Assembly: GCA_963738405.1 (NCBI GenBank)
Contig: CAVTWJ010000004.1
Coordinates: forward strand, 1 to 64,000
DNA from: a candidate division FCPU426 bacterium
GTDB lineage: Bacteria; Oederibacteriota; Muellerivitia; Muellerivitales; Muellerivitaceae
Reading direction: 5' to 3'
Length of the DNA stretch: 64,000 nucleotides
Part shown: piece by piece, positions 1 through 64,000 of the stretch
How positions within the stretch are numbered: the stretch's first letter is position 1
Layout of the letters: the number at the start of each line of letters is the position of its first letter
The notes under the pieces: generated by a model
Databases searched by the model: none
What the model was told of the DNA's origin: nothing
What the model saw: only the letters and a program-made list of their open reading frames with translations
Translations under genes and position numbers: made by a program

Positions 1-4
1 CCAG

Positions 5-41
5 CCTGCACATGGCCCTCCCAAAAAGGATGGTGTGCAAC
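5..41 (+). repeat. 37-bp direct repeat, copy 1 (CCTGCACATGGCCCTCCCAAAAAGGATGGTGTGCAAC)
   Basis: Identical to copies at 777-813 and 1193-1229; imperfect dyad TGCACA..CCT / AGG..TGTGCA. Confidence 0.97.
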
Positions 42-144
42 TGTATTTTTGGCAATATGGGCAAATGTTGCTGCTGGTTATTACATCGGAAAAGGCGAGG
101 ACTGGGCGATTGATAAGGTCTTGGACAATGCACATTTACATTAG
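42..144 (+). pseudogene. 3' fragment of a gene (…VFLAIWANVAAGYYIGKGEDWAIDKVLDNAHLH*), possibly a polymorphic-toxin C-terminus
   Basis: Open frame 1 ends at TAG 142-144, 13 bp before the next ATG; no in-frame ATG after the repeat. Confidence 0.4.
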
Positions 145-157
145 CGCAAGGTAAACA

Positions 158-748
158 ATGAAGACGATGGACCGTAACTCATTAACCATTAGGCCCTGTT
201 CTTATTTGCTCTTTTTTGAGTTATTGGTTTTTGCATTATTTCTTTTATCTTTGTTCCTAATGGGACGAATTACAACAAATGATTCGGATTTTATGATGTT
301 TGTTTTGTCTCAGGTTTGCTTTTATCCGTTTTTGGGATTTATAGCTAACAGCTTATTTAATAGACCGTCGTATGTTTTCCATGAGACTGGATTTAGTTAC
401 GCCACGTCACCTTTTATGAAAGATGTGAAAAAATATAAAACTATAAACTGGGAATCGGTTGATCGAGTAGTCACTTGGGACTTGGGGTCGTTTGGTTTTT
501 GGACCTTTATTTTTAGTGGCCAAAGGAAGTTTACCTTTGGTTGGATCATACCGGAATATTTTGAGCTTCTTCAATTTGTTTACTCAAAAGCAAAAAACGC
601 AGATATCGATGAACGGACAAAAGAATTCCAATCGGAAAAGGTGATAAAAAAGCTTAAAAAACGCAGGACGTTTATTGATTGGGGAATGGTTGTTGCGTTT
701 CTTTTGCTGATTCTTTCTCTCCATTTTGAGTTTGGCGTAAATTTTTAA
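158..748 (+). CDS. AT-rich membrane protein (about 3 TM; possibly immunity-like)
   Basis: 196-aa ORF with hydrophobic segments; AAGG upstream. Confidence 0.7.
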   Translation: MKTMDRNSLTIRPCSYLLFFELLVFALFLLSLFLMGRITTNDSDFMMFVLSQVCFYPFLGFIANSLFNRPSYVFHETGFSYATSPFMKDVKKYKTINWESVDRVVTWDLGSFGFWTFIFSGQRKFTFGWIIPEYFELLQFVYSKAKNADIDERTKEFQSEKVIKKLKKRRTFIDWGMVVAFLLLILSLHFEFGVNF

Positions 749-776
749 TAAGGTTTTTGTACTTGAGGATTATGTT

Positions 777-813
777 CCTGCACATGGCCCTCCCAAAAAG
801 GATGGTGTGCAAC
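777..813 (+). repeat. 37-bp direct repeat, copy 2
   Basis: Exact match to 5-41. Confidence 0.97.
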
Positions 814-817
814 GACC

Positions 818-1114
818 ATGTACGTTGACCACCGCAACCACGTTTTGGACGTAATCGCCGGAGGAGAGGGAACCGTTGACCATACCGCCGTCTACCCTAG
901 GGAAGTCCTCAAGAAGGCTTTGGAACTAGACGCTTCTGGAATCATCTTGAGCCACGTCCACCCCGGAGGAAGCCTTGAAGCCTCAGAGGGTGACCGCCAG
1001 CTCACACGCCAGATTGTCACCGCTTGCCGTGCGCTTGGAATCACCGTCCATGACCACGTTATCGTGACCCATGAGGGCCACTTTTCTTTCCGACAAGCCG
1101 GGCTTTTGGCTTAA
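818..1114 (+). pseudogene. radC: N-terminally truncated RadC/JAB-domain protein
   Basis: GTVD..AVYPREV, SHVHPGG...S..D and HDHVIV motifs present; the frame begins mid-domain at the repeat junction and lacks the upstream Glu-containing segment. Confidence 0.85.
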
Positions 1115-1142
1115 CAAGGAATTCAAAATTTACTAGAAGCGG

Positions 1143-1176
1143 AGCCCTGGCCACCAGGCCGGGGCTTTCAGCTTTT
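1143..1176 (+). terminator. putative intrinsic terminator
   Basis: AGCCCTGGCC-acca-GGCCGGGGCT followed by T-rich tail, after radC fragment. Confidence 0.5.
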
Positions 1177-1192
1177 GAGGGAAATCAAAAAA

Positions 1193-1229
1193 CCTGCACA
1201 TGGCCCTCCCAAAAAGGATGGTGTGCAAC
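1193..1229 (+). repeat. 37-bp direct repeat, copy 3
   Basis: Exact match to 5-41. Confidence 0.97.
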
Positions 1230-1242
1230 TCAAAGTCCCGAC

Positions 1243-1575
1243 ATGTTATTGGCTTTGAGGGAAAGGGACGGCAAGTTTCTCGTCGATTTGCGGGAAACGT
1301 GGATAAGAAATGAAGCAGAGTATTTTGAACTGAATGGAAAACTCGAAGTGTTTCCCACTCCAACTGGCAAAGAAGACGAGACATACGAATCCGCGCGTTG
1401 GATAATTCTAGGAAAAGGGGTTATGGCGAAATATTGCAAAATGAACAAAGAATTAAATGAAACAATGCAACAGGCCAAAAGATTTTTAACGAACGAAGAA
1501 ATCGAAAAAATTAAAGCGGTTTTGAATGAAGTGTTTCCCGGGGAATTAAGCCCCCGGCAGGAAGAGATTCACTAA
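1243..1575 (+). CDS. hypothetical protein, probably a 5'-truncated fragment
   Basis: Frame is open back into the repeat (TQSPD-M); no clear RBS. Confidence 0.5.
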   Translation: MLLALRERDGKFLVDLRETWIRNEAEYFELNGKLEVFPTPTGKEDETYESARWIILGKGVMAKYCKMNKELNETMQQAKRFLTNEEIEKIKAVLNEVFPGELSPRQEEIH

Positions 1576-1583
1576 GATTTGGT

Positions 1584-1611
1584 TGTTCACGATGGGGAGC
1601 CAGATTGGACA
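1584..1611 (+). repeat. 28-bp palindromic site (TGTTCACGATG GGGAGC CAGATTGGACA)
   Basis: Variant of consensus TGTCCACGACG GGGACC CGTCGTGGACA. Confidence 0.8.
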
Positions 1612-1644
1612 ATAATTTTAGGATTTTTAACAAGGAGGTGAAAA

Positions 1645-2067
1645 ATGTTGCGTTCTATACCATTTCTTTTATTCGACGGTAACTGCGCGGAGGCGATGAC
1701 GTTCTACCGCTCCTGCCTAGGAGGAGAACTGACAATTCTTAAACTAGGGGATTCCCCCATGAAGGACCTTTTGCCCAAGGAGAAACACCAACGAACCATC
1801 AACGCCAACCTGAAAAGCGGGTACATTGAGATATCCGCCTCGGATTGGATGGCCTCGCCCACTTATGACCCTCATCCCGGCGATACCACCGCCATCTTCG
1901 TCATCGGCGAGGGATATGATGAGTTAAAAGCGGTTTTCGACAAACTTTCCAACGGCGCGGAAAAGGAAAAATACCAGGACTTGCATGACCTGCCCTTCGG
2001 GACCTATGGACAGTTTACGGACCGCTATGGGGTTCATTGGATTTTCAAAGGGGACAAGAAGGCTTAA
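1645..2067 (+). CDS. VOC/PhnB-like glyoxalase family protein
   Basis: PFLLFDGNCAEAMTFY…YGQFTDRYGVHW; AGGAGG RBS. Confidence 0.9.
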   Translation: MLRSIPFLLFDGNCAEAMTFYRSCLGGELTILKLGDSPMKDLLPKEKHQRTINANLKSGYIEISASDWMASPTYDPHPGDTTAIFVIGEGYDELKAVFDKLSNGAEKEKYQDLHDLPFGTYGQFTDRYGVHWIFKGDKKA

Positions 2068-2079
2068 TTCGTAGAAGGC

Positions 2080-2107
2080 TGTCCACGACGGGGACCCTTC
2101 GTGGACA
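2080..2107 (+). repeat. 28-bp palindromic site
   Basis: TGTCCACGACG GGGACC CTTCGTGGACA. Confidence 0.92.
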
Positions 2108-2222
2108 AAGCAAAATGGATAATGGCAGCCTGACCTCAATGTCCAATAACGATAAGGTAACTTTGCCAGCTGTGTAAGCCGAGTAGATAAAAAAAGTTGA
2201 TAGAATTCAATCGAGGCTGGAA

Positions 2223-3539
2223 ATGGAATCCCCGCAGACAAACGCGCATCCGAAAGCGCTCCTGTTTTCGGTCAGAACGCCCAAGGTAACTGATGCCGAA
2301 GCGATGGAATCGATGATCGAGCTCGAACGGCTGGTGACGACCTTGGGTTACGAGGTGACCGGAACTATGTCCCAGCGGCAACCCAGCACATCAGGGGTCA
2401 CGGTGGTGGGTGAGGGAAAACTGATGGAACTCGCCCAACTCACCGGCGGAAAGGGCCGCCGGGATAGGATCAAGGGGAACACCGAAGCGCCGCAACCGGC
2501 GCCAGTCCCGGCCTCGGCTCCCGAAGGACCCGCGATGGTCGCTTTTGACTGCGATTTGAGCCCGTCCCAGATACGGAACGTCGAAGAAGCTTTGGGAGTT
2601 CCGGTGCTTGATCGCACTGGCGTGATCATCGAAATCTTCAACCGGCACGCGAAGACCCGGGCGGCTCGTCTCCAGGTCGATATCGCGCGCCAAACTTATC
2701 AGGCTCCCCGTCTCAGGGATACGGGGGTAGGGAAGGAACGCCAGTCTGGCCGAGGATCCGGGGAAACAATCATCGAGACGGAAAAGCGCAAAGTCCGCGA
2801 CCGTCTGGCTGAGCTGAGGCACGAGTTAGAAGCGGTTCAAAGAGAAGAGGAGCATCGCCGGTTAAAACGCGCGGAACTGCTCGGCGCCGCGCTGGTGGGC
2901 TACACGAATGCCGGAAAATCATCCCTCATGCGGGCGCTGACCGGCAGCGACGTCCTGGTGGAGGACAAACTCTTCGCGACCTTGGATACGACCATACGCG
3001 CCCTACAACCAGAGACCCAGCCGAGAATCCTGATCACCGATACGGTGGGTTTTATCCACAAGCTTCCACACGATCTGGTGGCGTCCTTCCGCTCCACGCT
3101 GGATGAGGCCCGCGGCGCCGCCCTGCTGCTTTACGTGGTGGACGCCGCTGACCGCAACTTTCGTTCCCAGCTCGCGGTGGTTCGGGAAGTCTTGGGTGAG
3201 ATTGGCGCCGACAAAACCCCCTATCTTCTCGTTCTCAATAAGGCCGACTGCTTGAGCGAATGGCAGAAGCGGGTTCTCGGGGCGGAGTATCCAGACGCGG
3301 TTTTAACCTCGACCCGCAGTCCCGAGGACATGCGGGTCGTCAGTGAACGCATTATTCATTTTTTCGAGAAAGACATGATCGAAAAGGAGATTCTCGTTCC
3401 CTATAAAGCCCAAGGTGTCATCAGCGAAATGCGTTTGAATATGAAAATCTTGAAGGAGAGCTTTTCCGAAGATGGCGTTCTACTTCTTGTTCGCGCTCGT
3501 CCGATTGACCTTCAGCGCTTGAGTAAAATGATGAAGTAG
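2223..3539 (+). CDS. hflX: GTPase HflX
   Basis: GYTNAGKS, EDKLFATLD, DTVGFI and NKAD motifs. Confidence 0.95.
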   Translation: MESPQTNAHPKALLFSVRTPKVTDAEAMESMIELERLVTTLGYEVTGTMSQRQPSTSGVTVVGEGKLMELAQLTGGKGRRDRIKGNTEAPQPAPVPASAPEGPAMVAFDCDLSPSQIRNVEEALGVPVLDRTGVIIEIFNRHAKTRAARLQVDIARQTYQAPRLRDTGVGKERQSGRGSGETIIETEKRKVRDRLAELRHELEAVQREEEHRRLKRAELLGAALVGYTNAGKSSLMRALTGSDVLVEDKLFATLDTTIRALQPETQPRILITDTVGFIHKLPHDLVASFRSTLDEARGAALLLYVVDAADRNFRSQLAVVREVLGEIGADKTPYLLVLNKADCLSEWQKRVLGAEYPDAVLTSTRSPEDMRVVSERIIHFFEKDMIEKEILVPYKAQGVISEMRLNMKILKESFSEDGVLLLVRARPIDLQRLSKMMK

Positions 3540-3619
3540 TGTCCCGCGGTGTGTGCCGCCCTTCAATTTAAAATAAAGAGTTGGGGAGAGCGGACAATTG
3601 TATTGATCCGCTTTCGGTT

Positions 3620-3641
3620 GTAATCTTACTGGTAAGATTAC
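3620..3641. promoter_or_regulatory. palindromic operator of the TA operon
   Basis: GTAATCTTAC-tg-GTAAGATTAC immediately upstream of the antitoxin RBS. Confidence 0.65.
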
Positions 3642-3654
3642 TCGGAGGTAACCT

Positions 3655-3915
3655 ATGACCATCGCAACCACAAAGCTTTCCTCGAAGGGTCAAGTCGTTA
3701 TTCCTGAATCCATCCGCAAAAGTTTGCGCCTCAAAGAGGGGGATCAGTTTGTCGTGATGGGCCAGGGAGATTCGGTGATCTTCAAAGCCATTACCCCGCC
3801 TTCGTTGAGTCAACTTGACAGCCTGCTGGCCGCCGCGCGAAAGCAGGCGCGTGCTGCCGGATTACGCCCAGCAGACGTGAAGGCCGCCATTGCCCGCGTT
3901 CGGCGCGGTAAATGA
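3655..3915 (+). CDS. AbrB/MazE/SpoVT family antitoxin
   Basis: TKLSSKGQVVIPESIRKSLRLKEGD. Confidence 0.9.
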   Translation: MTIATTKLSSKGQVVIPESIRKSLRLKEGDQFVVMGQGDSVIFKAITPPSLSQLDSLLAAARKQARAAGLRPADVKAAIARVRRGK

Positions 3916-4313
3916 AACGAGTTGTTGTCATAGACACAAATGTTCTTGTCTCTGGTTTTTTCTGGATGGGGACCCCTTACCAAGTCCTCAAATCCTGGGA
4001 ACATGGTGATTTCAAGTTATTGGTGTCCCTGGAAATCCTCGAGGAATACCGCCGCGTTATGGAAGACTTTTCCAAGGGGCATCCTGGCGTTGAAGTTGAG
4101 CCCTTCCTGGAATTAATCAGATTGAATTGCGAAATGGTGAACGCTAAGCCGGTTCGAGGCATTTGCAAAGACCCCGATGATGATAAATTTATCGCGGCCG
4201 CCCTGGCGGGAAGAGCTGAATTCATCGTCTCGGGCGATAAGGCCCTGTTGGAGGTTGGAACCTACCAAAATATTAAAATCATGAATCCGTCCCGCTTTTT
4301 GAAAAACCTATAA
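3912..4313 (+). CDS. PIN-domain toxin (PIN_3 type)
   Basis: VIDTNVLVS, DPDDDKF and IVSGDKALL motifs; ATGA overlap with the antitoxin. Confidence 0.9.
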   Translation: MKRVVVIDTNVLVSGFFWMGTPYQVLKSWEHGDFKLLVSLEILEEYRRVMEDFSKGHPGVEVEPFLELIRLNCEMVNAKPVRGICKDPDDDKFIAAALAGRAEFIVSGDKALLEVGTYQNIKIMNPSRFLKNL

Positions 4314-4321
4314 GTTTCTGC

Positions 4322-4349
4322 TGTTCACGGCAGGTGCCCCGATTCCCAT
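4322..4349 (+). repeat. degenerate 28-bp site
   Basis: TGTTCACGGCA GGTGCC CCGATT…; starts 8 bp after the toxin stop. Confidence 0.4.
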
Positions 4350-4380
4350 AAGGCGTCGAACCCATCCATCTCACCCGTAA

Positions 4381-6771
4381 TCACCCGCCCACCCCCACGG
4401 TATAAACCGTGTCTTCCCACCGGCCGGTTTGGGGCCAGTAAAAGGTAAAGACCGTCTGGCTTCCCCCGGCAAGCCCTTCGGTTGCCAAATCCACGTAGTG
4501 CATTCCGATGCCCGTGTCCCGGGTGGGGCTGTCCTGGGAATGGACCCAGTTATCCGAACTCCAATGGATGGTCGCGGGGCTCATGGTTTCAATACGCAGT
4601 TTTTTGCCGGGGACCATCGAACGGATCTTGTGGTTGAACCGCCAGTTCGCCGTGGCGGAGCGGGTTTGATCTTCCAGGTAGCGCTTCACGGTCTGGGGCG
4701 GCATGTCGAAAACCTTTTTATCCGCCAGGGAGCGGATAAGTTTTAAATATTCCGCGTGGGCCCAGACCAGGGGCATGGCCGATCCCGAAGGCTTGCCGAA
4801 AAAAAGCTCCCGTTCGGGGATATCCGCCGCGTCCCAAACCTGTTCGGGGATCAGTCCGCCCTCGTTGGCGAAAGATTCCAGGGCGGCCAATAGCCGCTTG
4901 GCTTCCTCCACCCTTCCCGCGGCCAATTCACGGTGAGCCCTTTCACCTGTTAGAAGGGGCCAGCCCCGGCCGATGCCGGTGCCGTCAAAAGGACTCCCAT
5001 CCGCCTGTTCGCCGTAACCGTCGTCGTTATAGCGGTGCCAAACGGGCCCCTTGGGCGCTTCGGTCTTCAACAAGGCGTCGATGATCTTGACAGTGTTCAC
5101 GATTCGGGGGTCGTCGGCCCCGCGCAGGCCGAAACGGACGAAGGCCAGGGCGTCCGGACAGATCAATTGGCTGGACGGCAGTATGTTTTGGCCCAGGGGG
5201 ACATTTTTAACCATGACCTTTTCCTGCGCCGGGTCCGGCGCGTCGTCGGGGACCACCCGGACGTAATAGCCATCCACCTTAAACCGCCCGCACCAATCGC
5301 TGTCGGCGGCATAGAGCCATCGATCAATCGAATCGTTCCAGAAATCCGCGGTTTCCCGGAGGTAGGAAGCGGTTTGGGGTTCGCCGTTTAAATCGGCGTA
5401 ATCCGCCGCCACCAACAGCGAGGCGATTTCCGCCGAGAGGGTAAAGGGCGTATAGCCCGGGTCTTCCTCCCAACGGTCCTGCTGGCTGACGGGGCCGTTT
5501 TGGACGATATAGCCGGCGGCCTTTCGGATCATGGGCCAGTAATGGGCCAGGTGGGATTCGTCCAAGGCCTTCATTCGGAAAGCCAGGTCCACCAAAAGAA
5601 TGGGAAGGGCGGTTTCATCCATTTGAATGCCGGTCCAGTAGGCCGATCCATCCAACCACATATTCTGGGGCCAGTGGCCGTCGGGCAGTTGGGTGGTCTG
5701 CAGATAGCGGAGGGCCCGCAGGGCGTCCTCGAAGGCTCCGGCGGCCAAAAAGGCCCCGGCGGTTTCCATCATGTCGCGGGTCCAGACCAGGTGGTATCCG
5801 CCGATATCGTTGTCGCCCTTGGAAAAGCCCCAGGGGATGGCCAGGCTGGCGATGAGCCCGCCGGGCGTGCTTTTGGATTCGTGGGTGCGCAAAACCATTA
5901 GGCTGGTCGCGGCCAAATTTTTTGATCCGGCGGGCTTGGGGGGTAAAAGCCTGTTGGTTTTAAACCAGTTTTGCCAGCCGCCGCTGAACTCCTCCCGGAT
6001 TTTTGAAAAATCCCTTCGCAGGCTGTCCAGGGCGTTTTGGGCCGCCTCCTCCGGGTCCTTGCCGAAACCCAGGGCCAGCACGAATTCGCCCTTGGATTGG
6101 GCCAAGTCGATTTCGGCGGTCATGGCGACGTTGCCGTTTTCGGCGCGGGTATAGTCCCAGGCCATGAGGCGGTGGGCCTGCAGGTCCTGCCACCCATCCG
6201 AGGTTCCCACGAAACCCACGGACCTTTTAAGAAACGGAACGGAACATGCCAGCGCCAGGGAACTGCCCGAGCGCTGGGCCAGCAAAACCGGAACGCTGCC
6301 GTAATCCTCCACCCAGGCGGTGTTGCCGTAACCCTGGTTGGCCAGGTGCGGCGAAAGCAAAACATAAAGGCGGTAGTCCGCCAGGGCGCCCTGCCGGGCC
6401 GTGAATTTGGTTTTCTGCAAAACCGTGTCCCTTTGGGGATCGGTGAGGATTTCCTTTTCAATCACGTAGCGGGGGCAGGTATTGGTCAATTGGAAGGAAG
6501 GCACATCCGGCGCGAGGGGCCGAATGGCGAAGGCCGCGTCCCGTTTTTCCTCCGAGAAAAAATCCTTCCCGTCGGTGACCAGCATTCCCATGTCCCGGGT
6601 GCAGGCCTTGTCGATATCCGGATAGTAGATCTCGTTGAAGATGCCGTGGCTTAGGGTGAAGCACACGCGGCTTTGGCCGCCGAGGGCCGTACCCACGGCG
6701 CTTTTGGCGCTGGAGGTCCAGCGGGGCGGGATGCCGGGCCAGCCCGGCGCGAAACGCTGCGGTTCAAACAT
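4381..6771 (-). CDS. glucoamylase/glucodextranase, GH15
   Basis: APGWPGIPPRWTSSAK, GYHLVWTRD, QDRWEE and SAMPLVWAHAEY; start taken at MFEPQ. Confidence 0.92.
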   Translation of the reverse strand: MFEPQRFAPGWPGIPPRWTSSAKSAVGTALGGQSRVCFTLSHGIFNEIYYPDIDKACTRDMGMLVTDGKDFFSEEKRDAAFAIRPLAPDVPSFQLTNTCPRYVIEKEILTDPQRDTVLQKTKFTARQGALADYRLYVLLSPHLANQGYGNTAWVEDYGSVPVLLAQRSGSSLALACSVPFLKRSVGFVGTSDGWQDLQAHRLMAWDYTRAENGNVAMTAEIDLAQSKGEFVLALGFGKDPEEAAQNALDSLRRDFSKIREEFSGGWQNWFKTNRLLPPKPAGSKNLAATSLMVLRTHESKSTPGGLIASLAIPWGFSKGDNDIGGYHLVWTRDMMETAGAFLAAGAFEDALRALRYLQTTQLPDGHWPQNMWLDGSAYWTGIQMDETALPILLVDLAFRMKALDESHLAHYWPMIRKAAGYIVQNGPVSQQDRWEEDPGYTPFTLSAEIASLLVAADYADLNGEPQTASYLRETADFWNDSIDRWLYAADSDWCGRFKVDGYYVRVVPDDAPDPAQEKVMVKNVPLGQNILPSSQLICPDALAFVRFGLRGADDPRIVNTVKIIDALLKTEAPKGPVWHRYNDDGYGEQADGSPFDGTGIGRGWPLLTGERAHRELAAGRVEEAKRLLAALESFANEGGLIPEQVWDAADIPERELFFGKPSGSAMPLVWAHAEYLKLIRSLADKKVFDMPPQTVKRYLEDQTRSATANWRFNHKIRSMVPGKKLRIETMSPATIHWSSDNWVHSQDSPTRDTGIGMHYVDLATEGLAGGSQTVFTFYWPQTGRWEDTVYTVGVGG

Positions 6772-6793
6772 AAAGCCTCCCTTGGGAAATGGG

Positions 6794-7576
6794 TCAACCG
6801 CCGTGGGCAAAGTCGGGATAGTCGGTCATGCCCCCGTCCACAAACACCGTGCGGCCCGTGACATAGGAAGCGGCGTCGGAAGCCATGAGGACCACCATTT
6901 GGCCCACTTCTTTGGGTTCGCCGATGCGGTTGAGGGGGATTTTTTCCAAAAGGTCCTTCAGGCTCTCGGGGTTGCCCCAGACCGATTGGTTGATCGGGGT
7001 TCGGATGGCGCCGGGCGCCACGGCTAAAACCCTCACGCCGAAGGGGGCGGCCTCCTGGGCCAGGGTCTTGGTGAGCATGCTAACGGCGGCCTTGCTGGCG
7101 GTGTAGGCGCTGTAGCCGGACCAGGCGATTTCCTCGTGGACGGAGCTGATATTGACCACCACCCCGCTCTTTTGGGCCGTCATGCCTTTCAAGGCTTCCC
7201 GCGCGCAATGGTAGGCGCCGAACAAATTGATCTCAATGACCTTTTTCCAGGCGTCTAAATCGCTTTGCCAGGCCAGGGCGTGGGGGCCGTCAATGCCGGC
7301 GTTATTCACCAAAAGGTCCAGGCCGCCCCAGGCTTTCCCGACGCCCGCGAACATTTCGGCCACCGCTTGGGGGTTGGACACGTCCGCCAAAAGGGCCAGG
7401 GCCTCGCCCTTTTGATCCTTGATTTTTTTTACCAGCGCCTCGGCGGCTTCGGGATGGCCGACATAGTTGACGGCCACCTTGGCCCCGGCTTCGGCCAGGG
7501 CCAGCACGACCGCCTCGCCGATGCCCGAATTGCCCCCGGTGACCAGGGCTCTTTTGCCGTCCAATCGAATGTTCAT
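6794..7576 (-). CDS. SDR oxidoreductase (glucose 1-dehydrogenase-like)
   Basis: TGGNSGIG, NNAG, YTASK, SSVHE; start taken at MNIRLDG. Confidence 0.9.
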   Translation of the reverse strand: MNIRLDGKRALVTGGNSGIGEAVVLALAEAGAKVAVNYVGHPEAAEALVKKIKDQKGEALALLADVSNPQAVAEMFAGVGKAWGGLDLLVNNAGIDGPHALAWQSDLDAWKKVIEINLFGAYHCAREALKGMTAQKSGVVVNISSVHEEIAWSGYSAYTASKAAVSMLTKTLAQEAAPFGVRVLAVAPGAIRTPINQSVWGNPESLKDLLEKIPLNRIGEPKEVGQMVVLMASDAASYVTGRTVFVDGGMTDYPDFAHGG

Positions 7577-7817
7577 GGGTTGCCTCGCGTTATTTTGAAT
7601 GGTTTGGGAAGGTGAAGGGTTGTTTCGACAGGTTAAGGGGAGAGGGGGGAAATTCCTATAGGTCGAAGTCCCAATTTCATTTTCGGGGGAAGGAAAACCT
7701 TTCAAAGCCCTTCCCAAAAAACGCAATCATGGACAATGTCATAATCATCCAGGCGACGGCGGAAAAACTTTAAGCCGGTTTTATTTTCATTCTTTTGCGA
7801 ATCCACTAAACTGTCGC

Positions 7818-9194
7818 GTGCCCAAAATCCCGTTTAATAAATTTAAACAGTTCCTCCAAAATCCAGATCATCTACAAACCCTCGCCTTTGTGGCCTCGGC
7901 CTTCATCGCCGGTATGGTCGCGGTGGCCTACGCGGGCCTTTTTAAAATGTTGGAGGGGTTTTACCATCAAATTTCAGTCGATCACCCCTATTGGATTTGG
8001 TTCTGGACCCCCCTTTGCCTTTTGGGGGGCTGGGCCCTGGTTTATTTTTGGGCGCCGGAAGCAACCGGAAGCGGCATTCCCCAGGTGCTGGCGGCGAACG
8101 ACCTGCCCTACAAGAAAAATACCGTCTGGGTGGACCGCCTGCTTTCGATCAAGGCGGTGGCGGTTAAAATCGCCAGTTCGCTTTTGGCCTGCCTGGGCGG
8201 CGCCGTCACGGGAAGGGAAGGCCCGACCATTCAAATCAGCACTGGGATATTCCATATGGTGGGGCGGGCCACCCGCCGGTTCCTCCCCCAAGTCGATCCC
8301 CAGACCTGGATCGTCGCGGGCGCCGCCGCGGGGCTGGCCGCGGCCTTCAACACGCCCCTGGGGGGTATCGTGTTCGCCATCGAGGAAATGTCCATTTCCT
8401 TCAAGCGGTTCCGGTCCGCCCTGATTATTTCCATCATCATCGCCGGGCTGGTTTCTCAATGGATTTTGGGCACCTACCTGTACTTGGGATATCCATCGCT
8501 GGGGGACGTTTCTTTTTCAATATTACCCAAGGCCCTTTTTATAGGCATCATCACCGGCTTCGCGGGTTCCTTGTACGGGATCGGCATTAAACGTCTGCTC
8601 GATTGGCGCGCCAGATTTAAAACCACGCGGGCGCTGGCCCTCTTGGCCCTGGCCTGCGGTTTGGGATTGGCCTTCATGGCTTTTCTGAACCCCGACGCTT
8701 CCGGATCGGGCATCCATGTCATGAACGCCCTGCTCTTTAGGGGCCAAATCGCCGGGTGGGATTTGCCCCTGCTTCGCGTGGCGGGCTCGCTGGTTTTTTA
8801 CGTTTCCGGCGCGGCCGGGGGTATTTTCGCGCCCGCCTTGGCCGCTGGGGCCTGTTTAAGTTCCTGGGCCGCTTCGCAATTATCGCTGGGCTCCCCCGAG
8901 CTTCTGGTGCTGCTGGGCATGGCCGGGTTTTTGACGGGGGTGACACGCACGCCCTTTACGGCCTTCGTGCTGGTGTTGGAAATGACGGACCACCACAACG
9001 CCATCTTTCCCATTATGCTTTGCGCCATCACGGCGGAATTTTGCGCGAAACTTTTGGACCAAGAATCCTTTTATGAATGGTCCCGAATCCGCTTTATGCC
9101 GGCTTCGCCACGGATCAAAGCCCCCAAAAAGACCCGAAAGGTCTTAACCGGTTTGGATTTGGGGGATGGGACAACTTCGGCGCCCCCTGAATAG
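7818..9194 (+). CDS. ClC chloride channel/antiporter
   Basis: GSGIP, GREGP and GIFAP signatures. Confidence 0.92.
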   Translation: MPKIPFNKFKQFLQNPDHLQTLAFVASAFIAGMVAVAYAGLFKMLEGFYHQISVDHPYWIWFWTPLCLLGGWALVYFWAPEATGSGIPQVLAANDLPYKKNTVWVDRLLSIKAVAVKIASSLLACLGGAVTGREGPTIQISTGIFHMVGRATRRFLPQVDPQTWIVAGAAAGLAAAFNTPLGGIVFAIEEMSISFKRFRSALIISIIIAGLVSQWILGTYLYLGYPSLGDVSFSILPKALFIGIITGFAGSLYGIGIKRLLDWRARFKTTRALALLALACGLGLAFMAFLNPDASGSGIHVMNALLFRGQIAGWDLPLLRVAGSLVFYVSGAAGGIFAPALAAGACLSSWAASQLSLGSPELLVLLGMAGFLTGVTRTPFTAFVLVLEMTDHHNAIFPIMLCAITAEFCAKLLDQESFYEWSRIRFMPASPRIKAPKKTRKVLTGLDLGDGTTSAPPE

Positions 9195-9239
9195 ATTCCT
9201 CCTGCCGCTGGCTTGGGCTTAAAATTGAGCCATGAGCCC
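9175..9239 (+). repeat. about 65-bp imperfect direct repeat, copy 1
   Basis: CTTCGGCGCCCCCTGAATAGATTCC…GCTTAAAATTGAG(C/T)CATGAGCCC, also at 14580-14643. Confidence 0.85.
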
Positions 9240-9394
9240 ACTTTCCTCCCATTTTGACGGCAACCAAGCGCGCTAGAAGAAAATGATCAAGTTTACGTGA
9301 ACTTTACGGCCCTAAATTGGAGAAGTTTATTAGTTCACCATGAGTGATAAAGTTATGGGGTATCCGATTATCTAAATGAAGTAGGCCGGGCCCT

Positions 9395-12300
9395 ATGAAA
9401 CGTCGTTTAATCGTAGTGTTTTTTATTTCTCTGACCTTCCCCTTTTTCTTATTGGGCCTCGGGCCATTGAAGCCTGCCCCGCCGAGCGGTTCCAATCTGA
9501 AATTAAACGCCAACTACGGCCAATTGCCCTTGGCCTTTGAGCCCAACCAGGGCCAAACCGATTCCCAAGTTCAATACCTTTCCCATGGTGGCGGCTATAC
9601 CCTTTTTCTCACCTCGGGGGAGGCGGTTTTGGTTTTGCAAAAGCCACAGACCGGTCCCCATTCGAAATTTTCGATGGCGAAAGAAATGAAGAAAGGCGGA
9701 AGGGTTTCAATCCCATCCGCGCCTGTTTCCCAAACACCGCCGGTAACGTTGCGAATGAAAATGGTGGGAGCCCAATCGGGCCGCGCCTTCCAGGGGATGG
9801 AACAACTTCCCGGAATCTCAAATTACCTGATCGGCAACGACCCTTCCAAGTGGCACACCCACGTTCCGCAATACGCAAAGGTACAAGCGGAGGAAATTTA
9901 CCCCGGCGTGGACATGGTCTATTACGGCAACCAGAGACGGTTGGAATACGACTTCGTGGTGAAACCTGGGGCGGACCCCAAATCCATCCATTTAAAGTAC
10001 GAGGGGGCCAAGGGCTCTGCGGTAAACGCGCAAGGGGACCTGGAACTTCAAGTCGATGGGGGCAAGGTGGCCTTTAAATCGCCCAAGGTCTATCAGGAAA
10101 GGGAAGGGCAGAGGACCGAAGTGAATGGGCATTACCGGATGGAACGAGACGGCGGGGTAGGTTTTGAGGTGAAGGATTACGATAAGACGAAGCCCCTGGT
10201 GATTGATCCCGTGTTGGACTATTCAACCTATTTGGGGGGGGATAATACGGATGGTGGCTTTGGCATCGCGGTGGACGGTAGCGGGGACGCCTATGTGACA
10301 GGTTACAGCGCATCCACGAATTTTCCGACGACCTCTGAGGCATTTCAAACGGCCTCGGAAGGCAGTGGTCAATCCGTTTTCGTCACCGAGCTAAACCCAA
10401 CCGGCACCGCCCTGGTTTATTCCACCTATTTGGGTGGGTCCAACTGTCCCTTTAATTCGTACAACTTCATTTCGAACGCTGGCTATAGCATCGGGGTGGA
10501 TGGAAGCGGGGACGCCTATGTGACGGGTTATACCTGTACCACTGATTTTCCTACAACTCCCGGGTCCTTTCAAACGGCTCCTGAGGGCGAATTCCAATTT
10601 GGCTTCGTGACGGAATTAAACCCCACCGGTACAGGTTTCGTTTATTCCACTTATTTAGGAAGCGATAGTAATAGCGAATGCTATGCCATCGCCGTGGATG
10701 GAAGCGGGGACGCCTATGTGACGGGATGGGCTTCCGGGACTTTCCCGACAACCTCCGGGGCCTTTATAACCTCCGGAAATGGGGCCTTTGTAACAAAGTT
10801 GAATGCTTCCGGAACGGGCCTGGTTTATTCCACTTTTTTGGGAGGCATTAGTAACGAAGGCAATGGAATCGCGGTGGACGGGAACGGTGACGCCTATGTG
10901 ACCGGTTGCACCGACGCAAATTTCCCGACGACCTCAGGAGCCTTTCAAACCAGCGATCCCGACACTAGTAAATTACATGCCTTTGTGACCGAGCTGAACC
11001 CAACCGGGTCGGCGCAGGTCTATTCCACCTATTTGGGAGGAACCGGTTATATCGAAAATACTGATATGGGCCCAGGAGACTTTGGCTTGGGCATCGCAGT
11101 AGACGGAAGCGGTGACGCCTATGTAACGGGTTACACCTTCGCCAACCATTTCCCCACGACTTCGGGTGCTTTTCAAATGAGCGACCCAGGAACGAGTGAT
11201 TCTCACGCCTTTGTGACCGAGTTGAACCCTACCGGGACGGCGCCGGTTTATTCCACCTATTTGGGAGGGAGCAACTACACGTATACCTCTTCCTGGGAAG
11301 ACGAAGCTTTCGGCATCGCGGTGGACGGGAACGGCGATGCCTATGTGACGGGCTTAACTTTGGCCACCAACTTTCCCACCACTGCGGGGGCTTTCCAAAT
11401 CAGCGATCCTAGTATTAACCAAGCCGCCTTTGTGACCGAGTTAAACTCAACCGGCTCGGCCCTTGCCTATTCTACTTTTTTGAGGGGCTACAATCCCGAC
11501 TGGGGCCAAAGCATCGCGTTGGATGGGAGCGGAAGTGTTTATGTGACGGGTTTAACCTATGGCATCAATTTCCCCACGACCTCGGGGGCCTTTCAAGCCA
11601 GCGCACCTGTTAGTGCTGGTGGGGACGCCTTTATCACCAAATTCGACGCTTCGGTTTTTTTAACTTCCACGCCGACCCTTACACCTACTAATACTATTAC
11701 CAACACATGTACACCCACTCTTTCCCCGTCCCCTTGTGTGGCCTGGGCCCGAAATGACGGAACGTTTTCCTCGGAATTTGCAGCTGGAGTTGCGATAGAC
11801 GGAAATGGGAATGTTTTCACGGCAGGTAGTTTCTTTACACCTGTTGATGGAATCCTCACTACTGAATATTCCAACTCTGGTTCATTTATCCGGGCCGTCA
11901 CATTTTGCGATGGGGCTGACGACATCGGTACAGCGATTACAACCGATTCTCTTGGAAATTTTTATGTTGGTGGCGCTTCGTACTCAAATGCGATTTTGGT
12001 GAAATACAATAGTATGGGTATTCACCAAAAGACGATTATGGTGGGTGGGGGGCAGGTGGCGGGAATTGCGGTGGACGGAGCTGGAAATTTATTTGTGACG
12101 GATGCCTATAACGGTTTTTTCACCATCAAATTTGACTCTTCGGGAAATTTAAAATGGATAAATACATACAACAGCGATCATTCCGACCAAAGCAATGGAA
12201 TAGCGCTGGACAGCGGTGGCAATGTATATGTTACGGGTTTTTCTGGAAGCGTGAGCCAAACTTGGCTTCGAACTTTCAAATTTGACACCAACGGGAATCC

Positions 12301-13480
12301 GCTTTGGGGAACGGGGGGTGTCACTTATTCCGTAGGTCCTTCGGCAATCGTCAATGGAATTGGAGTGGATGGATTTGGCAACGCTTATGTGTGTACTACT
12401 TCCCAGAGCGTCGGGGTTACCTTTGACTACAAAATTATAAAATATGACAGTTTGGGGAATCGGCAATGGGTTTCGGATTATCCGATGGGTATTTCCCCCC
12501 CGCCTGCCAGTATCGCCGTGGATTCGGCTGGAAACTCCTACCTTTCTGGTGGCACCAGCCCTTCAAGTTCAGGTGTTTATATCACCATGAAATACGATAC
12601 CAATGGTGTTTTGAAATGGGTCGTCAAGGATAACGGGGGAACCTTTTCCGACAGTGTTGCGGTGGATGGGAACGGTTACGTATATGCGGTCGGCTCCGCC
12701 GCAGCCACGGCCACTTCGAATTTTCGAACCGTCAAATACGATCCTTCTTGCGCCCCTGCGGCTTCCCCTACGAACACGACGACTTTGACGGCGACCAGCA
12801 CTTTTATCCCCACCAATAGCCCAACGGCTACGACCACGCCCGATCCTTCTGACACGCCTTCGTGTACTCCCACGGCTACATTAAGCAATACCCCAACGGT
12901 AACAGTAACCGAAACATCAAGTGACACTGCAACGCCCGACCCTTCGGATACTCCTACCTCTACGAACACACAAACAAACACATCTACAGATACCCAGACC
13001 GTCACGCCAACTGAAACACCTACCAGCACGCTCTCAGATACTCCCACAGACACTCCAACTAACAGCCCAACGGCAACACTCACCGTGACTCCGACCGCAA
13101 CCTTCACTGTCACTCAAACCGCGACACCTTCAACTACACCAACGGCTACCCTTACCAACACCCCTGTGGATACATCAACCCTAACGCCGAGCCCCACCGC
13201 CACCTTTCTTTTGTCGCCCCATGGGAAGTTGACCTTGGCGCCCAATATTGTTTCGGGTATGAAGCCCATCTGCCTTTACTTGGATAAACCCGCGTCGGAA
13301 AGCCAATGGACCATCTACGATTTGGCGGGAGAGCGGGTGGCCCATCTGGAATTTGGTAAAGAACAAGCCTGTTGGAACCACCCGAATCTCGCCTCGGGGC
13401 TTTACCTGATCCGCGTGCAGGTTGGGTATGAGGATGGCACAACCGGCGACAGGATTTTTAAGGTCGTATTCATTAGGTAA
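9395..13480 (+). CDS. secreted SBBP beta-propeller repeat protein with Thr/Pro-rich linkers and C-terminal sorting-like domain
   Basis: Signal-like N-terminus, PLAFEPNQGQ domain, repeated IAVDGSGDAYVTG/YSTYLGG, TPT tracts, C-terminal IYDLAG…LASGLYLIRV. Confidence 0.9.
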   Translation: MKRRLIVVFFISLTFPFFLLGLGPLKPAPPSGSNLKLNANYGQLPLAFEPNQGQTDSQVQYLSHGGGYTLFLTSGEAVLVLQKPQTGPHSKFSMAKEMKKGGRVSIPSAPVSQTPPVTLRMKMVGAQSGRAFQGMEQLPGISNYLIGNDPSKWHTHVPQYAKVQAEEIYPGVDMVYYGNQRRLEYDFVVKPGADPKSIHLKYEGAKGSAVNAQGDLELQVDGGKVAFKSPKVYQEREGQRTEVNGHYRMERDGGVGFEVKDYDKTKPLVIDPVLDYSTYLGGDNTDGGFGIAVDGSGDAYVTGYSASTNFPTTSEAFQTASEGSGQSVFVTELNPTGTALVYSTYLGGSNCPFNSYNFISNAGYSIGVDGSGDAYVTGYTCTTDFPTTPGSFQTAPEGEFQFGFVTELNPTGTGFVYSTYLGSDSNSECYAIAVDGSGDAYVTGWASGTFPTTSGAFITSGNGAFVTKLNASGTGLVYSTFLGGISNEGNGIAVDGNGDAYVTGCTDANFPTTSGAFQTSDPDTSKLHAFVTELNPTGSAQVYSTYLGGTGYIENTDMGPGDFGLGIAVDGSGDAYVTGYTFANHFPTTSGAFQMSDPGTSDSHAFVTELNPTGTAPVYSTYLGGSNYTYTSSWEDEAFGIAVDGNGDAYVTGLTLATNFPTTAGAFQISDPSINQAAFVTELNSTGSALAYSTFLRGYNPDWGQSIALDGSGSVYVTGLTYGINFPTTSGAFQASAPVSAGGDAFITKFDASVFLTSTPTLTPTNTITNTCTPTLSPSPCVAWARNDGTFSSEFAAGVAIDGNGNVFTAGSFFTPVDGILTTEYSNSGSFIRAVTFCDGADDIGTAITTDSLGNFYVGGASYSNAILVKYNSMGIHQKTIMVGGGQVAGIAVDGAGNLFVTDAYNGFFTIKFDSSGNLKWINTYNSDHSDQSNGIALDSGGNVYVTGFSGSVSQTWLRTFKFDTNGNPLWGTGGVTYSVGPSAIVNGIGVDGFGNAYVCTTSQSVGVTFDYKIIKYDSLGNRQWVSDYPMGISPPPASIAVDSAGNSYLSGGTSPSSSGVYITMKYDTNGVLKWVVKDNGGTFSDSVAVDGNGYVYAVGSAAATATSNFRTVKYDPSCAPAASPTNTTTLTATSTFIPTNSPTATTTPDPSDTPSCTPTATLSNTPTVTVTETSSDTATPDPSDTPTSTNTQTNTSTDTQTVTPTETPTSTLSDTPTDTPTNSPTATLTVTPTATFTVTQTATPSTTPTATLTNTPVDTSTLTPSPTATFLLSPHGKLTLAPNIVSGMKPICLYLDKPASESQWTIYDLAGERVAHLEFGKEQACWNHPNLASGLYLIRVQVGYEDGTTGDRIFKVVFIR

Positions 13481-13586
13481 TAAGTACTGGCTTGTGGGCT
13501 GATTGCAAGAATTAGTAAGATCCCATCGAATAATCTGGAATTGTTTGTTCGCATATCGCACAGAATGAGAAGGTCAAAATTTATTT

Positions 13587-14135
13587 ATGCCGATAAAATT
13601 CAGAATCCATTCAAAAATTGATCTCGCGAAATGCAGAAAAATATTTAAAGAACACGAAAAAATGGACGTCCCTGTTGTTATTACATTGAAACAGAAGGTG
13701 TTCGGCCCCCTTCCCGCAACCTATGGTCTTCGATGGACAGGTGAAAAAGATTTCGTATTAAGTCGATGGGCTTTTACCAACCGCCGTTATAGCCCCTCGA
13801 GTTATGAACAAAAAATTGAATTGTTGGGGAAAATCGAAGGAACCTCAGATGAGCCCCAGTTTGTCATTCAGACTAAAAATGGGGAATGGAAGAAGATGGG
13901 ATGTTTTGTTATTTTTGTTTTCGTAGGTGTTTCGGCCTTCGTTGGCTTTATGGGTTTATTTGCCATTAATAAAACAGGTCTTAGGTCATGGATGTTTGCC
14001 GAAATATTGCCCCTCCTTTTAAGTTTGGTATTCATCCTTAGCTTTTTTATGAATATGTTCCTTTGTTTGAGGTTTTTTAAGCGTTTGGTGAATCCCAAAG
14101 ACCAGCAACTTTCTGGTGTCATTTCGTCTAAATAA
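13587..14135 (+). CDS. hypothetical membrane protein
   Basis: AT-rich ORF with two C-terminal hydrophobic segments. Confidence 0.65.
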   Translation: MPIKFRIHSKIDLAKCRKIFKEHEKMDVPVVITLKQKVFGPLPATYGLRWTGEKDFVLSRWAFTNRRYSPSSYEQKIELLGKIEGTSDEPQFVIQTKNGEWKKMGCFVIFVFVGVSAFVGFMGLFAINKTGLRSWMFAEILPLLLSLVFILSFFMNMFLCLRFFKRLVNPKDQQLSGVISSK

Positions 14136-14196
14136 ATTTTCTGGATGGTAGGATGGATTCGTAAATAGGTAATGGGTAAATAAACCGTTGGAGGAA

Positions 14197-14541
14197 ATGA
14201 TGGCACCGAAAAATGGAAAGAAGAAAGTTTTAAGCCGGGCCGCCAAAACCCTGGAACACATCAAAAAACACCACCCCCATCGGTACCGGGCCATTAAAAA
14301 TCCCACGCCCCGGGCCAGGCTGGGCGCCAACGTGACGGACTTACGGCTTAAGAAGGGCTTAAGCCACGAACAGCTTGCCGCCCGGTCGAAAATCGGGGCC
14401 CACGTCCTTCGAAAAATCGAGGAAGCCCACCCCTCCTCCAACCCCTCGATGCAGGTTTTGGAACGCATGTCCAAGGCTTTGGGGGTGGATATCCAAGACC
14501 TTTTTCGTTTTATCACCTTGTCCGAAACCGTAATCCGCTAA
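14197..14541 (+). CDS. XRE-family HTH regulator
   Basis: LRLKKGLSHEQLAARSKI…KIE…NPSMQVLERMSKALGV. Confidence 0.8.
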   Translation: MMAPKNGKKKVLSRAAKTLEHIKKHHPHRYRAIKNPTPRARLGANVTDLRLKKGLSHEQLAARSKIGAHVLRKIEEAHPSSNPSMQVLERMSKALGVDIQDLFRFITLSETVIR

Positions 14542-14579
14542 TCCGCAAGAGCCGGGGGCCGATTCCTTTTTTACCGGTG

Positions 14580-14643
14580 CTTCGGCGCCCCCTGAATAGA
14601 TTCCCCTCGTTGAGAGCTTGGCTTAAAATTGAGTCATGAGCCC
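14580..14643 (+). repeat. about 65-bp imperfect direct repeat, copy 2
   Basis: Matches 9175-9239; includes the methyltransferase start codons. Confidence 0.85.
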
Positions 14644-15385
14644 TAAACGTTCCTTGGACTACTGGATTAGCGAATGGGACCGGATGCAGGAATACTACAT
14701 TCCTGACCGCAGGGCGAGGTTCCAGACCCTCCTGTCCATCGTCCGATCCAGAAACCCAAAACCCAGGGCCATCCTTGATCTGGGGTGCGGCACCGGAACC
14801 ATCATGTTCGAATGCTTGTCGGCTTTTCCCTCCGCGAGGGTGGTCGGCGTGGACTATGACCCGACCCTTCTTTCCTTGGCCCGGGAAAGACTGGGCGGTT
14901 ATTCGGCCCGAATGCAATTAATCCAGGTGGATGCGCGCCAAAAAGGCTGGATCGGGGGACTGGCGGGTGATTTTGACGCGGTGCTATCGGCCACGGCCCT
15001 CCATTGGCTCAGCGCGGGGGAACTTTCCCAACTTTATCAGCAGGTTTTTTCCCTGCTCCAGTCCGGCGGCATCTTCTTGAACGCGGACCATGCCGCCAGC
15101 CCCGACGCGGGGGTTCAGAAATACTGGAAGGATCAAATGCAAACCCTTAAGTCCCGCCCTGAGGAGGGGAAGGAACCCTGGGCCTCCTTTTGGAAAGAAT
15201 ATTTGGGGGAACTAGGCGGGGAAGCCCAAAAGCGTTGGGAGAAACTCCAGGCCTCGCGCCAGGGAGTGGAAGGCGGCATGCCGTTGGATTGGCATTTCGA
15301 CCGGTTAAAGGAAGCGGGTTTCCGGGAGGTCGAATGTTTTTACCGTTTCTACGCTGACGCCATTTATGGGGGTATCAAGGCATAA
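14636..15385 (+). CDS. class I SAM-dependent methyltransferase
   Basis: ILDLGCGTG, VVGVD, FDAVLSATALHW, GGIFLNAD. Confidence 0.9.
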   Translation: MSPKRSLDYWISEWDRMQEYYIPDRRARFQTLLSIVRSRNPKPRAILDLGCGTGTIMFECLSAFPSARVVGVDYDPTLLSLARERLGGYSARMQLIQVDARQKGWIGGLAGDFDAVLSATALHWLSAGELSQLYQQVFSLLQSGGIFLNADHAASPDAGVQKYWKDQMQTLKSRPEEGKEPWASFWKEYLGELGGEAQKRWEKLQASRQGVEGGMPLDWHFDRLKEAGFREVECFYRFYADAIYGGIKA

Positions 15386-15410
15386 ATCAGGCGGCGCGGC
15401 GTTGTAAACC

Positions 15411-15427
15411 TGTCCACGACGGGGGCC
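15411..15427 (+). repeat. half 28-bp site (left arm plus spacer)
   Basis: TGTCCACGACG GGGGCC; right arm absent. Confidence 0.7.
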
Positions 15428-15432
15428 CGGGC

Positions 15433-15870
15433 CTATTTGACTTTCATGCTTTCCAACAGGTCGTCATAGCCCTTTTTCAGGTTTTTCATCCCCTGGTCAA
15501 TCTCCGCCTTCAGCCGGTCCAAATCCTTTTCGGTGCTTTTTTTAACGGCCTTTAGTTGGGCATCCAAAACCTTTTCCTGGTGGTGCAAGCCGTGGATCTT
15601 AAGCCGAATGTCTTTATGGACGTCCTTTCCCAGATGGGCCGTGTTCTTGGAGAGCTTTTTTTCTTGAAGGCTGATTTGGGCCTTCAGGCCGTCCAAGTCC
15701 CTGCGGATTCTTTTTTCGTAATCCGCTTTCTTTTCCGCGACCAATTTCCCGGAGTCATTCATGGTTTTTTGGGCGTCCTGGGTTACGGTTTGGACCGCTT
15801 CTTCCGCTAAGACCGGGCCGCACCCCATCAATGCAAAACAACAAATAGCCAGAACCGTGAAAGTTTTCAT
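15433..15870 (-). CDS. exported coiled-coil protein
   Basis: Signal peptide followed by charged helical heptads; GGAGG RBS. Confidence 0.75.
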   Translation of the reverse strand: MKTFTVLAICCFALMGCGPVLAEEAVQTVTQDAQKTMNDSGKLVAEKKADYEKRIRRDLDGLKAQISLQEKKLSKNTAHLGKDVHKDIRLKIHGLHHQEKVLDAQLKAVKKSTEKDLDRLKAEIDQGMKNLKKGYDDLLESMKVK

Positions 15871-15911
15871 GAAACCCTCCTTAACTGGCGAAGGTTGAGG
15901 CTCTCCACAAT

Positions 15912-16538
15912 CTAGGATGCTTCCTTGGCCTTAACTTTAGCCTTCCCCATCATTGCCTTTTCCCTGACCGTGACCAAAAACGAGATCGACTTGAAACGGG
16001 GCTTCTCATTCAGCTTGGTGTCGGCGATGCTGAATTCCAACACTCTTATTTCCACGTCAAAGCCGGGGTAATGGATGATCCTCAGGGCGCTTCGGTCCGT
16101 GGGAATCCCGGGGCCGGGCCTGAGGGGCCGGGGGGAGAAATTATCGTCGGTCCTAAAGTCGGCGGCGGAAACTTCCCGAAGGGTGGGGACATCCTTGGTT
16201 TCCACAGGCGTCAGCAGGTCTTGGTCCGCCTCGTCTTTGGAAAAGGAAAACATATAGCCCTCAATGCCCTTTTCCCCCGACTCGGTGGTGACTTGTAAAA
16301 ACAAATCGTCCCAAACCTTGCTGTAAAACCGGGTCTCATCCCCCGCGGGGAGGGCGGGCAGGCCGTCGGCCTTATCCTCGGTGAGCACCAAATAGGTGGA
16401 AGCCACCCGGAGGGGGTCGTGGGGCCCGTTGTGGTCGAACTTTTCAATGATCCGGTTGTCGTCGTCGGCCCGGCAAACGCCCGTCAGCCCGGCGGACAGG
16501 ATCAAAACCATCACCCAACCCACGGTTATCTTTTTCAT
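15912..16538 (-). CDS. exported hypothetical protein
   Basis: MKKITVGWVMVLIL signal peptide; GGAGG RBS. Confidence 0.7.
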   Translation of the reverse strand: MKKITVGWVMVLILSAGLTGVCRADDDNRIIEKFDHNGPHDPLRVASTYLVLTEDKADGLPALPAGDETRFYSKVWDDLFLQVTTESGEKGIEGYMFSFSKDEADQDLLTPVETKDVPTLREVSAADFRTDDNFSPRPLRPGPGIPTDRSALRIIHYPGFDVEIRVLEFSIADTKLNEKPRFKSISFLVTVREKAMMGKAKVKAKEAS

Positions 16539-16614
16539 ACGCCCCTCCTTTTTCTTTTCCCGCCCCAACTTTTCCCAACAAAACCGAAACATCCTTTTTT
16601 CGGGAGGGCCCGAA

Positions 16615-16881
16615 CTACCTTCCGCGTGCCCTCGAAAATACGATAGCCCTCAGGACGATCAGGAAAAGAACCGCCCCGATGATGGACATGGCCAAGGCGC
16701 TGAAAAACCCGTTAATCCGGATATCCAGCTCATCGGCCAGGAAACCGCCGATAAAAGCGCCCAAGATTCCGACCGCCATATCCCGAACAATCCCCATACC
16801 CCGGCCCTGGACCAGGACGCTGGACAGCCAGCCGGTAATGAGCCCGACGATCAGGTACCAAAGAAGGTCATGTCCGCTCAT
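16615..16881 (-). CDS. GlsB/YeaQ/YmgE family membrane protein
   Basis: LIVGLITGWL…GIVRDMAVGILGAFIGG…IIGAVLFL. Confidence 0.85.
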   Translation of the reverse strand: MSGHDLLWYLIVGLITGWLSSVLVQGRGMGIVRDMAVGILGAFIGGFLADELDIRINGFFSALAMSIIGAVLFLIVLRAIVFSRARGR

Positions 16882-16895
16882 AGCATCCTCCTCAT

Positions 16896-17402
16896 TTAAA
16901 GGTAAAGGTGAGCGCCAAATTCCGGATAAACACGCAAAGAGGTGCCACCGCTGTAAAACCAAAGGGTGGGAACCACTTGAAGGTACAGGTCTAAGGGAAG
17001 ACTTTTTTTCTCGAAAATATAGGAGAGCCCGATCGGGAGCCTGCCCGCCAGGGCCGCGGGGGTGTTCAGGTCGAGATTGCCGCCCACGCCGATGTAAAAG
17101 GGCATCTCGCCGTCGGATCGTCGCACGTGGATGAGGTCAAAATCGTGCCATAAATAATCCAATTGCAGCAGGGCCGCGTCGCCGGGCAGTTTCACCGCGC
17201 CCTGAAAAGCGTTTTTGCGGTCGATCCAGTATTTGCCCGTGATGCCCCAGGAACCGGGATCGCCGAGTTCCAAACCCAAACCAAAGTTTCCCCCGTCGCG
17301 CGTGGGAGAATAGCCCTCTCCCCCCCACAGCAAAGCGGGCGCTAAAACCAAACCAACCATCATCAAGCCAATCTTCAGACGCCTATCGGTAAGGAACAGC
17401 AT
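16896..17402 (-). CDS. small outer-membrane beta-barrel-like protein
   Basis: Signal peptide, FGLGLELGDP, FYIGVGG, aromatic C-terminus. Confidence 0.7.
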   Translation of the reverse strand: MLFLTDRRLKIGLMMVGLVLAPALLWGGEGYSPTRDGGNFGLGLELGDPGSWGITGKYWIDRKNAFQGAVKLPGDAALLQLDYLWHDFDLIHVRRSDGEMPFYIGVGGNLDLNTPAALAGRLPIGLSYIFEKKSLPLDLYLQVVPTLWFYSGGTSLRVYPEFGAHLYL

Positions 17403-17760
17403 AGAAGCCTCCTTTTGGCCAAATCGGTTGTGAAGTTTTCTCCTTTGTTCCGGCGCTGGTTTACCGCCACATTCATTCTTTCGCTTAAAAAGTTCGAGTT
17501 AAAGCGAGGGTGTAAAAAATAATGTTCGGACGTTTACCTTTTTTTGGAACCGCTCAAATGATGCCCATGGACTTGGAAAATGATGAATTAACTAAAAAAT
17601 TTTTCAGAGCCCTTGAATTAGAAGTGGCACTTGGTTCAGCCCTTTTGCCAGGAAAAAGGCTGGTTTTGGCCGGGATTAGGGCGAAAGGGCTGCCGCCCCT
17701 GTTTGGTCCTATAATTGTTCCAGCGCTTTGTGATTTTATTTTCGGGAGAGAGGTAAAGCG

Positions 17761-18576
17761 ATGAAACTTACCCCTAGCCGTTTGGTTCTGTTAAAAGCCG
17801 CTTGGGCCTTGACGATTGTTTTTTTATTCAGCGGATGCGCGGAACAACCCGTTCCCCCGGTCTTCTGCCTATACGGCTACCAGCGCCTAGCGGTCATCCC
17901 CTTTGACAACAATACGCAGGACCCGGCCTTGGCCGCCGCCCTGCAGGACGAGATGACAAGTGAGATCGTGAATCTCAACGCCGTGCCCGTGATCGAGGCG
18001 GGACAGGTGGCAGCCTACCTGAAGTCCATCCCCGCGAAAGCATCCGACGTGCCGACGGATTCGGGCTTGCGCGAAAAGATCGCCCAGCATTTTAAATGCG
18101 ACATTTTTTTAACGGGTTCGGTGGAGGGATACAACGAGTTCCTCAAGGATGAGGAGCCCCAAAGGTCGGACTCCGGGTGGGGCTTTTACACGGACCGCAA
18201 GGTGATCGTCACCAACAACGCCAAACTGATGGACCCGTCCAGCGGCAGCCTGCTTTGGTTTCGCAATAAGAACTGGGGCTCAAGTTGGCACAACACCTGG
18301 AACCCCCTTCCGATTCCTGAAACCGTGACCCTTCCGGGCCCTTTGGGCCAATTTGTCGATTTGGTTCATTTGGTTCAATACCGGTTGGACAACAAGGTGG
18401 ACGTGGAACCCCCTTCGTTGGATGAAAACCCCAGCGGCGCCTTGATCTACCCCCGGAGCAGGGCTTTTGCCGGGCTTCGCCAGAAGGCCATCGTGGCCGC
18501 CGTGGGTTCTTTGGTTTGCGACTTTCAGGGCCATTACAACTGGACGCCGGGGTTAAGGGCCATCCACGCACAATAG
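17761..18576 (+). CDS. putative lipoprotein
   Basis: Lipobox FSGC; RLAVIPFDN motif. Confidence 0.75.
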   Translation: MKLTPSRLVLLKAAWALTIVFLFSGCAEQPVPPVFCLYGYQRLAVIPFDNNTQDPALAAALQDEMTSEIVNLNAVPVIEAGQVAAYLKSIPAKASDVPTDSGLREKIAQHFKCDIFLTGSVEGYNEFLKDEEPQRSDSGWGFYTDRKVIVTNNAKLMDPSSGSLLWFRNKNWGSSWHNTWNPLPIPETVTLPGPLGQFVDLVHLVQYRLDNKVDVEPPSLDENPSGALIYPRSRAFAGLRQKAIVAAVGSLVCDFQGHYNWTPGLRAIHAQ

Positions 18577-18604
18577 GAGAAAATGAATAGATGAGGTTGG
18601 GGGT

Positions 18605-18632
18605 TGCCCATGACGGGGACCCGTATTGGAAA
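18605..18632 (+). repeat. degenerate 28-bp site
   Basis: TGCCCATGACG GGGACC CGTATTGGAAA. Confidence 0.7.
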
Positions 18633-18636
18633 ATAA

Positions 18637-18663
18637 ATATGTACGGTAATGTTCCGTACATAT
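18637..18663. promoter_or_regulatory. palindromic operator of the TA operon
   Basis: ATATGTACGG-n7-CCGTACATAT upstream of the antitoxin. Confidence 0.65.
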
Positions 18664-18690
18664 GTTATTCTTAACGTGGAGGTAACGGCC

Positions 18691-18972
18691 ATGGCGAAAG
18701 CCCTTAAAACAAAAGAAGAACGCATCGAACTGAGGGTAAGGCCTCAGGATAAGCGGCTATTGGAAAAAGCCGCCCAAGCGCAAGGATTGAGCCTGAGTTC
18801 CTATCTCGTGACGCGTTCCCTCCATGCGGCCCAGGAAGATGCGATCCCGGTTAAAACCTACCTTCCGCCTAAACGGGACGTGGACTTATTTCTAAGGCTT
18901 CTGGAAAACCCTCCCGTGCCTAACGAAAAGCTTAAGGCGGCGGCACGGCGTTACCAAAAAGAAATATCCTGA
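18691..18972 (+). CDS. DUF1778 (RHH) antitoxin
   Basis: KEERIELRV…K.LLEKAA…LSLSSY…LENPPVPNEKLK. Confidence 0.9.
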   Translation: MAKALKTKEERIELRVRPQDKRLLEKAAQAQGLSLSSYLVTRSLHAAQEDAIPVKTYLPPKRDVDLFLRLLENPPVPNEKLKAAARRYQKEIS

Positions 18973-18981
18973 TCGTCCGTT

Positions 18982-19497
18982 ATGACAGGCCAAAAATGGA
19001 AGTTTGTCCCTATCACGGAAAAACCTAACCTCGAAGCTTTTGACTGCGGCATTTCTGAACTCAATGATTACCTGAAAAAATACGCGGGCCAGAACCACCG
19101 CAAGGGGTTGGGAAGCACTTATGTCCTCATTCCGGCCGAAGGAGAACCGGTCGCGGCCGGTTATTACACCCTGAGCATGGCCCAGGTGGAATTACGCTCC
19201 CTGCCCGAATCCCACCGTAAAAACCTCCCGAAGTACCCTGTTCCCGCTGTCCGATTGGGCCGCCTTGCCGTTGACCGCCAATGGCAAGGAACTGGATTGG
19301 GGGAGATATTATTGATGGATGCCATCCGCCGGTCTGTTGCCGCCGTCCAATCGGTGGCCGCGAAATATATGATCGTCGATGCGAAAAACGAAAAGGCCGA
19401 GGAGTTTTATTTACGTTATGGGTTTCAACCCTTTGAAGGCGGTTCGTACTCATTGGTAGTGGCCATCGATACGTTAAAAGGACTTTTCGAGAAATGA
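18982..19497 (+). CDS. GNAT acetyltransferase toxin (AtaT/TacT-like)
   Basis: FDCG…LNDYL, GRLAVD…QGTGLG, VDAKNE…FY..YGF. Confidence 0.9.
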   Translation: MTGQKWKFVPITEKPNLEAFDCGISELNDYLKKYAGQNHRKGLGSTYVLIPAEGEPVAAGYYTLSMAQVELRSLPESHRKNLPKYPVPAVRLGRLAVDRQWQGTGLGEILLMDAIRRSVAAVQSVAAKYMIVDAKNEKAEEFYLRYGFQPFEGGSYSLVVAIDTLKGLFEK

Positions 19498-19513
19498 AGT
19501 GAGCGGCTAGGGT

Positions 19514-19530
19514 TGTTCGCGACGGGGAGC
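19514..19530 (+). repeat. half 28-bp site
   Basis: TGTTCGCGACG GGGAGC; 16 bp after the toxin stop. Confidence 0.65.
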
Positions 19531-19587
19531 ACCAAGCCCCCAGCTTGGCGCAGTGGGAATAGACAATAAAAACAAGGAGGTTCCAGG

Positions 19588-19764
19588 ATGGAAAAATTCG
19601 TAGGTTACTTCATCGGGGTCGCCATCGCCATGGCGATCGCCCTCGGCATCGGGTGGCTCAAAGGCGGGGCAGATCTCACTAAGACCATGGGTATCTTTTT
19701 CGCGGGATGGATTGTCGGGGCGATCTCCATGTACATCAAAGCGATGATCGTCTATAAACCCTGA
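19588..19764 (+). CDS. 58-aa two-TM small protein (not in ORF track)
   Basis: AAGGAGG RBS; MEKFVGLLIGVAIAMAIALGIGWLKGGADLTKTMGIFFAGWIVGAISMYIKAMIVYKP. Confidence 0.75.
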   Translation: MEKFVGYFIGVAIAMAIALGIGWLKGGADLTKTMGIFFAGWIVGAISMYIKAMIVYKP

Positions 19765-19782
19765 CCCGGCTTCTTGGCCCTT

Positions 19783-20343
19783 TTACTCGGCCTGAAACTC
19801 TTTTGCTGTAATAACGGTTCCTTGGGTGGCGAAAACCTTTTCGGTTAAAACCCTGTGTACTTCCTCATCCGGGTCAAAACAAGCGTCCTTCACGACAACG
19901 CACTGAAAATCCAAATCGCTGGCGGCCCGGATGGTGGATAAAACGATGCCGCTAGTGGAAATTCCCATGAGCACCAAATTCTCGATGCCCTGGGCCCGCA
20001 GGATCATCTGCAGGGAATTACCGGCAAAGGCGCTGACACGGTGCTTGTAGATAACCCTTTCGCCAGTCTTGTATATAGAAGGATGGATATTCGCTGAATC
20101 CGTTCCCTTGACGAAAATTCCTCTTTCTTTAACCATCGCGAAACGCTTGTTCAAGGGGCTGATTTCGGGATAGCCCGGTTCAAACCCTATCCCTACGTGA
20201 AGGATGAAAAACCCGCCTTTTCGGGCTGTTTCCATCACTAAAGCCGCGTTGGGCAAGATATCCGTTGCCGGTGGAATAAAACCAAAGATCCCTTCTTGAA
20301 TGTCCAAAGAAAGAACAGCTGTTTTATGGGGATCGAGTTTCAT
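19783..20343 (-). CDS. isochorismatase/cysteine hydrolase family protein
   Basis: TAVLSLDIQ, KHRVSAF, GISTSGIVLST, VVKDAC. Confidence 0.88.
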   Translation of the reverse strand: MKLDPHKTAVLSLDIQEGIFGFIPPATDILPNAALVMETARKGGFFILHVGIGFEPGYPEISPLNKRFAMVKERGIFVKGTDSANIHPSIYKTGERVIYKHRVSAFAGNSLQMILRAQGIENLVLMGISTSGIVLSTIRAASDLDFQCVVVKDACFDPDEEVHRVLTEKVFATQGTVITAKEFQAE

Positions 20344-20496
20344 TTTTTTCCTCCGGATGCGGAATGTAATGGGGTGCATCATACACTTTCAAGTCGCAAA
20401 ACCCTCCAAGTCGAGAATCAACGCGATGTAAAAAAATGTGTTTAACGCAATATTTTTTTAGTCATTTCCGATAAGTTTTTCTAAAATGAACGCACT

Positions 20497-21363
20497 TTGA
20501 AAAACATAAATTTACCCACTGCAAATCAAAGGCCGCACATGGGCACCATGCCTGAGATTCTCGACGACTCCAAATACGCCAAGGGTACGGGCCTTTTTTC
20601 CGTTTACGAGAATGTCTCCTTTCCGGAAGACGTGAAAAAGCGCTGCATGGCCCTGTTGGAATTCGGCACCGAAACCCTCCTCAAAAACGACTTTATCATC
20701 CTCGATTTCGTCCCTTATCCCGGTTTGGGCCGGGTGGGGCAAGACGATGTGCTGAAGTATTCGTGGATTCTTTCCGAATCCCACCGGGTGCTGATGTATG
20801 ACCCTAAAACCAAGACCTTGATCGATGAGCTTTATACCTGCAGTCCCGAAAAGGACGGCCGCTTGATGTTTGAGGCAGCCAATCAGCGCATTGGAAAACC
20901 GGTCAAAAGCATCCTTTTGAGCGAAATTGTGAGCAAGGAAATGGCCCAGCAGGATGAGCCGGACAAGCTGTTTCATTCGGTTCAAGACGCTTCCAAGAAA
21001 TTCCGCATGGCCCCCAAAAAGAACTACTGCGTCTCCACCGTGTTTTTCGATATGTCCGATACGAAGCTGGATGAGGACAGCCTGGAAACCATGCTGACCA
21101 AGGCCTTGAACAAAGATGATCAGAAGCCGGTCATTGAATCCGCCTGCCGTTATGATCCGCAAGGCTACACCTACATCCACCAGTCCCCCAAGCATTTCGC
21201 TGGACTACACAGCTATCCCGGCACGCTGAAATCCGCTCACTTAAGCCTGATCGGAACCGGGGAAGCGGTGGTTCCGGTTTTGGAAGATATGGAAGAAGTA
21301 GTTTACAAACGCCGAAAAACCGAACCCACCATGAGCATCAAGATCGTCGCCGAAGGTTTTTAA
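20497..21363 (+). CDS. pyruvoyl-dependent S-adenosylmethionine-decarboxylase-like protein with two tandem domains
   Basis: Domain 1 has ILSESH…YTC; domain 2 has YDPQGYT…HSYP without ESH; true start may be 20539. Confidence 0.6.
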   Translation: MKNINLPTANQRPHMGTMPEILDDSKYAKGTGLFSVYENVSFPEDVKKRCMALLEFGTETLLKNDFIILDFVPYPGLGRVGQDDVLKYSWILSESHRVLMYDPKTKTLIDELYTCSPEKDGRLMFEAANQRIGKPVKSILLSEIVSKEMAQQDEPDKLFHSVQDASKKFRMAPKKNYCVSTVFFDMSDTKLDEDSLETMLTKALNKDDQKPVIESACRYDPQGYTYIHQSPKHFAGLHSYPGTLKSAHLSLIGTGEAVVPVLEDMEEVVYKRRKTEPTMSIKIVAEGF

Positions 21364-21385
21364 GAATATCTTTCAAGATTTTTTA

Positions 21386-21413
21386 CCACCACGATGCGTC
21401 CCCTTCGGGGACA
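21386..21413 (-). repeat. 28-bp site in inverted orientation
   Basis: Reverse complement reads TGTCCCCGAAG GGGACG CATCGTGGTGG. Confidence 0.65.
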
Positions 21414-21534
21414 GGCTTGCATCGCACCAAGTCACTAAGAACAGCAATAAGCCTTAAAATGTTTGAAATCCTTTTTTAAAATTAGCTTTTCTTGGTGTCT
21501 TTGTGCCTTGGTGGTGAAGCAATTAGAGGTGATT

Positions 21535-22197
21535 ATGTCGCAATGGCTTGAACATTACGGGATGTCGGTGAGTTTTTTGGCTTTGATCCTGGCCTTTGGG
21601 TCGGCCCTTTACGGCGTTCTTCTTAAAAAGAAAAAATCCGCGAAAGAAAAAAAATCCCCTTCCAAAGCCGCGCCCTATTTTATTTTGGCCGGCGTGTTAT
21701 CAGTGATCGCGATACTTTTAGCCGTTGGGACTGGTTTGGCTTTTCAAAAAATTCAAACCCTGAAAGCCAACGGCCCTTTTCCTTTCGGAAGCGGATGGGT
21801 CTTTTACGGTTATTACGACCAGGTGAAAAAAACTTTTCTAGCGGGGCCCTTTGAAAAAATCGCCGCCCGTTCCGCGAGCCCCAGGACGGATGACAACCTC
21901 CCGGGGAAGGGGGACTTGTTGGAGGTGATCGAGAGCGCGAAAGTTTATATTCCATATTTCAAGCAAGCGGGATCGGTCCACGAAATGGACTGTCCTATTG
22001 TCTATAAGTTCATGATTGAGAAAAGCGATGAAACGGGCGTGGTGCTCAAACCGGGCGCTCGATTAGTGGTGAGGGATGTGGTTTCGAAAAGTTTTACTCA
22101 AAACGGAATCAGCGTTTGGGCGCGGGTGGAAAGGTTTGAACCACCCGCGGGTGGAAGCGGCGCGCCCGCGCCTCCGGCTCCCTCGGGTAAAAAATAA
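21535..22197 (+). CDS. hypothetical membrane protein
   Basis: GAGGTG RBS; two TM segments then a soluble domain. Confidence 0.7.
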   Translation: MSQWLEHYGMSVSFLALILAFGSALYGVLLKKKKSAKEKKSPSKAAPYFILAGVLSVIAILLAVGTGLAFQKIQTLKANGPFPFGSGWVFYGYYDQVKKTFLAGPFEKIAARSASPRTDDNLPGKGDLLEVIESAKVYIPYFKQAGSVHEMDCPIVYKFMIEKSDETGVVLKPGARLVVRDVVSKSFTQNGISVWARVERFEPPAGGSGAPAPPAPSGKK

Positions 22198-22216
22198 ATT
22201 CTTCTCAAACAAAAAG

Positions 22217-22585
22217 TCAGGCGACGTGAATCCGGTTTAACTGCTGGGAAAGTAGATCCATATCCGTTTTTTTCACCGCTAGAAATTTTAATCCCGCAAG
22301 CAAATCGGTGGCCCAGACCACATCCACAAAGGCCGTGATGGTTTCATTGCGGTCAGGTAATAGAAGCTTCAAATTTAAAAGATTCCCGGCGCTCAAGCGG
22401 CCATCCTGCGCCACGCAGAGTCCGCCCAAACTGGTATCCAGGGTTTGCGATTGGTTTTCGCTTTTTGTTAATTCGCTGACGTTATGGGCCGAAATTTTTT
22501 CCTCGAGCACCCGATACCTTACCGGCATCTTCAGGGGAACTCTTTCAAAAGCTCTTTTCTCGGCAAACAGGTTCTGGTCGGACAT
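22217..22585 (-). CDS. PilZ-domain c-di-GMP receptor
   Basis: RAFER (RxxxR) and DTSLGG motifs. Confidence 0.85.
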   Translation of the reverse strand: MSDQNLFAEKRAFERVPLKMPVRYRVLEEKISAHNVSELTKSENQSQTLDTSLGGLCVAQDGRLSAGNLLNLKLLLPDRNETITAFVDVVWATDLLAGLKFLAVKKTDMDLLSQQLNRIHVA

Positions 22586-22834
22586 TGGGAGCCATCCTTT
22601 TGTCGCTTTCAGGCGACGCTGGGTTGTAACTAGAGCTCTATATGCGCTGTAAATAGGCCCCAAATCAATTAAAACCAGGCCATAAATTGGGCAAACGTCA
22701 GGCCTGAACCGAGGTACCCATTCCTTGTTTGGGAATGGGTACACCAATTCTCGCCCTTCGGTTTGAGACCTCAGGGCATGGGCCCTCCCACCCCTTAACC
22801 TACGTAAAATCCCTTTGTTTTATTCAAAATATTC

Positions 22835-22897
22835 TTGACGACACCCTTAAAAGCCCCAATAATGGCGCCAAGTGGGTATTAGTGGTAGGAAGTGGTA
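22835..22897 (+). promoter_or_regulatory. dcw promoter with three MraZ boxes
   Basis: TTGACG-17-AATAAT, then AGTGG at 22871, 22881 and 22891 (10-bp spacing). Confidence 0.85.
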
Positions 22898-22942
22898 GTT
22901 AATCAAAAAACCCATTAAATTAAGGCTTTTTGAGGGGTTTTA

Positions 22943-23401
22943 ATGTTTCGTGGAATCTTCCACAACTCAGTTGACGACAAGGGGCGCACGGTTCTTCCGG
23001 CCCGTTTTCGTGAACAGATTCGTGAACAGCACGAAACACCCCTCGTCCTTACCTTGGGTTTTGACCAATGCCTTTTCCTCTATCCCCTGGATGCCTGGAA
23101 AAAAATTGAAGAAAAGCTGGCCTCGCTCGACAGCCTGAATTCCGAAGTCAGGCAGTTTCAAAGAACCATCCTCCGGGCCACCGATGAAATCGATATCGAT
23201 CCCCAGGGACGCATCATGATTTCGCCCGTCCTGCGAAAAGAGGCGGGAATCGCCAAGGCGGTGGTGATCGTGGGCATGCTTCACCGCATCGAGATTTGGG
23301 ACAAGGAAAAATACGAGGCTTATCACGCCCAATCCGCGCAGTCGTTGGAACTTTTGGGCCAGAAGCTATCCGACAAAGGCATTCAGTCCATCACCTTATA
23401 G
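22943..23401 (+). CDS. mraZ: transcriptional regulator MraZ
   Basis: DDKGR..LP, DPQGRI and RIEIWD motifs. Confidence 0.97.
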   Translation: MFRGIFHNSVDDKGRTVLPARFREQIREQHETPLVLTLGFDQCLFLYPLDAWKKIEEKLASLDSLNSEVRQFQRTILRATDEIDIDPQGRIMISPVLRKEAGIAKAVVIVGMLHRIEIWDKEKYEAYHAQSAQSLELLGQKLSDKGIQSITL

Positions 23402-23405
23402 GAGG

Positions 23406-23762
23406 GTGGAAATGGTCGGTATTGAGATCAAGGAAAAATTTTCGCTGATCCATGTCACCGGGGATTTAAGCGAAGACGACTTGGGCGCCCTCCGGACGGC
23501 CATCGATACCTTGATGACCCGGGGCTACCGGCATGTGGTGCTCGATTTGAAGGAAGTGGCGTTCATGAACGCCCGGGGCTTGGGGGCCCTGGTGAACCAT
23601 TGGGGGCAGGTGCGCTTCAAGAGGGGGGATTTGAAGATTGTGGGGCTCAACAGCCGCCTGATGCATCTATTCAGGTCCATGGGGGTGGAACAGATATTCG
23701 AGGTCTACCCCAGCGTTGAGGAAATGATGGAAAAGACCGGCCGGATGCCGGCCATCGCTTAA
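23406..23762 (+). CDS. STAS-domain (anti-sigma antagonist-like) protein
   Basis: VVLDLKEVAFMNARGLGALV…GDLKIV. Confidence 0.85.
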   Translation: MEMVGIEIKEKFSLIHVTGDLSEDDLGALRTAIDTLMTRGYRHVVLDLKEVAFMNARGLGALVNHWGQVRFKRGDLKIVGLNSRLMHLFRSMGVEQIFEVYPSVEEMMEKTGRMPAIA

Positions 23763-23786
23763 GAAGAAAGACATAAGGGGGAAACA

Positions 23787-24125
23787 GTGGCCGTTGCCTT
23801 AGCGCCTGAAGAAACCGTGACCGTGCTTCGCCTTGCCGGAGACCTTTCGCTCCATGACATGGAGGGGCTCTCCAGCGTATTGACCGACATGTCGGTCAAG
23901 GGCAAGACGCGGGTCATTCTTAATTTCCGCCAGGTCAACCATGTGGCCCTGGGCGGCATCTCCAAACTGGCGGAAAGAAATTTCCGCCTCCGAAGCCTGG
24001 GCGGAGAAATCAAGCTGGTGGCGGTGGCTCCCTATGTCGCCAACCTTTTCAAGCTGGTTGGAGCCCTTGGCTATTTTGACGTTGTTTCCAACGAGGACCT
24101 GGCCCTGGCCCGGTTCGACGCCTAA
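23787..24125 (+). CDS. STAS-domain protein
   Basis: LAGDL…VILNFRQVNHV…GGEIKLV…LFKLVG. Confidence 0.8.
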   Translation: MAVALAPEETVTVLRLAGDLSLHDMEGLSSVLTDMSVKGKTRVILNFRQVNHVALGGISKLAERNFRLRSLGGEIKLVAVAPYVANLFKLVGALGYFDVVSNEDLALARFDA

Positions 24126-24292
24126 CTTTTTTAGTTAACCGACGACCTAGTTGATCGACACCTACTCCAACGCCATTTCAAGGATGAACTGAAGGAAAAA
24201 ATGAAACTCTACGGAGGAAGTTTAGAGTCAAAGGGAACCGGGTGTTCCCTTGGGCCCTGTGCTTCCGGAGCGCGACGCGCGCTTCGCGGCCG

Positions 24293-25237
24293 ATGAGCGT
24301 CCATCAGCCGGTTCTGCTTCAGGAAGCCGTGGAATATTTGTCTCCCCCGCCGGACGGCGTGGTGTTGGATTTGACGGTCGGGATGGGCGGCCACTCGACG
24401 GAGCTTTTAAAAAGGCTTCCGAAGGGCCGGTTGATTGGTGTGGATCAGGATGTTGATGCCTTACAACACGCTGGCCTGGCACTCCGGGGCGACCCAAGGG
24501 TTTCCCTGTTCAAGGCTAACTTCGCCAACCTCCTGTGGGTGCTGAAAGACCTTGATGTAAAAGAGGTTGACAGCGTGTTGATGGATATCGGCATCTCGTC
24601 TTATCAATTGGATACACCCTCAAGGGGCTTTTCCTTCATGCATGAGGGGCCCTTGGATATGCGCATGGACCAGGCCGCCGGGTTCACCGCCTCCGAAATC
24701 ATCAACAATTCCTCCGAGCAGCAGCTTTCCAAAATCTTTTTCGAGTTCGGCGAAGAACCCAAGGCCCGCGCTTTGAGCCGCGCCATCGTGAAGGCCCGGG
24801 CGGAAGAACCCATCCGCACCACCTCCCAATTGGCGGAGCTGGCCAAGCGGGTCCTGGGCCGCCCCAGGGATCGGGCCGCCAAGCACCCCGCGACCAAACT
24901 GTTTCAGGCCCTCCGCATCGCGGTCAACCGCGAGTTGGAAGTGCTTCAAAAGGGGCTGAAATCGGCCTTGTCCGTCCTCAAGCCCGGGGGGCGCATCGCG
25001 GTCATCACCTTCCATTCATTGGAAGACCGCATCGTCAAGCAGCTCTTCAAGGCTGAGGCCACGGATTGTATCTGCCCGCCCGAAATTCCCATGTGCGTTT
25101 GCGGCCACAAGGCTTCCTTGAAACTCATCACGCATAAACCCCTTACGGCTTCCGAGGAAGAATTAGCCCTGAATCCCCGTTCCCGCAGCGCCAAGCTGAG
25201 GGTGGCTGAAAAGCTGACTCCGGGAGGTCCGGTTTGA
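24293..25237 (+). CDS. rsmH: 16S rRNA m4C1402 methyltransferase
   Basis: HQPVLL, GGHS, GPLDMRM, FQALRIAVN, NPRSRSAKLR. Confidence 0.97.
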   Translation: MSVHQPVLLQEAVEYLSPPPDGVVLDLTVGMGGHSTELLKRLPKGRLIGVDQDVDALQHAGLALRGDPRVSLFKANFANLLWVLKDLDVKEVDSVLMDIGISSYQLDTPSRGFSFMHEGPLDMRMDQAAGFTASEIINNSSEQQLSKIFFEFGEEPKARALSRAIVKARAEEPIRTTSQLAELAKRVLGRPRDRAAKHPATKLFQALRIAVNRELEVLQKGLKSALSVLKPGGRIAVITFHSLEDRIVKQLFKAEATDCICPPEIPMCVCGHKASLKLITHKPLTASEEELALNPRSRSAKLRVAEKLTPGGPV

Positions 25238-25671
25238 ACGAGACGGCCTCCAACTTTAAAGACCGGGTGATGGTTTCCGCGGGCGAAGCCCTGGACGCGG
25301 GCATGTTTTGGCGCGGTAACCTGGCGGGCGCCTTGAAACGCAGGGACTATAAGGGAACCTTCTGGGGAATCCTGGCCTTGAGCCTGTTTCTTTTCTTTTA
25401 TGTTTGGCAGCACATGCAGGTGGTGAAGCTCTCCTACGAGGTTCAGGGTCTGCGCTCCCAGAAACAAACTTTGACCAACCAATACTATTACCTCAAGTAC
25501 AAGATGTACGACGTGGACAGCCTCTCCAAGGTGGAATCCATTGCCCGCGATCAGCTGGGCATGGTGACGCCCCGCACCGACCAGGTGGTCATCCTGTCCG
25601 ATAACGACTCCCTGGTTCCGCGCTGGCTGACCTGGTGGACTCAAACGATGGATAAGGGAGGCCGCTTGTGA
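25234..25671 (+). CDS. ftsL: cell division protein FtsL-like
   Basis: TM plus coiled coil plus IARDQLGM; position between rsmH and ftsI. Confidence 0.8.
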   Translation: MNETASNFKDRVMVSAGEALDAGMFWRGNLAGALKRRDYKGTFWGILALSLFLFFYVWQHMQVVKLSYEVQGLRSQKQTLTNQYYYLKYKMYDVDSLSKVESIARDQLGMVTPRTDQVVILSDNDSLVPRWLTWWTQTMDKGGRL

Positions 25672-27878
25672 GCGTGCGTATGCCCTCCTCCCCCCTCCAC
25701 CAACGGCTCTGGATTTTGGAATCGGTCATCTTTTTCGCGCTTTTAGGCGTCGAGGCCCGGTTGGTTTACCTTCAGGTCTTCAAACATTCCGAATACAGCC
25801 AATTGGCTTTCCACCAGCAATACACCTCCAAGGAAACCCAGCCCTCACGGGGCCTCATTGAGGACCGCAACGGGGTTCTTCTGGCCATGAATATCGATCT
25901 CTATAACGTTTGCGGCCATCCGGACCAGATTCAAGACAAGGCGCACGCCGCGGCGGTGCTTTCGGGGGTCTTGGGGCTCCCCTACGGCACGATCCTCTCC
26001 AAACTCTCGCAGGATAAATCCTTCGTTTGGCTTGCCCGCCAGGTTCCCTTCGAAAGAAGCCAGGCGGTGGAAAGCTTGAAACTCCAGGGGGTGGAGGCCT
26101 TCGGGGAACAGCGCCGGTTTTATCCCGACCGCGACATGGCGGCGCAGGTTTTGGGCTTTACCGGAATGGACAACCAGGGATTGAACGGACTAGAACGCTT
26201 CTACGAAAAAAATCTCTCCGGCCAAAAGGGCCTGGTCATGGCCGAGCGGGACGCGAGGGGAAGGCTGGTTCCCACCGACAACAAGCAGGTCAAGCAAAGC
26301 GTGGAGGGCACCAGCCTTGTCACCACCCTGGATACGACCCTCCAGCATGTGGCCCAGGTGGAGCTCCAAAAGGCCTTCGACAAGTACCGGTGCAAAGCGG
26401 CTTCCGTGGCCGTGATGAATCCCAAGACCGGCGAAATTCTCGCCATGGCCAACCTGCCGACCTTTGATCCCAACCATTTTTCCCAAGTTTCTTCCGACGT
26501 TTGGCGCGACCGCATGGTGAACGACGAATTCGAGCCAGGGTCCACTTTCAAGCTGGTGACGGCCCTGGGGGCTTTGGAGGAAGGGGTCGTCAACGAGGAT
26601 GATAAATTTTTCTGCGAGAACGGCGAGTACCACACCGATTACGGCCGGGTGGTCACGGACCACGAAAAACACGGCTGGCTGACTTTTAGGGAAGTCTTCG
26701 GTTATTCCTCCAACATCGGCATGGTGAAGGTGGGGGCCAAGCTGGGCAAAGACAACCTTTACCGCTACTGCCAGCGCCTGGGGTTCGGGGTCCCCACCGG
26801 CATCGACCTGCCGGGCGAGGCCGCGGGCAAGCTCCGCCCGGAAGCGCAATGGAGCGGCATCTCCATGACGACCATCCCCTACGGCTATGAGGTTTCCGCC
26901 ACGCCGATGCAGATCCTGCGGGCCTACGCGGCGATCGCCAACGGCGGGGTGATGATGAAACCCTACCTGGTCAAGGAGCTGGTCAGCAAAACGGGAACGG
27001 TGGTGAAAAGCTTCACTCCCCAAAAGGAAAAGCGCATCTGTTCCGAAAAGACCGCCCAGCGCCTGACGGCCATGATGAGGTGGGTCGTCGAGAAGGGAAC
27101 GGGTACGGCGGTGGACCTGCCCGCCTACCCAATAGCCGGCAAAACGGGAACGGCCTACAAGTTCATGAACGGCCACTATTCCAAGTACAACTATGTTTCT
27201 TCCTTCGTGGGGTTTGTTCCCGCCGACAACCCCAAGTTCGTTATTTATTGTTCCTTGGATGATCCCCGGGGCATCTATTGGGGCGGCTACACGGCCGGGC
27301 CCGTATTTAAAGAAGTCGCCAAGCGGGCCCTGTCCTACGCTTTAGTCCCTCCCGTCAACTCGGATTTGGAACAAACGGCCTCTTTGAAAAAACAACTGCC
27401 TTCCTTCGTGGGGCTCACCCCTTCCCAAGGCCGTTTGCTGGGCCAGGACCGCCAGGTGAAAATGAAGTTCACCGGCAAGGGCGCGAAGATCACATCCCAG
27501 ATTCCCCCGGCGGGAACCTACATGGTGGACTCTCAAGCCGCCGGGTTGTGCGTCACCCTGACGCTGGGAAACACAGTTTCCGCATTCGCGGCTGGAACGG
27601 TTCTGAATGGGTCAGTCCCGAACGGGACCGTTCCGAATGGAACAGCCCCGAATGGGGCAGTCCCGAACGGGACCATGCCTGACTTGCGGGGAAAGACCAA
27701 GCGGCAGGCCCTGGCTCTTTTAGCTCCCTTCGGGCTCAAGGTGAATTTCTCAGGCGAGGGAATTGTTCGAACCCAATTTCCGCCGGTCGGACGGTCCTTG
27801 AAAACCTTTAATGCCTGCGATTTGAGTTGCGACATTCCTTCCGTCCGGGTTGACGCGGTCCAGGGGGGGAAATCATGA
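25668..27878 (+). CDS. ftsI: class B PBP FtsI with PASTA domains
   Basis: RG.I.DRNG, STFK, SSN and KTG motifs. Confidence 0.95.
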   Translation: MSVRMPSSPLHQRLWILESVIFFALLGVEARLVYLQVFKHSEYSQLAFHQQYTSKETQPSRGLIEDRNGVLLAMNIDLYNVCGHPDQIQDKAHAAAVLSGVLGLPYGTILSKLSQDKSFVWLARQVPFERSQAVESLKLQGVEAFGEQRRFYPDRDMAAQVLGFTGMDNQGLNGLERFYEKNLSGQKGLVMAERDARGRLVPTDNKQVKQSVEGTSLVTTLDTTLQHVAQVELQKAFDKYRCKAASVAVMNPKTGEILAMANLPTFDPNHFSQVSSDVWRDRMVNDEFEPGSTFKLVTALGALEEGVVNEDDKFFCENGEYHTDYGRVVTDHEKHGWLTFREVFGYSSNIGMVKVGAKLGKDNLYRYCQRLGFGVPTGIDLPGEAAGKLRPEAQWSGISMTTIPYGYEVSATPMQILRAYAAIANGGVMMKPYLVKELVSKTGTVVKSFTPQKEKRICSEKTAQRLTAMMRWVVEKGTGTAVDLPAYPIAGKTGTAYKFMNGHYSKYNYVSSFVGFVPADNPKFVIYCSLDDPRGIYWGGYTAGPVFKEVAKRALSYALVPPVNSDLEQTASLKKQLPSFVGLTPSQGRLLGQDRQVKMKFTGKGAKITSQIPPAGTYMVDSQAAGLCVTLTLGNTVSAFAAGTVLNGSVPNGTVPNGTAPNGAVPNGTMPDLRGKTKRQALALLAPFGLKVNFSGEGIVRTQFPPVGRSLKTFNACDLSCDIPSVRVDAVQGGKS

Positions 27879-29368
27879 AAATCTCCCTTCTGAAGAAAGC
27901 TCTCAAGGCTTCCCGGTTTCTGGGCGAGGGAAACCCGCAAGTGACGGGATTAAGCGAAAACTCGAAGACCGCCCGGAAGGGCGACCTCTTCTTCTGTCTG
28001 CCGGGAGCCAAGGTGGACGGCAGGGATTACGCGAAAGAAGCCTTGGCCAAGGGCGCTTCCTGGATTGTGGTTGAAAAGAAAGCAATCTCCGGGATCAAGG
28101 CCCCGCAAATCGTGGTGGCGGACGGCAGGGAAGCTTTAGCCCTGACCGCCAAGGTCTTTTATCAAAATCCCTCCAAAAAGGTAAAGGTCATCGGCGTTAC
28201 CGGAACCAAGGGAAAAACCACCACCACCTTCCTGATCCGCCACTTGCTCGAATGGGCGGGCGAGAAAACAGGCCTGATTGGAACCATTTCCTATCAAGTG
28301 GGGAAGAAAAGCTACGCGGCTCCCAACACCACGCCTTCCGCGCTGATCGTCAACCGCCTCTTGAGCGAGATGGAAAAAGCGAAATGCTCCTACGCGGTCA
28401 TGGAAGTTTCCTCCCATGCCCTGGCCCAAAAGAGGGTGATGGGCGTTGAATTCAAGGGGGCGGTCTTTACCAATTTGGGCCGGGACCACCTGGATTTCCA
28501 CAAGACCTTTTCCAACTATTACAAAGCCAAGAAGATTCTTTTTGACCGGTTTCCTACGGTACGGGTCAGAACCGTAAACGCCGACGATTCCTATGGCCGC
28601 AATCTCTTGAAAAGCCTGGGAAAAAAGGGTGTGGGTTACGGCATCAAAACCAAGTGCCGTTACCAAGCCCTTCAGGTTCAGCTCCACCCCGGGAAATCAT
28701 CTTTCGTTCTTCAAGGCCGTTCGTTTGAGGTTCCCTTGACGGGCCTTTTCAATGTTTACAACTCCCTGGCCGCCTTGTCCGTTCTCAAGGAAATGGGTTT
28801 TTCGTGGGATGTTCTTCAGGAAGGCTTAAGCAAAGCCCCCGCGGTTCCGGGCCGGTTTGAGGAAGTGAAAGCGGGCCAGCCTTTTACGGTTTTGGTCGAT
28901 TACGCCCATACCTCGGATGCCTTGGAACAGGCTCTTTTAGCCTCCAAGGAAATTCTCCAGCAAACTACCGGCAAAAGATTGATCTGCGTATTCGGATGCG
29001 GCGGGGACCGGGACAAAACCAAAAGGCCCTTGATGGGAAAGATTTCCGCCGAACTGGCCGACTTGACGGTGGTGACTTCCGACAACCCCCGTACTGAAAA
29101 CCCCAAGGCCATCCTCAAGGACATCCTGGCGGGTATTCCTGAGAGGTTCACGAAAGCCAAGGGCGGGAACGTTCTGGTGAAGGAGGACCGGGGCGCCGCC
29201 ATCCAACTGGCCCTTTCCAAAGCCCAGGCGGGCGATTTGGTTTTGATCGCGGGCAAGGGCCATGAGACTTACCAGATTTTCGGTACCCAAAAACATCATT
29301 TTGACGACCGGGAAGAAGCCCGGAAAGTTTTAAGGCAAATGGCCAAGAGCGGCAGCGGGGTTTCTTGA
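27875..29368 (+). CDS. murE: MurE ligase (meso-DAP type)
   Basis: GTKGKTT, MEVSSH, DYAH and DNPR motifs. Confidence 0.97.
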   Translation: MKISLLKKALKASRFLGEGNPQVTGLSENSKTARKGDLFFCLPGAKVDGRDYAKEALAKGASWIVVEKKAISGIKAPQIVVADGREALALTAKVFYQNPSKKVKVIGVTGTKGKTTTTFLIRHLLEWAGEKTGLIGTISYQVGKKSYAAPNTTPSALIVNRLLSEMEKAKCSYAVMEVSSHALAQKRVMGVEFKGAVFTNLGRDHLDFHKTFSNYYKAKKILFDRFPTVRVRTVNADDSYGRNLLKSLGKKGVGYGIKTKCRYQALQVQLHPGKSSFVLQGRSFEVPLTGLFNVYNSLAALSVLKEMGFSWDVLQEGLSKAPAVPGRFEEVKAGQPFTVLVDYAHTSDALEQALLASKEILQQTTGKRLICVFGCGGDRDKTKRPLMGKISAELADLTVVTSDNPRTENPKAILKDILAGIPERFTKAKGGNVLVKEDRGAAIQLALSKAQAGDLVLIAGKGHETYQIFGTQKHHFDDREEARKVLRQMAKSGSGVS

Positions 29369-30732
29369 TGATGCCCTGGACGCTGGAGGAAACAGCGGCT
29401 CTGGTGAACGGAAAGCTGGTGAAGGGAGGTAAAGCGAAGGTGGCGGGGGTTTCCCACGACACCCGAACCCTTCAAAGAGGCGATCTTTACGTGGCGATCC
29501 GGGGAAAGAAGCTGGATGGCCACCGGTTCTTGAAAGAAGCTTCCGCTAAGGGAGCGGTTGCGGCGGTGGTGGATGAAGCGGGACGGAGGACCGGAGCCGA
29601 ACGGCTCCCCTTGGTAGTGGTGAAGGATACCACGAAGGCCCTGGGGGACTTAGGAAGAAGCCAAAGGCTCCAGTGGAACGGACCCTTGGTGGCGGTGACG
29701 GGAAGCATGGGCAAGACCACGGTGAAGGACATGGCGGCCCATCTTTTGGAGGCGAAGGGGAAGGTTTTAAAGACCGAGGGCAACTTGAACAACCAATGGG
29801 GGCTTCCCCTGACGTTGTTGAAGCTCTCCCCGGAACACGCGGCTGCGGTGGTGGAACTGGGTATCAACCACCCGGGGGAAATGGCTGGATTATCGGAAAT
29901 CGCCCGGCCGGACGTGGCCCTGGTTACCGCCATCGGGGACGCCCATTTGGGGAATTTTGAAAACCTCCGGGAACTGGCGCGGGAGAAGCAAAGGGTCCAA
30001 TCGGCTTTAAGGCCGGGCGGGCGGGTCGTGTTGAATGGGGCGGAAACCCTGCTCAATCGAAAGGGAAAAAACGTGACGACTTTCGGATTTAAAACCGGGC
30101 AGGTCCGGGCGCTGGAGTTAAAGCCCCAGGGACTCTTCACCCGTTTCATACTTCAAGCGGGCGGGGGAAGGGCTTCGGTCCTTCTTTCCATGCCGGGCGC
30201 CCATAACGTCTTGAATGCCCTGGCCGCTGTTTCGGCCGGGTTATCGCTGGGAATTCCTTTCCAAACCTTAGCCCAAAGGCTTGGAACCTTCCGCCCCAAG
30301 GCCAAGATGCGGATGGAAATCCAAAATCTAAAAGGGGTTTTGGTGGTGAACGACGCTTACAACGCCTCGCCCGCTTCCATGGAAGCGGCCCTGGCTACCT
30401 TCAGCGGTCTGAAGGGTCCTCAACGCAAGATTTTGGTTTTGGGTGACATGTTGGAACTAGGTTCCTTCGGCCCCCTGGCCCACCGGCAGGCGCTTCGGAT
30501 AGCCCTGTTGATGAATCCGGACCGGGTGCTTTTGGTGGGGGAGGCTTTTCACCAAGCCGCCCGCTACTTGAAGGCCGATCAAAGGGAAGAGGTTCTGATT
30601 TTGAAGGATTCGTTCGAAGCGGGAATGGCCTTGGCGGGTTTGGCTGAGGCAGGGGACGCGGTTTTATTGAAGGGTTCCAGGGGAATGAAAATCGAAACAG
30701 CGCTTTTGGCGCTTCAAGCAAGAAAAGGATAA
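29365..30732 (+). CDS. murF: MurF ligase
   Basis: TGSMGKTTVK, NDAYNA, GDMLELG, KGSRGM. Confidence 0.97.
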   Translation: MMMPWTLEETAALVNGKLVKGGKAKVAGVSHDTRTLQRGDLYVAIRGKKLDGHRFLKEASAKGAVAAVVDEAGRRTGAERLPLVVVKDTTKALGDLGRSQRLQWNGPLVAVTGSMGKTTVKDMAAHLLEAKGKVLKTEGNLNNQWGLPLTLLKLSPEHAAAVVELGINHPGEMAGLSEIARPDVALVTAIGDAHLGNFENLRELAREKQRVQSALRPGGRVVLNGAETLLNRKGKNVTTFGFKTGQVRALELKPQGLFTRFILQAGGGRASVLLSMPGAHNVLNALAAVSAGLSLGIPFQTLAQRLGTFRPKAKMRMEIQNLKGVLVVNDAYNASPASMEAALATFSGLKGPQRKILVLGDMLELGSFGPLAHRQALRIALLMNPDRVLLVGEAFHQAARYLKADQREEVLILKDSFEAGMALAGLAEAGDAVLLKGSRGMKIETALLALQARKG

Positions 30733-30738
30733 CCAAGG

Positions 30739-31827
30739 ATGCTCTACCACCTGCTTTACCCGCTGGCGAACAAGTTCATCGGTTTTAACGTCTTTCGTTA
30801 CGTAACCTTTCGAAGCGTCTACGCGGCGGTCACCACCTTCGGTCTTTGCCTTCTCTTCGGCGGCGGGGTGATCCGATGGATGCGCGCATCCCAATTGGGG
30901 GAGAAAATCCGTTCCGACGGACCCGCCAGCCACTCGGCTAAGGCCGGCACCCCGACCATGGGGGGGGTTCTCATCGTATTCGCCCTGGTCCTCAGTTCGC
31001 TCCTTTGGGTTCGCTGGGACTCGAAATTCTTTTGGATCGCCCTTCTTTCCATTCTTTGGTACGGAGCCATCGGCTTCGCGGACGATTACTGGAAGCTGTT
31101 GGGCAAGGGAAAAAGCAGGGGCCTCTCCAGCTTTTACAAACTGTTGTTTCAGTTCATTGGCGCCATCCTGATCGTGGGCCTTTATATGTCGGTGCTTCCC
31201 GACGATTTCGCCTACAAAAGCTACATCACCCTGCCCTTCTTCAAGCACCCGGTGAACCTGGACGTGCTCTATCCCTACTTCGGGGTGCTGGTGATTGTCT
31301 CCGCTTCCAACGCGGTGAACCTGACGGACGGGTTGGACGGACTGGCGGTCGGCTGTACCACCTTCGCCGCCATGGCCTTCGTGGTGGTCACCTATGTGGC
31401 GGGCAACGTGAAATTCAGCGAATACCTGAAAATTATCACGGTTCCCGGCGCCAGCGAACTGACGGTGGTTTGCGCGGGGCTGGTGGGGGCGGGGTTGGGA
31501 TTTCTCTGGTTCAACGCCCATCCGGCCCAGGTCTTTATGGGCGACACGGGTTCCCTGGCCCTGGGAGGGTTACTGGGAACTATCGCGGTGATGGTGAAAC
31601 AGGAGATTCTTCTCATCATCGTGGGCGGCATCTTCGTGGTGGAGGCCCTCTCGGTCATCATCCAAGTGACCTCCTACAAGTTCAGCGGCAAGCGGGTCTT
31701 CAAGATGGCGCCCCTTCATCATCACTTCGAATTGTCGGGGGTGCCCGAATCCAAGCTCATCGTGCGTTTCTGGATCGTGGCCATCATTCTCACGCTTTTG
31801 ACACTCTCCACCCTGAAGTTGAGGTAA
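30739..31827 (+). CDS. mraY: phospho-MurNAc-pentapeptide translocase
   Basis: GTPTMGG, NLTDGLDG, FMGDTGS, APLHHHFE. Confidence 0.98.
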   Translation: MLYHLLYPLANKFIGFNVFRYVTFRSVYAAVTTFGLCLLFGGGVIRWMRASQLGEKIRSDGPASHSAKAGTPTMGGVLIVFALVLSSLLWVRWDSKFFWIALLSILWYGAIGFADDYWKLLGKGKSRGLSSFYKLLFQFIGAILIVGLYMSVLPDDFAYKSYITLPFFKHPVNLDVLYPYFGVLVIVSASNAVNLTDGLDGLAVGCTTFAAMAFVVVTYVAGNVKFSEYLKIITVPGASELTVVCAGLVGAGLGFLWFNAHPAQVFMGDTGSLALGGLLGTIAVMVKQEILLIIVGGIFVVEALSVIIQVTSYKFSGKRVFKMAPLHHHFELSGVPESKLIVRFWIVAIILTLLTLSTLKLR

Positions 31828-31836
31828 CAGGAACCC

Positions 31837-33219
31837 ATGATCAACGTGAACGGAAAACAAGTGGCGGTTCTGGGGCTGGGCCGGTCGGGATTCGCCGCCG
31901 CCAAGCTCCTCTCCCTCCATGGCGCCCAGGTGGTCATCCTGGACGACAAGAGCCCCGAAAAGCTCTCGGCTTGGATCGAGAAGGCGAAGGGCCTCGCCCG
32001 TACCCGCTTGGCCCTGGGGGGAGGGAACATGGGTGAACTTACCGCCTGCGACCTCGTGGTGACCTCCCCCGGCGTGCCCATCAACCATCCGATACTCGAA
32101 AGAGCCGTTGAGAAGGGCCTGCCAGTCGTGGGTGAAATGGAGTTGGCTTTCGGCTATTGCGCGGCCCCGGTGGCGGCTGTGACGGGAACCAACGGGAAAA
32201 CCACCACCACCACCCTCCTCACCCAAATGATCCTTCAAGGGGGCCGCAAGGCCGTGGCCTGCGGGAATATCGGGAAAGCCTTCTCGGAGGCGGTGTTTGA
32301 GCTGGGCGCGGAGGATCTGGCGGTTTTGGAAGTCTCCAGCTTCCAATTGGAAACCATCCAGGAATTTCACCCGAAAATCGCCGCCATCCTCAATGTCACT
32401 CCGGACCACCTGGACCGGCACGGCTCCATGCAGGCCTATGTCCAGGCCAAGGGGCGGATCTTCGAGAAGCAAACCGGGGGGGATGCCGTCCTCTTGAACG
32501 CCTCCGACAAATACACGCCGATCTTTTCTTCCATGGTCCAAAGTTCCCTTTACCAGTTTGGTTTTCCCAAGGAGGGCCGGGACGACGGCAAGCCGGGCTG
32601 CTACGCCGCCGGCTCCCACATCGAACTCTTGGGACGGAAACTTTTCAAGATTTCCGACCTGCGGATTCCCGGCCCCCACAACGTGGAAAACGCCTGCGCG
32701 GCGGCCCTGGCGGCCTCCTTGGCGGGTACGAGCGATGAGGCCCTCACCCAAACCCTTTTCTCTTTTGAGGGCGTGGAGCACCGGCTGGAAGCCGCTGGTG
32801 AAATAGGCGGGGTGCGTTTTGTGAATGACTCCAAGGGCACCAACGTGGATTCGGTGGTGAAGGCCCTGGAAAGTTTTCCCAAGCCCATTGTTTTGATCCT
32901 GGGCGGACGGGACAAGGCCGGGGATTTCACCCGATTGATCCCCCTGATCACGGAAAAGGTGACCCGAGTGGTGGCCTTCGGCGAGTGCAAGACCAAGGTG
33001 GCGGCCCAGTTATCCACGGCGACCACCGTCGTGGAAGCCGGTTCCTTGGAGGAGACGGTTAAGGGGGCCTTGGCGGCCAGTGAAAAGGGAGGAACGGTTC
33101 TTTTTTCTCCCGGGTGCGCCAGTTTCGACATGTTTGAGAACTACGAGGATCGGGGCCGTCAGTTCAAGACCCTGGTTAAAAAGTTGAGCGAGTCGCGCCT
33201 CGGCGCGGCCCGAACGTAA
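31837..33219 (+). CDS. murD: MurD ligase
   Basis: GTNGKTT, EVSSFQL, NDSKGTN, SFDMF. Confidence 0.97.
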   Translation: MINVNGKQVAVLGLGRSGFAAAKLLSLHGAQVVILDDKSPEKLSAWIEKAKGLARTRLALGGGNMGELTACDLVVTSPGVPINHPILERAVEKGLPVVGEMELAFGYCAAPVAAVTGTNGKTTTTTLLTQMILQGGRKAVACGNIGKAFSEAVFELGAEDLAVLEVSSFQLETIQEFHPKIAAILNVTPDHLDRHGSMQAYVQAKGRIFEKQTGGDAVLLNASDKYTPIFSSMVQSSLYQFGFPKEGRDDGKPGCYAAGSHIELLGRKLFKISDLRIPGPHNVENACAAALAASLAGTSDEALTQTLFSFEGVEHRLEAAGEIGGVRFVNDSKGTNVDSVVKALESFPKPIVLILGGRDKAGDFTRLIPLITEKVTRVVAFGECKTKVAAQLSTATTVVEAGSLEETVKGALAASEKGGTVLFSPGCASFDMFENYEDRGRQFKTLVKKLSESRLGAART

Positions 33220-33232
33220 CAAAGGAGAAAGT

Positions 33233-33439
33233 ATGTTCATCATCCGCTTGGACGAAAAAGAATCGAAACGCATCCATGCCGCCGTCCAATCGGGAAGGGA
33301 GGTTTCATTTTTGCGCTCGGATTCTGACAGCACCACCTACCACACCTTTTCCACACCTACTACGCCTTGGTCGGAATCCGAACGGAAGGATGAAATTCCC
33401 TATGTGGAGGCCTTTAAGGCCTTGAAGGAGAAAAGGTGA
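33233..33439 (+). CDS. 68-aa hypothetical protein inside the dcw cluster
   Basis: AAGGAG RBS; stop overlaps the ftsW start (GTGA). Confidence 0.65.
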   Translation: MFIIRLDEKESKRIHAAVQSGREVSFLRSDSDSTTYHTFSTPTTPWSESERKDEIPYVEAFKALKEKR

Positions 33440-34587
33440 GACGCTCCAACCCCATCCAGTCTTCCCCGGACTTCCTTTTGTTTTTACTGACGGTGGTCCT
33501 GGTCACCGCGGGGCTCATCATGGTTTACAGCTCCTCGGCCATCCTGGCCCATGACCGCTATGGAAGCTCCTATTACTTCTTTCTGCGCCAGCTGCTTTGG
33601 GTGGGGGTGGGCGGTTTGGGACTATGGTTCTCCTCCCGGATGGATCTCGAGTCCTTAAGGGCCCTGGCCATCCCAGCCCTCTTTGTCGCCCTTATGTTGA
33701 TGCTGTTGGTTTGCGTGCCGGGATTGGGCCGTACGGTGGGCGGGGCGCAAAGGTGGTTCCGGTTAGGGCCCTTTTCTTTCCAGCCATCCGAAGTCTTCAA
33801 GATCGCCCTGGTTTTTTACCTGGCTGATTCCCTGGACCGCCGAAGCGGTCAATTGGCCCAAATATCAGGCCTTTTGCCTTATTTCGCGATTCTCGGGATC
33901 GGCATGGTGCTCTTGGAAAAACAGCACGATTTCGGTACGGCGGTGCTTTTGGCCCTGGTCACCCTGCAACTGATGCTTTTGGCCGGGATGCAATGGAAGT
34001 TTTTCATGATTCCCACGGCCATCCTGATTCCCACCTTTACCTTTCTCGTGGAATCGGCCAGCTACCGCATGAAACGTATCACGGCTTTCCTGAATCCCTG
34101 GGAGGATCCCCAGGGGGCGGGCTTTCAGCTCATTCAAAGCCTCATCGCGGTGGGCAACGGCGGGCCCTTCGGAGTGGGTCTTTCCAACAGCACCCAGAAG
34201 CTTTTTTACCTGCCGGCGCCCCACACCGATTTTATTTTCGCGGTCATCGCCGAGGAACTGGGACTTTGGGGCGCTGGGACCCTGGTGTTTCTTTTCGCGG
34301 TTTTTATTTTGAGGGGCTTCAAGGTGGCGGCCATAGCGGGGCAGAGGGAAAACGGACTCTTCAAAGCCCTTCTGGCCTCCGGCATCACGGGCTTGATCGG
34401 TTTCCAGGCGATCGTGAACCTGGGGGTGGTGACGGGACTTCTCCCCACCAAGGGCATTCCCCTTCCCCTCATCTCTTACGGCGGGTCTTCCATGGTTTTC
34501 ACGCTTTTTTCCATCGGGATCCTCTTCAATATTTCCCGAGAGACGAAAATCGCGTCGCCTTTCGGGACCAAGGTCGTGACGGCGTGA
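33436..34587 (+). CDS. ftsW: SEDS glycosyltransferase FtsW
   Basis: QPSE, HTDFIF and LPLISYGGSS motifs. Confidence 0.97.
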   Translation: MRRSNPIQSSPDFLLFLLTVVLVTAGLIMVYSSSAILAHDRYGSSYYFFLRQLLWVGVGGLGLWFSSRMDLESLRALAIPALFVALMLMLLVCVPGLGRTVGGAQRWFRLGPFSFQPSEVFKIALVFYLADSLDRRSGQLAQISGLLPYFAILGIGMVLLEKQHDFGTAVLLALVTLQLMLLAGMQWKFFMIPTAILIPTFTFLVESASYRMKRITAFLNPWEDPQGAGFQLIQSLIAVGNGGPFGVGLSNSTQKLFYLPAPHTDFIFAVIAEELGLWGAGTLVFLFAVFILRGFKVAAIAGQRENGLFKALLASGITGLIGFQAIVNLGVVTGLLPTKGIPLPLISYGGSSMVFTLFSIGILFNISRETKIASPFGTKVVTA

Positions 34588-34618
34588 GGCGCTTGGACGA
34601 AAGAAAAAGGGAATCGCT

Positions 34619-35719
34619 TTGAAAATGATCCTGACGGGAGGCGGGACGGGAGGACACGTGTTCCCCGGCATCGCGGTGGCGAAAGAACTGATGAAGCATC
34701 CGGAGGTTGAATTGCTTTACGTGGGAAAAATAAATGGGCCCGAGGCCAAGTGGGTTCCGGAGGCGGGGATTCCCTTTCGGGGTATCCCCGCCTCCGGAAT
34801 GCCCCGCTCCCTCTCCCCCAAGCTCCCGACCTTTTTCTGGGACTTGGTCCGGGGGTTAGGACGTTCATGGAAGCTGGTCAGGGAAGTCCGCCCGGACGTT
34901 GTTTTTTCCACGGGCGGGTATGTGTCGGTGCCGGTGTGCCTGGCGGCGGCCCTGCAAGGGGTGCCGGTAGGGCTTTTCGAACCCAACGTGCAACCGGGCC
35001 TGGCGGCCCGACTGTTGGGCTTCTTCGCTCAAAGGGTTTTCGTTGGTTTTTCGGAAACCCTTACTCACTTTTCGAAAAGGAGGTCGGAATGGACAGGAAT
35101 TCCGGTCAGGGAAGAAATTTTGTCGGCGGAAAAGAAAAAATCGAGGGAGGCCTTCGGATTGAACCCCGAAACACCCACCCTCTTGATGCTGGGAGGGTCC
35201 CAGGGAGCTCTGGCCCTCAACCGGCTGATGGTGCAGCTGCTTCGGTTCCTGGGGCAGGGGGACCAGGCGGTGCAGGCCATCTTCATGACGGGATGGGCCG
35301 ATTACAAACCGACGGTGGACCAGCTGGAAAAATGTCCCTTGAAAATGGTTTTGAGGCCCTTTATCGCCAATATTCACGAAGCCTACGCGGCCAGCGACCT
35401 GGTGGTGAGCCGGTCGGGCGCCATGACCTGCGGGGAACTCACAAGCCGGAGCCTACCCGCCCTATTTATTCCATATCCCCACGCTTCCGCTCATCAGGAG
35501 AAGAACGCGCGGGCGCTGGAGAAAGCGGGAGCGGCCCTGGTGTTCAAGGAAGAGGCGTTGGACGAGGAAACCCTCTGTCAGACCGTGATCTCCCTGCTTT
35601 CGGATAACGGGAAGCTTCAGGCGATGGGTCAGGCCTCGGGAAAATTAGCCCGGCCCAAGGCCGCCTGGCAGATTACGGAAGGCCTTTTAGGCCTGGCCCA
35701 ACAAAGGAAAACCGCATGA
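34619..35719 (+). CDS. murG: MurG
   Basis: GGGTGGHVFP, GGYVS, GGSQGA. Confidence 0.97.
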   Translation: MKMILTGGGTGGHVFPGIAVAKELMKHPEVELLYVGKINGPEAKWVPEAGIPFRGIPASGMPRSLSPKLPTFFWDLVRGLGRSWKLVREVRPDVVFSTGGYVSVPVCLAAALQGVPVGLFEPNVQPGLAARLLGFFAQRVFVGFSETLTHFSKRRSEWTGIPVREEILSAEKKKSREAFGLNPETPTLLMLGGSQGALALNRLMVQLLRFLGQGDQAVQAIFMTGWADYKPTVDQLEKCPLKMVLRPFIANIHEAYAASDLVVSRSGAMTCGELTSRSLPALFIPYPHASAHQEKNARALEKAGAALVFKEEALDEETLCQTVISLLSDNGKLQAMGQASGKLARPKAAWQITEGLLGLAQQRKTA

Positions 35720-37119
35720 AAACAGCCGCATTCCAAACCAATCAGGCCCTGGGGCACGTTCAACGGGTGCATTTCATCGGCATCGGCGGGGCGGGCATGA
35801 GCGGCATCGCGGCGGTTCTCCTGAGCCTCAAGTACCGGGTGTCGGGATCGGACCTGAAATCCAGCGAGGTGACCGACCGCCTGAAAAAGATGGGGGCCAA
35901 GATTTCTTTCGGCCACAAGGCGGGGAACGTTTCCGATTCCGACGTGGCGGTCTACTCGGCCGCCGTGCCGATGGATAACCCGGAAATCACCGAAGCTATC
36001 CGGCGGGGTATTCCGGTCATTCCCCGAACCGAGATGCTGGGCGAACTGATGCGCTTGAAATACGGCATCGCGGTTTCCGGCACCCACGGCAAGACCACCA
36101 CCACCTCCATGGTCGGCTTGGTGCTGACCGAAGGGGGCTTGGACCCCACCCTGGTCATCGGGGGCCAGGTGGATGCGTTCAAGTCCAACGCCAAGCTGGG
36201 CAAGAGCCCCTACCTGGTGGCGGAAGCCTGCGAGGCTTTCGGAGAATTTTTCCTCCTCTCGCCCATGATTTCCATCATCACCAATATCGATGACGACCAC
36301 CTGGACTATTACGGTTCCATCGAAAAGGTGAGGGACGCCTTCGTGGCCTTCGGGAATAAGGTGCCTTTTTACGGCTGCGTGATCCTCGGGGTGGACGACA
36401 AGCAGGTGAAGTCCATCCTGCCCCAGCTCAAGCGCCGGGCGGTCACCTATGGTTTGGGGCCGGACGCCTCGTTAAGGGCTCAAAAGGTGAAGCTTGAAAA
36501 AATCAGCTCCACCTTCGAGGTGGCTTTGGACGGGCGCCGGTTGGGTGCCCTGAAATTGAACGTGCCGGGAAGGTTTAACATCCAGAACGCCTTGGCGGCG
36601 GTGGCGGTGGGATTGGAACTGAAAGTCTCCTTCAAGGCCATCGCGGCGGGCCTGGTCCGGTTCCATGGGGCCCAGCGCCGGTTCGAGGTCAAGGGAAGCT
36701 ACAAGGGGGCCGTGGTGGTGGATGACTACGCCCACCATCCCACGGCGGTTTTTGAAACCCTGAAGGCGGCAAAGCATTTCGCCGGCAAGAAAAAACTCTT
36801 GGTGGTGTTTCAGCCCCACCTTTTTTCCCGCACCCAGCTTTTGAGGGACAAGTTCGGGAAGGCCTTCTTTGACGCCGATGAGGTCATCATCACCGCCATC
36901 TACCCCTCCCGGGAGAAGCCTATCCCCGGGGTCACGGGGAAGACACTGGTCGAGGCCTTGAGGGAAAACGGACACCGGAAGGCCGAATCCATCGAGGATA
37001 AAAATGTCCTCTTGGAGCAGTTGAAGAACCGGCTGGACGCCAACACCGTGCTTTTAACCATGGGCGCGGGCGATATCTGGAAGGTCGGCAGCGACCTGGT
37101 CCAGAAGCACAGGGGTTGA
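35716..37119 (+). CDS. murC: MurC
   Basis: GIGGAGMSG, GTHGKTTT, DDYAHHP. Confidence 0.97.
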   Translation: MKTAAFQTNQALGHVQRVHFIGIGGAGMSGIAAVLLSLKYRVSGSDLKSSEVTDRLKKMGAKISFGHKAGNVSDSDVAVYSAAVPMDNPEITEAIRRGIPVIPRTEMLGELMRLKYGIAVSGTHGKTTTTSMVGLVLTEGGLDPTLVIGGQVDAFKSNAKLGKSPYLVAEACEAFGEFFLLSPMISIITNIDDDHLDYYGSIEKVRDAFVAFGNKVPFYGCVILGVDDKQVKSILPQLKRRAVTYGLGPDASLRAQKVKLEKISSTFEVALDGRRLGALKLNVPGRFNIQNALAAVAVGLELKVSFKAIAAGLVRFHGAQRRFEVKGSYKGAVVVDDYAHHPTAVFETLKAAKHFAGKKKLLVVFQPHLFSRTQLLRDKFGKAFFDADEVIITAIYPSREKPIPGVTGKTLVEALRENGHRKAESIEDKNVLLEQLKNRLDANTVLLTMGAGDIWKVGSDLVQKHRG

Positions 37120-37122
37120 GGG

Positions 37123-38118
37123 GTGACCGAACGTGAAGCCATGACCGCGGTAGCTCGGAAGGAGTTAAAGGGCGTGAATTTTATCGAACTGAAACGGCTC
37201 ATTGAGGGGCGGGTCACCCTGGACGCGCCCTTAGGCCCCCTGACGACCTACCACATTGGGGGAAGGGCTTCGGCCCTGGTGGAGCCTCAGGGATCGGAAG
37301 ATCTGCAGGAACTCCTGCGCTGTATCTCCCATGGGGGCGTTTCCTACCTGGTCCTGGGGGGCGGCTCCAACGTGCTTTTCGCCGACGAGGGCTACCAGGG
37401 AGTGGTGATAAGGCTGGGAAGGGGTTTCCAGGGCGTTGAAATCGAGGGAACCCGAGTCAGGGCCAAGGCCGGCACCAAGCTGGTGAGTGTTCTGGCCAAG
37501 GCCCGGGAGGCCAATTTGGGGGGCATTGAATTTTTCGCCGGCATCCCCGGAACCATCGGCGGGGCGGTGGCGGGAAACGCGGGCGCCAAGAGGGCCTGGA
37601 TCGGCCCCTTCGTGGAAGAGGTCACGATCGTCAATGTCCGGGGTGAATTGAGGAAACTTTCCGCCGAGGAATTGGTTTTCGGGTACCGCAGTTCCTCTCT
37701 CAAGATGAGCGGAAACGTGCTGGTGGAGGTGGTTCTGAAGCTTAAGAAAGAGCCTAAGGAAATGGTTGAGAAAAAAGTGCGGGAATATTTCAAGGCCCGG
37801 CGGGGCCGCCAGCCCCGCACGGAAAAAAACGCGGGAAGTGTGTTCAAGAACCCCCCGAATGATTTCGCGGGGAAGTTGATTGAGTCGGTGGGGTTGAAGG
37901 GTTTCAAACTGGGCGGGGCGCAGGTGAGTCTGATCCACGCTAATTTCATCGTCAACGACGGAACGGCCACCGCCCATGACGTGGTGGGGGTGATGCGGGA
38001 AATCCAGAAAAGGGTGCGGGAAGCCGCCGGCATCCAGCTGGAACCCGAAATACTCCCGATGGGCAATTGGAACTGGGAAGAGATTAAGGACGTCTGGTGG
38101 AGCTTGAAGGGCCGATAG
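37123..38118 (+). CDS. murB: MurB
   Basis: GGGSN, GIPGTIGGA, AGSVFKNP, HANF. Confidence 0.96.
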   Translation: MTEREAMTAVARKELKGVNFIELKRLIEGRVTLDAPLGPLTTYHIGGRASALVEPQGSEDLQELLRCISHGGVSYLVLGGGSNVLFADEGYQGVVIRLGRGFQGVEIEGTRVRAKAGTKLVSVLAKAREANLGGIEFFAGIPGTIGGAVAGNAGAKRAWIGPFVEEVTIVNVRGELRKLSAEELVFGYRSSSLKMSGNVLVEVVLKLKKEPKEMVEKKVREYFKARRGRQPRTEKNAGSVFKNPPNDFAGKLIESVGLKGFKLGGAQVSLIHANFIVNDGTATAHDVVGVMREIQKRVREAAGIQLEPEILPMGNWNWEEIKDVWWSLKGR

Positions 38119-38267
38119 GCCGGATTCCCGGCCTCGTCGGAAAACCCTTCAAGTTGATAAGGAAGTTGAAGGGATATTCGGCTGAATGAGGATTTTAGGG
38201 AAGTTGAGAAGCACAACGCCAACTCCCGCTTTAAGTGCGGGGAACTTGTTGGAACGGAGAAAAAGAG

Positions 38268-39221
38268 ATGAAAGTTGGAGTTCTATACGGGGGCTGGAGC
38301 CCTGAAAAAAAGGTATCCCTGATGTCGGGGAAAAACGTGTTGGAAGGCCTTCGTGAGGCCGGAATTCAGGCTGTGGGCCTGGAATTAAGCTCGAAAGATA
38401 AAAATCCAACCGTCCTTCGCCGGAGAATCCTGGCCTCAAGAGCGGACCTGCTTTTTATCGCCTTGCACGGCGGGTTTGGAGAGGACGGAACCCTGCAGGC
38501 CCTCCTGGACCAATGGAAGGTGCCTTACACGGGGTCGGGAGCCCTGGCCTGCGGATTGGCCATGCATAAGGGCTGTTCCAAACTGGTGTTTGAGGCGCAG
38601 GAGATTCCCACCGCGCCCTGGACGGCCTTTCATAAATCTTCCGAGCCTTCGAAGCGGCTAAAAGAAATTCGGATGCCTTTTCCTTTGGTGGTGAAGCCAG
38701 CCGACGTGGGCTCGGCCCTGGGGGTCACGATTGTAAGAAATAAAACCGCCCTCTCCCAAGCCCTCCAGACGGCCTTCAAGTACAGCTCCTGGGTACTGGT
38801 GGAAAAGTTCATCGCCGGGGTGGAAGTGACCGTGACGATTTTGGGCAAGAAGGCCCTGCCGGTGGTTGAGATACTGCCGGTGAACGAGTTTTACGACTAT
38901 GACGCCAAGTACACACCGGGCCATTCCACCCATGTGGTGCCGGCCCGGATTACCCCGGCTCAAACCCGGAAGGTCCAGGCCTACGCCCTGAAGGCGGGAG
39001 AAGCCATGGGCTGCCAGGATTACTACCGGGTCGATTTCATCATCCCCAAGAAGGGGGAGCCCCAGCTATTGGAAGTGAACACCGTTCCTGGAATGACCGC
39101 CACCAGTTTGGTGCCGGACGCGGCGAAAGCCGCCGGAATCACCTTTCCTAAGCTGTTGCGCAGGCTTTCCGAGATGGCGTTGAAAAAAAGGCCCCAAGGG
39201 GCCATGGCGAAGGTGGGGTAA
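38268..39221 (+). CDS. ddl: D-Ala-D-Ala ligase
   Basis: LHGGFGEDG, YDAKY, EVNTVPGMT. Confidence 0.96.
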   Translation: MKVGVLYGGWSPEKKVSLMSGKNVLEGLREAGIQAVGLELSSKDKNPTVLRRRILASRADLLFIALHGGFGEDGTLQALLDQWKVPYTGSGALACGLAMHKGCSKLVFEAQEIPTAPWTAFHKSSEPSKRLKEIRMPFPLVVKPADVGSALGVTIVRNKTALSQALQTAFKYSSWVLVEKFIAGVEVTVTILGKKALPVVEILPVNEFYDYDAKYTPGHSTHVVPARITPAQTRKVQAYALKAGEAMGCQDYYRVDFIIPKKGEPQLLEVNTVPGMTATSLVPDAAKAAGITFPKLLRRLSEMALKKRPQGAMAKVG

Positions 39222-40267
39222 TGCATTATCGCGGGACCCAGGTATCAGGCGGAAGAAACGTAAAGGATTCATCAAGGGCCCAAAGGTCCCCGGCGAATCG
39301 CTCTGCGCTCCCTCGGTCCCGAACCTACGGTTTGAGGCTGCCGAAGAGGGAGGAAACGTCCAAGAGTTTCTTGACCTTCTTTAAGAAGGAAGAGGATTCC
39401 AGGCCTTCGGGCAGGGCCTCCTCTTCGGGAAACCGGGAGTCGGCCGCGGCTTACGCTTTTTACCGGCCCGGCGCCGATCCGGAAACGGGGAAGAGGGAGC
39501 TTTTAAAACAAAAAGCTTGGACCTTCCCCGTGCCGGGGGTGAAGGGAGTCCTGAAGGGAGCGGCGCTCTTGGCGATGATCGGCCTAGCGGCCTGGGGTAA
39601 AAACCAGGTGTTGGGGCTTTTGCAGGACGCCTCGGGTTTCAAACTGGCCAAGGTGACGGTGGAGGGCAACCGCTTTCTGCGCGAGGAAGACCTGCTGAAG
39701 GCGGCGGCTCTGCCGCAGGGCGCGAACATGTTCAAGCTGGACCTGGCGGGAGCGGCCGGGCGAGTGGAAAAGCTGGACTGGGTGGAGAAGGCCTTCCTGG
39801 AAAGGCGCCTTCCCCAAACGGTCCTGATCTCGGTGAGGGAGCGAAAGATCGTGGCCCTGTTGGACAGCGGGACGCTTTACGGCGTCACGGGCGATGGACG
39901 GGTGCTCTCGGCCAACGAGGAACTGGCCAAGATGGATTTGCCCCTCCTTTCGGGGGCGGCGGTGGCGCCCGAGGCGGTGGGGACGACTTTGATGGCCTCG
40001 GCCTTGGAGCCGGGATTAAGTTTTTTAGACTTTGCGGTGAGGGAAAAGGCTGGCAGGGCCCAGGACATATCGGAAATCAACCTTTCCGATTCCCAGGCCT
40101 TGAAAGTGACCTTTATTGACGGGGTCACGGCGACTTTTAATCCGCCGGTCACGGCGGGCGAATTACGGAGGCTGGACCTGGTACGCGGGGATTTGGCGCG
40201 CAAGGGACTCAGGGCGGGAACGATGGATTTCCGCTTCAAAGATACGGTGCTGGTCAAGGTGATGTGA
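39221..40267 (+). CDS. ftsQ: FtsQ/DivIB
   Basis: TM followed by POTRA (V.GN…WV……R.LP….I.V.ER) and C-terminal DFRF. Confidence 0.85.
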   Translation: MHYRGTQVSGGRNVKDSSRAQRSPANRSALPRSRTYGLRLPKREETSKSFLTFFKKEEDSRPSGRASSSGNRESAAAYAFYRPGADPETGKRELLKQKAWTFPVPGVKGVLKGAALLAMIGLAAWGKNQVLGLLQDASGFKLAKVTVEGNRFLREEDLLKAAALPQGANMFKLDLAGAAGRVEKLDWVEKAFLERRLPQTVLISVRERKIVALLDSGTLYGVTGDGRVLSANEELAKMDLPLLSGAAVAPEAVGTTLMASALEPGLSFLDFAVREKAGRAQDISEINLSDSQALKVTFIDGVTATFNPPVTAGELRRLDLVRGDLARKGLRAGTMDFRFKDTVLVKVM

Positions 40268-40374
40268 GAAGCCGGTTAGCCTTTTGCCGCCGCCCTTTAA
40301 GGGCTCGGCTTGAGGTCCGCGGCTGTGGGCCGAACGGCTAAAAGCTAACGGCTGAACTCAAGGAGGCGAGGAAG

Positions 40375-41628
40375 ATGGCGAAGGAAATCAAGCAGGACAT
40401 CGTGGTGGGGCTGGATCTGGGGACAACCAAGGTCTGCACCATTATCGGCGAGCAGGATGAGGAGGGGCAGGTCCACATCATCGGCGTGGGCACGACCCCT
40501 TCCACGGGATTGAAGAAGGGGTCGGTGGTGAATATCGAGCAGACCATCGCCTCCATCAAGAAATCCGTGGCGGACGCCGAGCGCATGGCGGGGGTGGAAG
40601 TGGGAGCGGCCTTCGCGGGCGTAGCCGGGGGCCACATCAAGGGCCTCAACAGCCGGGGCGTCATCGCCGTGGCCCGCAAGGATAAGGAAATCAGCGAGGA
40701 CGACCGGGAGCGTGTCATTGAGGCGGCCCAGGCCATCGCCATCCCCATGGACCGGGAAATCATCCACGTGATCCCGCAGGAATACATGGTGGACGACCAG
40801 GACGGCATCAAGAATCCCGTCGGCATGTCAGGGGTGAGGCTGGAAGCGGAGGTCCACGTGGTAACGGGAGCGGTCACCAGCGTACAAAACATCGTCCGGA
40901 GCGTGGAGCGGGCGGGTCTGCAGGTGGCGGACATTATTCTTCAGCCCCTGGCTTCGGCGGAAGCCATCCTCTCGGCGGATGAGAAGGAATTGGGGGTGGT
41001 GCTGGTCGATATCGGGGGAGGAACCACCGACATCGCGGTCTTCATCAACGGGGCCCTGTGGCACACGGGCATCATCACCCTGGGCGGCCAGCTGGTCACC
41101 AGCGACGTGGCGGTGGGTTTAAGGACACCCAATACGGAAGCCGAAGCTATCAAGCTCCAGTACGGTTGCGCTTATACCGCTATGGTGAAGGAAGAAGAGG
41201 AGATCACGGTTCCTGGGGTAGGAGGACGGGCGGACCGGCGCATGCCCCGCCGGGTGCTTTCCGAGATCATCGAGGCCCGCATGGAGGAAATTTTCGAGTT
41301 GGTGGCCGCGGAGCTGAAAAAGCACGGGTTCGAGGACCGCATCCCGGCGGGAGCGGTGATTACCGGGGGTTCGGCTTTGATGGAAGGAACCGCTGAGTTG
41401 GCGGAGAAGATTCTTCAGCTTCCGGTGCGCATCGGGTCCCCCAAGAGGGTCGGGGGGCTGACGGATGTGGTTTCCAATCCCAGCTATTCCACGGCGGTGG
41501 GGCTGGTGTTGATGGGGTTCCAAACGTTCCACAAGAGCGGAACCAAGAAGGGGCAGGGTTTTTCGGGCGAGAACGGGATGAAGAGCATCCTGGACCGGAT
41601 GAAAAAGTGGTTTGGGGATTCTCTTTGA
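40375..41628 (+). CDS. ftsA: FtsA
   Basis: LDLGTTK, DIGGGTT, C-terminal amphipathic helix. Confidence 0.98.
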   Translation: MAKEIKQDIVVGLDLGTTKVCTIIGEQDEEGQVHIIGVGTTPSTGLKKGSVVNIEQTIASIKKSVADAERMAGVEVGAAFAGVAGGHIKGLNSRGVIAVARKDKEISEDDRERVIEAAQAIAIPMDREIIHVIPQEYMVDDQDGIKNPVGMSGVRLEAEVHVVTGAVTSVQNIVRSVERAGLQVADIILQPLASAEAILSADEKELGVVLVDIGGGTTDIAVFINGALWHTGIITLGGQLVTSDVAVGLRTPNTEAEAIKLQYGCAYTAMVKEEEEITVPGVGGRADRRMPRRVLSEIIEARMEEIFELVAAELKKHGFEDRIPAGAVITGGSALMEGTAELAEKILQLPVRIGSPKRVGGLTDVVSNPSYSTAVGLVLMGFQTFHKSGTKKGQGFSGENGMKSILDRMKKWFGDSL

Positions 41629-41745
41629 TGCCTTTTCAGTATGAGAAGTGAGATGTGCAGGGTTGTGTAAAAGAAGCAAGCAGTTCAATGTTGGAGAAGA
41701 GTCCAGGGTGGACTGCCATTCGCAGCAAAATTGAGGGGGATTAAG

Positions 41746-42912
41746 ATGATAGAGTTCGCGGAAGATGATGTGACGCAGTATCTGGCTCACTTGAAGGTTA
41801 TCGGAGTGGGCGGCGGCGGATGCAACGCCGTCAATAAAATGATGGAAGCGGGTGTGGAGGGCGTGGAATGCATCGCCGCCAATACCGACTACAAGTCTCT
41901 TCGCCGAAGCAAGGCGGGGAAAATTATCCAGCTGGGCAAGACCCTGACCAAGGGTTTGGGTTCGGGCGGAAACCCCACGATCGGCAAGGAAGCGGCCATG
42001 GAATCCACCGACGAGATCCAGAAAACCCTGGAAGGGGCGGATATGGTGGTGGTCGCCGCCGGGATGGGCGGGGGCACGGGCACCGGCGCAGCGCCGGTGG
42101 TGGCTGAAATCGCCAAGAAATTGGGGATTCTGACCGTCGCCGTCGTCAGCCGTCCGTTCGAGCACGAGGGTCCGGTCCGCAAGGCCCAGGCCGAGGACGG
42201 GCTTCGGGCCATGCTGCCCCATGTGGACGCCATCGTGGTGATCCCCAATGAGCGCATCAACCTGGTTTGCGAGCAGGATGTGGACCTGATGAGCGCCTTC
42301 GCCAAGGTGGACGAGGTGCTGGTGCAGGCCATCCAGGGCATCTCGGTGATTATCCATTCCGAGGGCGTGATCAACCGCGACTTCGCCGACGTGAAGCGCA
42401 TCCTCACCGCCAAGGGAAAGGTGCTGATGGGTATGGGCGCCGCCACCGGCGAGGATAGGGCCTTGAAGGCGGTCCAAAAGGCCGTTCACAGTCCCCTTCT
42501 AGAGGACGTGGATATCGCGGGCGCCAGCGCGGTGCTGGTATTGGTTACCGCGGGGGCCAATTTCAGCCTGAACGAATTCAACCAGATCAACGGGTTTCTA
42601 CAAAAGGCCGCAAGGCCGGGCGCGGAAATCATTCCAGGGATCGTGCGCGACGAGAACCTGAAGGACGGCCTCAGGGTCACCATCATCGCCACCGGTTTTG
42701 AGGCCGCCAAGGAAGACGCGGCCCTGGAGACGGTTTTGAACCTGGGCGAATTTTTGACCCCGGAATTCAAGACCGCCAAGGGAGCCACCGCTGCCTCCCA
42801 CGCGGCGGAGGACCAGGAACCCGAAACGGAATTCAAGACGGCCGACGGCAAGTACGAGATTCCGGCCTACTTGAGGCGCCGTTTGGCGGGAAAGCCGTTC
42901 CATAACAATTAA
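41746..42912 (+). CDS. ftsZ: FtsZ
   Basis: GVGGGGCNA, GGGTGTG, EIPAYLR. Confidence 0.98.
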   Translation: MIEFAEDDVTQYLAHLKVIGVGGGGCNAVNKMMEAGVEGVECIAANTDYKSLRRSKAGKIIQLGKTLTKGLGSGGNPTIGKEAAMESTDEIQKTLEGADMVVVAAGMGGGTGTGAAPVVAEIAKKLGILTVAVVSRPFEHEGPVRKAQAEDGLRAMLPHVDAIVVIPNERINLVCEQDVDLMSAFAKVDEVLVQAIQGISVIIHSEGVINRDFADVKRILTAKGKVLMGMGAATGEDRALKAVQKAVHSPLLEDVDIAGASAVLVLVTAGANFSLNEFNQINGFLQKAARPGAEIIPGIVRDENLKDGLRVTIIATGFEAAKEDAALETVLNLGEFLTPEFKTAKGATAASHAAEDQEPETEFKTADGKYEIPAYLRRRLAGKPFHNN

Positions 42913-42938
42913 CCAATAGCAGGGGAAAGAAAGGGAAT

Positions 42939-44222
42939 ATGCGACGCAAGTGGAGCCGGAGAACAGTTATGAAGTTGGGTGTTTTGAGTTTGGTTTTCAG
43001 TTTATGGTGCGCTGGAAGTTTCGGCGCTTCGGCCATAACCCCGACCCCGATTTCGGTTCTGGCCCCAACCGTCCCAGCTTCGCCCGCTGGGGTAACGGCC
43101 GCGCCCAAAGCGGTGGGAACCGTAACGGCCGCCGCTGAGGATGAGGGCTTTACGGTGCTTTGCTACCACCGTTTTGTGGGTAAACCCGATTCACATTCGG
43201 GGCCTGTTTCCGCGAACCAGGCTCCGGTGACGGAGAAATCCGCAAAGGCCGCCCTTTTTTCACTTTATAACCTGCCGTTGGAGGAATTTCGCTGGGAAAT
43301 GAAGTATCTCAAGGATCACGGGATAACGCCTATTTCGATCGAGCAGTTGAAGGCCTACTGGTTTGACGGGAAACCCCTCCCCGCCAAGGCGGTGCTTTTG
43401 ACGTTCGATGACGGTTTCCGAAGTATTTACGAAATAGCCTATCCCGTGGTCAAGAGGTACCGCTATCCGGCGGTCCTCTTTGCCTATACGGATTTCATCA
43501 AGTGGCAAAAGGGCTCCCTTCGCTACGATGACATCCTAACGATGCAGAAGGACAACTGGACAATTGAAAGCCACACCAAAAGCCATTTGCATATGGGAAA
43601 GGACGAAGAGAATTATTCGGCGAAGGATTTTGACAGTCTTTTGCAAGAAGAGTTGGGCACGCCCGTGTCCTTTATCAAGGATCATTTTGATTACACAACC
43701 AATGTTTTGGCTTACCCCTACGGCGATTACAACGACGATATTGCGGCCAAGACCCAGGCCATGGGATACAAACTGGCTTTTGGGGTCTGTCCCGGACCCA
43801 ATGACCGGACCGTGCCGCCCCTGAAACTGCACCGGAACCTGATGCTTTACCCCGTCAAACACGAATCCTTCAAGGAAATATTCGAATATAAGGTCCTTCA
43901 TCTATCGGATATGTTCCCGGAGGACGGCCAATGGATTAGCGACCACAAGCCCGCGATCAAGGTAAAGATTTTGGACAACGTGGTTCCCGCCTCCGTAAGC
44001 CTGGGGTTTGACAGCCATCCCGCCGACTTTAAATACGACCCCGCCACGAAGCTCTTGACCCACCTATCGGGGGAAAAACTTTCCTCCGGGGGCCATATCC
44101 TGACGGTCAAGGCCGAGGACGCTCAGGGACAAAAGTTAACCTATAGCTGGTTTTTCCGGATCAAGCATTACCCTAAGCCCAATCCGGCCAAGGAAGAAAC
44201 CCATGAAGCTGACGTCTATTAA
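42939..44222 (+). CDS. exported polysaccharide deacetylase (CE4)
   Basis: LCYH, TFDDG, SHTKSH and AYPYG motifs. Confidence 0.9.
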   Translation: MRRKWSRRTVMKLGVLSLVFSLWCAGSFGASAITPTPISVLAPTVPASPAGVTAAPKAVGTVTAAAEDEGFTVLCYHRFVGKPDSHSGPVSANQAPVTEKSAKAALFSLYNLPLEEFRWEMKYLKDHGITPISIEQLKAYWFDGKPLPAKAVLLTFDDGFRSIYEIAYPVVKRYRYPAVLFAYTDFIKWQKGSLRYDDILTMQKDNWTIESHTKSHLHMGKDEENYSAKDFDSLLQEELGTPVSFIKDHFDYTTNVLAYPYGDYNDDIAAKTQAMGYKLAFGVCPGPNDRTVPPLKLHRNLMLYPVKHESFKEIFEYKVLHLSDMFPEDGQWISDHKPAIKVKILDNVVPASVSLGFDSHPADFKYDPATKLLTHLSGEKLSSGGHILTVKAEDAQGQKLTYSWFFRIKHYPKPNPAKEETHEADVY

Positions 44223-45573
44223 AAACCGCGTTTTCTTTTCTATCGCGCTTGGCGCCTTGTTCCTTCTGGTTTTGCTTGCGCAAGCCAAGGCGGATCACCC
44301 TCCTGCCAAAAGCGCGCTACTGCGGTATGCGGATAAGGCCGGACAGGCAACGGTTGCCCTCCTGCAGGGTCCGGACGGTAAGGTCTATCTGCCCTTGTTG
44401 GAGACGTCTAAATTCTACGGCATCGAGATTCAAAGGGATGACCTGGACGGAAAGATCACCCTCAAGAAGGGGGATGTGCAGGTCAGGCTGATGCTTTCCC
44501 AGCCCTTCTTTTTATTATTGGAAAATCAGGATTCCTATCCCATGGACCCGGCGGAAATGGTGGGCGGGGAGGTGGGACTACCGCCTGGATCGGCGGAGGA
44601 TGTCTTGAACGCCTTGTTGGACGTGGATGTCCGCTGGGATTGGGCGCAGCAAACACTGGTGGCGGGGGAGGTCACCACCCAGGACCTGCGCCAGGAAATC
44701 ATGAAAGCCAAGGAGTCAGGTCCCAATCCCACGCCCGCCCTTACCCCCAATGAGGCGCCTGCCCCGCTTATTATCAATCCAGTGGCGGCCGCCACACAAA
44801 CAGGCGACGAAGCGGAAACCGAAACCTCCGAAGCTCCGCCCCCGCCCCCCTCGGTTGTGGATGAGGACAGGGTTTCGGACAATAAAAAGTACCGCGTCCG
44901 GCGCATCATCATCGACCCGGGCCATGGTGGAAAGGATTACGGCGCAAGCGGTTATGACAACCGCTACTTCGAGAAACAGGCCACCCTGGATATCGCGAAA
45001 AAGGTCATGCAGATCCTCCAAAAAGACCGCAAATTGGAGGTTTATATGACCCGCAAGGCGGATTATTACATCACTTTGAAATACCGCACCGATTTCGCCA
45101 ATACCCGAAACGCGGACCTTTTTGTCTCCATCCACTGCAATTCCAACCCCAAATCCAAGGCTTCGGGAACCGAAACCTATGTCTATGGGGCCCGGGCCTC
45201 CAACCAAATGGCCGCCTACCAGGCTTCCCGAGAAAACGGGAGGGGGGATTATGTCGATTTCACACTCAATGACCTTCTTCATAACGCCTTTAGTTCCAGA
45301 AGCCATAAACTGGCGGAGGATGTGGAACGAAACATCCGCAAGAACCTGGGCCAGCAGATCAGAAGAATTTTGACCGCGCCCTTTTACGTCCTTTGCCGGG
45401 TGAACATGCCCTCGATCCTGATTGAGACCGCCTTTATCAGCAATCCGAAGGAAGAAAAGAAACTCAAGGATGAGGAATGGAAAAACAAAATTGCCCGGTC
45501 CATCGCTGACGGAATATTGTCCTACCGGGACCAAGTGGAGGAAAGTGTTGATACCCGACAAGCCGAGCGCTGA
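44203..45573 (+). CDS. N-acetylmuramoyl-L-alanine amidase (Amidase_3)
   Basis: IDPGHGG, SIHCN and ILIETAF motifs. Confidence 0.93.
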   Translation: MKLTSIKNRVFFSIALGALFLLVLLAQAKADHPPAKSALLRYADKAGQATVALLQGPDGKVYLPLLETSKFYGIEIQRDDLDGKITLKKGDVQVRLMLSQPFFLLLENQDSYPMDPAEMVGGEVGLPPGSAEDVLNALLDVDVRWDWAQQTLVAGEVTTQDLRQEIMKAKESGPNPTPALTPNEAPAPLIINPVAAATQTGDEAETETSEAPPPPPSVVDEDRVSDNKKYRVRRIIIDPGHGGKDYGASGYDNRYFEKQATLDIAKKVMQILQKDRKLEVYMTRKADYYITLKYRTDFANTRNADLFVSIHCNSNPKSKASGTETYVYGARASNQMAAYQASRENGRGDYVDFTLNDLLHNAFSSRSHKLAEDVERNIRKNLGQQIRRILTAPFYVLCRVNMPSILIETAFISNPKEEKKLKDEEWKNKIARSIADGILSYRDQVEESVDTRQAER

Positions 45574-46381
45574 AACCCTTCTTATCTCGCGGGGCGGGGT
45601 AAGCTTTATCACCTTTCCCGGATTAGGGGATTCAGCCCAATTAACCCAGGCCGTTTCCACACGAGTGGGCGGGGTGAGCCGTGGGAAGATGAAAAGCCTC
45701 AATTTGAGCTACAAGGTGGGGGATGATACGCTCCGGGTTGAGGAAAACCGGACCCTCCTCCTGAAGGCCCTGGGCATTCAAGGGGTTCCCGCAATGGTAA
45801 ACCAGGTGCATGGAGACGGAATCCGGCGGGTGGTGAAGGGAGACCGACTGCCCATGGACGGGGTGCTGGGGGAAGGCGATGCCCTGGTGAGCGATGTTCC
45901 CAGGGTTCCTTTGATGATCCTGGTGGCCGACTGTCTGCCGATACTTTTCCATGATCCCGTTCACCGAGCCATCGGATTAGCCCACGCCGGATGGCGGGGA
46001 ACGGTGAACCATATCGGGGCGAAGACCCTTTTGAGAATGCAGGAAGAATTCGGCACCCAACCCGCGGATGTCAAAGCGGCCCTGGGCCCCGCCATCGGAA
46101 GCTGCTGCTACGAGGTCGGACGGGACGTCGCGGATCGCTTTCAAGAGGTCTTTCCTTGGGCCGGGGAGGTTTTGGCCGGCACGGAAGCGGACAGATATAA
46201 GCTCAACCTGGAAGAAGCCAACGCCCGCCAGCTTTTGGAAGTCGGGGTTGTTCCCGAGAATCTATTCCGATCGGGTTTGTGCACAATCAAAAGAAATGAT
46301 TTGTTTTTTTCGTATCGGGCGGAAGCCACACCTGAGCGCCCCACGGGACGGGTTGGGGCCTTGATCATGCTGGCGGGTTAA
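45548..46381 (+). CDS. pgeF: peptidoglycan editing factor PgeF/YfiH
   Basis: NQVHG, ADCLP, HAGWRG, FFSYR; start approximate (GGAGG upstream). Confidence 0.92.
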   Translation: MIPDKPSAETLLISRGGVSFITFPGLGDSAQLTQAVSTRVGGVSRGKMKSLNLSYKVGDDTLRVEENRTLLLKALGIQGVPAMVNQVHGDGIRRVVKGDRLPMDGVLGEGDALVSDVPRVPLMILVADCLPILFHDPVHRAIGLAHAGWRGTVNHIGAKTLLRMQEEFGTQPADVKAALGPAIGSCCYEVGRDVADRFQEVFPWAGEVLAGTEADRYKLNLEEANARQLLEVGVVPENLFRSGLCTIKRNDLFFSYRAEATPERPTGRVGALIMLAG

Positions 46382-46392
46382 AGGAGACGACC

Positions 46393-46590
46393 ATGGGCTG
46401 GTGGAAAGATTTCTGGACGGGTCTCAAAAAGGGGAAGAAAGCCCGGGTTGATAAGCGGAAAGAACAAAGCCGCAGAAAAGGCGACCGCCGCTGGATGGGC
46501 CCGGAAGGTGAAAAACCCAGGGCCAAAAAGGAGCCCCGGCGCAAGAAGGAACGGCGCAAGAAGGCCCGGCGAAAACCCCCAAAGGCCTAA
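46393..46590 (+). CDS. 65-aa highly basic small protein
   Basis: AAGGAG RBS; Lys/Arg-rich. Confidence 0.55.
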   Translation: MGWWKDFWTGLKKGKKARVDKRKEQSRRKGDRRWMGPEGEKPRAKKEPRRKKERRKKARRKPPKA

Positions 46591-46642
46591 TAACCCCCCT
46601 CCCCGGCCAGACATAGCCTGTGATTGGGGTGGTTAACTATTT

Positions 46643-46838
46643 CTGTTAAACCGACCCTCAAAACTGTTAAACAAGTTCCGAAAACTGTTAAACAACACCA
46701 AAAAACTATTAAACTGCGCCAAAATTTCTGTTAAACAACCTCTAAAAACTGTTAAACTAGGCCTGATTTCTGTTAAACAGGCCTTTTTATTGGGTAAACA
46801 CCGTTCTTTTATCTGTTAAAATTTAATTTCTATTAAAC
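46643..46838 (+). repeat. ten phased CTGTTAAAC-like 9-mers with about 21-bp period
   Basis: Starts at 46643, 46664, 46685, 46706, 46728, 46749, 46770, 46791, 46813 and 46830. Confidence 0.92.
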
Positions 46839-46860
46839 AAACCCCCTTCCTGTTCATCGC

Positions 46861-48501
46861 ATGGAGGATATATTGGAAAAAAGCAACCTTAAGTCCCTGG
46901 CATGGCTGGATAAACTGTCCGCCTTCGCCGCTGAACGGGAAAAGAACCCCGACATCCCGCATGCCGAGCTGGCCAAGGCTCTGGGCCACGATAAGGCCAT
47001 GGTGTCTTTTCTGAGGTCCCTCAACAGTTGTTTTGATCCCGCCGCCGTGGAAAGGGTCCGGCAGGCCGCCCAAGGGCCCCACCCCTTTACCCTTTCCTTT
47101 AATAGCGCCTTGGAACTGGCCAAGCTGAACGGCAAGGTCCCCGACCTGCCGGGGGCGTTTCAGGACGCCCTGGAAGTGGTCCTTGCCCGCCATCTGGCCA
47201 AAAGGCATATCAAGAACCTGGTGGATTGGATTGCCAGCGGCAAACCGGCCAAGGATTTTGACCCTAAAAAGATCAAGGGAAATAAGCAGGATTCCGACGA
47301 ACCCGAAACCGACGAGGATGAGGGTGATGAGGAAGAACCCAAAGAGCAAACGGAAGATAAAAAGCAAAAGAAAGGGAAGGGTATCAGAAAGGCCCTTAAA
47401 CAGCTTCAAAAAGCAGGCGCTAAAGGCCTGTTTGTCGGCCTCAAATCCATGGCCGGTATGATCCACAGATACGTTCATGAAGCCGCCAAGACTACGGCGG
47501 GCTATTTTTGCCCCCTCCACTCACGTTCCAGCCGAAATCATGATTCCTCTACCAGGCCAAACCTCTTTAGGTTCCTGGGCCATTGGGGGCTCTACTGGTT
47601 TTGCGTCTTTTTTGCCTATAGCGGTATCGTCGGCCTCCTCAGTTACATCGGGCACTTTATCCCCTTCGTGGGCCCCTGGATCGACAGCGCCTGGGCGTTC
47701 CTGGTCCACCTGCTGATCCGCCTGCCCTTTTGGCTCTTGCGCCAGATATTTGCCAAGCCCTGGCTGGTTTTCATCCTTGGCGTGGCTTTGGTTTGGTGGA
47801 TTCACAAGGAATTCAAGGCCGGGTTATTGGCCACCCTTGTCGTCGCCGCCCTGTTGGCGGCGGGATGGATTTTTAGGGGAGTATGGGGGCCCTATCTGTC
47901 ATCGATTGTTTCAATTTCATCACCGAAGACCGTGGAAGTACCCGTCTCCACAAAGACCTCACAACCAGCCGTCCCAGCGGTTTCGGCGATCATTTCAAAG
48001 ATCGAGCCGAAGCTTACTGCAAAAAAGCCTAAAAAGCCCCTGTCTCCCGTAGCCTTGGCAAAGGGAGATAACTCGGGGGTCTTAGTTATTCCACCCGAGT
48101 CCCAGCCCAGGGTTCAGCAAGAATCGTTGTTCGTAAATGGCTTCATTGGTGATCTTTTCGGGCCCAGCTACCACGACCTTCAGGGTTGGATGGGGAATCT
48201 GCAAAGCGAAATCACGCCAGGCTATTGGGACCAGTTTGTTTACGAAAATTACCCGCCCGCCAAGATGCAGGAAATCCAAGACAAGAAATATTTGGTTTTC
48301 TTCAAACTCTCAGATCCCGTGAAATGCGTGAGGGCGGACGTGTTATTGGACGAGTTTCAGGTGGAAGGGGTGGTGACCACCAAAAGCGACCTGCATTATC
48401 AGGGGGAGGTGGTTTCCACCGTGCCCGTGACCGTAATTGTGGATGTGCGCCAGGGCCTGAAGGGCCTGGAAGTTTGCAAGGTTGATAGAGTCCGACCATG
48501 A
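46861..48501 (+). CDS. hypothetical protein: N-terminal HTH-like region, membrane block, C-terminal extracytoplasmic domain
   Basis: HAELAKALGHDKAMVS HTH-like segment; Trp/Phe-rich TM block around aa 235-345. Confidence 0.7.
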   Translation: MEDILEKSNLKSLAWLDKLSAFAAEREKNPDIPHAELAKALGHDKAMVSFLRSLNSCFDPAAVERVRQAAQGPHPFTLSFNSALELAKLNGKVPDLPGAFQDALEVVLARHLAKRHIKNLVDWIASGKPAKDFDPKKIKGNKQDSDEPETDEDEGDEEEPKEQTEDKKQKKGKGIRKALKQLQKAGAKGLFVGLKSMAGMIHRYVHEAAKTTAGYFCPLHSRSSRNHDSSTRPNLFRFLGHWGLYWFCVFFAYSGIVGLLSYIGHFIPFVGPWIDSAWAFLVHLLIRLPFWLLRQIFAKPWLVFILGVALVWWIHKEFKAGLLATLVVAALLAAGWIFRGVWGPYLSSIVSISSPKTVEVPVSTKTSQPAVPAVSAIISKIEPKLTAKKPKKPLSPVALAKGDNSGVLVIPPESQPRVQQESLFVNGFIGDLFGPSYHDLQGWMGNLQSEITPGYWDQFVYENYPPAKMQEIQDKKYLVFFKLSDPVKCVRADVLLDEFQVEGVVTTKSDLHYQGEVVSTVPVTVIVDVRQGLKGLEVCKVDRVRP

Positions 48502-48577
48502 AAGGCCGGAGTTAATTATTGGGCGGGGATATAATCCTAAAGTGAATCATATCTCCTGTGATTTTAGCTTAAGGTGT

Positions 48578-48605
48578 TGTCCACGATGGGGAGCCATCGT
48601 GGACA
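48578..48605 (+). repeat. 28-bp palindromic site
   Basis: TGTCCACGATG GGGAGC CATCGTGGACA. Confidence 0.93.
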
Positions 48606-48714
48606 AAGAAAAACGCTTGTAATACTGTTTTGATACGGTTGGCCTTGTCCTGTTTTTATGACAGAAATTGAGTCGGTGGCCAACTCTTTAGATTAATTAT
48701 TATGAGGCTGATGG

Positions 48715-49587
48715 ATGACCGAAGCACCTTTGGCGGAAAAAATTGAATTCGTCCGGTCCGAGGACCTTGCGGGCATTGAAATATTGCGGGCCGACAATAC
48801 CAAGCATTGTTTCCGGTGGTTTCACCAGACCTACTCCGTCAATACGCCTTTGAATTACCAAGCCCCCGATTACCACCAATTCAAGTATCGCGGGAAAAGC
48901 TTCACGGGGTTTCCGGGAGAGACCATGATGCTCGAACCCGGGGAAATCCACAGCGCCACTTACTTATCGAACCCGGTTACTTTTCGGGTCATCATGATTC
49001 CACCCGTAATCCTCGAACAATGCGCCTTGGAATTGGACGTCCGGGGTTCCAGGCCCCATTTAAAAACAGCGCTCTCGGACGATTCGGTTCTCTTTAAGGC
49101 CTTCCGGAATCTTCACGCCAGCATCGAAACGGATTGCACGGCCTTGGAACGTCAGTCCCGTTTTGTCTATTGCGTCAGGCATCTATTGAGGGCGGCGGCG
49201 GAAATAATTCCGAAACCCCCTCCCGCCGAAAGAAGTTTAAAGAAGGTTAAGAAGGCGGTGGAATTCTTGAAAACCCATTGGGCCGAAAATATTACACTCG
49301 ACCAACTCGTCAAGGTCGTGGGTCTTAACCGATTTTATCTCTCCCGGGTTTTCACCCGGGAAATGGGAATTCCTCCGCATGCCTTCCAGATTCAATTGCG
49401 GATTGCCCGGGTCCGGGAATTCTTGAAAATGGGCGTTCCTATTTCCGAAATCGCCCTCGCTGCGGGTTTTACCGACCAATCCCATATGGACCGCCATTTC
49501 AAGAAAATTACGGGGACAACGCCCGCCCGTTATGCCGGACTAAGATTGAAGACAAAGACCAGGGCAATAACGTCCTATAGTTTGTAA
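48715..49587 (+). CDS. AraC family regulator
   Basis: PGEIH cupin region; IALAAGFTDQSHMDRHFKK..G.TP..Y. Confidence 0.93.
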   Translation: MTEAPLAEKIEFVRSEDLAGIEILRADNTKHCFRWFHQTYSVNTPLNYQAPDYHQFKYRGKSFTGFPGETMMLEPGEIHSATYLSNPVTFRVIMIPPVILEQCALELDVRGSRPHLKTALSDDSVLFKAFRNLHASIETDCTALERQSRFVYCVRHLLRAAAEIIPKPPPAERSLKKVKKAVEFLKTHWAENITLDQLVKVVGLNRFYLSRVFTREMGIPPHAFQIQLRIARVREFLKMGVPISEIALAAGFTDQSHMDRHFKKITGTTPARYAGLRLKTKTRAITSYSL

Positions 49588-49649
49588 ATCCTTCTCCCTA
49601 GACTTCCAATGTCTCCAGTTAAAACGGAATTTTTGAGTGAGGGGTTATC

Positions 49650-52385
49650 ATGAAGAATCAGTCCTTGTTGATTACGATCGGGCTTTTGTTTTTTGCAGCT
49701 TGCTTCTATATTTCCTGCGGAAGCGGCAGTCCCACGGCGCCGGCCCCCACCCCCGTTCCCGTGCCCACCGATACCCCTTGCGGTTATCCGGGCAATACCT
49801 GCACAGTGACCTCCACCTTTACCTCGACCGATACGCCTACCTCGACCCATACGGCCACGACCACTTATTCGCCCACCCAAACCAATACCCCGACCCAAAC
49901 CTTCACCTGGACGGTCACGAAAACCCCGACGGACACCTTTACGTCAACTTCCACCTTTACGATAACGGATACACCGACAATAACGGATACACCCACCCAC
50001 ACCCACACCTACACCTTCACCTTCAGCCCCACGGAAACCAGGACTTCGACGGAAACCTTCACACCGTCCGATACCCCTACGATTACGGATACCCCCACCG
50101 TATCCAACACGCCCACCGTGACCAATACCCTGACCAGTACTACCACGCCCACTGTCACGAACACGGTGACCTGCACGAACACCCCGACCAACACTTCCCA
50201 ATATTCCTCTACCTATACACCCACGATCACTCGCACGGCCACGATCACCTTAAGTCCCACCAATACCTCCACGTCCACGCCAGTGGGTATTTTCGTCAGC
50301 GGTTCGGTGACCTACACGGGGGCGGGAACCGTCTCGTCGGCCAACCCCATCGTGATTATCGCCTCCAATCCCCTGGCAACGAACGGGATGCCCGAAACGG
50401 TTATCACCACAAACGGAGGCTCTTATTCTTTCGCGGTGACCGGTGGGAATAATTCCATCGTCTGCTGGTACTCGAACAAAGCGCCGCTCAATTGCCTGAC
50501 GAATGGCGGGGCCCCAGAGCAGGGGAATTACATGGGCTGGTACAACGGGGGCGCCCAGCCAGTCACGATCAATATCACTTCCAGTACTTCCAACATCAAC
50601 GTCACGATTGGTTCGGGCAGCGCCCTCCAGGGGGTTGCCGGGCCGGTGAGTTACCTGGGATTGAACAGCGTCGATAACAACCACCCGGTGATCGTGGAAC
50701 TCTTCAAGGACAGCGGCTACAGCACCCTGGACCAGTCGATGGGCCCGGGCGAGGAAGAGTTCAGCTGTGCCCATTCGACTTACAACTTCGCCTCCAGCAA
50801 CAACGGGTCGACCGAATACCTGCTGGCTTTCCAGGACAACGCGGGTACGGGCCGCGTGAACGCCGCCAGTCAGGTTCCCGGCGGGGACCCGATGGTTTTG
50901 GCCGGATCCGTGGTGATTGGTACCTCAACGACCAAGAATATCGCTTTTCCCACTTCCACGCCGACCATGACGGTCACCTCCACCCCGATCCCCGCCCCCT
51001 ACGTCTTCAAGGGAACGATCCATTACACCGGCGCAAAAAGCACTGCGGGCCAATACCTATTGATGATGGCCACCACCTGCATCAGCTGCGGCGGCAACGA
51101 TATGGTCACTTGGTCCACCCCGGGAACCTCGAGCGCGGTTTCCTATACCCTCAACCTGCCCTCCACCGGCAGTTACGTGGTCATGGGCATGTTGTCCAAT
51201 GATCCGGTCATGAACGGGCCGCCGCCGGTGGGCGCGCCTTACGGATTCTACGGAACAGGCACTGTTTGTTTGGGAGGAACACCCACGACCCTGGCCGTGA
51301 ACGGGCCTACCACGCAGACTGCCAACATGTCTTTTGGGGACAGCTGCGAACTGAATGGTGTTTCGGGGACCATCAGCTACACCGGCGCGGGCTCAGTGGG
51401 CAGTAATGGTAACTCGCTGTATGTGACGGCTTATACGGATTCAAGCTACTCGACTCAGATTTCGGGACCCGGAAACAACTCCGTGACGGTGAATGGGGGC
51501 ACTTATAACGTGATCAACACCGGCGGCGCCCCCACTACCGTCTATCTCCAGGCTTATTACGGGTCCGACAATAACAACGCCCCGGCAACCTGTGACGCGG
51601 TGACCAATTTAGGCCCGGTGGCCTTCAACACCACCACGACCACCAAAAATATCACGCTTTCCGACGCCTTCCTCTACAACTGCACGAACACCCTCTCGGG
51701 CACCGTCAATTGGACAGGGGCCGGCACGGTCAACACGTCCGATCCCATCGTCGTGCATGCCGTCCTTTGCCCCAGCGGGGATTGCAACAACCAAACGAAC
51801 TACTCTTGCGCAGTGACCCAAAACGGCGGGAACTATTTCGTGGGTTTTCCCGCAGCGGGATCCGTTTACGTTTCTGAGGAATACGTGGCCACGGGAAGGA
51901 TTTGGAACAATTGGGATTACAACATCGGAAGCTACGCCGAAAATGCCGATGGAACTTGTTCCATCGAGACCGGCAATAATGGAAACCCCGTCATCGTCAG
52001 CGGAGCCGCCGTTTCAAACCTGAGTTTCGGTTCCAGTTGTGGACAACTCCAGGGTTATACCGGAACCGTGACCTATAACGGTTCCAAGGGCGCCCCGACT
52101 TGCAATGGAAACCCCGGACGCCAAATTTGGGTCTCGGCCACGTATGGAAACAGTAAAAACGAGTTTTCCTATTGGGATACTAGCGTATGCAATAACGGTG
52201 ACACCTATAAGATCATCTATGGAACAACGAGCGCGAGTCTATATTTGAGGGTCTGGTTTGATGACCAGGGTACGGGTGACCACCAGCCGCAGACCGGCGA
52301 GTCTGGGACCGTAGTGGGTCCCTACGTTACGAGCACCAACCCAACCTCTATCAACATTTCCTTTGATGATTCCCAAACCTGGTAA
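49650..52385 (+). CDS. large surface lipoprotein with Thr/Pro stalk and repeated Cys-containing beta domains
   Basis: Lipobox-like YISC; TPT repeats; recurring SG(T/S)V.YTG.G.V units. Confidence 0.85.
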   Translation: MKNQSLLITIGLLFFAACFYISCGSGSPTAPAPTPVPVPTDTPCGYPGNTCTVTSTFTSTDTPTSTHTATTTYSPTQTNTPTQTFTWTVTKTPTDTFTSTSTFTITDTPTITDTPTHTHTYTFTFSPTETRTSTETFTPSDTPTITDTPTVSNTPTVTNTLTSTTTPTVTNTVTCTNTPTNTSQYSSTYTPTITRTATITLSPTNTSTSTPVGIFVSGSVTYTGAGTVSSANPIVIIASNPLATNGMPETVITTNGGSYSFAVTGGNNSIVCWYSNKAPLNCLTNGGAPEQGNYMGWYNGGAQPVTINITSSTSNINVTIGSGSALQGVAGPVSYLGLNSVDNNHPVIVELFKDSGYSTLDQSMGPGEEEFSCAHSTYNFASSNNGSTEYLLAFQDNAGTGRVNAASQVPGGDPMVLAGSVVIGTSTTKNIAFPTSTPTMTVTSTPIPAPYVFKGTIHYTGAKSTAGQYLLMMATTCISCGGNDMVTWSTPGTSSAVSYTLNLPSTGSYVVMGMLSNDPVMNGPPPVGAPYGFYGTGTVCLGGTPTTLAVNGPTTQTANMSFGDSCELNGVSGTISYTGAGSVGSNGNSLYVTAYTDSSYSTQISGPGNNSVTVNGGTYNVINTGGAPTTVYLQAYYGSDNNNAPATCDAVTNLGPVAFNTTTTTKNITLSDAFLYNCTNTLSGTVNWTGAGTVNTSDPIVVHAVLCPSGDCNNQTNYSCAVTQNGGNYFVGFPAAGSVYVSEEYVATGRIWNNWDYNIGSYAENADGTCSIETGNNGNPVIVSGAAVSNLSFGSSCGQLQGYTGTVTYNGSKGAPTCNGNPGRQIWVSATYGNSKNEFSYWDTSVCNNGDTYKIIYGTTSASLYLRVWFDDQGTGDHQPQTGESGTVVGPYVTSTNPTSINISFDDSQTW

Positions 52386-52396
52386 AAGCTTTTGGC

Positions 52397-52434
52397 AAAA
52401 AGGCCCGTCCCTTCATTGGGACGGGCCTTTTTTT
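52397..52434. terminator. bidirectional intrinsic terminator
   Basis: AAAAAGGCCCGTCCC-ttcatt-GGGACGGGCCTTTTTTT. Confidence 0.9.
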
Positions 52435-52690
52435 ATTTGGAGTGGGCGTCAAGGAACCAGTCGCCGGAAAATATCATGGTTGTATATAGGTGATATACTG
52501 GCCGCATTGAAAAACCCGGCAGTTGAAACGGGATATTAACGGCAGGGCGTTATTGAACGGGATGGTTATCGATGGAACCTGAAGTCCAATAATAAAAAAA
52601 CCGGGTCTGGTCCCACGCTCTCCAGCGTGGAACAGGGCTCAATTCACCGCAGAATTGAGCAGGGATTAACCATTATTAGTACGAGTTAGG

Positions 52691-52718
52691 TGTTCACGAT
52701 GGGGACCCGTCGTGGACA
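52691..52718 (+). repeat. 28-bp palindromic site
   Basis: TGTTCACGATG GGGACC CGTCGTGGACA. Confidence 0.93.
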
Positions 52719-52758
52719 GGTAACATGGATTGGGAAACATTGAAAGAGGATGTGAAGT

Positions 52759-53163
52759 TTGGCAAAAAATGAAAAAATCCAAATATTATTATTCCCTTTT
52801 CTGTTCCTTGGGTTAATGATTATTTTTCCATATATAAGTTTTGGATTTAATAAATGGCTTGGGAGAAATTTAGGGAATTTTTTATTTTTTCTACCGCAAT
52901 ATGTATTTCCATATGACGGGTATTTCAGAAGTGGCCCGTTTGATGAAACTGCCCACTTAAGTCTTCATCCGCTTGGTTTGCCAGGATGGATTGCATCGTT
53001 GATTCATTGGACGATTGTCATTTTTATTTATTATTGGCTTACTCGAAAATTATCCTTTGGAAAATCACTTCTAATGTTTTGCTTTTTGGCTATTTCATCA
53101 TTAGTAATTGTCTATTTTTCATTGGGGGTTTTTGGATGGAATTTCAGCATTGATGGACCATAA
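52759..53163 (+). CDS. AT-rich membrane protein (cassette 1)
   Basis: Three hydrophobic segments; fills the interval between two sites. Confidence 0.7.
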   Translation: MAKNEKIQILLFPFLFLGLMIIFPYISFGFNKWLGRNLGNFLFFLPQYVFPYDGYFRSGPFDETAHLSLHPLGLPGWIASLIHWTIVIFIYYWLTRKLSFGKSLLMFCFLAISSLVIVYFSLGVFGWNFSIDGP

Positions 53164-53177
53164 AAAAGGAATTCTCT

Positions 53178-53205
53178 TGTCCACGACGGGGACCCGTCGT
53201 GGACA
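53178..53205 (+). repeat. 28-bp palindromic site (consensus)
   Basis: TGTCCACGACG GGGACC CGTCGTGGACA. Confidence 0.95.
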
Positions 53206-53248
53206 AAGAAAAAAGGCGTAAAGTGTTATCGGCAATAGGAGATCGAAA

Positions 53249-53584
53249 ATGGATCGCAAAATAATCGCCGAAGTTATATTCGCATTTTTAGGAGTATGGA
53301 TGATCGCCCTCCCTTCATTCTTTTTAAAGTTCCTCGCAAAGGGGGCACAGTTTAATTATGAAAATTTAAAATCAAATTTAGATAGGATTAAAAGGGAAGG
53401 GCCGGCAAATCTGAACGAAAAATTAGCGACGAAATTTGGTCCCAACATCTTTCAAAAAATCTCGATGAATAAGGATGTTTATAAACCCCCGACGGAAACA
53501 CAAAAGTGGTTAATGAGATCATTGGGGATATTATTCGTTTGCATATCTCTTGGCGTTTTATTCAATCTGATTGGGGTTAGATGA
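53249..53584 (+). CDS. AT-rich two-TM protein (cassette 2)
   Basis: AGGAG RBS; hydrophobic termini. Confidence 0.75.
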   Translation: MDRKIIAEVIFAFLGVWMIALPSFFLKFLAKGAQFNYENLKSNLDRIKREGPANLNEKLATKFGPNIFQKISMNKDVYKPPTETQKWLMRSLGILFVCISLGVLFNLIGVR

Positions 53585-53648
53585 AACATTGTTAATTTTT
53601 CTCTCCAGTTTCTTAACCGATTTGAGGACCGTTTGGTTGAAGCTTGTT

Positions 53649-53676
53649 TGTCCACGACGGGGACCCATCGTGGACA
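53649..53676 (+). repeat. 28-bp palindromic site
   Basis: TGTCCACGACG GGGACC CATCGTGGACA. Confidence 0.95.
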
Positions 53677-53733
53677 GAAAAATAAAGTGTAAGTATTTCA
53701 TTTGGACGGTATTACGGGAAAAAGGATTAGAAT

Positions 53734-54267
53734 TTGGAAACTAAAACGGAAATAAATCCAAACGAATTTAGAACACTTTACCGTCCCCGTTTTGCTGATT
53801 GGCTCATTGCTTGTCTTTTTTTCTTAACTTTTGGTTTGGGACTTCCATCTATGTTGGTTGAAAAAAGTTTGGATGTTTGGGGAAAGAACATTTTATCTTT
53901 GGATTCGATTGAAAGGTTTTTTGGGTGCGTTGTAGTAATCGGAATGGAAATAATTTTATTGAAAGAATGTTTAAAATCTTGGCTTTCTGAAGTTAGTGTT
54001 AATTCTATGAGACTAAAATTAAAAATTCTTTCTTTTGAAAAAATAATTGAATGGAAAACTCTTCATTCTATTTCTCTTTCGCCCAATAGCTGGGGAACAG
54101 TTGATTTGTATTTGTTTTTTCCAAATAAAAAGAAAATTAGGTTTTGGTCGGCCTTTGGTCCTGCAAGTAGATTTATCTACCAAGGTATAAAAGAATTCAG
54201 ACCTGATCTGATTGATGAACTGAAAAAGCAGGGGAAAATGCATGAGTATAAAGGTGTATTTATTTAA
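53734..54267 (+). CDS. AT-rich membrane protein, possibly two TM plus a PH-like domain (cassette 3)
   Basis: Two TM segments then KIIEWKTLHSI. Confidence 0.7.
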   Translation: METKTEINPNEFRTLYRPRFADWLIACLFFLTFGLGLPSMLVEKSLDVWGKNILSLDSIERFFGCVVVIGMEIILLKECLKSWLSEVSVNSMRLKLKILSFEKIIEWKTLHSISLSPNSWGTVDLYLFFPNKKKIRFWSAFGPASRFIYQGIKEFRPDLIDELKKQGKMHEYKGVFI

Positions 54268-54282
54268 ACCAGATACTTAACC

Positions 54283-54310
54283 TGTCCACGACGGGGACCC
54301 GTCGTGGACA
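54283..54310 (+). repeat. 28-bp palindromic site (consensus)
   Basis: Exact match to 53178-53205. Confidence 0.95.
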
Positions 54311-54420
54311 GTCAGTACCACTGACTGTCTTATTCGAAAATGTTTCCCCGGAACTTTCTAGCTTTCTCAAAAAATTTTAGGGGAATGATAAACCTGTACT
54401 TACCTGGTAAAGTTACCCCC

Positions 54421-54448
54421 TGTCCGCAAAAGGAACCCGTTGTGAACA
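54421..54448 (+). repeat. degenerate 28-bp site
   Basis: TGTCCGCAAAA GGAACC CGTTGTGAACA followed by the usual AAGAAAA. Confidence 0.7.
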
Positions 54449-54479
54449 AAGAAAATGCCGATAAGGAGCCTTCCAAACC

Positions 54480-54803
54480 ATGACTTCGCGCCCGCCCCTT
54501 TTGATTGTGCTCTGCTTCCTAGGACTCGTTGGTTGTTTTCTGAACATGATGATGGTTTTATCCCCGCCTGTGCGCGAGATCGCGCCCTGGTTTCCAGGCT
54601 ACCTATCGGCAGCGACGGCCCTAGCGGCCGCCTGCCTGGGGGGACTGTGGTTTCTCAAACGTTGGGCCCTATGGGGATATACCTTTTATTTTCTGGCCCA
54701 GCAATCCGTCTTTCTTTTGCTTCATCGCTGGGATGCCCATGCCTTGATCCTTCCCTTGGCCGTGACGGCTACGGCCTGGGCCTATTCAAAGAATATGAAG
54801 TGA
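54480..54803 (+). CDS. small four-TM membrane protein
   Basis: AAGGAG upstream; hydrophobic throughout. Confidence 0.7.
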   Translation: MTSRPPLLIVLCFLGLVGCFLNMMMVLSPPVREIAPWFPGYLSAATALAAACLGGLWFLKRWALWGYTFYFLAQQSVFLLLHRWDAHALILPLAVTATAWAYSKNMK

Positions 54804-54813
54804 GCGTTTAAAC

Positions 54814-55818
54814 TTGGCTGCCTTCCTCCCTTTTCGGGGAACCCTCCATCCGCGCGGCTCCTTTGATTTGAATCTCACCCTTCTTTGCGGACAATGTTTC
54901 CGCTGGAAAAAATCAGCCGAGCCCGGGGTTTTGGAGGGGGTGGCCGGTGGGGCCTATTGGCGGCTTCGCCAGGAGGACTTGGTTATTCACTGGGAGTGCT
55001 CATCCCACGAAGTGAAAAAGGTACCGCCATCCGATTGGATTGCCGACTACCTGAATCTGGGCCAGGATCTGTCCGATTTTGAGAAAAATTTTCAGGATCA
55101 CCCCATCCTTTCCTTGCCCCTGCGACAGTTGGGAGGTTTGCGCTTGGTGAGACAGGAACCCTGGGAATGCGCCGTTTCTTATCTTTTTGCTCAAAGCCTT
55201 TCCGTCAAGGTGATTCAAAAGGCGCTGGATCGGTTTTGCGCGAAATTTGGAACAGAAATCTCCGAGGCGCCGGGCGCTTTTGCTTTTCCCGAACCGCGGG
55301 AAGTGAGCCTGTTAAACCCCGGGGAGCTCCGGCCCTACGCCAACAACAACCGGGCCCGGGCGGAACGGATCGTGAAATTGGCCCGGACCTTGGAATCCAG
55401 GGTTCTGACCCTGGAGCACCTGAAAACCATACCCTGCGATGAGGCGAGGGAAGCCTTGACGGGATTGGAAGGCATTGGGCCCAAAATCGCCGATTGCATC
55501 CTTCTCTTTTCGCTGGACCATGGTTCGGCCTTTCCGGTGGATCGCTGGGTCTTGAGGGCCCTGAAACAACATTTTCCAGGGGTACGGTTTCTTCAGGCGG
55601 TCGGCTTGAATCCAACCCCCGCCCAATATCCCCGATTAGTCCAAAAGGCCCGAGCGGTCTTCGGCCCATGGTGCGGTTTGGCGAGCGAATATCTTTTTTT
55701 ATATTTCAGGCTTTTGGAAGATCCGGCTCTGCGATTGGAACTGGGAAAAGAATTGGTGAGTCCCTTTTCAACCGTTATAGGGTTCAAGACTAAAAGGAAG
55801 GCTTTCAAAAAAGCCTGA
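54814..55818 (+). CDS. 8-oxoguanine DNA glycosylase (OGG1-like, HhH-GPD)
   Basis: TL.CGQCFRW, RQEPWE, GIGPKIADCILLF, FPVD.WV. Confidence 0.9.
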   Translation: MAAFLPFRGTLHPRGSFDLNLTLLCGQCFRWKKSAEPGVLEGVAGGAYWRLRQEDLVIHWECSSHEVKKVPPSDWIADYLNLGQDLSDFEKNFQDHPILSLPLRQLGGLRLVRQEPWECAVSYLFAQSLSVKVIQKALDRFCAKFGTEISEAPGAFAFPEPREVSLLNPGELRPYANNNRARAERIVKLARTLESRVLTLEHLKTIPCDEAREALTGLEGIGPKIADCILLFSLDHGSAFPVDRWVLRALKQHFPGVRFLQAVGLNPTPAQYPRLVQKARAVFGPWCGLASEYLFLYFRLLEDPALRLELGKELVSPFSTVIGFKTKRKAFKKA

Positions 55819-55861
55819 AAACCTATAAAATTTTTAACCAATTCATTTTAAGGACCCTCCA

Positions 55862-57274
55862 TTGCGTGCCCATCTTCTCATTGTTGACGATGAAGAAAGC
55901 GTTCGTGAATCTTTCCGTCTTGCTCTCCAGGAAAAATACGAGATGACTTTTGCCGAGAATGTTAAATCGGCATTAAAGGCGCTTAAACTTCGGGATTATG
56001 ACCTTTGCCTGCTTGATATTCTCCTGCCGGACGGGTCGGGAGTGGATCTTTTAAGGCAGGTGAAACGGAGGGACGAGACCCTAGACGCCATCATGGTGAC
56101 GGCGGTTCAGGGTGTGGATGTCGCATTGGACGCGATGAAACTTGGCGCTTACGATTACGTGACTAAACCCTATAAACTTGAAGAGTTGTATGCCGTCATC
56201 CATCGCGCGCTTATGAAGCGTAAAATGGAACGGGAAAACCGTTACCTGAAAGAAGAAAGACAAAAACACCATCCCCTGGCCCTGTTGGGCTCCAGTCCGG
56301 AATTTCGTGAAGTCCTTAAAAAAATCGAGGGAATCGCCGCGGTGGAGGGTCCGGTTTTAATTACAGGGGAATCGGGATGCGGGCAGGAAGACATCGCCCG
56401 GGAAATTCATCGATTAAGCCCAAGATCCAACGGTCCCTTTGTCTGTTTGGATTGTTCCGACGTTCAGAGGGGACATTGGGACAGTGAACTTTTCGGCATG
56501 GAGGGGGATGATTCGTATAAAAGAACTCCTCAATACGGCAAATTGGATTTTGCCCAAGGGGGGACTCTTTTTTTAAACCAAGTCGATTCCATCCCCGCCC
56601 TAATACAGGACAAGCTGGCCGACGCGCTAACGGAAAAGCAATTTACCCGGCTGGAAAGCAAAGTCGTTCAATCGTTGGATGTCCGGGTGATCGCTTCCTT
56701 CGAAATCGAATCGTCGGCCCACACCGCCGCACCGCCATTGCGAAAAGACCTTTTCCAAATATTGAAGATTTTCCCCTTGGCCATTCCGCCTTTAAGGGAA
56801 AGGGAAGGGGACCTGCCTGAACTCCTAAATCAATTCCTTAAAAACGCCAATCAAAGGGCCAATGTTCCGGTTAAAACGATTCATAAGGATGTCATCCAGC
56901 TTTTGGTGAAATATCCTTGGCCCGGAAATCTTCGGGAAATGGAAGCGGTTGTGGAAATGATGGTTCTCTTCGCGGGGAAAGAAAGCCTGGGAATGGAGGA
57001 TGTTCCCCTTGATTTACTTGTAAAACAAATCGACCTGGCTCCGTCGAGGGAGGACGCTAAAATTTCCCTCAAAAGGGTCCGTCACCAGTTTGAAAGGCAA
57101 TATATCCGGAATGTTTTGGAGCGCACCCGGGGAAACCAAACCCGGACCGCGGCAACTCTTGGACTTCATCGCAATACGCTCATCTGGAAATTGAAAGAAT
57201 TGGATCTTGAAGGTGAATATAAGCAGATTGTGAAGAAGAGGCGTGATCGGGGGATTGGTTTTAAGGACCTTTAA
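55862..57274 (+). CDS. NtrC-like response regulator with a degenerate AAA+ domain
   Basis: Receiver domain, GESGCGQE, LFLNQV, WPGNLRE and Fis-type HTH. Confidence 0.9.
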   Translation: MRAHLLIVDDEESVRESFRLALQEKYEMTFAENVKSALKALKLRDYDLCLLDILLPDGSGVDLLRQVKRRDETLDAIMVTAVQGVDVALDAMKLGAYDYVTKPYKLEELYAVIHRALMKRKMERENRYLKEERQKHHPLALLGSSPEFREVLKKIEGIAAVEGPVLITGESGCGQEDIAREIHRLSPRSNGPFVCLDCSDVQRGHWDSELFGMEGDDSYKRTPQYGKLDFAQGGTLFLNQVDSIPALIQDKLADALTEKQFTRLESKVVQSLDVRVIASFEIESSAHTAAPPLRKDLFQILKIFPLAIPPLREREGDLPELLNQFLKNANQRANVPVKTIHKDVIQLLVKYPWPGNLREMEAVVEMMVLFAGKESLGMEDVPLDLLVKQIDLAPSREDAKISLKRVRHQFERQYIRNVLERTRGNQTRTAATLGLHRNTLIWKLKELDLEGEYKQIVKKRRDRGIGFKDL

Positions 57275-57277
57275 TTT

Positions 57278-58450
57278 ATGAGCGAATCTAAGATTCCGTC
57301 ATCTTTCCCAGGAATGATCCCCCTGCGTTCCCTTTTGAAAACAGGGACTGACGACTCCCTTGATCTTGCCACCCTAAGCCGATACCTGGAAGAACGCTTT
57401 CATTACCCCCCGCTGACTTTTTTGCGAAAAACCCATGAGGGATTGCTGGGTTCGTGGAATGGCTCACCCGTGCGGATCGCCCCCTCCACCTCCCGCTACC
57501 GGCAAATGGCGAGTTCTTTAAAAACCTCTAGGGGGGTGCGCTCAAACACAAAGCCCTGGGCTCTGTTATTTCCAGTTTTTGTCGGCCAGGAATGGGTGGG
57601 ATGCCTGGCGGTCGGTCAAGACGCCGGGGGGAAAGAACTGTCGCGTCATTTCCTGGAATCCTGGATTCCCCTCCTCGTTTGGACACTGGGAATGGTTTTG
57701 GAAAACCGCCAGCTTGGGAAAATGCTTGAAAGGGCCGATCGTCAATCTTCTCTTGGGTTTCTTTCCGCCGGAGTATTTCATGAAATAAGAAATCCACTGA
57801 CCGCCTTGAGCACCTTAATTCAATTACTGCCCCTGAAAAAAAATGACCCGGCCTTCATGGATTCTTTCCAAGCTCTCATGCTGAAAGAATTGGAACGCCT
57901 TGAGGTCTTGACCGATCAAAGTTTAAAGTTCGCCCGAACAGGCGGGAAGACCGTCGAGGACGTGGACTTACAGGAAACCCTTGAACGCATTCACCAGCTC
58001 ATCCGGCCCAGTCTTGGCCGTAAAAAAATCCGTTTTTTATTTAGAGTTGAACAGGGCTTGAGCCTCAAGGTTGAACAGGCGCAATTTGAAAGCTTGGCGG
58101 TGAATCTGCTTAAAAACGCAATCAACGCCGTCGGAGGGAAAGGATTGGTTCAGGTGAGCGCGAAAAGGCTCCGGCCCGGCAAGGGCATTGTAAAATCCTG
58201 GGTTTGTCTTTCGGTCAAGGATGACGGCAAGGGTATCCCGTCAGGGGAAATTGAGAGGATTTTTGACCCCTATTTCACGACCCGAAATGGCGGAACGGGG
58301 TTGGGACTTGCCATTTGCCAGAGGATCATGGAAAACCACGGTGGACATCTTAAAGTAAAGAGTAAACGAAGGCAGGGCACTGTTTTTACAGCCTATTTTC
58401 CATCTCATTACAGGGTAAAAAATAAGGGGTTTTCCGATTTCCAACCCTAA
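57278..58450 (+). CDS. sensor histidine kinase
   Basis: HEIRNPL, NLLKNA, DDGKGI, GTGLGL. Confidence 0.92.
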   Translation: MSESKIPSSFPGMIPLRSLLKTGTDDSLDLATLSRYLEERFHYPPLTFLRKTHEGLLGSWNGSPVRIAPSTSRYRQMASSLKTSRGVRSNTKPWALLFPVFVGQEWVGCLAVGQDAGGKELSRHFLESWIPLLVWTLGMVLENRQLGKMLERADRQSSLGFLSAGVFHEIRNPLTALSTLIQLLPLKKNDPAFMDSFQALMLKELERLEVLTDQSLKFARTGGKTVEDVDLQETLERIHQLIRPSLGRKKIRFLFRVEQGLSLKVEQAQFESLAVNLLKNAINAVGGKGLVQVSAKRLRPGKGIVKSWVCLSVKDDGKGIPSGEIERIFDPYFTTRNGGTGLGLAICQRIMENHGGHLKVKSKRRQGTVFTAYFPSHYRVKNKGFSDFQP

Positions 58451-58508
58451 GCCATTCTTTAATTTTTATAATTTTGGTATCCTTGGGTGACAAATTTGGA
58501 GGGGGCAG

Positions 58509-59132
58509 ATGGTCGATCAAAAAAAACGGATATTGATTCTTCAAATGAATCCCGTTTTTCTGAAAAAGCTCGTGAAATCATGTTCCTCACTCGGCGATGT
58601 ATTTACAGCGCAATCTCCCGAGGAGGCGTTAGAAGCGGTTTCACTTAACACCTTCGATCTGCTTCTTTTACAGTGGGAACTTATTTCTGCCGACAAACCC
58701 CTGAATTTTGAAACCATCCGCCAATTTCAGCCCAAAAGCGCGAAAATAGCTCTTTTGCACATTTCGGATTTGTCCTCCGTGATATCGGCCATGAAAACGG
58801 GCTTTACGGACATCATCTGGTTCGGGATTGAACGGATTCTTCTTAAACAAAAACTGGAAGATTCTTTAACCTTTAGTCCTATGACGGGTGTCAATCACAC
58901 GCATATGACTCCTCTAGTGAAAGCCCTGACTCAAAGGAACCTGGATCAAAAAGCCACTCTTTTTCAGGCTCGGAAAGAATTTTCGAAACTGTTTTTGCAA
59001 ATGATGATGAAACACAGCCGATTACGCCGACCCGAATTAGCAGCCCTTTTGGAGGTAAGTCCCCGAACCCTTCAGCGCCATTTGACCCTTTCGGGCATTT
59101 TCAAATCCTCACTAACCCCCAAAAACCCTTGA
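58509..59132 (+). CDS. pseudo-receiver plus Fis-like HTH protein
   Basis: Receiver-like pattern without acidic residues; LAALLEVSPRTLQRHL. Confidence 0.7.
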   Translation: MVDQKKRILILQMNPVFLKKLVKSCSSLGDVFTAQSPEEALEAVSLNTFDLLLLQWELISADKPLNFETIRQFQPKSAKIALLHISDLSSVISAMKTGFTDIIWFGIERILLKQKLEDSLTFSPMTGVNHTHMTPLVKALTQRNLDQKATLFQARKEFSKLFLQMMMKHSRLRRPELAALLEVSPRTLQRHLTLSGIFKSSLTPKNP

Positions 59133-59211
59133 AAAAGGTAGAAAATCCTTGCCTAAGGCCCGAATTCCCTGATATAAATGATATGGGAATTGCTATTCCA
59201 GGAGGTGGACG

Positions 59212-59487
59212 TTGACCAAGAGCGAATTGTTGGGATCATTAGCGAATGATACGGGCTTGAAGAAGAAAGACGTAGATAATGTGATGCAGGCCCTCAGAAA
59301 TACCATCTACAAAACCTTGAAAACCGAGCATAAAATCAAATTGGATGGTTTGGGCGTGTTTCAGTTGAAAGACCGCAAAGCCCGGGTTGCCCGCAACCCC
59401 CGCACCGGCGAAATGGTGAATGTGCCCGCGAAAAAGGTAGTTAAATTCCGGGTTTTGAAAGATCTCAAAGAAGCCGTTTTGTCCTGA
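59212..59487 (+). CDS. HU family DNA-binding protein
   Basis: MTKSELL, GLGVF and ARVARNPRTGE motifs. Confidence 0.95.
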   Translation: MTKSELLGSLANDTGLKKKDVDNVMQALRNTIYKTLKTEHKIKLDGLGVFQLKDRKARVARNPRTGEMVNVPAKKVVKFRVLKDLKEAVLS

Positions 59488-59502
59488 TTTGAAGCATTCT
59501 TT

Positions 59503-59535
59503 AAAGCACCCCGCTTTGCGGGGTGCTTTTTTTTT
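59503..59535 (+). terminator. intrinsic terminator
   Basis: AAAGCACCCCGC-ttt-GCGGGGTGCTTTTTTTTT. Confidence 0.9.
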
Positions 59536-59645
59536 GCTCCTATATCTGAATGTTTTTTTGAATAAACCGTTATTTTTAAAGTATCTCTTTTAAAACCATT
59601 TTCTGGAATACCAGTGGGAAATGGAATAATCTTCCCCTACAACCC

Positions 59646-62096
59646 ATGAAACCAAATTTCTTGCCCTCCAAGGGCAGCTTCCAAGACTCCCGCTCACTGG
59701 GGGTTCTTTTAATGGGTTTCTGGATTCTTTTTTTATTGATCCGTTTTTATTCCTCCCTGGAAAATCCATTTCATGCCCTATTTGCTTGGTTTTCCCTTCA
59801 AGGGATTCCTGACCGGCCATTGAACGAGAAAATAACCATTTGGATAGGCTTCGCCAAGTCGTTGTTTGTCGGTCTTTGGACCCTTTTATTGGCCTGGAGA
59901 GGAGGCCGGAAGATAAGGTTTTTTTTCCACAGATTTGAAAAATCTTATCCAATGGAAGCTTTTTTGGATTTAGCCTTGGGCTTCCTCATGCTCAATTGCT
60001 TCTGGATGGGCTTGGGTTTGACAGGCCTATGGTTTCCCGGATTATGGGCCCTCCTAACCCTGCCCGCTGGTTTATGGGTCATTTGGGATCTTCACCCCCT
60101 TTGGAAAAACCTTCCGCCCATACGGCTGTCCCAGTTGAAAGGTAAAGCGGGTATCGGAATCCTATTTTTATTGTCCCTGGTCTATACGGGAATCTTGTTC
60201 GCCCATGATCTGCTTCCTGAAACCTTCTATGACGCCCTCAATTATTTTTTGGGAATGCCGCAGGCCTGGCTGAACCGCCATGGGATATGCGACCTGCCGA
60301 CCCAAATGCTATCGGGCTATTTTCACGGGGGTTCGCTTTTTTTCATGAACGCCCTGATCGCCGGCGACACGGGGGCCGCCAAGACGCTCAACGCTTTGGT
60401 GTTGGTGCTTTGCGTGGGGTTGGTTTGGAAATGGATGGAGGAATGGGGCGAGAAGGAAGGCGCGCTCTTTGCCGCCTTTTGGACCCTGACTTTCCCACTG
60501 TTCTTCATCAACTCCTGGGCCGTGCGGGTGGACGGCCTGGTAACCTTCTTAACCCTTCTTGTTTTTTATTCCCTCTCGCGTCTTTGGCCATCCGGTGAAA
60601 TGGCGGCTAAGGGAGCCCGGGAGGCCTATTGGGTCTTCATGGCTTGCGCCTTGGGCGGGGCGGCGATCGCGGTGAAGCCCACGGCCCTGGTAGGGCTGGC
60701 TGCGGTTTCGCTATTGCTTCTTTGGGATAAGGGGCCTATTTGGTTTTTCCGGCCCAAGCATTGGGTCTTCGCCGGGGTTTGCTTTCTTGTTTTCGCCGGG
60801 CCTTGGCTTCTTAAAAATTGGGTCTATGCGGGCAACCCCCTCTTTCCTTACGCTTCATCCCTTTTCGGCGGGCGTTCCCTAACTCCCGATCATTACGCCC
60901 GACTGCTTGGTGAAAACCACCAGTTTCTTCCCATGGATCACGGCCTTTTCTCTTATCTCACCCTGCCATGGCGGTTGACTATGCCCCAGGAGGGGGAGAC
61001 TCAATTTTTGGGGCCCCTGATCCTGGCTTTTCTGCCATTGTTATTTCTATTGAAACATTTGGACGGCCGCTGGAAACGATTGGCCTGGTTGACGGCCTTG
61101 TATTTGATATTAGGGCTCTGTTCCACCCACATGCTCCGTTTTTTAATGCCGGGGTTTCTCATGCTCTTCGTGCTGGTGGGGAAGGCCGTGGCCCATTCGG
61201 GAGAGATGGTTAAAAAAACAGCTTGGGCGGCACTGGGGCTATCCGCAGTTTTGAACCTGGGCTCCTACGCGGTTTTAAGTTCTCGTTATTTTGACGGCGC
61301 TGGGGTTTGGTCGGGCCGGGAAACGCCGGAAGCCTACCTCGACCGGAAAATGATCAATTCTTATGAGCCGCTGGCCCGCTGGTGTGACTTTCTTCCTTCC
61401 GAATCCAAGGTGCTGGTGGTGGGGGATGCGAGGGGCCAATATTATCCCCGTCCTTTTCTCGCCAATTCGGCCTTTGATATGCCCTTTTTCGAGGAAGCCG
61501 CCAAGGAAGAGAAGAGCCCCCAGGGAATCCTAAAGCGCCTGAAAGAAGCCGGGATCGACGCCGTGGTCCTCAACCTACCGGAAGGCATGAGATTGAGCCA
61601 GCAATACGGCCTCTATCATCTCACTCCGGACCAATGGAAAAAGTTGGACCTCTTTTTTAAAGAAGGTCTAAAACCAGTCTTTATCAGGCCTACCCTGCAA
61701 GCCTATTTGGTGGGTGATTCACTTGGCGCCCCTGATTTAAAGGCTCCTTTTGATCCCTTCACCTTTTTTGACGCCGCGACTTTTGAATTTACCGAAGCCC
61801 TCCAAGCGGGTGACCTGAAAAAGGCAGAGGGATTGAGGCTTGAGGTATTTAACCTTTTCCCCCGGGATGCCTATTGGCGGGAGCAATTGGCCCGATTGGA
61901 CGAAGCGGAAGGAGTTCCCCAGCAAGCGTTGAAAGATTACAAGCAAGCGGACCAACTGGGGTTTTTGTCCCCGAATGGCTATGAAAGCTGGAAAACCCTT
62001 AGCCGAAAGTGGGGAAGGGGCAGGGACTTAGCCTTGATCACGAAAAGGGAGAAGGCTTGGGCTTCCCAGAAACAAACCGCGGGGGCTCAACCTTGA
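59646..62096 (+). CDS. polytopic membrane protein, GT-C (ArnT/PMT-like) glycosyltransferase, TPR-like tail
   Basis: PETFYDALNY, PWLLKNW..GNPLFP; many TM segments. Confidence 0.7.
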   Translation: MKPNFLPSKGSFQDSRSLGVLLMGFWILFLLIRFYSSLENPFHALFAWFSLQGIPDRPLNEKITIWIGFAKSLFVGLWTLLLAWRGGRKIRFFFHRFEKSYPMEAFLDLALGFLMLNCFWMGLGLTGLWFPGLWALLTLPAGLWVIWDLHPLWKNLPPIRLSQLKGKAGIGILFLLSLVYTGILFAHDLLPETFYDALNYFLGMPQAWLNRHGICDLPTQMLSGYFHGGSLFFMNALIAGDTGAAKTLNALVLVLCVGLVWKWMEEWGEKEGALFAAFWTLTFPLFFINSWAVRVDGLVTFLTLLVFYSLSRLWPSGEMAAKGAREAYWVFMACALGGAAIAVKPTALVGLAAVSLLLLWDKGPIWFFRPKHWVFAGVCFLVFAGPWLLKNWVYAGNPLFPYASSLFGGRSLTPDHYARLLGENHQFLPMDHGLFSYLTLPWRLTMPQEGETQFLGPLILAFLPLLFLLKHLDGRWKRLAWLTALYLILGLCSTHMLRFLMPGFLMLFVLVGKAVAHSGEMVKKTAWAALGLSAVLNLGSYAVLSSRYFDGAGVWSGRETPEAYLDRKMINSYEPLARWCDFLPSESKVLVVGDARGQYYPRPFLANSAFDMPFFEEAAKEEKSPQGILKRLKEAGIDAVVLNLPEGMRLSQQYGLYHLTPDQWKKLDLFFKEGLKPVFIRPTLQAYLVGDSLGAPDLKAPFDPFTFFDAATFEFTEALQAGDLKKAEGLRLEVFNLFPRDAYWREQLARLDEAEGVPQQALKDYKQADQLGFLSPNGYESWKTLSRKWGRGRDLALITKREKAWASQKQTAGAQP

Positions 62097-64000
62097 ATCC
62101 GCGTCCTTCTTCCGCCATGGCACCTTCTTCCATCCGCCTATTGCTCGCGGGTGCCTGGGCGCTGGGCCTGATTATTTTTTATTTTAAAACGGCCTCCATC
62201 ACCTTTTCGGCCGTTCCAGGTTTCTTTGATCTTTCCCGATTTCTGGACGTGGATTTCTCCGCCCGATGGGCGGTTTGGAAAGGGTCTTTAGGGATATTGG
62301 TTGCCTCGGCTGGAATCCTATGGCTGGTCATGGGATGGGGAAGACGGGTGGCTGGGTTATTAGGTCTCAAACCCGCTTCAAATTTCCTGCGCTGGGCCCT
62401 TTCTTTTGGCTTGGGGGGGTGCGTCCTGAACTTGTTTTGGATGGGAAGTGGTTTGGTACGGCTGTGGTTTCCGTGGGAGAAATGGCTGAATCTATTTATG
62501 ATGGCCATAAATCTGATATGGATCAATACAGGGTTAGGCGCGTTTTGGTATCCGCACTTAGAATGGATTGTGGTTCTGCTATTGGTGGTTGTTTTAATGA
62601 AGCCGGCCTTTGGTTTTTTACGATCTGCAAGAAATTTGCGTTTCCCAGTTATAAAGCCTCCTAGTTTGGGTCTTGGATTGTTGGTCTTAATGGGGTTGTG
62701 GTTCAACTTATTATCCTTCACTCAGGCTCTAACACCTGAAAGCTTTTACGATTCGATGGTTTACCACTTGGCTGTCCCTGCCTTTTGGCTTCAACATCAC
62801 GGTATGATAGATTTCCCGACGAATTTTTTTTCCAATTATCCCTTTGGCGGGGAGTGTTTTTTCTTGAACGGGTTTGCACTTCAGGGTACCGAGACGGCCA
62901 AGATGCTCCAGGCCCTAACAGTTCTGGCCTGTGCCTTCGCGGCGGGCGGTTGGGCCGAGGAAGTGGCGGGCCCTTCGGCCGGTATCAAGGCCCGCTGGCT
63001 CGCCTTTGGCTTGACGGCCACCCTTCCCCTTCTGACCTTGAACGCCTGGGCCACCCAGGTGGAAGGGTTATTGACGCTCTTCATCATTCTTTTTCTTTAT
63101 TGTCTGACTCGCTTAAATGAGGGCGGTAAAAGATGGGTTTTGGCGGCAGGGCTTTTGGCGGGCGGGGCCTTAAGCGTCAAATACACGGCTCTCTTTGCCC
63201 TGGTGCCTGCCTTGGGGCTCTTGGGTTTTCAAAAAAGCTTTCGGCGTTTCTTTTCTTTTTCCAACATCCTGATCTTCGGGACCAGCGCATGCTTACTCTT
63301 TTTGCCCTGGGTTCTTAAAAACGTTGCCTATACGGGAAACCCGGTTTTTCCTTACTTGCCTAATTGGTTTTCGGGCCGTCATTTAAGCACCGAAGGATTC
63401 GCTCGTTTAATGGAAGAACAACATGCGGTAGCCGCCCATACCTTTTGGCAATGGTTGGCCCTACCCTGGACCCTCACCTTTTCTAACCCCGACAGTTACA
63501 ACTTTTGCGGGCCCTTGGCTTTGGGGTTGGTTCCTATTCCCTTTTTGATCGGGTCTAAGCATCCGGCATTAAGGTTCCTTTCCCGCTTGTGCCTGCTTCT
63601 ATTGGTGGTCGGGTTGGCTTCTACTCATATCCTTAAATTTTCCTTGCCGGTTTTTCCCCTCTTTTATGTGCTGGTAGCTTGCCTGGCGGGAATCCAAACC
63701 GATTCCAGATGGCTAACTGGCACAGCCTGGGCTGGGGTTTTGGCGAGCCTTCTTTGTTTGGGGCCTTTGCTGGCAATCGCCCAGTACTACTACCCCTCCA
63801 TGGGCGTCTTAACAGGGGCTCAAACGAGGGACGAGGCCTTAGTTTCGCAGGGCAAGATCACACCCTATTTGCCAATGGCCCGGTGGCTTTTGCCACCCCA
63901 CGTGACAGCCTCATCGACTCTCTTGATCATTGGGGATGCGCGGGGCCTTTATTACGGCCAGCCTTTTCAAACCAACACGGTTTTCGATGAACAGTTTCTC
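62093..64000 (+). CDS. paralogous GT-C-like membrane protein, partial (runs off the window)
   Basis: Frame open from TTG 62093/ATG 62117; PESFYDSMVYHL and PWVLKNV..GNPVFP parallel the preceding gene. Confidence 0.75.
   Translation, partial: MNPRPSSAMAPSSIRLLLAGAWALGLIIFYFKTASITFSAVPGFFDLSRFLDVDFSARWAVWKGSLGILVASAGILWLVMGWGRRVAGLLGLKPASNFLRWALSFGLGGCVLNLFWMGSGLVRLWFPWEKWLNLFMMAINLIWINTGLGAFWYPHLEWIVVLLLVVVLMKPAFGFLRSARNLRFPVIKPPSLGLGLLVLMGLWFNLLSFTQALTPESFYDSMVYHLAVPAFWLQHHGMIDFPTNFFSNYPFGGECFFLNGFALQGTETAKMLQALTVLACAFAAGGWAEEVAGPSAGIKARWLAFGLTATLPLLTLNAWATQVEGLLTLFIILFLYCLTRLNEGGKRWVLAAGLLAGGALSVKYTALFALVPALGLLGFQKSFRRFFSFSNILIFGTSACLLFLPWVLKNVAYTGNPVFPYLPNWFSGRHLSTEGFARLMEEQHAVAAHTFWQWLALPWTLTFSNPDSYNFCGPLALGLVPIPFLIGSKHPALRFLSRLCLLLLVVGLASTHILKFSLPVFPLFYVLVACLAGIQTDSRWLTGTAWAGVLASLLCLGPLLAIAQYYYPSMGVLTGAQTRDEALVSQGKITPYLPMARWLLPPHVTASSTLLIIGDARGLYYGQPFQTNTVFDEQFL

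Follow-up and report, generated by a model that had tools for sequence, protein, structure and literature searches.

What kind of system leaves behind identical, CRISPR-like repeats that are separated by gene-sized pieces of unrelated DNA? The question is raised by the beginning of a 64,000-nucleotide stretch of DNA (called the window here), which lies on contig C4 of the genome that we refer to as G000. Searches of the full-text literature turned up no account of kb-sized CRISPR spacers, and the arrays treated in the matching passages of preprint 10.1101/2024.03.08.584096 are ordinary ones.

Repeats and inserts at the start of the window

The 37-mer CCTGCACATGGCCCTCCCAAAAAGGATGGTGTGCAAC is present in the window three times, always on the + strand and identical over all 37 nucleotides, as a CRISPR-type hairpin at positions 5..41 (4 bp from the contig start), 777..813 and 1193..1229; the third copy is the last on contig C4, where a pattern search allowing up to 9 mismatches found no fourth. 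The copies enclose inserts of 735 bp (42..776, + strand) and 379 bp (814..1192, + strand) that have 36% and 55% G+C, respectively, so the repeats, the insert lengths and the visible difference in composition had all been read correctly in the preliminary description of this DNA. That description also claimed partial dyad symmetry for the repeat, and the RNA fold bears this out (-12.9 kcal/mol, z -2.3; 5 of 200 shuffles fold equally well); in a test for covariation in the hairpin, no pair was altered on both sides and the score was no better than that of shuffles. A scan of window positions 1-2000 against Rfam, with E values up to 10, returned no CRISPR-DR and no other credible family. The repeat edges are sharp, in that the flanks of the 13 copies in G000 have nothing in common, and target duplications, previously said to be absent, are not visible at those flanks. 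G000 is a 23-contig draft in which all three repeat clusters lie at contig ends. Because the window begins at the first base of its contig, the array has been cut by assembly, in keeping with the earlier suggestion that it runs on beyond the window.

Insert 1 contains a complete 196-aa membrane-protein ORF (158-748), the intact membrane gene noted earlier, which belongs to no known family. Its DNA has no relative in 31 family genomes and no match in plasmid or phage collections, and a protein search of 99 phylum genomes gave no homologue of the ORF. These searches lent no support to the gene tail that had been proposed for the start of this insert. Insert 2 carries the 3' 98 codons of radC (ORF 818-1114) and a terminator-like hairpin. 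Its RadC product matches positions 26-120 of the 121 in the Pfam model, and the insert starts at about codon 65 of a 164-codon gene that is intact in G005:C12; radC does begin in mid-fold, as had been proposed. The third junction likewise cuts through coding sequence. The DNA that abuts repeat 3 (1230..1601, + strand) is 80% identical to G012:C18:53517-53887, and its 5'-truncated ORF (1243-1575) corresponds to residues 125-240, the last 116 codons, of a 241-aa ORF that is whole in G012 and whose N-terminal half was not found in G000. We take this gene segment to be the oldest insert or else the trailer.

The DNA of insert 2 recurs at 99-100% identity in G005:C12:17627-18005, G005:C8:88714-89092 and G006:C183:34776-35154, and in these G005 and G006 copies native DNA continues past both ends of the insert sequence. 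The gene is intact in two genomes of the same genus, and Logan contigs from three soil runs have the same native upstream flank, one of them with the downstream flank as well. Insert 2 is a fragment of a longer, radC-bearing mobile segment, of which 2.4 kb gave no match in plasmid or phage collections. Contigs from soil and from peat share the flanks of the radC segment. At most 22% of the sampled words were present in any one sequencing run, no RNA run is among the runs listed for these words, and the window's own junctions are reproduced by no contig of independent read sets.

The 37-mer and its inserts in related genomes

A pattern search located the 37-mer in 7 of the 32 genomes of the order, with 2-27 copies in each and about 110 in total, and on five metagenome (JGI) contigs; a scan of IMG/VR with the same pattern gave 0 matches. 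The reversed pattern, used as a control, had 0 matches in all 32 genomes, and the occurrence of the 37-mer is therefore not due to chance. Exact copies form direct rather than inverted repeats, and adjacent copies are co-oriented within local clusters at distances of 67 bp to 14 kb from start to start. Clusters and copies are spread over many loci, some copies being solitary or 25 kb apart, and variants of the repeat are intermixed inside one array. Arrays also sit deep within contigs of 0.4-1.6 Mb.

The 58 distinct intervals between adjacent repeats, which like the insert ends considered below are phylogenetically non-independent, range from 30 to 14100 bp with a median of 1288 bp; 51 of them are at least 300 bp long and two are 50 bp or shorter. 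G000 does have spacers of ordinary size (30 and 38 bp), as does a soil contig (36 bp), and none of the 7 repeat-bearing genomes has a locus with a run of normal spacer spacing. The inserts have a median G+C of 44.6%, compared with 52.2% for the genome, and their ORFs run mostly along the repeat in 35 of 51 inserts and in the opposite direction in 15, with 1 tie. When the insert ends are read inward, G is found at position 3 in 2 of 115 unique (again non-independent) ends (p 5e-8) and T at position 5 in 54 of 115 (p 2e-5), and this sequence bias is symmetric at both insert ends. Inspection by eye revealed no motif outside the insert ends that is shared by the six readable donor flanks.

The inserts are fragments. 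Different arrays hold overlapping or nested pieces of one donor with differing ends, and copies of a 2.47-kb element, found in both orientations, break off precisely at a repeat, at two different positions within the element. We considered whether the DNA beside two truncated copies of this element represents a single locus and rejected the idea, the two sequences being unrelated. Identical units are found in different genera, one of them inverted, and a 3572-bp insert together with both of its repeats has the same sequence in two metagenome records and in the 3000 bp of it that G002 contains. Some long intervals carry housekeeping-type genes (qNOR, tgt + queA, dnaX), and these may be stretches of chromosome that separate distinct arrays, or may have arisen when repeats recombined with each other, rather than being single inserts. 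IS3 and Y1-DnaA_C elements with intact ends lie inside intervals as secondary insertions. In addition, three overlapping inserts in G025 have the same ends as an IS200-like element, which could point to transposase-driven events.

A cas1-cas2 module beside the repeat

The 37-mer is physically linked to a pair of CRISPR adaptation genes. In G005, G008, G011 and G025, cas1 and a divergent cas2 lie 23 bp upstream of a 37-mer, and G006 has the same cas1 at a contig end. The whole forms a module of 1506 bp that consists of 74 bp, cas1, cas2, 23 bp and the 37-mer, and similarity among loci stops at the last base of the repeat. Module DNA is 93-99.8% identical across four genera (93.5-99.8% between G025, with three further loci, G008 and G005), and its Cas1 (93-100% amino acid identity) is encoded by 5 of the 7 repeat-bearing genomes, by none of the 25 repeat-free genomes and, counted over the phylum, by 5 of 99 genomes. 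All 8 aligned loci have the conserved 23 bp and the end of cas2 ahead of the first repeat, and at 5 of 6 loci the module has an array downstream. The neighbors of the module change from locus to locus and include no cas gene; a search of G011 and G025 with models of Cas3, Cas5, RAMP, Cas6 and Cas9 gave nothing above cut-off. No recombinase other than cas1 recurs beside the repeats.

In the genome that holds the window, no assembled cas1-cas2 adjoins any of the 13 repeats, and what is present are remnants: contig C5 has at its edge the initial 89 bp of the module, and the repeat at C23:3917 is preceded by leader sequence, the final 33-70 bp of the module. Together with the cas1-cas2 genes that adjoin the same 37-mer elsewhere and with the radC fragment, these remnants favor the earlier proposal that a repeat-duplicating, Cas1-like integrase captures foreign DNA. 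Two other candidates were set aside. The type III/RT locus of G000 was rejected as the source of the 37-mer (the repeat there is a different one, and the locus is unique to G000, its Cas10-like gene being present in 1 of 32 genomes), and the Y1_Tnp+DnaA_C gene was rejected as the partner of the repeat because it is multi-copy and mostly non-adjacent.

Judged from its sequence, cas1 is genuine and apparently intact in all five genomes (G005, G006, G008, G011 and G025). Its product scores 251 bits against TIGR00287 (cut-off 71.7), matches PF01867 with an E value of 3e-68 and aligns over 325 residues to the solved Cas1 structure 4n06, and dN/dS in one genome pair is 0.09 for cas1 and 0.27 for cas2. 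This Cas1 has 1090 relatives, and its lineage is otherwise named mostly from Patescibacteria. The class 2 likeness (V-F, VI-B) that had been seen in the repeat did not hold up, in that this Cas1 scores best against the class 1 models I-G, I-D and I-C, all of them below cut-off. Class 1 types I-C, I-D, I-G and III have repeats of 36-37 nt. The partner of Cas1 is encoded by a 111-aa ORF that overlaps the cas1 stop codon and has no direct match in Pfam, NCBIfam or PDB. Three results identify it as a Cas2: of 60 relatives found by profile, 29 match the Pfam Cas2 family (PF09827), the family profile matches the PDB Cas2 chains 3exc, 2ivy and 4qr0 (E 4e-6), and the top fold matches of an AF2 model (pLDDT 88 when built from 60 sequences; an input of 5 sequences gave pLDDT 37) are Cas2 structures, at TM 0.56-0.86.

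Origin of the arrays and comparison with known systems

We think it likely that a cas1-cas2 adaptation module, horizontally mobile and devoid of effectors, wrote the CRISPR-type array whose distal end is formed by the three repeats of the window. Cas1-Cas2 is viewed as a molecular ruler, storing pieces of about 30-40 bp for use in immunity. In the mechanism that we propose, the Cas1-Cas2 integrase would attack both edges of the 37-bp repeat beside the cas2-proximal leader, a DNA fragment would be joined at that repeat, and gap repair would duplicate the repeat. The enzyme, as the presumed catalyst of the insertions, would have lost its length ruler, and the fragment would be neither measured nor trimmed to about 35 bp as it is in canonical systems, so that insert lengths would span 30 bp to several kb around a median of about 1.3 kb. 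The captured cargo would comprise gene fragments, whole genes or pieces of IS elements in either orientation; in the window, the putative products are the 735-bp AT-rich foreign piece, the 379-bp piece of the radC segment and the 5'-truncated gene. Since the same repeat stands directly behind a lone, mobile cas1-cas2 in relatives, these findings suggest an integrase for DNA of almost any length.

The layout could also reflect an ordinary CRISPR array, built by normal Cas1-Cas2 adaptation, that was later disrupted by insertion of IS or other mobile elements, by homologous recombination linking 37-bp repeats of separate loci and by repeat-anchored deletions. The intact-ended IS3 and Y1-DnaA_C elements inside intervals, the spacers of 30, 36 and 38 bp, the mixing of repeat variants within arrays and the housekeeping-type genes in some intervals are all as might be expected from such a history, which we nevertheless consider unlikely: just 2 of the 58 intervals do not exceed 50 bp, no normally spaced run is found in the 7 genomes, the 379-bp radC piece lacks mobile-element ends and is an internal fragment cut exactly at both repeat edges, and recombination within repeats is not expected to give a symmetric bias at insert ends. 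Assembly error, through chimeric joins at a collapsed ordinary CRISPR repeat or walks from spacer to protospacer, might be suspected from the position of every G000 cluster at a contig end of a draft assembly and from the failure of any independent read set to reproduce the window junctions. It is scarcely credible, however, given that six other genomes and five JGI contigs show this layout too, that the 3572-bp insert and both its repeats recur in separate records and over 3000 bp in G002, that other arrays lie deep inside contigs of 0.4-1.6 Mb, and that a symmetric end motif is not an assembler product. The preliminary description had named assembly chimeras and a dispersed MITE or IS end as two ways in which it might fail, and neither is what we found; the layout recurs across several assemblies, the flanks of the repeats are unrelated, and native radC context runs uninterrupted past the points occupied by repeats in the window.

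A broader form of the second of these is that the 37-mer is a REP, MITE or IS-end hairpin that is moved or cut by an HUH Y1 transposase (Y1_Tnp+DnaA_C or IS200-like TnpA), with cas1-cas2 as a passenger. The hairpin is indeed dispersed and adjoined by Y1 genes at some copies, and the three G025 insert ends are those of an IS200-like element; yet the 37-mer lies within about 1 kb of only 6 of 22 Y1-DnaA_C loci, the Y1-DnaA_C gene occurs in 20 of 32 genomes, many of them repeat-free, and removal of the repeat does not rejoin its flanks. This reading is very unlikely in view of these facts and of the way in which the repeat tracks cas1 (5 of 7 genomes vs 0 of 25) and constitutes the precise 3' terminus of the cas1-cas2 module. 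That cas1 is the sole recombinase gene to recur beside the repeats speaks against an integron-like cassette system in which the 37-mer would be the site of a site-specific recombinase and units would be excised and re-inserted as circles. Co-oriented arrays, units of 0.5-3 kb, ORFs that lie mostly along the repeat (35 of 51 inserts) and identical units across genera, one inverted, would all suit such a system. It is highly improbable all the same, since the integron integrase model TIGR02249 gave no match above its cut-off in any of 5 genomes (best score 67 bits against a cut-off of 265), the 37-bp site CCTGCAC...GTGCAAC has the ends ..AAC-3' and 5'-CC.., the reverse of the attC layout, and many units start in mid-gene.

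A possible, though rather doubtful, extension of array writing by cas1-cas2 is that it constitutes a CRISPR-derived platform for gene capture, in which a ruler-less, mobile Cas1-Cas2 would write gene-sized foreign DNA and co-oriented genes could be expressed and kept, in an integron-like form of acquisition. Such a platform would be active outside the tiny-genome Patescibacteria and might seed new arrays by self-capture of cas1-cas2 and leader. If the arrays are written by cas1-cas2 as we propose, they would show that the integrase can escape length control in nature, would connect CRISPR adaptation with casposons and with gene capture of the integron type, and would account for "orphan" cas1-cas2 pairs. 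Such arrays are probably under-counted because CRISPR finders reject them on spacer length. The locus contributes an example from soil and peat bacteria with genomes of 3-5 Mb, a module with 96-100% protein identity across four genera, donor context for one insert and a symmetric end motif open to biochemical testing, and an enzyme of this kind might be attractive as a long-DNA insertion tool.

Among known systems, REP/RAYT (Y1 HUH) elements resemble the present one in their dispersed, imperfect palindrome of about 37 nt and in the Y1 genes near some copies, and differ from it in that the 37-mer is low-copy, lies in co-oriented clusters, has flanks that are not contiguous without it, and co-occurs with cas1 and not with the Y1 gene. 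Integrons (IntI, attI, attC) likewise have co-oriented, structured repeats that separate foreign, often AT-rich units of 0.3-3 kb, and their enzyme-less CALINs have a counterpart in the enzyme-less clusters seen here. The attC site is 57-141 bp long and has the layout RYYYAAC...GTTRRRY. Our arrays have no IntI, their site is shorter than attC and laid out differently, their units are often gene fragments, and the enzyme is Cas1-Cas2. Casposons encode Cas1 and a family B polymerase and have terminal inverted repeats and a 14-15-bp target duplication. Like them, the present system would use a Cas1-family integrase to place kb-sized DNA at a defined site, with (presumably) duplication of the target. 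It departs from them in the lack of terminal inverted repeats, the presence of Cas2, inserts that are mutually unrelated, and a duplicated sequence that is a 37-bp CRISPR-type repeat; scans of 150, 19 and 17 ORFs around repeats and modules revealed no family B polymerase.

With canonical CRISPR adaptation the locus shares a genuine Cas1 and Cas2, a partly palindromic 37-bp direct repeat whose first copy directly follows conserved cas2-proximal sequence, exact, sharp-edged repeats on both sides of every insert, and a few spacers of 30-38 bp. It differs in that 56 of 58 intervals exceed 50 bp (median about 1.3 kb, maximum 14 kb), so that regular spacing at 25-50 bp is absent. Moreover, the inserts carry genes, the leader is just 23 bp and the end of cas2, and the module, which has no adjoining effector genes, is present in multiple copies that are nearly identical across genera, with arrays at several loci.

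The 37-bp repeat

Three identical 37-bp repeats lie in the window at 5–41, 777–813 and 1193–1229, all on the plus strand, as the preliminary description had said, and the two inserts that they separate do differ in composition (36% G+C for the 735-bp insert versus 55% for the 379-bp insert). The 37-mer forms a bulged hairpin covering its positions 3–35; the RNA fold of the window's version is predicted at -12.9 kcal/mol (z -2.3) and that of the commonest variant elsewhere at -12.5 (z -3.1), and covariation in the hairpin is not significant. The source genome (G000) is a draft of 23 contigs and 3.18 Mb, and the window is the opening 64 kb of its contig C4. It contains 13 copies (at up to 9 mismatches) in three clusters, all near contig ends: three on C4, eight at C12:144389-155823 and two on C23, at 2073 and 3917. 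Start-to-start spacings are 67, 75 and 416–3459 bp, and the edges of the copies are sharp, with no conservation beyond the repeat. The window's own repeat-insert junctions found no reproduction in another data set.

We searched 32 genomes of the order with a degenerate pattern (up to 2 mismatches) and with the reversed pattern as a control. The repeat was found in seven of them, across five genera, and the control gave no match in the 32. There are 13 copies in G000, 27 each in G005 and G025, 18 in G006, 13 in G008, 10 in G011 and 2 in G002; these are grouped, with one exception, in local co-oriented clusters, alongside some solitary copies. The repeat is also present on five JGI metagenome contigs, and IMG/VR has none. 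One 3572-bp insert with both of its repeats is identical in two metagenome records, which may not be independent samples, and over 3000 bp of G002:C16. Among the Logan contigs, one soil run has a repeat, 36 bp and a repeat on a contig, and in another soil run the 37-mer alone has a depth of 48.9 versus 5–11 for its flanks.

A second dispersed palindrome, CTGTCCACGACGGGGACCCTTCGTGGACA, occurs in the window at 2079–2107, 48577–48605, 52690–52719, 53177–53206, 53648–53677 and 54282–54311, and has 43 matches in G000 (up to 4 mismatches, both strands counted) clustered on C4, C6, C11 and C23; many genomes of the family carry it. The first 4.3 kb of the window are a mosaic in which each segment has a different nearest relative. 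The hflX-like GTPase gene (2171–3558) recurs with 94% identity at G000:C11:81948-83335, and its segment has a 93% copy 2.5 kb beyond the final repeat of the long array on G025:C3; the antitoxin/PIN pair (3575–4328) has a 94% copy at G000:C6:7899-8650.

A cas1-cas2 module that ends in the repeat

Pfam searches of 150 ORFs near repeats gave six Cas1 matches. In alignment, a module of 1506 bp emerges, made up of 74 bp, a cas1 gene for 346 aa, an ORF of 111 aa that overlaps the cas1 stop, 23 bp of leader and the 37-mer; similarity between module loci ends at the last base of the repeat. Relative to the G025:C16 copy, identity is 99.8% for G025:C15, 99.7% for G025:C3 (its cas1 is interrupted by an in-frame stop), 97.4% for G008:C5 and 93.5% for G005:C1. 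In G025 and G008 the module begins on its left with the hairpin CTGTCCACGACGGGGACCCTTCGTGGACA. The module Cas1, at 93–100% protein identity, is present in five of the seven repeat-bearing genomes (G005, G006, G008, G011 and G025), in none of the 25 without the repeat, and in 5 of 99 genomes of the phylum. It scores 251 bits against TIGR00287 and solved Cas1 proteins align with it along its length; no Cas1 subtype model reaches its cut-off, the best being I-G, I-D and I-C. Its nearest relatives outside this bacterial family are 70–82% identical, and those that are named carry the labels Patescibacteria, Parcubacteria or Nomurabacteria.

The 111-aa protein has no direct family match. A profile search collected 65 relatives, and 29 of the 60 aligned match Pfam Cas2; the profile of this family matches solved Cas2 chains (E 4e-6 to 5e-4), the best fold matches of an AF2 model built from the family alignment (pLDDT 88) are Cas2 structures, and the ESM atlas gives, as a lead only, three Cas2 clusters at 0.88–0.89. 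Profile and predicted fold identify the protein as a Cas2. In one pair of genomes, G025 and G005, dN/dS is 0.09 for cas1 and 0.27 for cas2. The upstream neighbours of the module are different at every locus and include no cas gene. A search for Cas3, Cas5, RAMP, Cas6 and Cas9 gave nothing above cut-off in G011 (99% complete) or G025 (96%); a type I system is present elsewhere in G005, G006 and G008.

In G000, contig C5 starts with 89 bp that match the module start and then run off the contig edge, so that a cas1-cas2 pair of G000 may be hidden in a gap of the assembly. The last 33–70 bp of the module stand directly before the repeat at C23:3917, and at C12:145645 a repeat follows the final 7 bp of the leader, next to which comes the end of an IS3 element.

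Origin of the inserts

We measured 59 intervals (58 distinct) between neighbouring co-oriented repeats in the fetched loci; they come from related genomes and the counts are not independent. The shortest is 30 bp, the longest 14100 bp and the median 1288 bp; of the distinct intervals two are at most 50 bp and 51 are at least 300 bp, and long ones may be composite. Their median G+C is 44.6% versus 52.2% for G000.

The sequence relationships of these inserts mark them as captured fragments. The 379-bp insert, between repeat copies 2 and 3, does begin within RadC, as had been noticed: its start falls near codon 65 of a radC gene of 164 codons, the rest of which lies upstream in a 2.0–2.4-kb segment found twice in G005 and once in G006, where the matching stretch is 99–100% identical to the insert and has a second hairpin downstream of it. 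This donor segment starts directly after a repeat in G005:C8 and falls within the leader-proximal interval in G006:C183; given these placements and that in the window, pieces of a single donor, differing in size, occur in three genomes, with three sizes in all. The native upstream flank of the insert also appears on Logan contigs from three soil runs, one of which shows the downstream flank too. The truncated ORF reported after repeat 3 also holds up: the DNA there corresponds to residues 125–240 of an ORF of 241 aa that G012 has in full, and G000 lacks the N-terminal half.

A 2.47-kb element has its complete copy at G000:C13:8998-11475. Two truncated copies of opposite orientation break off exactly at a repeat, one at internal position 9588 and the other at 9680, and the DNA past the intact end is unrelated between them. 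A 971-bp insert of G011 (L074 3851-4821) contains, inverted and at 100% identity, the whole of an 885-bp insert of G025 (L063 696-1580), which is exactly 43 bp shorter at both ends; these two genomes are of different genera. In G025 several inserts overlap and represent different cuts of the same donor. The cut points of one such trio are the ends of an IS200-like element, and the right end of two G025 inserts is the native cas2-leader junction; we infer that these cut points were DNA ends made by other enzymes and turned into insert ends.

The 2.47-kb element, also at G000:C12:156185-158608, encodes a TPR protein and an rve transposase, and in G025 and G000 fragments of TPR genes from its family are found next to repeats or directly against them. 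Fragments of RHS-repeat C-terminal genes recur in inserts (L009 11566-12537 and 14171-16627, L010 1-1017, L062 13443-16247), often followed by genes for Rce1/CAAX-type membrane proteases, an order that is the layout of orphan toxin-immunity cassettes.

Among 115 unique insert ends, read inward from both ends and again from related, non-independent genomes, position 3 is G in 2 versus about 27 expected (p 5e-8) and position 5 is T in 54 (p 2e-5). The same bias is seen when left and right ends are counted separately, a symmetry that fits one enzyme treating both ends alike and also the presence of inserts in either orientation. ORFs of at least 80 aa run mainly with the repeat in 35 inserts, against it in 15 and equally in 1 (binomial p 0.007, although inserts are not independent), which may come from selection after insertion.

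Comparison with known systems

An ordinary CRISPR array was rejected, since the only Cas1 assembled in G000 belongs to a type III locus on C23, at a distance of 63 kb, whose repeat is a different one. That locus (G000:C23:56000-75999) has a separate reverse transcriptase, Cas1, Cas2, Cas6, a Card1-type CARF nuclease, RAMP proteins, a B116-like protein and a regular array in which another 37-bp repeat occurs 35 times. Among the 32 genomes of the order, G000 alone yielded the Cas10-sized gene of this locus. The preliminary description had itself allowed that the 37-mer could be a dispersed MITE or IS end, and this failed when checked, the flanks being unrelated on the two sides of each copy. An integron was rejected as well: in five genomes no integron integrase reaches the cut-off, and the site size and layout are wrong. 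The gene for an IS200-like Y1 domain fused to a DnaA_C-type HTH was rejected as the partner of the repeat, having one nearby at 6 of its 22 loci and occurring in 20 of the 32 genomes, far more widely than the repeat. This gene of about 315 aa (L009 2068-3021 and 7972-8919, on G000:C12) is found at many loci in G005, G008 and G024, the matches numbering 36 in G005 and 21 in G008. Two in-frame TGA codons are present in each of eight G008 copies, which are otherwise full-length.

A full-text literature search, with subscription journals and supplements outside its coverage, found no description of such a system, and passages of one preprint (10.1101/2024.03.08.584096) deal with ordinary arrays. 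In its parts the system is a CRISPR adaptation module, but two features that define CRISPR loci are missing, namely short spacers at regular intervals and effectors linked to the array. It would work like Cas1-Cas2 integration, probably without a length ruler, or like a casposase; polymerase B and inverted ends are lacking.

Follow-up and report, generated by a model that had tools for sequence, protein, structure and literature searches.

Gene-cassette arrays with putative 28-bp crossover sites and a candidate short serine recombinase in an uncultured bacterial family

The 28-bp elements repeated in the genome of an uncultured soil bacterium, of which the window covers 64,000 nucleotides, are best explained as crossover sites of an undescribed gene-cassette system, most likely served by a serine recombinase of ~277 aa; we assign this reading a probability of roughly 0.58. 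In this reading, a cassette comprises one gene or one toxin-antitoxin pair, frequently under a promoter of its own, and ends in a site. Cassettes are joined head to tail in co-oriented arrays that either follow ordinary genes or form part of islands. When two sites recombine, DNA would be exchanged within the central GGGA at positions 12-15, which surrounds the dyad GA, so that each site is a hybrid combining the left arm and core of the upstream cassette with the right arm of the downstream one. A cassette flanked by two direct sites would be released as a one-site circle, which could re-enter at any other site, and identical cassettes would thus come to stand in different places and genera. 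The ~277-aa protein, whose gene faces the last array site in convergent orientation, is proposed to cut at GA, with cassettes passing through circles.

Sites and their arrays

The consensus TGTCCACGACGGGGACCCGTCGTGGACA was matched by 56 copies in the 3.18-Mb genome (≤7 mismatches), compared with 0-2 matches for five shuffled patterns and none for the reversed pattern in the same scan. In the window, six matches at ≤3 mismatches stand against none in 100 shuffles. The repeat first noticed by a sequence-only reading of the window is thus real and far above chance. An alternative division of its 28 bp is 13-2-13, in which palindromic 13-bp arms flank an asymmetric dyad GA. Copies, each preceded by a small and mostly low-GC accessory gene, form co-oriented arrays with a spacing of 400-1000 bp (eight sites on contig C6, five and seven on C23, four to five each on C11, C12 and in the window), and 11 of the 23 contigs carry no site at ≤7 mismatches. 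This clustering is a feature invisible from the window alone. The location behind stop codons described earlier applies to 50 of the 56 copies, which lie −15 to 150 bp 3' of a co-oriented ORF of at least 40 aa, although this lenient criterion is passed by 959 of 2000 random positions too.

From the 13 window positions originally listed, eight proved to be full sites and two to be half-sites that retain only left arm and core, as had been described for some copies; 54421 is degenerate, 4322 doubtful and 21386 probably an unrelated hairpin, whose flanking gene pair is also adjacent in relative G003 (Table 1). With this supposedly inverted copy probably not belonging to the repeat, every convincing site in the window lies on the + strand. 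The dcw cluster is indeed site-free, as no site occurs between 21413 and 48578. The first array stops with the sequence at 4322, meeting a GH15 gene in convergent orientation there.

Table 1. Coordinates of sites, cassettes and associated features in the window.
Position	Strand	Feature	Remark
1243-1575		110-aa ORF	Precedes site 1584
1584..1611	+	Full site	Left arm and core good, right arm variant AGATTGGACA; 7 mismatches
1645-2067		Glyoxalase-like cassette	Precedes site 2080
2080..2107	+	Full site	1 mismatch
2223..3539	+	HflX-like GTPase gene	Cassette-like behaviour
3655..4313	+	MazE/AbrB-type antitoxin and PIN_3 toxin cassette	
4322..4349	+	Doubtful, strongly decayed site	>10 mismatches; missed at ≤7
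14636-15385		Methyltransferase gene	Precedes half-site 15411
15411..15438	+	Half-site	Perfect left arm, core GGGGGCC, right arm absent
17522-18576		80-aa and 271-aa gene pair	Precedes site 18605
18605..18632	+	Full site	5 mismatches
18649..19497	+	TacA antitoxin and GNAT toxin cassette	
19514..19541	+	Half-site closing TacAT cassette	Left arm, core GGGGAGC, right arm absent
21386..21413	-	GTCCCC-TTCG-GGGGAC hairpin	Weak match, 7 mismatches
46382..54448	+	Island, ~8.1 kb	Missing at same place in 5/5 relatives
46660..46779	+	21-bp-phased repeats, CTGTTAAAC core	Island head, in front of ParB-like gene
46861..48501	+	Multi-copy protein family member	Island neighbour gene
48578..48605	+	Full site	Core GGGAGC, both arms GATG/CATC type
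52397..52432	+	Intrinsic terminator of 911-aa gene	15-bp stem and T run
52691..52718	+	Full site	First of main array
52759..53163	+	Cassette 1: 134-aa hydrophobic protein	No Pfam family
53178..53205	+	Full site	Perfect consensus
53249..53584	+	Cassette 2: 111-aa protein	No Pfam family
53649..53676	+	Full site	1 mismatch
53734..54267	+	Cassette 3: 177-aa membrane protein	No Pfam family
54283..54310	+	Full site	Perfect consensus; last full one of array
54311..54420	-	Recombinase-gene remnant	3' end of short serine recombinase, ~110 bp
54421..54448	+	Degenerate site-like sequence	Right edge of island

Cassette turnover and hybrid sites

At each of the three loci tested, none of the five relatives has an array in the syntenic place. 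At the locus of the 8.1-kb island, the relatives carry, after the gene 45422-46381, a small basic ORF directly 5' of the 107-aa gene (54480-54803), and homology to them restarts ~10 bp past the degenerate sequence at the island's right edge. The gene 46861..48501 belongs to a family of at least 15 paralogs, several of which stand at the head of site arrays in this genome; full members combine an N-terminal ParB_N/HTH part with a transmembrane middle and a C-terminal domain of ~140 aa that is conserved. Since no site is present at the empty loci, recombination from site to site does not account for how an array first reached a locus. At hemB, moreover, the two flanking sites are both complete rather than hybrids with host sequence. 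Both points count against the proposed mechanism.

The gene content of the arrays is typical of cassette stores. Twelve of the 44 genes preceding a site encode toxins of toxin-antitoxin systems (PIN, DUF5615, MazF) and 24 are without a Pfam family, and the GC content of array genes amounts to 0.31-0.50 (mean 0.41 in the region of cassette 1) versus ~0.52 for the genome. Moreover, cassettes have been transferred. An 891-bp cassette is identical in three contexts of one MAG, its identity beginning at the first base of the upstream site, and this genome and G004, a member of another genus with core proteins only 50-75% identical, share a VapBC cassette of 800 bp at 99.6% identity, with both neighbours differing and identity breaking at the sites. 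Together with the absence of the modules in relatives, these breaks bear out the suggestion of an integron-like cassette system whose accessory modules are delimited by the sites. The TacAT interval shows, from site to site, 89-90% DNA identity to cassettes in G004 (L081) and a MAG (L045), and on a soil-metagenome contig the 3' end of cassette 2 and its site are followed by a group II intron in place of cassette 3.

Two observations fit less well. In the VapBC case, the entire upstream site, including a rare left-arm base, is common to both genomes despite different upstream neighbours, which is not predicted by a central-crossover model and has a chance of about 10%. The HflX-like gene is located between sites in relatives G001 and G004 too, and its second copy in this genome (contig C11, 94% identical) lies between two sites. 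Still, homology of the two copies begins 50-90 bp past the upstream site, so that the break of the duplication is not exactly at a site, which counts against the cassette explanation.

Among 444 pooled sites, linkage to the upstream cassette is seen for the left arm and core, and linkage to the downstream cassette for the right arm. Left-flank-only groups (n = 21) featured 5.8 left-arm differences where 31.7 were expected, compared with 48.3 versus 60.4 in the right arm, and right-flank-only groups (n = 15, introns excluded) featured 15.0 right-arm differences versus 43.1 expected. Rare variants at 11, 16 and 18 place the junction, and by this sequence comparison the crossover, in positions 12-15. 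The assumption that sites are hybrid recombination products was thereby substantiated, since arms are inherited with their own flank. The reassortment of GACG/GATG and CGTC/CATC arm variants, on which it had partly been based, was found in that positions 10 and 19 vary independently (chi-square p = 0.26, n = 374); nevertheless, the variants are mirror-image CpG transitions, so that recurrent mutation alone could explain this independence, and the flank-linkage test is the stronger evidence.

The central junctions also bear on an unlikely explanation, in which the elements are REP- or terminator-like hairpins 3' of accessory genes, cassettes are shuffled by homologous recombination between the repeats, and the recombinase gene is only a frequent neighbour or a victim of truncation. 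In its favour, the sites are near-perfect palindromes located just past stop codons, group II introns of the hairpin-targeting kind (PMC1702495) insert directly 3' of sites, arrays persist in recombinase-less genomes, and empty loci are without a site. However, the arms show no covariation, about one third of the copies carry mispairs at positions 7-10/19-22, and conservation is much lower in the right inner arm than in its left counterpart. The T tail is absent, and none of the five sites in 48400-54600 was called terminator-like; an example of a true terminator in this genome lies in the same stretch (52397-52432). Copies are clustered rather than dispersed, junctions are central instead of anywhere along the 28 bp, and the same 28 bp are conserved across at least 12 genera. 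The linkage to RAYT/TnpA genes that had been proposed for checking was not found, as the three Y1 (RAYT-like) genes are located away from sites and flanked by a different repeat. Besides, 28 bp are near the lower limit for RecA-type exchange. Judged by these features, the element is a recombination joint and not a terminator or REP.

The candidate recombinase

The short serine recombinase is the only recombinase physically tied to the sites. This ~277-aa protein comprises an N-terminal catalytic domain with YVRVSS and a 'recombinase domain' (Pfam Resolvase and Recombinase, zinc ribbon not found), without the zinc-ribbon and coiled-coil part of large serine recombinases, and its structural model has large serine integrases as best matches. 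In five genomes of four genera, each full-length gene ends 8-36 bp from a convergent site, its 3' end abutting the last site of the array in all five; at L149, the sole assessable metagenome locus, the gene end is likewise near a convergent site, and behind 11 of the 444 sites lies the gene's 3' end or a stump. Values of dN/dS between 0.08 and 0.16 (7/10 pairs computable) indicate purifying selection. The 13-2-13 palindrome with its asymmetric GA suits the serine recombinase class, for whose large members a 2-bp central dinucleotide was described to set polarity and coiled coils to control directionality (PMC3783163). The cassette-moving enzyme is probably this shortened serine recombinase.

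As a point against this assignment, full genes occur, among 18 site-bearing family genomes, only in G001, G004, G020 and G024, with a stump in G021; no intact gene was seen in most of these draft MAGs, in which arrays often lie at contig ends, including the site-rich G008 (51 matches), G018, G003 and this genome. The clade was found in none of six site-less family genomes. A relative 67% identical to the short protein is a normal full-length enzyme with zinc ribbon, and the short form could therefore be an array-cut gene kept for another reason. The remnant in the window matches locus L035 at 82% over 105 bp and includes the GTCAGTACCACTGAC hairpin, which is found after the recombinase gene elsewhere; it was further compared by eye at the DNA level with L065, L093, L094 and L098, while the tblastn match is weak (37% over 46 aa, E = 0.13). 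An enzyme encoded elsewhere, as previously supposed, thus has to be qualified: genomes keeping the gene have it at the distal array end, of which the window holds the remnant.

It is quite improbable that the enzyme behind these cassettes is a tyrosine recombinase from another part of the genome, Xer-like or of an unrecognised family, that exchanges strands across the 6-bp spacer of an 11-6-11 site, the enzyme class favoured by the sequence-only reading. An 11-6-11 structure fits the site and would place the junction interval 12-15 within the spacer; tyrosine recombinases are present in the genome (C12, C9, C1, C22), and the serine recombinase is absent from many site-rich genomes. Nevertheless, IntI exceeded the TIGR02249 cut-off in none of 31 family genomes, the 5' end of the Xer-like C12 gene bears a dif-like 11-6-11 palindrome of its own with a different sequence, and no tyrosine recombinase is among the families recurring beside arrays (499 ORFs, five genomes and MAG loci). 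Judged by the translations, ordinary integrases of phage type appear to be encoded on C9 and C1, while the trio on C22 resembles a high-GC element at a contig end.

Highly improbable is a cassette that is a small transposable unit, with the arms as terminal inverted repeats and an unidentified transposase favouring existing site cores: it would formally produce the same hybrid-site pattern and let arrays arise at previously site-less loci, and an IS110-family gene starts ~70 bp from a site in at least three of eight copies near arrays, but neither IS110 nor another transposase recurs with arrays in this genome, IS110 copies were seen only in G001 and MAG loci, most cassettes have no transposase gene, and no target duplication is visible beyond the shared core.

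Relation to known systems

The proposed serine recombinase-driven system shares with sedentary chromosomal integrons co-oriented, mostly single-gene cassettes that end in a palindromic recombination site, as well as many toxin-antitoxin pairs and small proteins of unknown kind. Integron attC sites are hit by IS1111-type elements. Likewise, IS110-family elements adjoin the sites here and group II introns invade them, as group IIC-attC introns target attC sites (PMC3001079), and arrays without an enzyme gene nearby resemble CALINs, i.e., attC clusters lacking an integrase (PMC4889954). In contrast to integrons, IntI is missing, the site is a 28-bp double-strand-type palindrome without RYYYAAC/GTTRRRY cores or a long imperfect hairpin, the crossover is central instead of at one end, many arrays per genome occupy unrelated loci, where neither an attI nor a common promoter is seen, and the candidate enzyme is a serine recombinase convergent at the distal array end.

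SCC/SCCmec composite islands, which are mobilised by large serine recombinases (Ccr), likewise feature tandem units separated by repeated attachment sequences, and those units that lack a recombinase are presumably mobilised in trans. These islands use one chromosomal site (the rlmH end), few large units and full-length enzymes, whereas here dozens of 0.4-1-kb cassettes occupy many loci and the enzyme is without zinc ribbon and coiled coil. Xer/dif and Acinetobacter pdif share the 28-bp site readable as 11-6-11 that bounds modules. However, the host dif-like site differs in sequence and adjoins its own Xer gene, pdif sites alternate in orientation while all sites here are direct, and the near-identical arms suggest one protein species, unlike in Xer/dif and pdif. 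The target dinucleotide of TnpX/TndX-type enzymes (Tn4451/Tn5397) is GA, as proposed here. TnpX alone excises and inserts its own element at a 2-bp target (PMC3158075), so that one serine recombinase for circle excision and insertion with a 2-bp core would be a common trait; still, the TnpX/TndX-type enzymes are full-length, move their own transposon and are not known to build arrays of foreign cassettes.

As far as searched, the cassette system is confined to one uncultured bacterial family. In this genome, which has no intact recombinase, the arrays would probably be frozen unless the enzyme is supplied in trans.

Site-bounded arrays and their turnover

The 28-bp site (left arm, positions 1-11; core, 12-18; right arm, 19-28; alternatively divided as 11-6-11 or 13-2-13) has the consensus TGTCCACGACGGGGACCCGTCGTGGACA, which was matched six times in the window at up to three mismatches as against no match in 100 shuffles. 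The window comprises positions 1-64000 of contig C4 in a draft genome of 3.18 Mb and 23 contigs, 90.7% complete. Across this genome, 56 sites were recovered at up to seven mismatches; the reversed pattern gave none and five shuffled patterns gave 0-2. The sequence-only reading had named 13 positions in the window, eight of which proved to be full sites when each was read. Those at 15411 and 19514 retain left arm and core only, 54421 is degenerate, 4322 is doubtful, and the copy at 21386, listed as inverted, probably represents a hairpin unrelated to the sites; the two genes around it are neighbors in G003, a relative of the same genus, too. The sites are clustered, with eight in 4.7 kb of contig C6, two arrays of five and seven on C23, four each on C11 and C12, and five at 52.7-54.4 kb of the window; 11 of the 23 contigs are without a site. 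Within an array, all sites share one orientation and are spaced by 400-1000 bp. A co-oriented ORF precedes 50 of the 56 sites at a gap of -15 to 150 bp, a lenient criterion which 959 of 2000 random positions pass as well.

A cassette is used here for one gene or toxin-antitoxin pair ending in a site, and an array for a series of co-oriented cassettes. The Pfam scan of 44 ORFs preceding sites revealed 12 toxins of toxin-antitoxin pairs (eight PIN, two DUF5615, two MazF/PemK), their antitoxin genes being located ahead of the toxin genes, and one glyoxalase-like protein. Seven ORFs belong to other families; an HflX-like GTPase is among them, as are core genes located at the borders of arrays (hemB, peptidase S51). 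The remaining 24 are without a family. The GC content of array genes is 0.31-0.50, compared with about 0.52 for the genome. Right-arm variants such as CGGATTGGACA and AAAAGGAACA occur among the sites, and a variant palindrome on C23, carrying the same change in both arms (A to G, T to C) and an inverted core, may represent a diverged site type. The features are compiled in the table.

Features of the window, the studied genome and related loci (C, contigs of the studied genome; L, fetched loci in relatives, MAGs or metagenomes)
Feature	Location	Content or description
Contig-edge array	window, first 4.3 kb	unknown gene, glyoxalase-like gene, HflX-like gene, MazE-PIN
Modules	window, 17.5-19.5 kb	unknown pair and TacA-GNAT pair
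8.1-kb island	window	in order: phased repeats, ParB-like/TM gene, site 48578, AraC gene, 911-aa protein, array
Main array	window, 52.7-54.3 kb	three small membrane proteins without known family
Phased repeats	window, 46660-46779	21-bp-phased, core CTGTTAAAC; directly upstream of ParB-like/TM gene; resemble a centromere or iteron array
ParB-like/TM family	window, 46861-48501; at least 15 paralogs (C6:8847-10916, C23:8191-10269, C14:60067-61683)	ParB_N/HTH N-terminus, transmembrane middle, conserved C-terminal domain of ~140 aa (FGPSYHD...YENYPPAK...)
Variant palindrome	C23, ~157620-157650 (minus strand)	TGTCCGCGAGGGGGTCCCCGGCGCGGACA, at the proximal end of an array
Xer-like gene	C12:40126-41163	
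Host dif-like site	C12:40112-40139	ATTTCATATAACTATAATTATATGAAAT, 11-6-11, at the 5' end of the Xer-like gene
Tyrosine recombinase trio	C22:214500-217700	three adjoining genes, high-GC, contig end
Y1 (HUH) transposases	C19:21015-21992, C12:141067-142020, C12:146971-147918	~320 aa with C-terminal HTH; flanked by repeat AAAAGGGGTCAGGCC, unrelated to the 28-bp site
IS110 genes	L054:1594-2670, L092:11804-12880, L100:2058-3134, five more	DEDD_Tnp_IS110 and Transposase_20; start ~70 bp from a site
Group II introns	L045:1526-2340, L038, L052, L058, L060, L062, L067, L089-L094, L117, L120, others	ORF-less or with reverse transcriptase/maturase; inserted exactly past the last base of the site
82-aa ORF	L127:981-1229, L129:1080-1328	in G001 and G024; immediately precedes the gene for the short serine recombinase

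The proposal that site-bounded genes vary in presence among relatives held at three loci, where arrays are missing from the syntenic positions of all five relatives compared (G001-G003 of the same genus, G004 and G008 of other genera). Homologues of the gene at 45422-46381 and of the 107-aa gene at 54480-54803 are only 0.3-1.2 kb apart in all five, with no site in the 12-20 kb fetched around that junction. Because of this near-adjacency, the 8.1 kb between the two genes in the studied genome are regarded as an island; homology to the relatives picks up about 10 bp past 54448. On C23, a 5-kb array with seven sites lies between a DUF520 gene and a 354-aa gene which are direct neighbors in 5/5 relatives and only 16 bp apart in G003. 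Likewise, one cassette with two full flanking sites follows hemB on C16 and is missing from all five. None of these empty loci contains a site. In G003, G001, G008, and G004, the 14-20 kb examined on the upstream side of the dcw cluster yielded none of the modules at 13.5-19.5 kb of the window. On a broader scale, 18 of the family's 24 other genomes, covering at least 12 genera, contain the site (≤2 mismatches), and none of 16 genomes from different families of the same order or phylum does; the control pattern is absent everywhere. A scan of one genome per species returned 41 stretches, all from MAGs, two of which bear titles of other phyla (a 'Mycobacteriales' contig with unlike outer arms and a 'Firestonebacteria' MAG).

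Cassette exchange and the position of the crossover

Several cassettes recur in different surroundings. One of 891 bp is identical in three contexts of a single MAG (L039/L040, L044, L057), and a fourth copy is located at the edge of a contig (L056); the identity starts at the first base of the upstream site and, in the comparison with L039, stops with the downstream site. A VapBC cassette of the studied genome (C6:5310-6109) is 99.6% identical over all 800 bp to one in G004 (L081:15185-15984), a member of a different genus whose core proteins are 50-75% identical to those of the studied genome. Here the neighbors differ on both sides, and the identity stops inside the downstream site. For the TacA-GNAT cassette (window, 18633 to about 19528), cassettes matching at 89-90% identity are present in G004 and a MAG, and two MazEF copies of the studied genome are 86% identical, their homology stopping at the 3' site. 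Two observations do not fit so clean a pattern: the two HflX copies of the studied genome share homology from 50-90 bp past the upstream site to a point before the downstream site, and the VapBC pair has the entire upstream site in common, including a rare G at position 9, despite different upstream neighbors. Among the sequencing runs, only two from soil contained about 6% of the sampled words. The contigs were short and had mainly the site in common, with unlike sequence on both sides; one comprised the end of cassette 2, the site and then a group II intron. Neither joints nor circles were seen, at a coverage too thin to bear on excision. Co-oriented, site-ended cassettes are exchanged between arrays as in an integron, and the reading as a cassette system is considered highly probable (roughly 0.85).

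The earlier suggestion that the sites are hybrid products of recombination was borne out by a flank-linkage test on 444 distinct sites, pooled from the studied genome and loci of G001, G004, G008, G021, and several MAGs. The test compared, with group weighting, pairs of sites whose 30-bp flanks agree on a single side (≥85% identity, with ≤50% on the opposite side). Where only the left flank is shared (21 groups), left-arm differences amounted to 5.8 against 31.7 expected from random pairs, and right-arm differences to 48.3 against 60.4. Where only the right flank is shared (15 groups, without the intron insertions), the right arm showed 15.0 differences where 43.1 were expected, and the left arm 11.7 where 22.6 were expected. 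The diverged right arm AAAAGGAACA keeps one right flank behind six different left flanks (G001, G021), and the variants CGTCCACGACG, TGTCCACTACG and A at position 11 are linked to the left flank. In the triple L075/L116/L119, position 18 is linked to the right flank; in L042/L075, position 16 is not linked to the left flank. From the rare arm variants and their flank linkage, the junction is therefore placed within positions 12-15.

Group II introns provided an internal control. Their three sequence families (8, 7, and 4 copies, one family being confirmed by Rfam RF02003 and RF00029) are all found directly 3' of position 28. At these points of insertion, linkage to the intron is absent for the left arm (4.4 differences observed, 4.5 expected), and the right arm showed 4.0 against 8.6 expected in only three groups. 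Insertion of this kind is described for class IIC introns, whose targets are hairpins and attC sites. The free assortment of arm variants described in the sequence-only reading was seen again, but recurrent mutation could explain it: the frequent variants C10→T and G19→A occupy the two mirror CpG positions of the palindrome.

The pooled sites also bear on hairpin functions. The left arm and core are conserved at 74-98%, the inner right arm (19-22) at only 52-70%, and the outer right arm (23-28) is conserved again. No covariation of the arms was detected (position 10 vs. 19, chi-square p = 0.26; 8 vs. 21, p = 0.98; n = 374), and about a third of the sites mispair at 7-10/19-22. An intrinsic terminator is rejected because the A-rich tails which follow the sites are without a T run, compensatory arm changes are absent, and terminator calling at 48400-54600 classed none of five sites as terminator-like while finding a classic terminator at 52397-52432. 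A REP/RAYT element is rejected as well, since the sites are clustered and the three Y1_Tnp genes of the genome are distant from the sites, unlinked to them and flanked by a different repeat.

The candidate enzyme and other possible drivers

For an unbiased search, array loci of MAGs and five genomes supplied 499 ORFs of at least 150 aa, which were clustered, and recurrent clusters were scanned. These comprised group II intron reverse transcriptases (17), NHL/beta-propeller proteins (15), IS110 transposases (8), ParB-like/TM proteins (8), Sel1 proteins, and a serine recombinase with Resolvase and Recombinase domains. In the examined loci, the 3' end of the serine recombinase gene always lies about 15 bp from the last site of the array, and the gene is convergent to the cassettes. 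The family-wide search yielded full-length copies of 275-282 aa in five genomes (G001, G044, G024, G004, G020), 73-100% identical to the G001 query, and stumps, i.e., leftover 3' pieces of the gene, in others. In all five full-length genomes the gene ends 8-36 bp from a site, and it is likewise next to a site on the metagenome contig L149 (92% identical), the only close relative that could be assessed; none of 14 loci with relatives of ≤67% identity matches the site pattern. The MAG with the identical 891-bp copies also has the gene at a terminal site (L065). None of six site-less family genomes has the short clade, and among the 18 site-bearing genomes (≤2 mismatches) four hold a full copy and one a stump.

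The protein consists of an N-terminal catalytic domain of the resolvase type, which has the nucleophilic serine (PF00239, E = 5e-22), with YVRVSS invariant in the five full-length genes and in a 30-sequence alignment, and a recombinase domain following helix E (PF07508), just past which it stops; AVLYVRVSSKEQ is common to the five genes. A dN/dS of 0.08-0.16 was obtained for the 7 of 10 pairs that were computable, dS being near saturation. A search of 5.8 billion proteins placed the short form in 19 clusters at ≥68% identity (275-283 aa), all without the zinc ribbon PF13408, the domain in which the coiled coil of large serine recombinases is embedded. The next matches reach at most 58% and often feature a zinc ribbon, and one relative of 67% identity extends further, into a CxxC motif. 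The AlphaFold model (pLDDT 76) best matches large serine integrases over the catalytic and recombinase domains (Foldseek: phiC31 N-terminal-plus-recombinase-domain 4bqq; LI integrase 4kis), and a sequence search of solved structures returned only an N-terminal-domain match, 3guv. An 82-aa ORF adjoining the gene may encode a cofactor or regulator.

In the studied genome, neither a Resolvase-domain gene nor an IS110 gene was found. In the window, the 110 bp that follow site 54283 align with the 3' end of the recombinase gene in L065, L093, L094, and L098, the shared stretch including the small hairpin GTCAGTAC-ACTGAC and GGAATGAT...GTACTT...GGTAAAG. This remnant is 82% identical to L035 over 105 bp at the DNA level; its tblastn result (37% over 46 aa, E = 0.13) is a weak match on its own. 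Given the alignment, the island of the window is taken to have once ended in this recombinase gene. Taken as the enzyme of the cassettes, the short serine recombinase is modestly favored.

The sequence-only reading had assigned this role to a tyrosine recombinase, an assignment that found no support. The host Xer is unlikely, since the Xer-like gene has a dif-like site of its own at its 5' end, sharing no arm with the 28-bp site; Xer systems with a single recombinase, for example XerH and XerS, have this layout. In pdif modules the sites alternate in orientation, whereas those of any one array here are all co-oriented. For IntI, the model TIGR02249 passed the cut-off in none of 31 family genomes, the studied one included. 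An attC site is an imperfect palindrome of 57-141 bp with R''/L''/L'/R' boxes and RYYYAAC/GTTRRRY cores. The present site measures 28 bp, with conservation stopping at its edges, and its outer bases TGTCCAC/GTGGACA are one base short of attC cores. An IntI/attC integron is rejected on these grounds. The tyrosine recombinase trio on C22 looks like a recombinase-trio element or foreign DNA.

IS110 elements are rejected as drivers, being absent from the studied genome, and the copies near sites, which occur in G001 and MAG loci, look like invaders. By analogy with IS1111-type elements, which target attC, they may target the 28-bp site. The ParB-like/TM family heads several arrays, in the orientation of their sites, in the studied genome, but it is rejected as the recombinase because the arrays of G004 follow ordinary core genes, with only one weak ParB-like match near 11 array regions; it is therefore taken as an island neighbor of the genus.

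Proposed mechanism and significance

Described as a 13-2-13 palindrome, the site has its only asymmetry in the central GA, and GA is reportedly the target of the serine recombinase TnpX. According to a published account, large serine recombinases bind each half-site over 25 bp altogether, the recombinase domain being placed near the center and the zinc ribbon in the outer part; the central dinucleotide gives polarity, and the coiled coil gives site selectivity and one-way action (PMC3783163). TnpX is described as a single serine recombinase that both excises and inserts (PMC3158075). An enzyme of catalytic and recombinase domains only would presumably need about 13 bp per half-site. Without a coiled coil, it would treat all sites alike and could for that reason both excise and insert. 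If the enzyme acts on the adjoining repeated site, it would cut at the central dinucleotide; the observations that bear on this are the linkage of gene and site and the junction interval 12-15. The system may be a serine-recombinase counterpart of the integron, in which an enzyme of the large serine type, stripped of its directionality module of zinc ribbon and coiled coil, turned into a bidirectional exchanger of cassettes on minimal 13-2-13 sites and maintains a distributed cassette pool at many chromosomal loci and across genera of an uncultured soil phylum; this comprehensive view is tentative, its chances lying slightly below even.

In its working, the system resembles integrons and CALINs but lacks both features that define them, IntI and attC. 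It also resembles SCC composite islands, from which it differs by its many loci, small cassettes and shortened enzyme. As the textbook device for capturing genes, the integron has a definition that comprises one tyrosine recombinase family and one type of folded site, whereas simple 28-bp sites of the duplex type, many arrays per genome and probably a serine recombinase are found here. Literature searches covering serine recombinases, gene cassettes and truncated forms of the large serine recombinases gave no description of such a system, and this is the sole basis of the claim to novelty. If the proposal is true, the enzyme would be a natural derivative of large serine recombinases that acts in either direction on 28-bp sites with no more than its catalytic and recombinase domains, which would be of interest for recombinase engineering, and the model of the coiled coil setting directionality would become directly testable. 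Should this be a second cassette system of independent origin, stores of cassettes would prove to be a convergent solution and not a peculiarity of IntI. For uncultured lineages from soil, the site offers a flag by which accessory genes and toxin-antitoxin cargo can be located.

Follow-up and report, generated by a model that had tools for sequence, protein, structure and literature searches.

Arrays of mobile gene cassettes bounded by a short conserved site and lacking an integron integrase in an uncultured soil bacterium

The window, a stretch of 64,000 nucleotides from the genome of an uncultured soil bacterium (G000; 90.7% complete), includes an array of small genes separated by co-oriented 28-bp sites. 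Comparison with other genomes shows that the cassettes bounded by these sites are mobile units and that the arrays undergo modular turnover, and no integron integrase is present. Such arrays are probably chromosomal rows of mobile cassettes with an order-specific recombination site of 28–30 bp, exchanged by crossover at the centre of the site. In the following, the other G numbers refer to the genomes of relatives and C numbers to contigs; f1 is the taxonomic family of G000, and f2 and further families were used as comparison sets.

The site has the consensus TGTCCACGAYGGGGACCC-NNNN-TGGACA and is present in the array as four good copies and one decayed copy, all on the + strand. Site 1 (52691..52718; TGTTCACGATGGGGACCCGTCGTGGACA) opens the array. 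Site 2 (53178..53205) is the perfect consensus 28-mer TGTCCACGACGGGGACCCGTCGTGGACA and site 4 (54283..54310) is the same 28-mer, while site 3 (53649..53676) has a single G to A change in the inner right arm. Site 5 (54421..54448) is identical to the consensus in 21 of the 28 positions (seven mismatches, counted by eye), and a core 107-aa gene starts 31 nt after it. The original prediction had described five co-oriented 28-bp sites, two of them identical, enclosing three unrelated, AT-rich and co-oriented membrane-protein genes and one 110-bp unit without an ORF. All these features were confirmed at the predicted positions, with sites and genes on the + strand and the fifth site in a decayed state.

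The first cassette gene (52759..53163, + strand) encodes a protein of 134 aa with three to four hydrophobic segments and no known family, the second (53249..53584, + strand) a protein of 111 aa with N- and C-terminal hydrophobic segments, and the third (53734..54267, + strand) an ORFan protein of 177 aa with two N-terminal hydrophobic segments. Each protein thus has two to four such segments, and the GC contents of the genes (0.33, 0.37 and 0.32, respectively) are low in comparison to that of the genome (ca. 0.52). The three genes are mutually unrelated, as tblastn (E ≤ 1e-3) produced only self matches. At the start of the unit between sites 4 and 5 (54311..54420, no strand assigned; 110 bp) there is a small local hairpin. 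No ORF of at least 40 aa lies completely within this unit, two ORFs of 47–48 aa only overlapping it. The cargo had also been suggested to consist of orphan immunity or phage-defence genes, and this part of the prediction was not borne out: Pfam and PADLOC searches of the cargo matched nothing, no link to Rhs toxins was seen, and among 5.8 billion clusters there were three homologues for the 134-aa protein, one for the 111-aa protein and none for the 177-aa protein. The cargo carries no defence or immunity signature and is simply a store of accessory genes, three ORFan membrane proteins. It is plausible that these cassettes were accumulated recently.

The window included six loci with the site (26-mer, at most three mismatches), against 0.00 expected from 100 shuffles. 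Outside the array, a solitary site (48578..48605, + strand) is situated 76 nt past the stop codon of a gene for a ParB-like membrane protein, a diverged site with a variant right arm (1584..1611, + strand) precedes a 140-aa glyoxalase-fold gene, and another site (2080..2107, + strand) closes a composite array at the start of the window and is followed by an hflX-like unit. A second copy of this hflX-like unit is present on contig C11. The good copies of the site fold into a hairpin (−17.8 kcal/mol, z −6.3) and the opposite strand also folds (−17.5 kcal/mol, z −7.5), and no stable hairpin was found for the decayed site 5 (−1.5 kcal/mol, z 0.12). An Rfam search with the sites matched no family. 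The site was rejected as an intrinsic terminator: its hairpin is followed by an A-rich tract, and the terminator scan flagged only 52397..52432 (+ strand). There the 911-aa gene upstream of the array ends in an ordinary intrinsic terminator, which lies outside the cassette system and provides a local example of a terminator.

In the whole G000 genome 46 site loci were found (at most five mismatches), forming at least eight co-oriented clusters. Arrays are present at no fewer than eight loci, each preceded by an ordinary co-oriented gene, and nearly all of the approximately 46 copies adjoin foreign AT-rich or toxin–antitoxin genes, not core intergenic DNA. The site was detected in 20 of the 24 genomes of f1, in the single genome of f2 and in none of the 15 genomes of other families; 17 of its bases are the same in 15 or more genera. 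A search of viral contigs gave no matches. Unit statistics were obtained from 17 array regions, nine of them in G000 and eight in G001, G004 and G018. In these the median distance from stop codon to site was 20 nt (n = 101 sites with an upstream + ORF) and that from site to the next start codon 48 nt. The 81 inter-site units had a median length of 735 bp and a median GC content of 0.43, and they consist of complete genes, start and stop codons included (0.45–2.4 kb). The largest ORF was co-oriented with the site in 72 of the 81 units and antisense in four, and five had none. Within every array the sites are direct repeats. The cargo of the arrays includes ORFans, toxin–antitoxin pairs and GNAT acetyltransferases, and a second repeat family of 36–37 nt shares arrays with the 28-bp site. 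According to a hand tally, 24 of 58 metagenome contigs end within 200 nt of a site, a figure of little weight because most are short. Genes for group II intron reverse transcriptases were seen in or directly past sites and co-oriented with them, and an IS110-family gene 70 nt from one site. Like attC and dif sites, the site is used as a target by other mobile elements.

The clearest case of exchange is a unit of 858 bp common to contig C6 of G000 and to G004, which is 99.2% identical and extends exactly from site to site. It is a Phd/VapC cassette whose neighbours differ between the two genomes. These represent different genera, and their core proteins are only 52–75% identical; a third copy of the cassette (91.6%) lies between sites on a metagenome contig. 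Among the HSPs with at least 90% identity, 24 of the 55 internal ends were at sites in both partners, with only 5% of bases being equally close to a site. Between the same flanks (98.8% identical), some strains carry a single 470-aa cassette and others two cassettes, a 111-aa one and a VapBC one. The distance between hemB and hemL was 0–48 bp at 12 of 22 loci with both genes (21 relatives and G000), and in G000 the two are separated by an AT-rich gene with a site on each side. In a test set in advance, the window array also proved variable and not invariant: it was missing at the orthologous locus in all 14 relatives examined, and homologous cassettes were found between sites, with other neighbours, in other genomes. 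An ancestral landing pad was considered and rejected, the hemB–hemL interval having no site in 26 relatives and the decayed site 5 no counterpart in ten.

The conservation of the site is uneven. The left arm TTGTCCACGAY is nearly invariant and the 8-bp centre GGGGACCC invariant, its central GA being the source of polarity, while the right arm NNNN-TGGACAA is looser and varies in its four inner bases. The predicted A-rich tract past the right arms was recovered among 175 distinct site copies as 51–60% A at positions +4 to +7. Facing positions 9 and 18 did not covary (Fisher p-value 0.27). As judged from the aligned copies, conservation is on the sequence of the site and not on its fold. Among cassette pairs whose neighbours differ, the three youngest had kept the upstream site's right arm with the cassette (identical in two of the pairs and one base off in the third). 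The right arm of the downstream site differed in all eight cassette families.

According to the preferred explanation each cassette would consist of one gene or toxin–antitoxin pair with a site approximately 20 nt past the stop codon, and recombination at or beside the centre would lead to the gain, loss and exchange of cassettes. A crossover inside or beside the centre would leave the left arm with the upstream unit and the right arm with the downstream unit. Since all sites are direct repeats with one centre, any two could excise the intervening DNA as a circle. Any circle could then enter any site, which would make the system integron-like without a fixed entry point. The enzyme would act in trans, and its leading candidate, although less likely than not, is a Xer-like tyrosine recombinase that would work on a duplex core of 11-8-11 bp. 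This division fits the geometry of the site, with the inner right arm variable; the inner right arm is, however, the least conserved part and lies beside the supposed crossover region, and such variability is unusual for Xer-type cores and counts against the Xer model.

The integrase of integrons was searched for with TIGR02249. The best match in G000 had 43.4 bits against a cut-off of 265, and none of the 31 family genomes reached the cut-off (best 84.5 bits), so that the array is integron-like and without an integrase, as had been anticipated. At 61 non-redundant site-bearing metagenome loci, comprising 328 ORFs, no recombinase was recurrent and the largest cross-locus ORF cluster had four members, which speaks for an enzyme acting in trans. 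No enzyme is linked to the arrays by position, which counts against the preferred explanation. The best candidate is the single and divergent Xer-like protein of the order (345 aa; C12:40126-41163 in G000), which scored 157 bits with XerC (cut-off 335) and 155 bits with XerD (cut-off 330). Its orthologues, 52–73% identical, are present in 23 of the 24 f1 genomes and in the one f2 genome. Outside these two families the same query gave only 26–35% matches in 12 of 15 genomes, often two per genome, and none at E ≤ 1e-20 in the other three. The protein and the site share the same order-level range, but this amounts to a single clade-level coincidence because any order-specific gene would show the same. 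There was neither a site nor a palindrome adjoining the Xer-like gene. G019 (97% complete) has the Xer-like gene and no site even with relaxed arms; the site is therefore not an obligatory dif of the protein.

Several other candidates were rejected. The site itself was not retained as the chromosomal dif, being absent from G019, G010 and G022 (at most three mismatches). A serine recombinase, suggested by the 2-nt asymmetric centre, had no PF00239 match in G000. The three Y1/HUH transposase genes of G000 are flanked by different palindromes, and searches of G021 (99% complete, with 56 sites) and of G020 yielded no such genes. The only cas1 gene (C23:67309-68103) is far from any array. The ParB-like membrane protein was not retained as an array head, G008 (29 sites) and G020 (22 sites) being without a homologue at E ≤ 1e-8; a site is present at most 3 kb downstream in three or four of the approximately 11 paralogous loci of G000 and in one locus of G018, and none of the six loci of G014 was near sites.

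The same cassette biology could be produced by a site acting as a folded single strand, in the manner of attC or the ends of IS200/IS605 elements, with the hairpin extruded on the lagging-strand template and cut by an unrecognised enzyme or by the Xer-like protein behaving like IntI. This is rather unlikely on the whole. The stable hairpin on either strand agrees with it, as do the group II introns in or directly past sites and co-oriented with them, since a class of these introns without endonuclease seeks stem-loops in single-stranded DNA. In six site copies the centre is interrupted by a conserved hairpin of 41 nt; these long variants retain the arms and have the extra hairpin at the tip, comparable to the variable top of attC. 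The insert would break a duplex 11-8-11 core and not a folded site, and it counts against the duplex model. The top strand is also the G-rich one at 16 of approximately 19 loci (orientation in relation to GC skew read by hand from the per-site table), which hints weakly at a single-strand mechanism; when compared with the gene-strand bias of 67%, however, the orientation bias is not significant (binomial calculated by hand, p-value ca. 0.08). The stem itself speaks against folding, as its pairing lacks covariation: pair 9/18 is mismatched in 58 of the 175 copies and the three pairs beside it in 45–58, and approximately one third of the copies have right arms that open the stem (GGAT, GCAT and alike). 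A stem of 13 bp furthermore fits one recombinase monomer, while attC gives room for two, and the distribution and flanks of the Y1 genes do not suit an enzyme of that type.

It is less probable still that no dedicated recombinase exists and that the site is a palindrome of a selfish or regulatory kind, either REP-like or acting at the 3' end of an RNA, which provides repeats for general homologous recombination after DNA uptake. In favour of this, the arrays have no linked recombinase, the sites lie at the 3' ends of genes like REPs, and RecA too would cross over inside identical repeats. On the other side, 28–30 bp of homology is at the lower limit for RecA, the 17 bases identical across genera argue for recognition by a protein, and homology alone would not keep the conservation asymmetric. 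Sites were not flagged as terminators while the real one was, no Rfam family was matched, and the copies are few and placed by foreign genes, not in core intergenic DNA. A CRISPR-like array with kilobase blocks as 'spacers' is scarcely credible: the palindromic repeats have the 28 nt typical of CRISPR repeats, a 36–37-nt family shares arrays with them and one cas1 gene exists, but the units are whole genes with starts and stops, cas1 is away from every array, and the same cassettes turn up in other genomes, again between sites. The Xer-type reading, although tentative, was preferred to these. A wider version of it, less likely than not, is that the order swapped XerC/XerD for one Xer-like recombinase, which besides its housekeeping role would drive cassette exchange throughout the genome by means of dif-sized sites with one shared crossover centre, an independent invention of the integron principle. 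If this were true, any intergenic site might become an array and cassettes could pass freely between genera.

Integrons, with IntI and attC as their defining features, are the textbook means by which bacteria store and reshuffle single genes. The present arrays arrive at an equal result, including co-oriented cassettes, toxin–antitoxin ballast, ORFan cargo and intergenus transfer, by way of a 28-bp site and in the absence of both IntI and a fixed platform. Surveys of integrons that rely on models of IntI and attC miss whole cassette pools of this kind in uncultured soil phyla. If the enzyme is the host Xer-like recombinase, dimer resolution, dif modules and integrons would become linked, and the arrays would offer a living model of the origin of integrons from Xer systems. 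The site is short and well defined, and thus open to a direct test in E. coli.

Integrons, above all the sedentary chromosomal ones, and CALINs, the latter being attC clusters without an integrase, resemble the arrays in having co-oriented rows of single-gene cassettes with a palindromic site directly past the gene, moving as units. Their cargo of ORFans, toxin–antitoxin pairs and GNAT proteins, the cassettes common to different genera, and the group II introns and IS110-family elements at the sites are likewise similar. Unlike in integrons, IntI is missing (0 of 31 genomes) and there is no attI/Pc head; the at least eight arrays lie between core genes such as hemB and hemL. attC has the boxes R''-L''...L'-R', a GTTRRRY core and a length of 57–141 nt, its fold being conserved and its sequence variable. 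The present site, in contrast, is 28–30 nt long, conserved in sequence across genera and devoid of a GTTRRRY core, and the prediction that it is not attC was upheld by this length, by the lack of attC core sites and by the Rfam result.

The dif modules of Acinetobacter have 28-bp pdif sites with two recombinase-binding arms around a short centre, contain one or few genes including toxin–antitoxin pairs, and form multi-module islands also on chromosomes; host XerC/XerD act in trans and insertion sequences target the sites (PMC13141974, PMC12907356). As described there, they share with the present arrays the site length of approximately 28 bp, the small gene modules, the toxin–antitoxin pairs, the chromosomal islands and the insertion sequences that target the sites; a two-arm build of the site and a host Xer acting in trans may be further common features. 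The pdif sites are reported to alternate in orientation (C and D modules) and to have varied 6-bp spacers that limit their partners (PMC13141974), whereas here there are direct repeats throughout and one invariant 8-bp centre. The arms of the site do not resemble the XerC/XerD arms given in that report (PMC13141974), and the lineage has one Xer-like protein, not two.

IMEXs, such as the CTX phage and the gonococcal island, have no integrase of their own and are integrated by host Xer as dif-like direct repeats. They are similar to the arrays in both respects, direct repeats of a dif-like site and elements without their own integrase, but are whole phages or islands at a single terminus dif, while the arrays occupy many loci with single-gene units. 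Like the site, the palindromes of REP/RAYT systems and IS200/IS605 ends are short, extragenic, placed at the 3' ends of genes and specific to one lineage, where they number in the tens. They differ in that the Y1 genes of G000 are flanked by another palindrome, with no Y1 gene found in G021, which has the most sites, and in that the present sites lie on either side of foreign genes instead of being dispersed over core intergenic DNA. From a CRISPR array the present arrays are distinguished by gene-sized units and by the location of cas1 elsewhere in the genome. No description of such arrays was found in the literature searched, mostly at the level of abstracts, and they are classed here as a new form of the principle represented by integrons and dif modules.

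The window array, read over positions 52300–54900 and with a repeat search, is built on a 28-nt near-palindrome present in five copies of the same orientation, which start at 52691, 53178, 53649, 54283 and 54421. The copies at 53178–53205 and 54283–54310 have the same sequence, TGTCCACGACGGGGACCCGTCGTGGACA, and the one at 54421 is decayed, with 21 of 28 positions matching (by eye) and the folding lost. When searched as a 26-mer with up to three mismatches, the site occurred at six loci of the window, including 2081 and 48579, and at 0.00 in shuffled sequence. Three ORFs of 134, 111 and 177 aa, co-oriented, lie between the sites and are followed by a 110-bp stretch without a complete ORF; the original prediction had described this layout of five sites, three genes and a 110-bp unit accurately. 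The GC content of the ORFs is 0.32–0.37 compared to ca. 0.52 in the genome, and the proteins, each with two to four hydrophobic segments, showed no similarity when compared with one another. Three homologues were found for the 134-aa protein (identity 57–64%), one for the 111-aa protein (59%), and none for the 177-aa protein among 5.8 billion clusters. Neither Pfam nor PADLOC matched this cargo, and nothing spoke for or against the immunity or defence role proposed for it. At the orthologous ogg locus the array was absent in 14 of 14 relatives, and is thus, in agreement with the prediction, not invariant among them; the decayed fifth site had no counterpart in 10 relatives.

Comparison of sequences showed, along several independent lines, that the cassette units are mobile. 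A Phd/VapC cassette on contig C6 of the genome (G000) is 99.2% identical over 858 bp to one in G004, a relative of a different genus, the core proteins of the two genomes being 52–75% identical. The match ends at the outer edges of both bounding sites, and the neighbours differ. A metagenome contig has a third copy (91.6%), again bounded by sites. HSPs joining different sequences over at least 250 bp at 90% identity or more had 55 internal ends, of which 24 fell at sites in both partners, some of them being group II intron ends; only 5% of the bases are equally close to a site. In two metagenome strains the flanks are 98.8% identical and the content between these flanks is unlike, one strain having a single 470-aa cassette, the other a 111-aa AT-rich cassette and a VapBC cassette. 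The genes hemB and hemL are separated by 0–48 bp in 12 of the 22 loci including both (21 relatives and G000), and in G000 they are split by a 251-aa gene (GC 0.36) with a site on either side; no site was found at this junction in any of the relatives. The junction is also a hotspot, where no fewer than five distinct and unrelated small genes are inserted across genera without the 28-nt site (loci L006–L009, L017, L019 and L024), the insert in the relative G017 being a GxxExxY-like gene that has inverted repeats of its own on either side. Different arrays of G000 have two units in common, one of them hflX-like (94%) and the other a PemK toxin-antitoxin unit (85%). The homology of the former ends 30–65 nt before the sites, so not every duplication was clean. 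It includes a complete GTPase gene (438 aa, GC 0.57–0.58) at window 2171–3558 and C11:81948–83335, and the C11 copy has a 28-nt site on either side, so that a core-like gene can turn into a cassette.

The G000 assembly (3.18 Mb, 23 contigs, completeness 90.7%), in which the window is C4:1–64000, includes 46 site loci at up to five mismatches. Co-oriented arrays are present on contigs C2, C4, C6, C11, C12, C16 and C23, the last with two, together with some solitary copies. In 17 array regions from G000 and three relatives, the median distance was 20 nt from stop codon to site and 48 nt from site to the next start. These regions include 81 inter-site units (medians 735 bp and GC 0.43), in 72 of which the largest ORF has the orientation of the site; it is antisense in four, and five have none. 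The cargo of G000 and its relatives includes small AT-rich proteins without known family, toxin-antitoxin pairs (PIN/VapC, PemK, DUF433–DUF5615, TacA with GNAT toxin, BrnT/BrnA), and GNAT, HAD and LOG enzymes. The core 17-mer was detected in 20 of the 24 other genomes of the family (f1) and in the single genome of the sister family (f2), whereas 15 genomes representing eight further families within the phylum had none; a reversed-pattern control gave essentially zero matches. Under relaxed matching arrays were found in most family genomes, with none at up to three mismatches in G019, G010 and G022. Exact matches also came from at least 152 stretches of metagenome sequence and from publicly available MAG records, and none from the viral contigs searched.

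The integron-integrase model reached at best 43 bits in G000 against a cut-off of 265, and the cut-off was reached in none of 31 family genomes. As the site in addition lacks the attC core and has only a fraction of the attC length, an integron was rejected, and the predicted absence of an integrase and of attC sites was borne out. REP elements with RAYT were likewise rejected, because the three Y1 genes of G000 are flanked by a different palindrome and Y1 genes were not detected in G020 or in G021, the genome with the most sites (56 exact 17-mers; completeness 99%). The site thus shares neither the attC core nor the Y1-gene palindrome, and a match to these families, the alternative to the predicted new system, was not found. 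A terminator was rejected since the tract 3' of the site is A-rich, not T-rich; the terminator scan flagged only 52397–52432, a true terminator. Neither did the site match any known RNA family. No match to the serine recombinase family PF00239 was found in G000, and its Cas1 lies far from every array; both were rejected.

The site folds strongly on either strand, and could be selected for as a hairpin or read by a protein as sequence. Across 175 distinct copies there was hardly any variation in the left arm and 8-bp centre, and the four inner right-arm bases were variable (GTCG 53, ATCG 40, TTCG 15, GGAT 12, GCAT 9), the conservation being partly by construction as the selecting pattern fixed all but these four positions. 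Pair 9/18 was mismatched in 58 of the 175 copies, and no covariation of facing positions was detected (Fisher p 0.27 for this pair), for which reason sequence recognition would fit better than selection for the hairpin. Two observations point towards the fold. In six copies the tip has an additional, conserved hairpin of 41 nt, placed exactly between GACGGG and CCC (C12:86328 and C23:104817 of G000; L050:10222; L056:4326, 5892 and 6819); this hairpin resembles a miniature insert with its own arms. Furthermore, group II introns lie in or just 3' of the site, at L049:9996–12002, 14565–16571 and 19665–21671, in L055 (contig C3 of the relative G001) and at L053:6546–8590 (G004); one intron of G004 splits a site. 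In G001 a 529-aa RT gene is present four times, and in each case its start is 236 nt past a site. The intron RT/maturases, of 529 or 436 aa, always have the orientation of the site, and three copies are present in one G001 array. Site orientation agreed with GC skew at 16 of ca. 19 loci (our reading of the per-site table) and genes in general in 67% (p ca. 0.08, calculated by hand). As a duplex, the site may be read as an 11-8-11 core, an arrangement known from loxP, FRT, dif and other sites of tyrosine recombinases.

To locate the crossover, homologous cassettes with different neighbours were compared. In the three youngest pairs (bodies 100%, 99.6% and 90% identical) the cassette keeps the right arm of its upstream site, which is the same in two of the pairs and differs by one base in the other, and the downstream site has a differing right arm in each of the eight cassette families. 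Together these would place the exchange in or near the site centre. The left arms are too uniform for mapping; a rare left-arm variant (GGC beside the centre) moves with the downstream cassette in three contexts, so the exact point is not fixed.

No recombinase travelling with the arrays was detected among 328 ORFs of 61 non-redundant metagenome loci, the largest cross-locus ORF cluster having four cargo-like members. The mobility genes in arrays from relatives were introns, IS elements and, in a single case, a Y1 gene. The only candidate with a distribution matching the site is a 345-aa Xer-family protein of G000 (C12:40126–41163), which scores 157 bits with XerC and 155 bits with XerD, both under cut-off, has XerC-like and XerD proteins as its closest solved structures, and includes the R...HxxR...H...Y motifs (by eye). 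One orthologue (52–73% identity) was found in 23 of 24 f1 genomes and the single f2 genome. Of the 15 genomes from other families, 12 gave only 26–35% matches, frequently two in the same genome, the number that XerC plus XerD would give; the remaining three had no match at E ≤ 1e-20. The order thus appears to have a single divergent Xer-like recombinase replacing the XerC/XerD pair. The shared range of site and protein is one clade-level coincidence, not proof, and G019 has the protein without the site, which therefore is not its obligatory dif. The mechanism of the cassette system is one that we infer.

A second repeat family, of 36 nt, has 13 copies in G000 at 0–1 mismatch: at window 6–41, 778–813 and 1194–1229, in C12:144389–155822 (eight copies) and in C23:2073–3952 (two copies). 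Like the 28-nt site, it lies on either side of genes, and the two are found in common arrays at the window start and on C23, where only ca. 40 nt separate them. Its C12 array includes two Y1-transposase/DnaA_C genes, and in G001 a weak relative of the 134-aa protein lies directly 3' of one copy. Membrane-anchored ParB-like genes (window 46861–48501; C5:701–2242, C23:8200–8598 and C6:8856–9287 of G000; C64 of the relative G018) lie just 5' of 28-nt sites or arrays, co-oriented, more often than by chance, at 3–4 of ca. 11 G000 loci. The link is not universal, no homologue being found in G008 and G020, which are rich in sites. At a contig end of G000 (C22:214538–217656), three or four adjacent tyrosine recombinase genes have Ala/Arg/Gly-rich products, suggesting a high-GC insert; the group probably represents a recombinase-trio element of foreign origin or contamination from binning.

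The cassette system is real and well-bounded, and apparently undescribed, no description of such arrays having been found in the literature searched. Functionally it amounts to an integron, storing co-oriented, exchangeable single-gene cassettes with toxin-antitoxin ballast, but fails every defining molecular feature tested. The closest in site size and in reliance on a trans-acting host enzyme, which we infer here, are the Acinetobacter dif modules. These have alternating site orientation and varied spacers restricting partners (PMC13141974, PMC12907356), whereas here every site is a direct repeat with one common centre.
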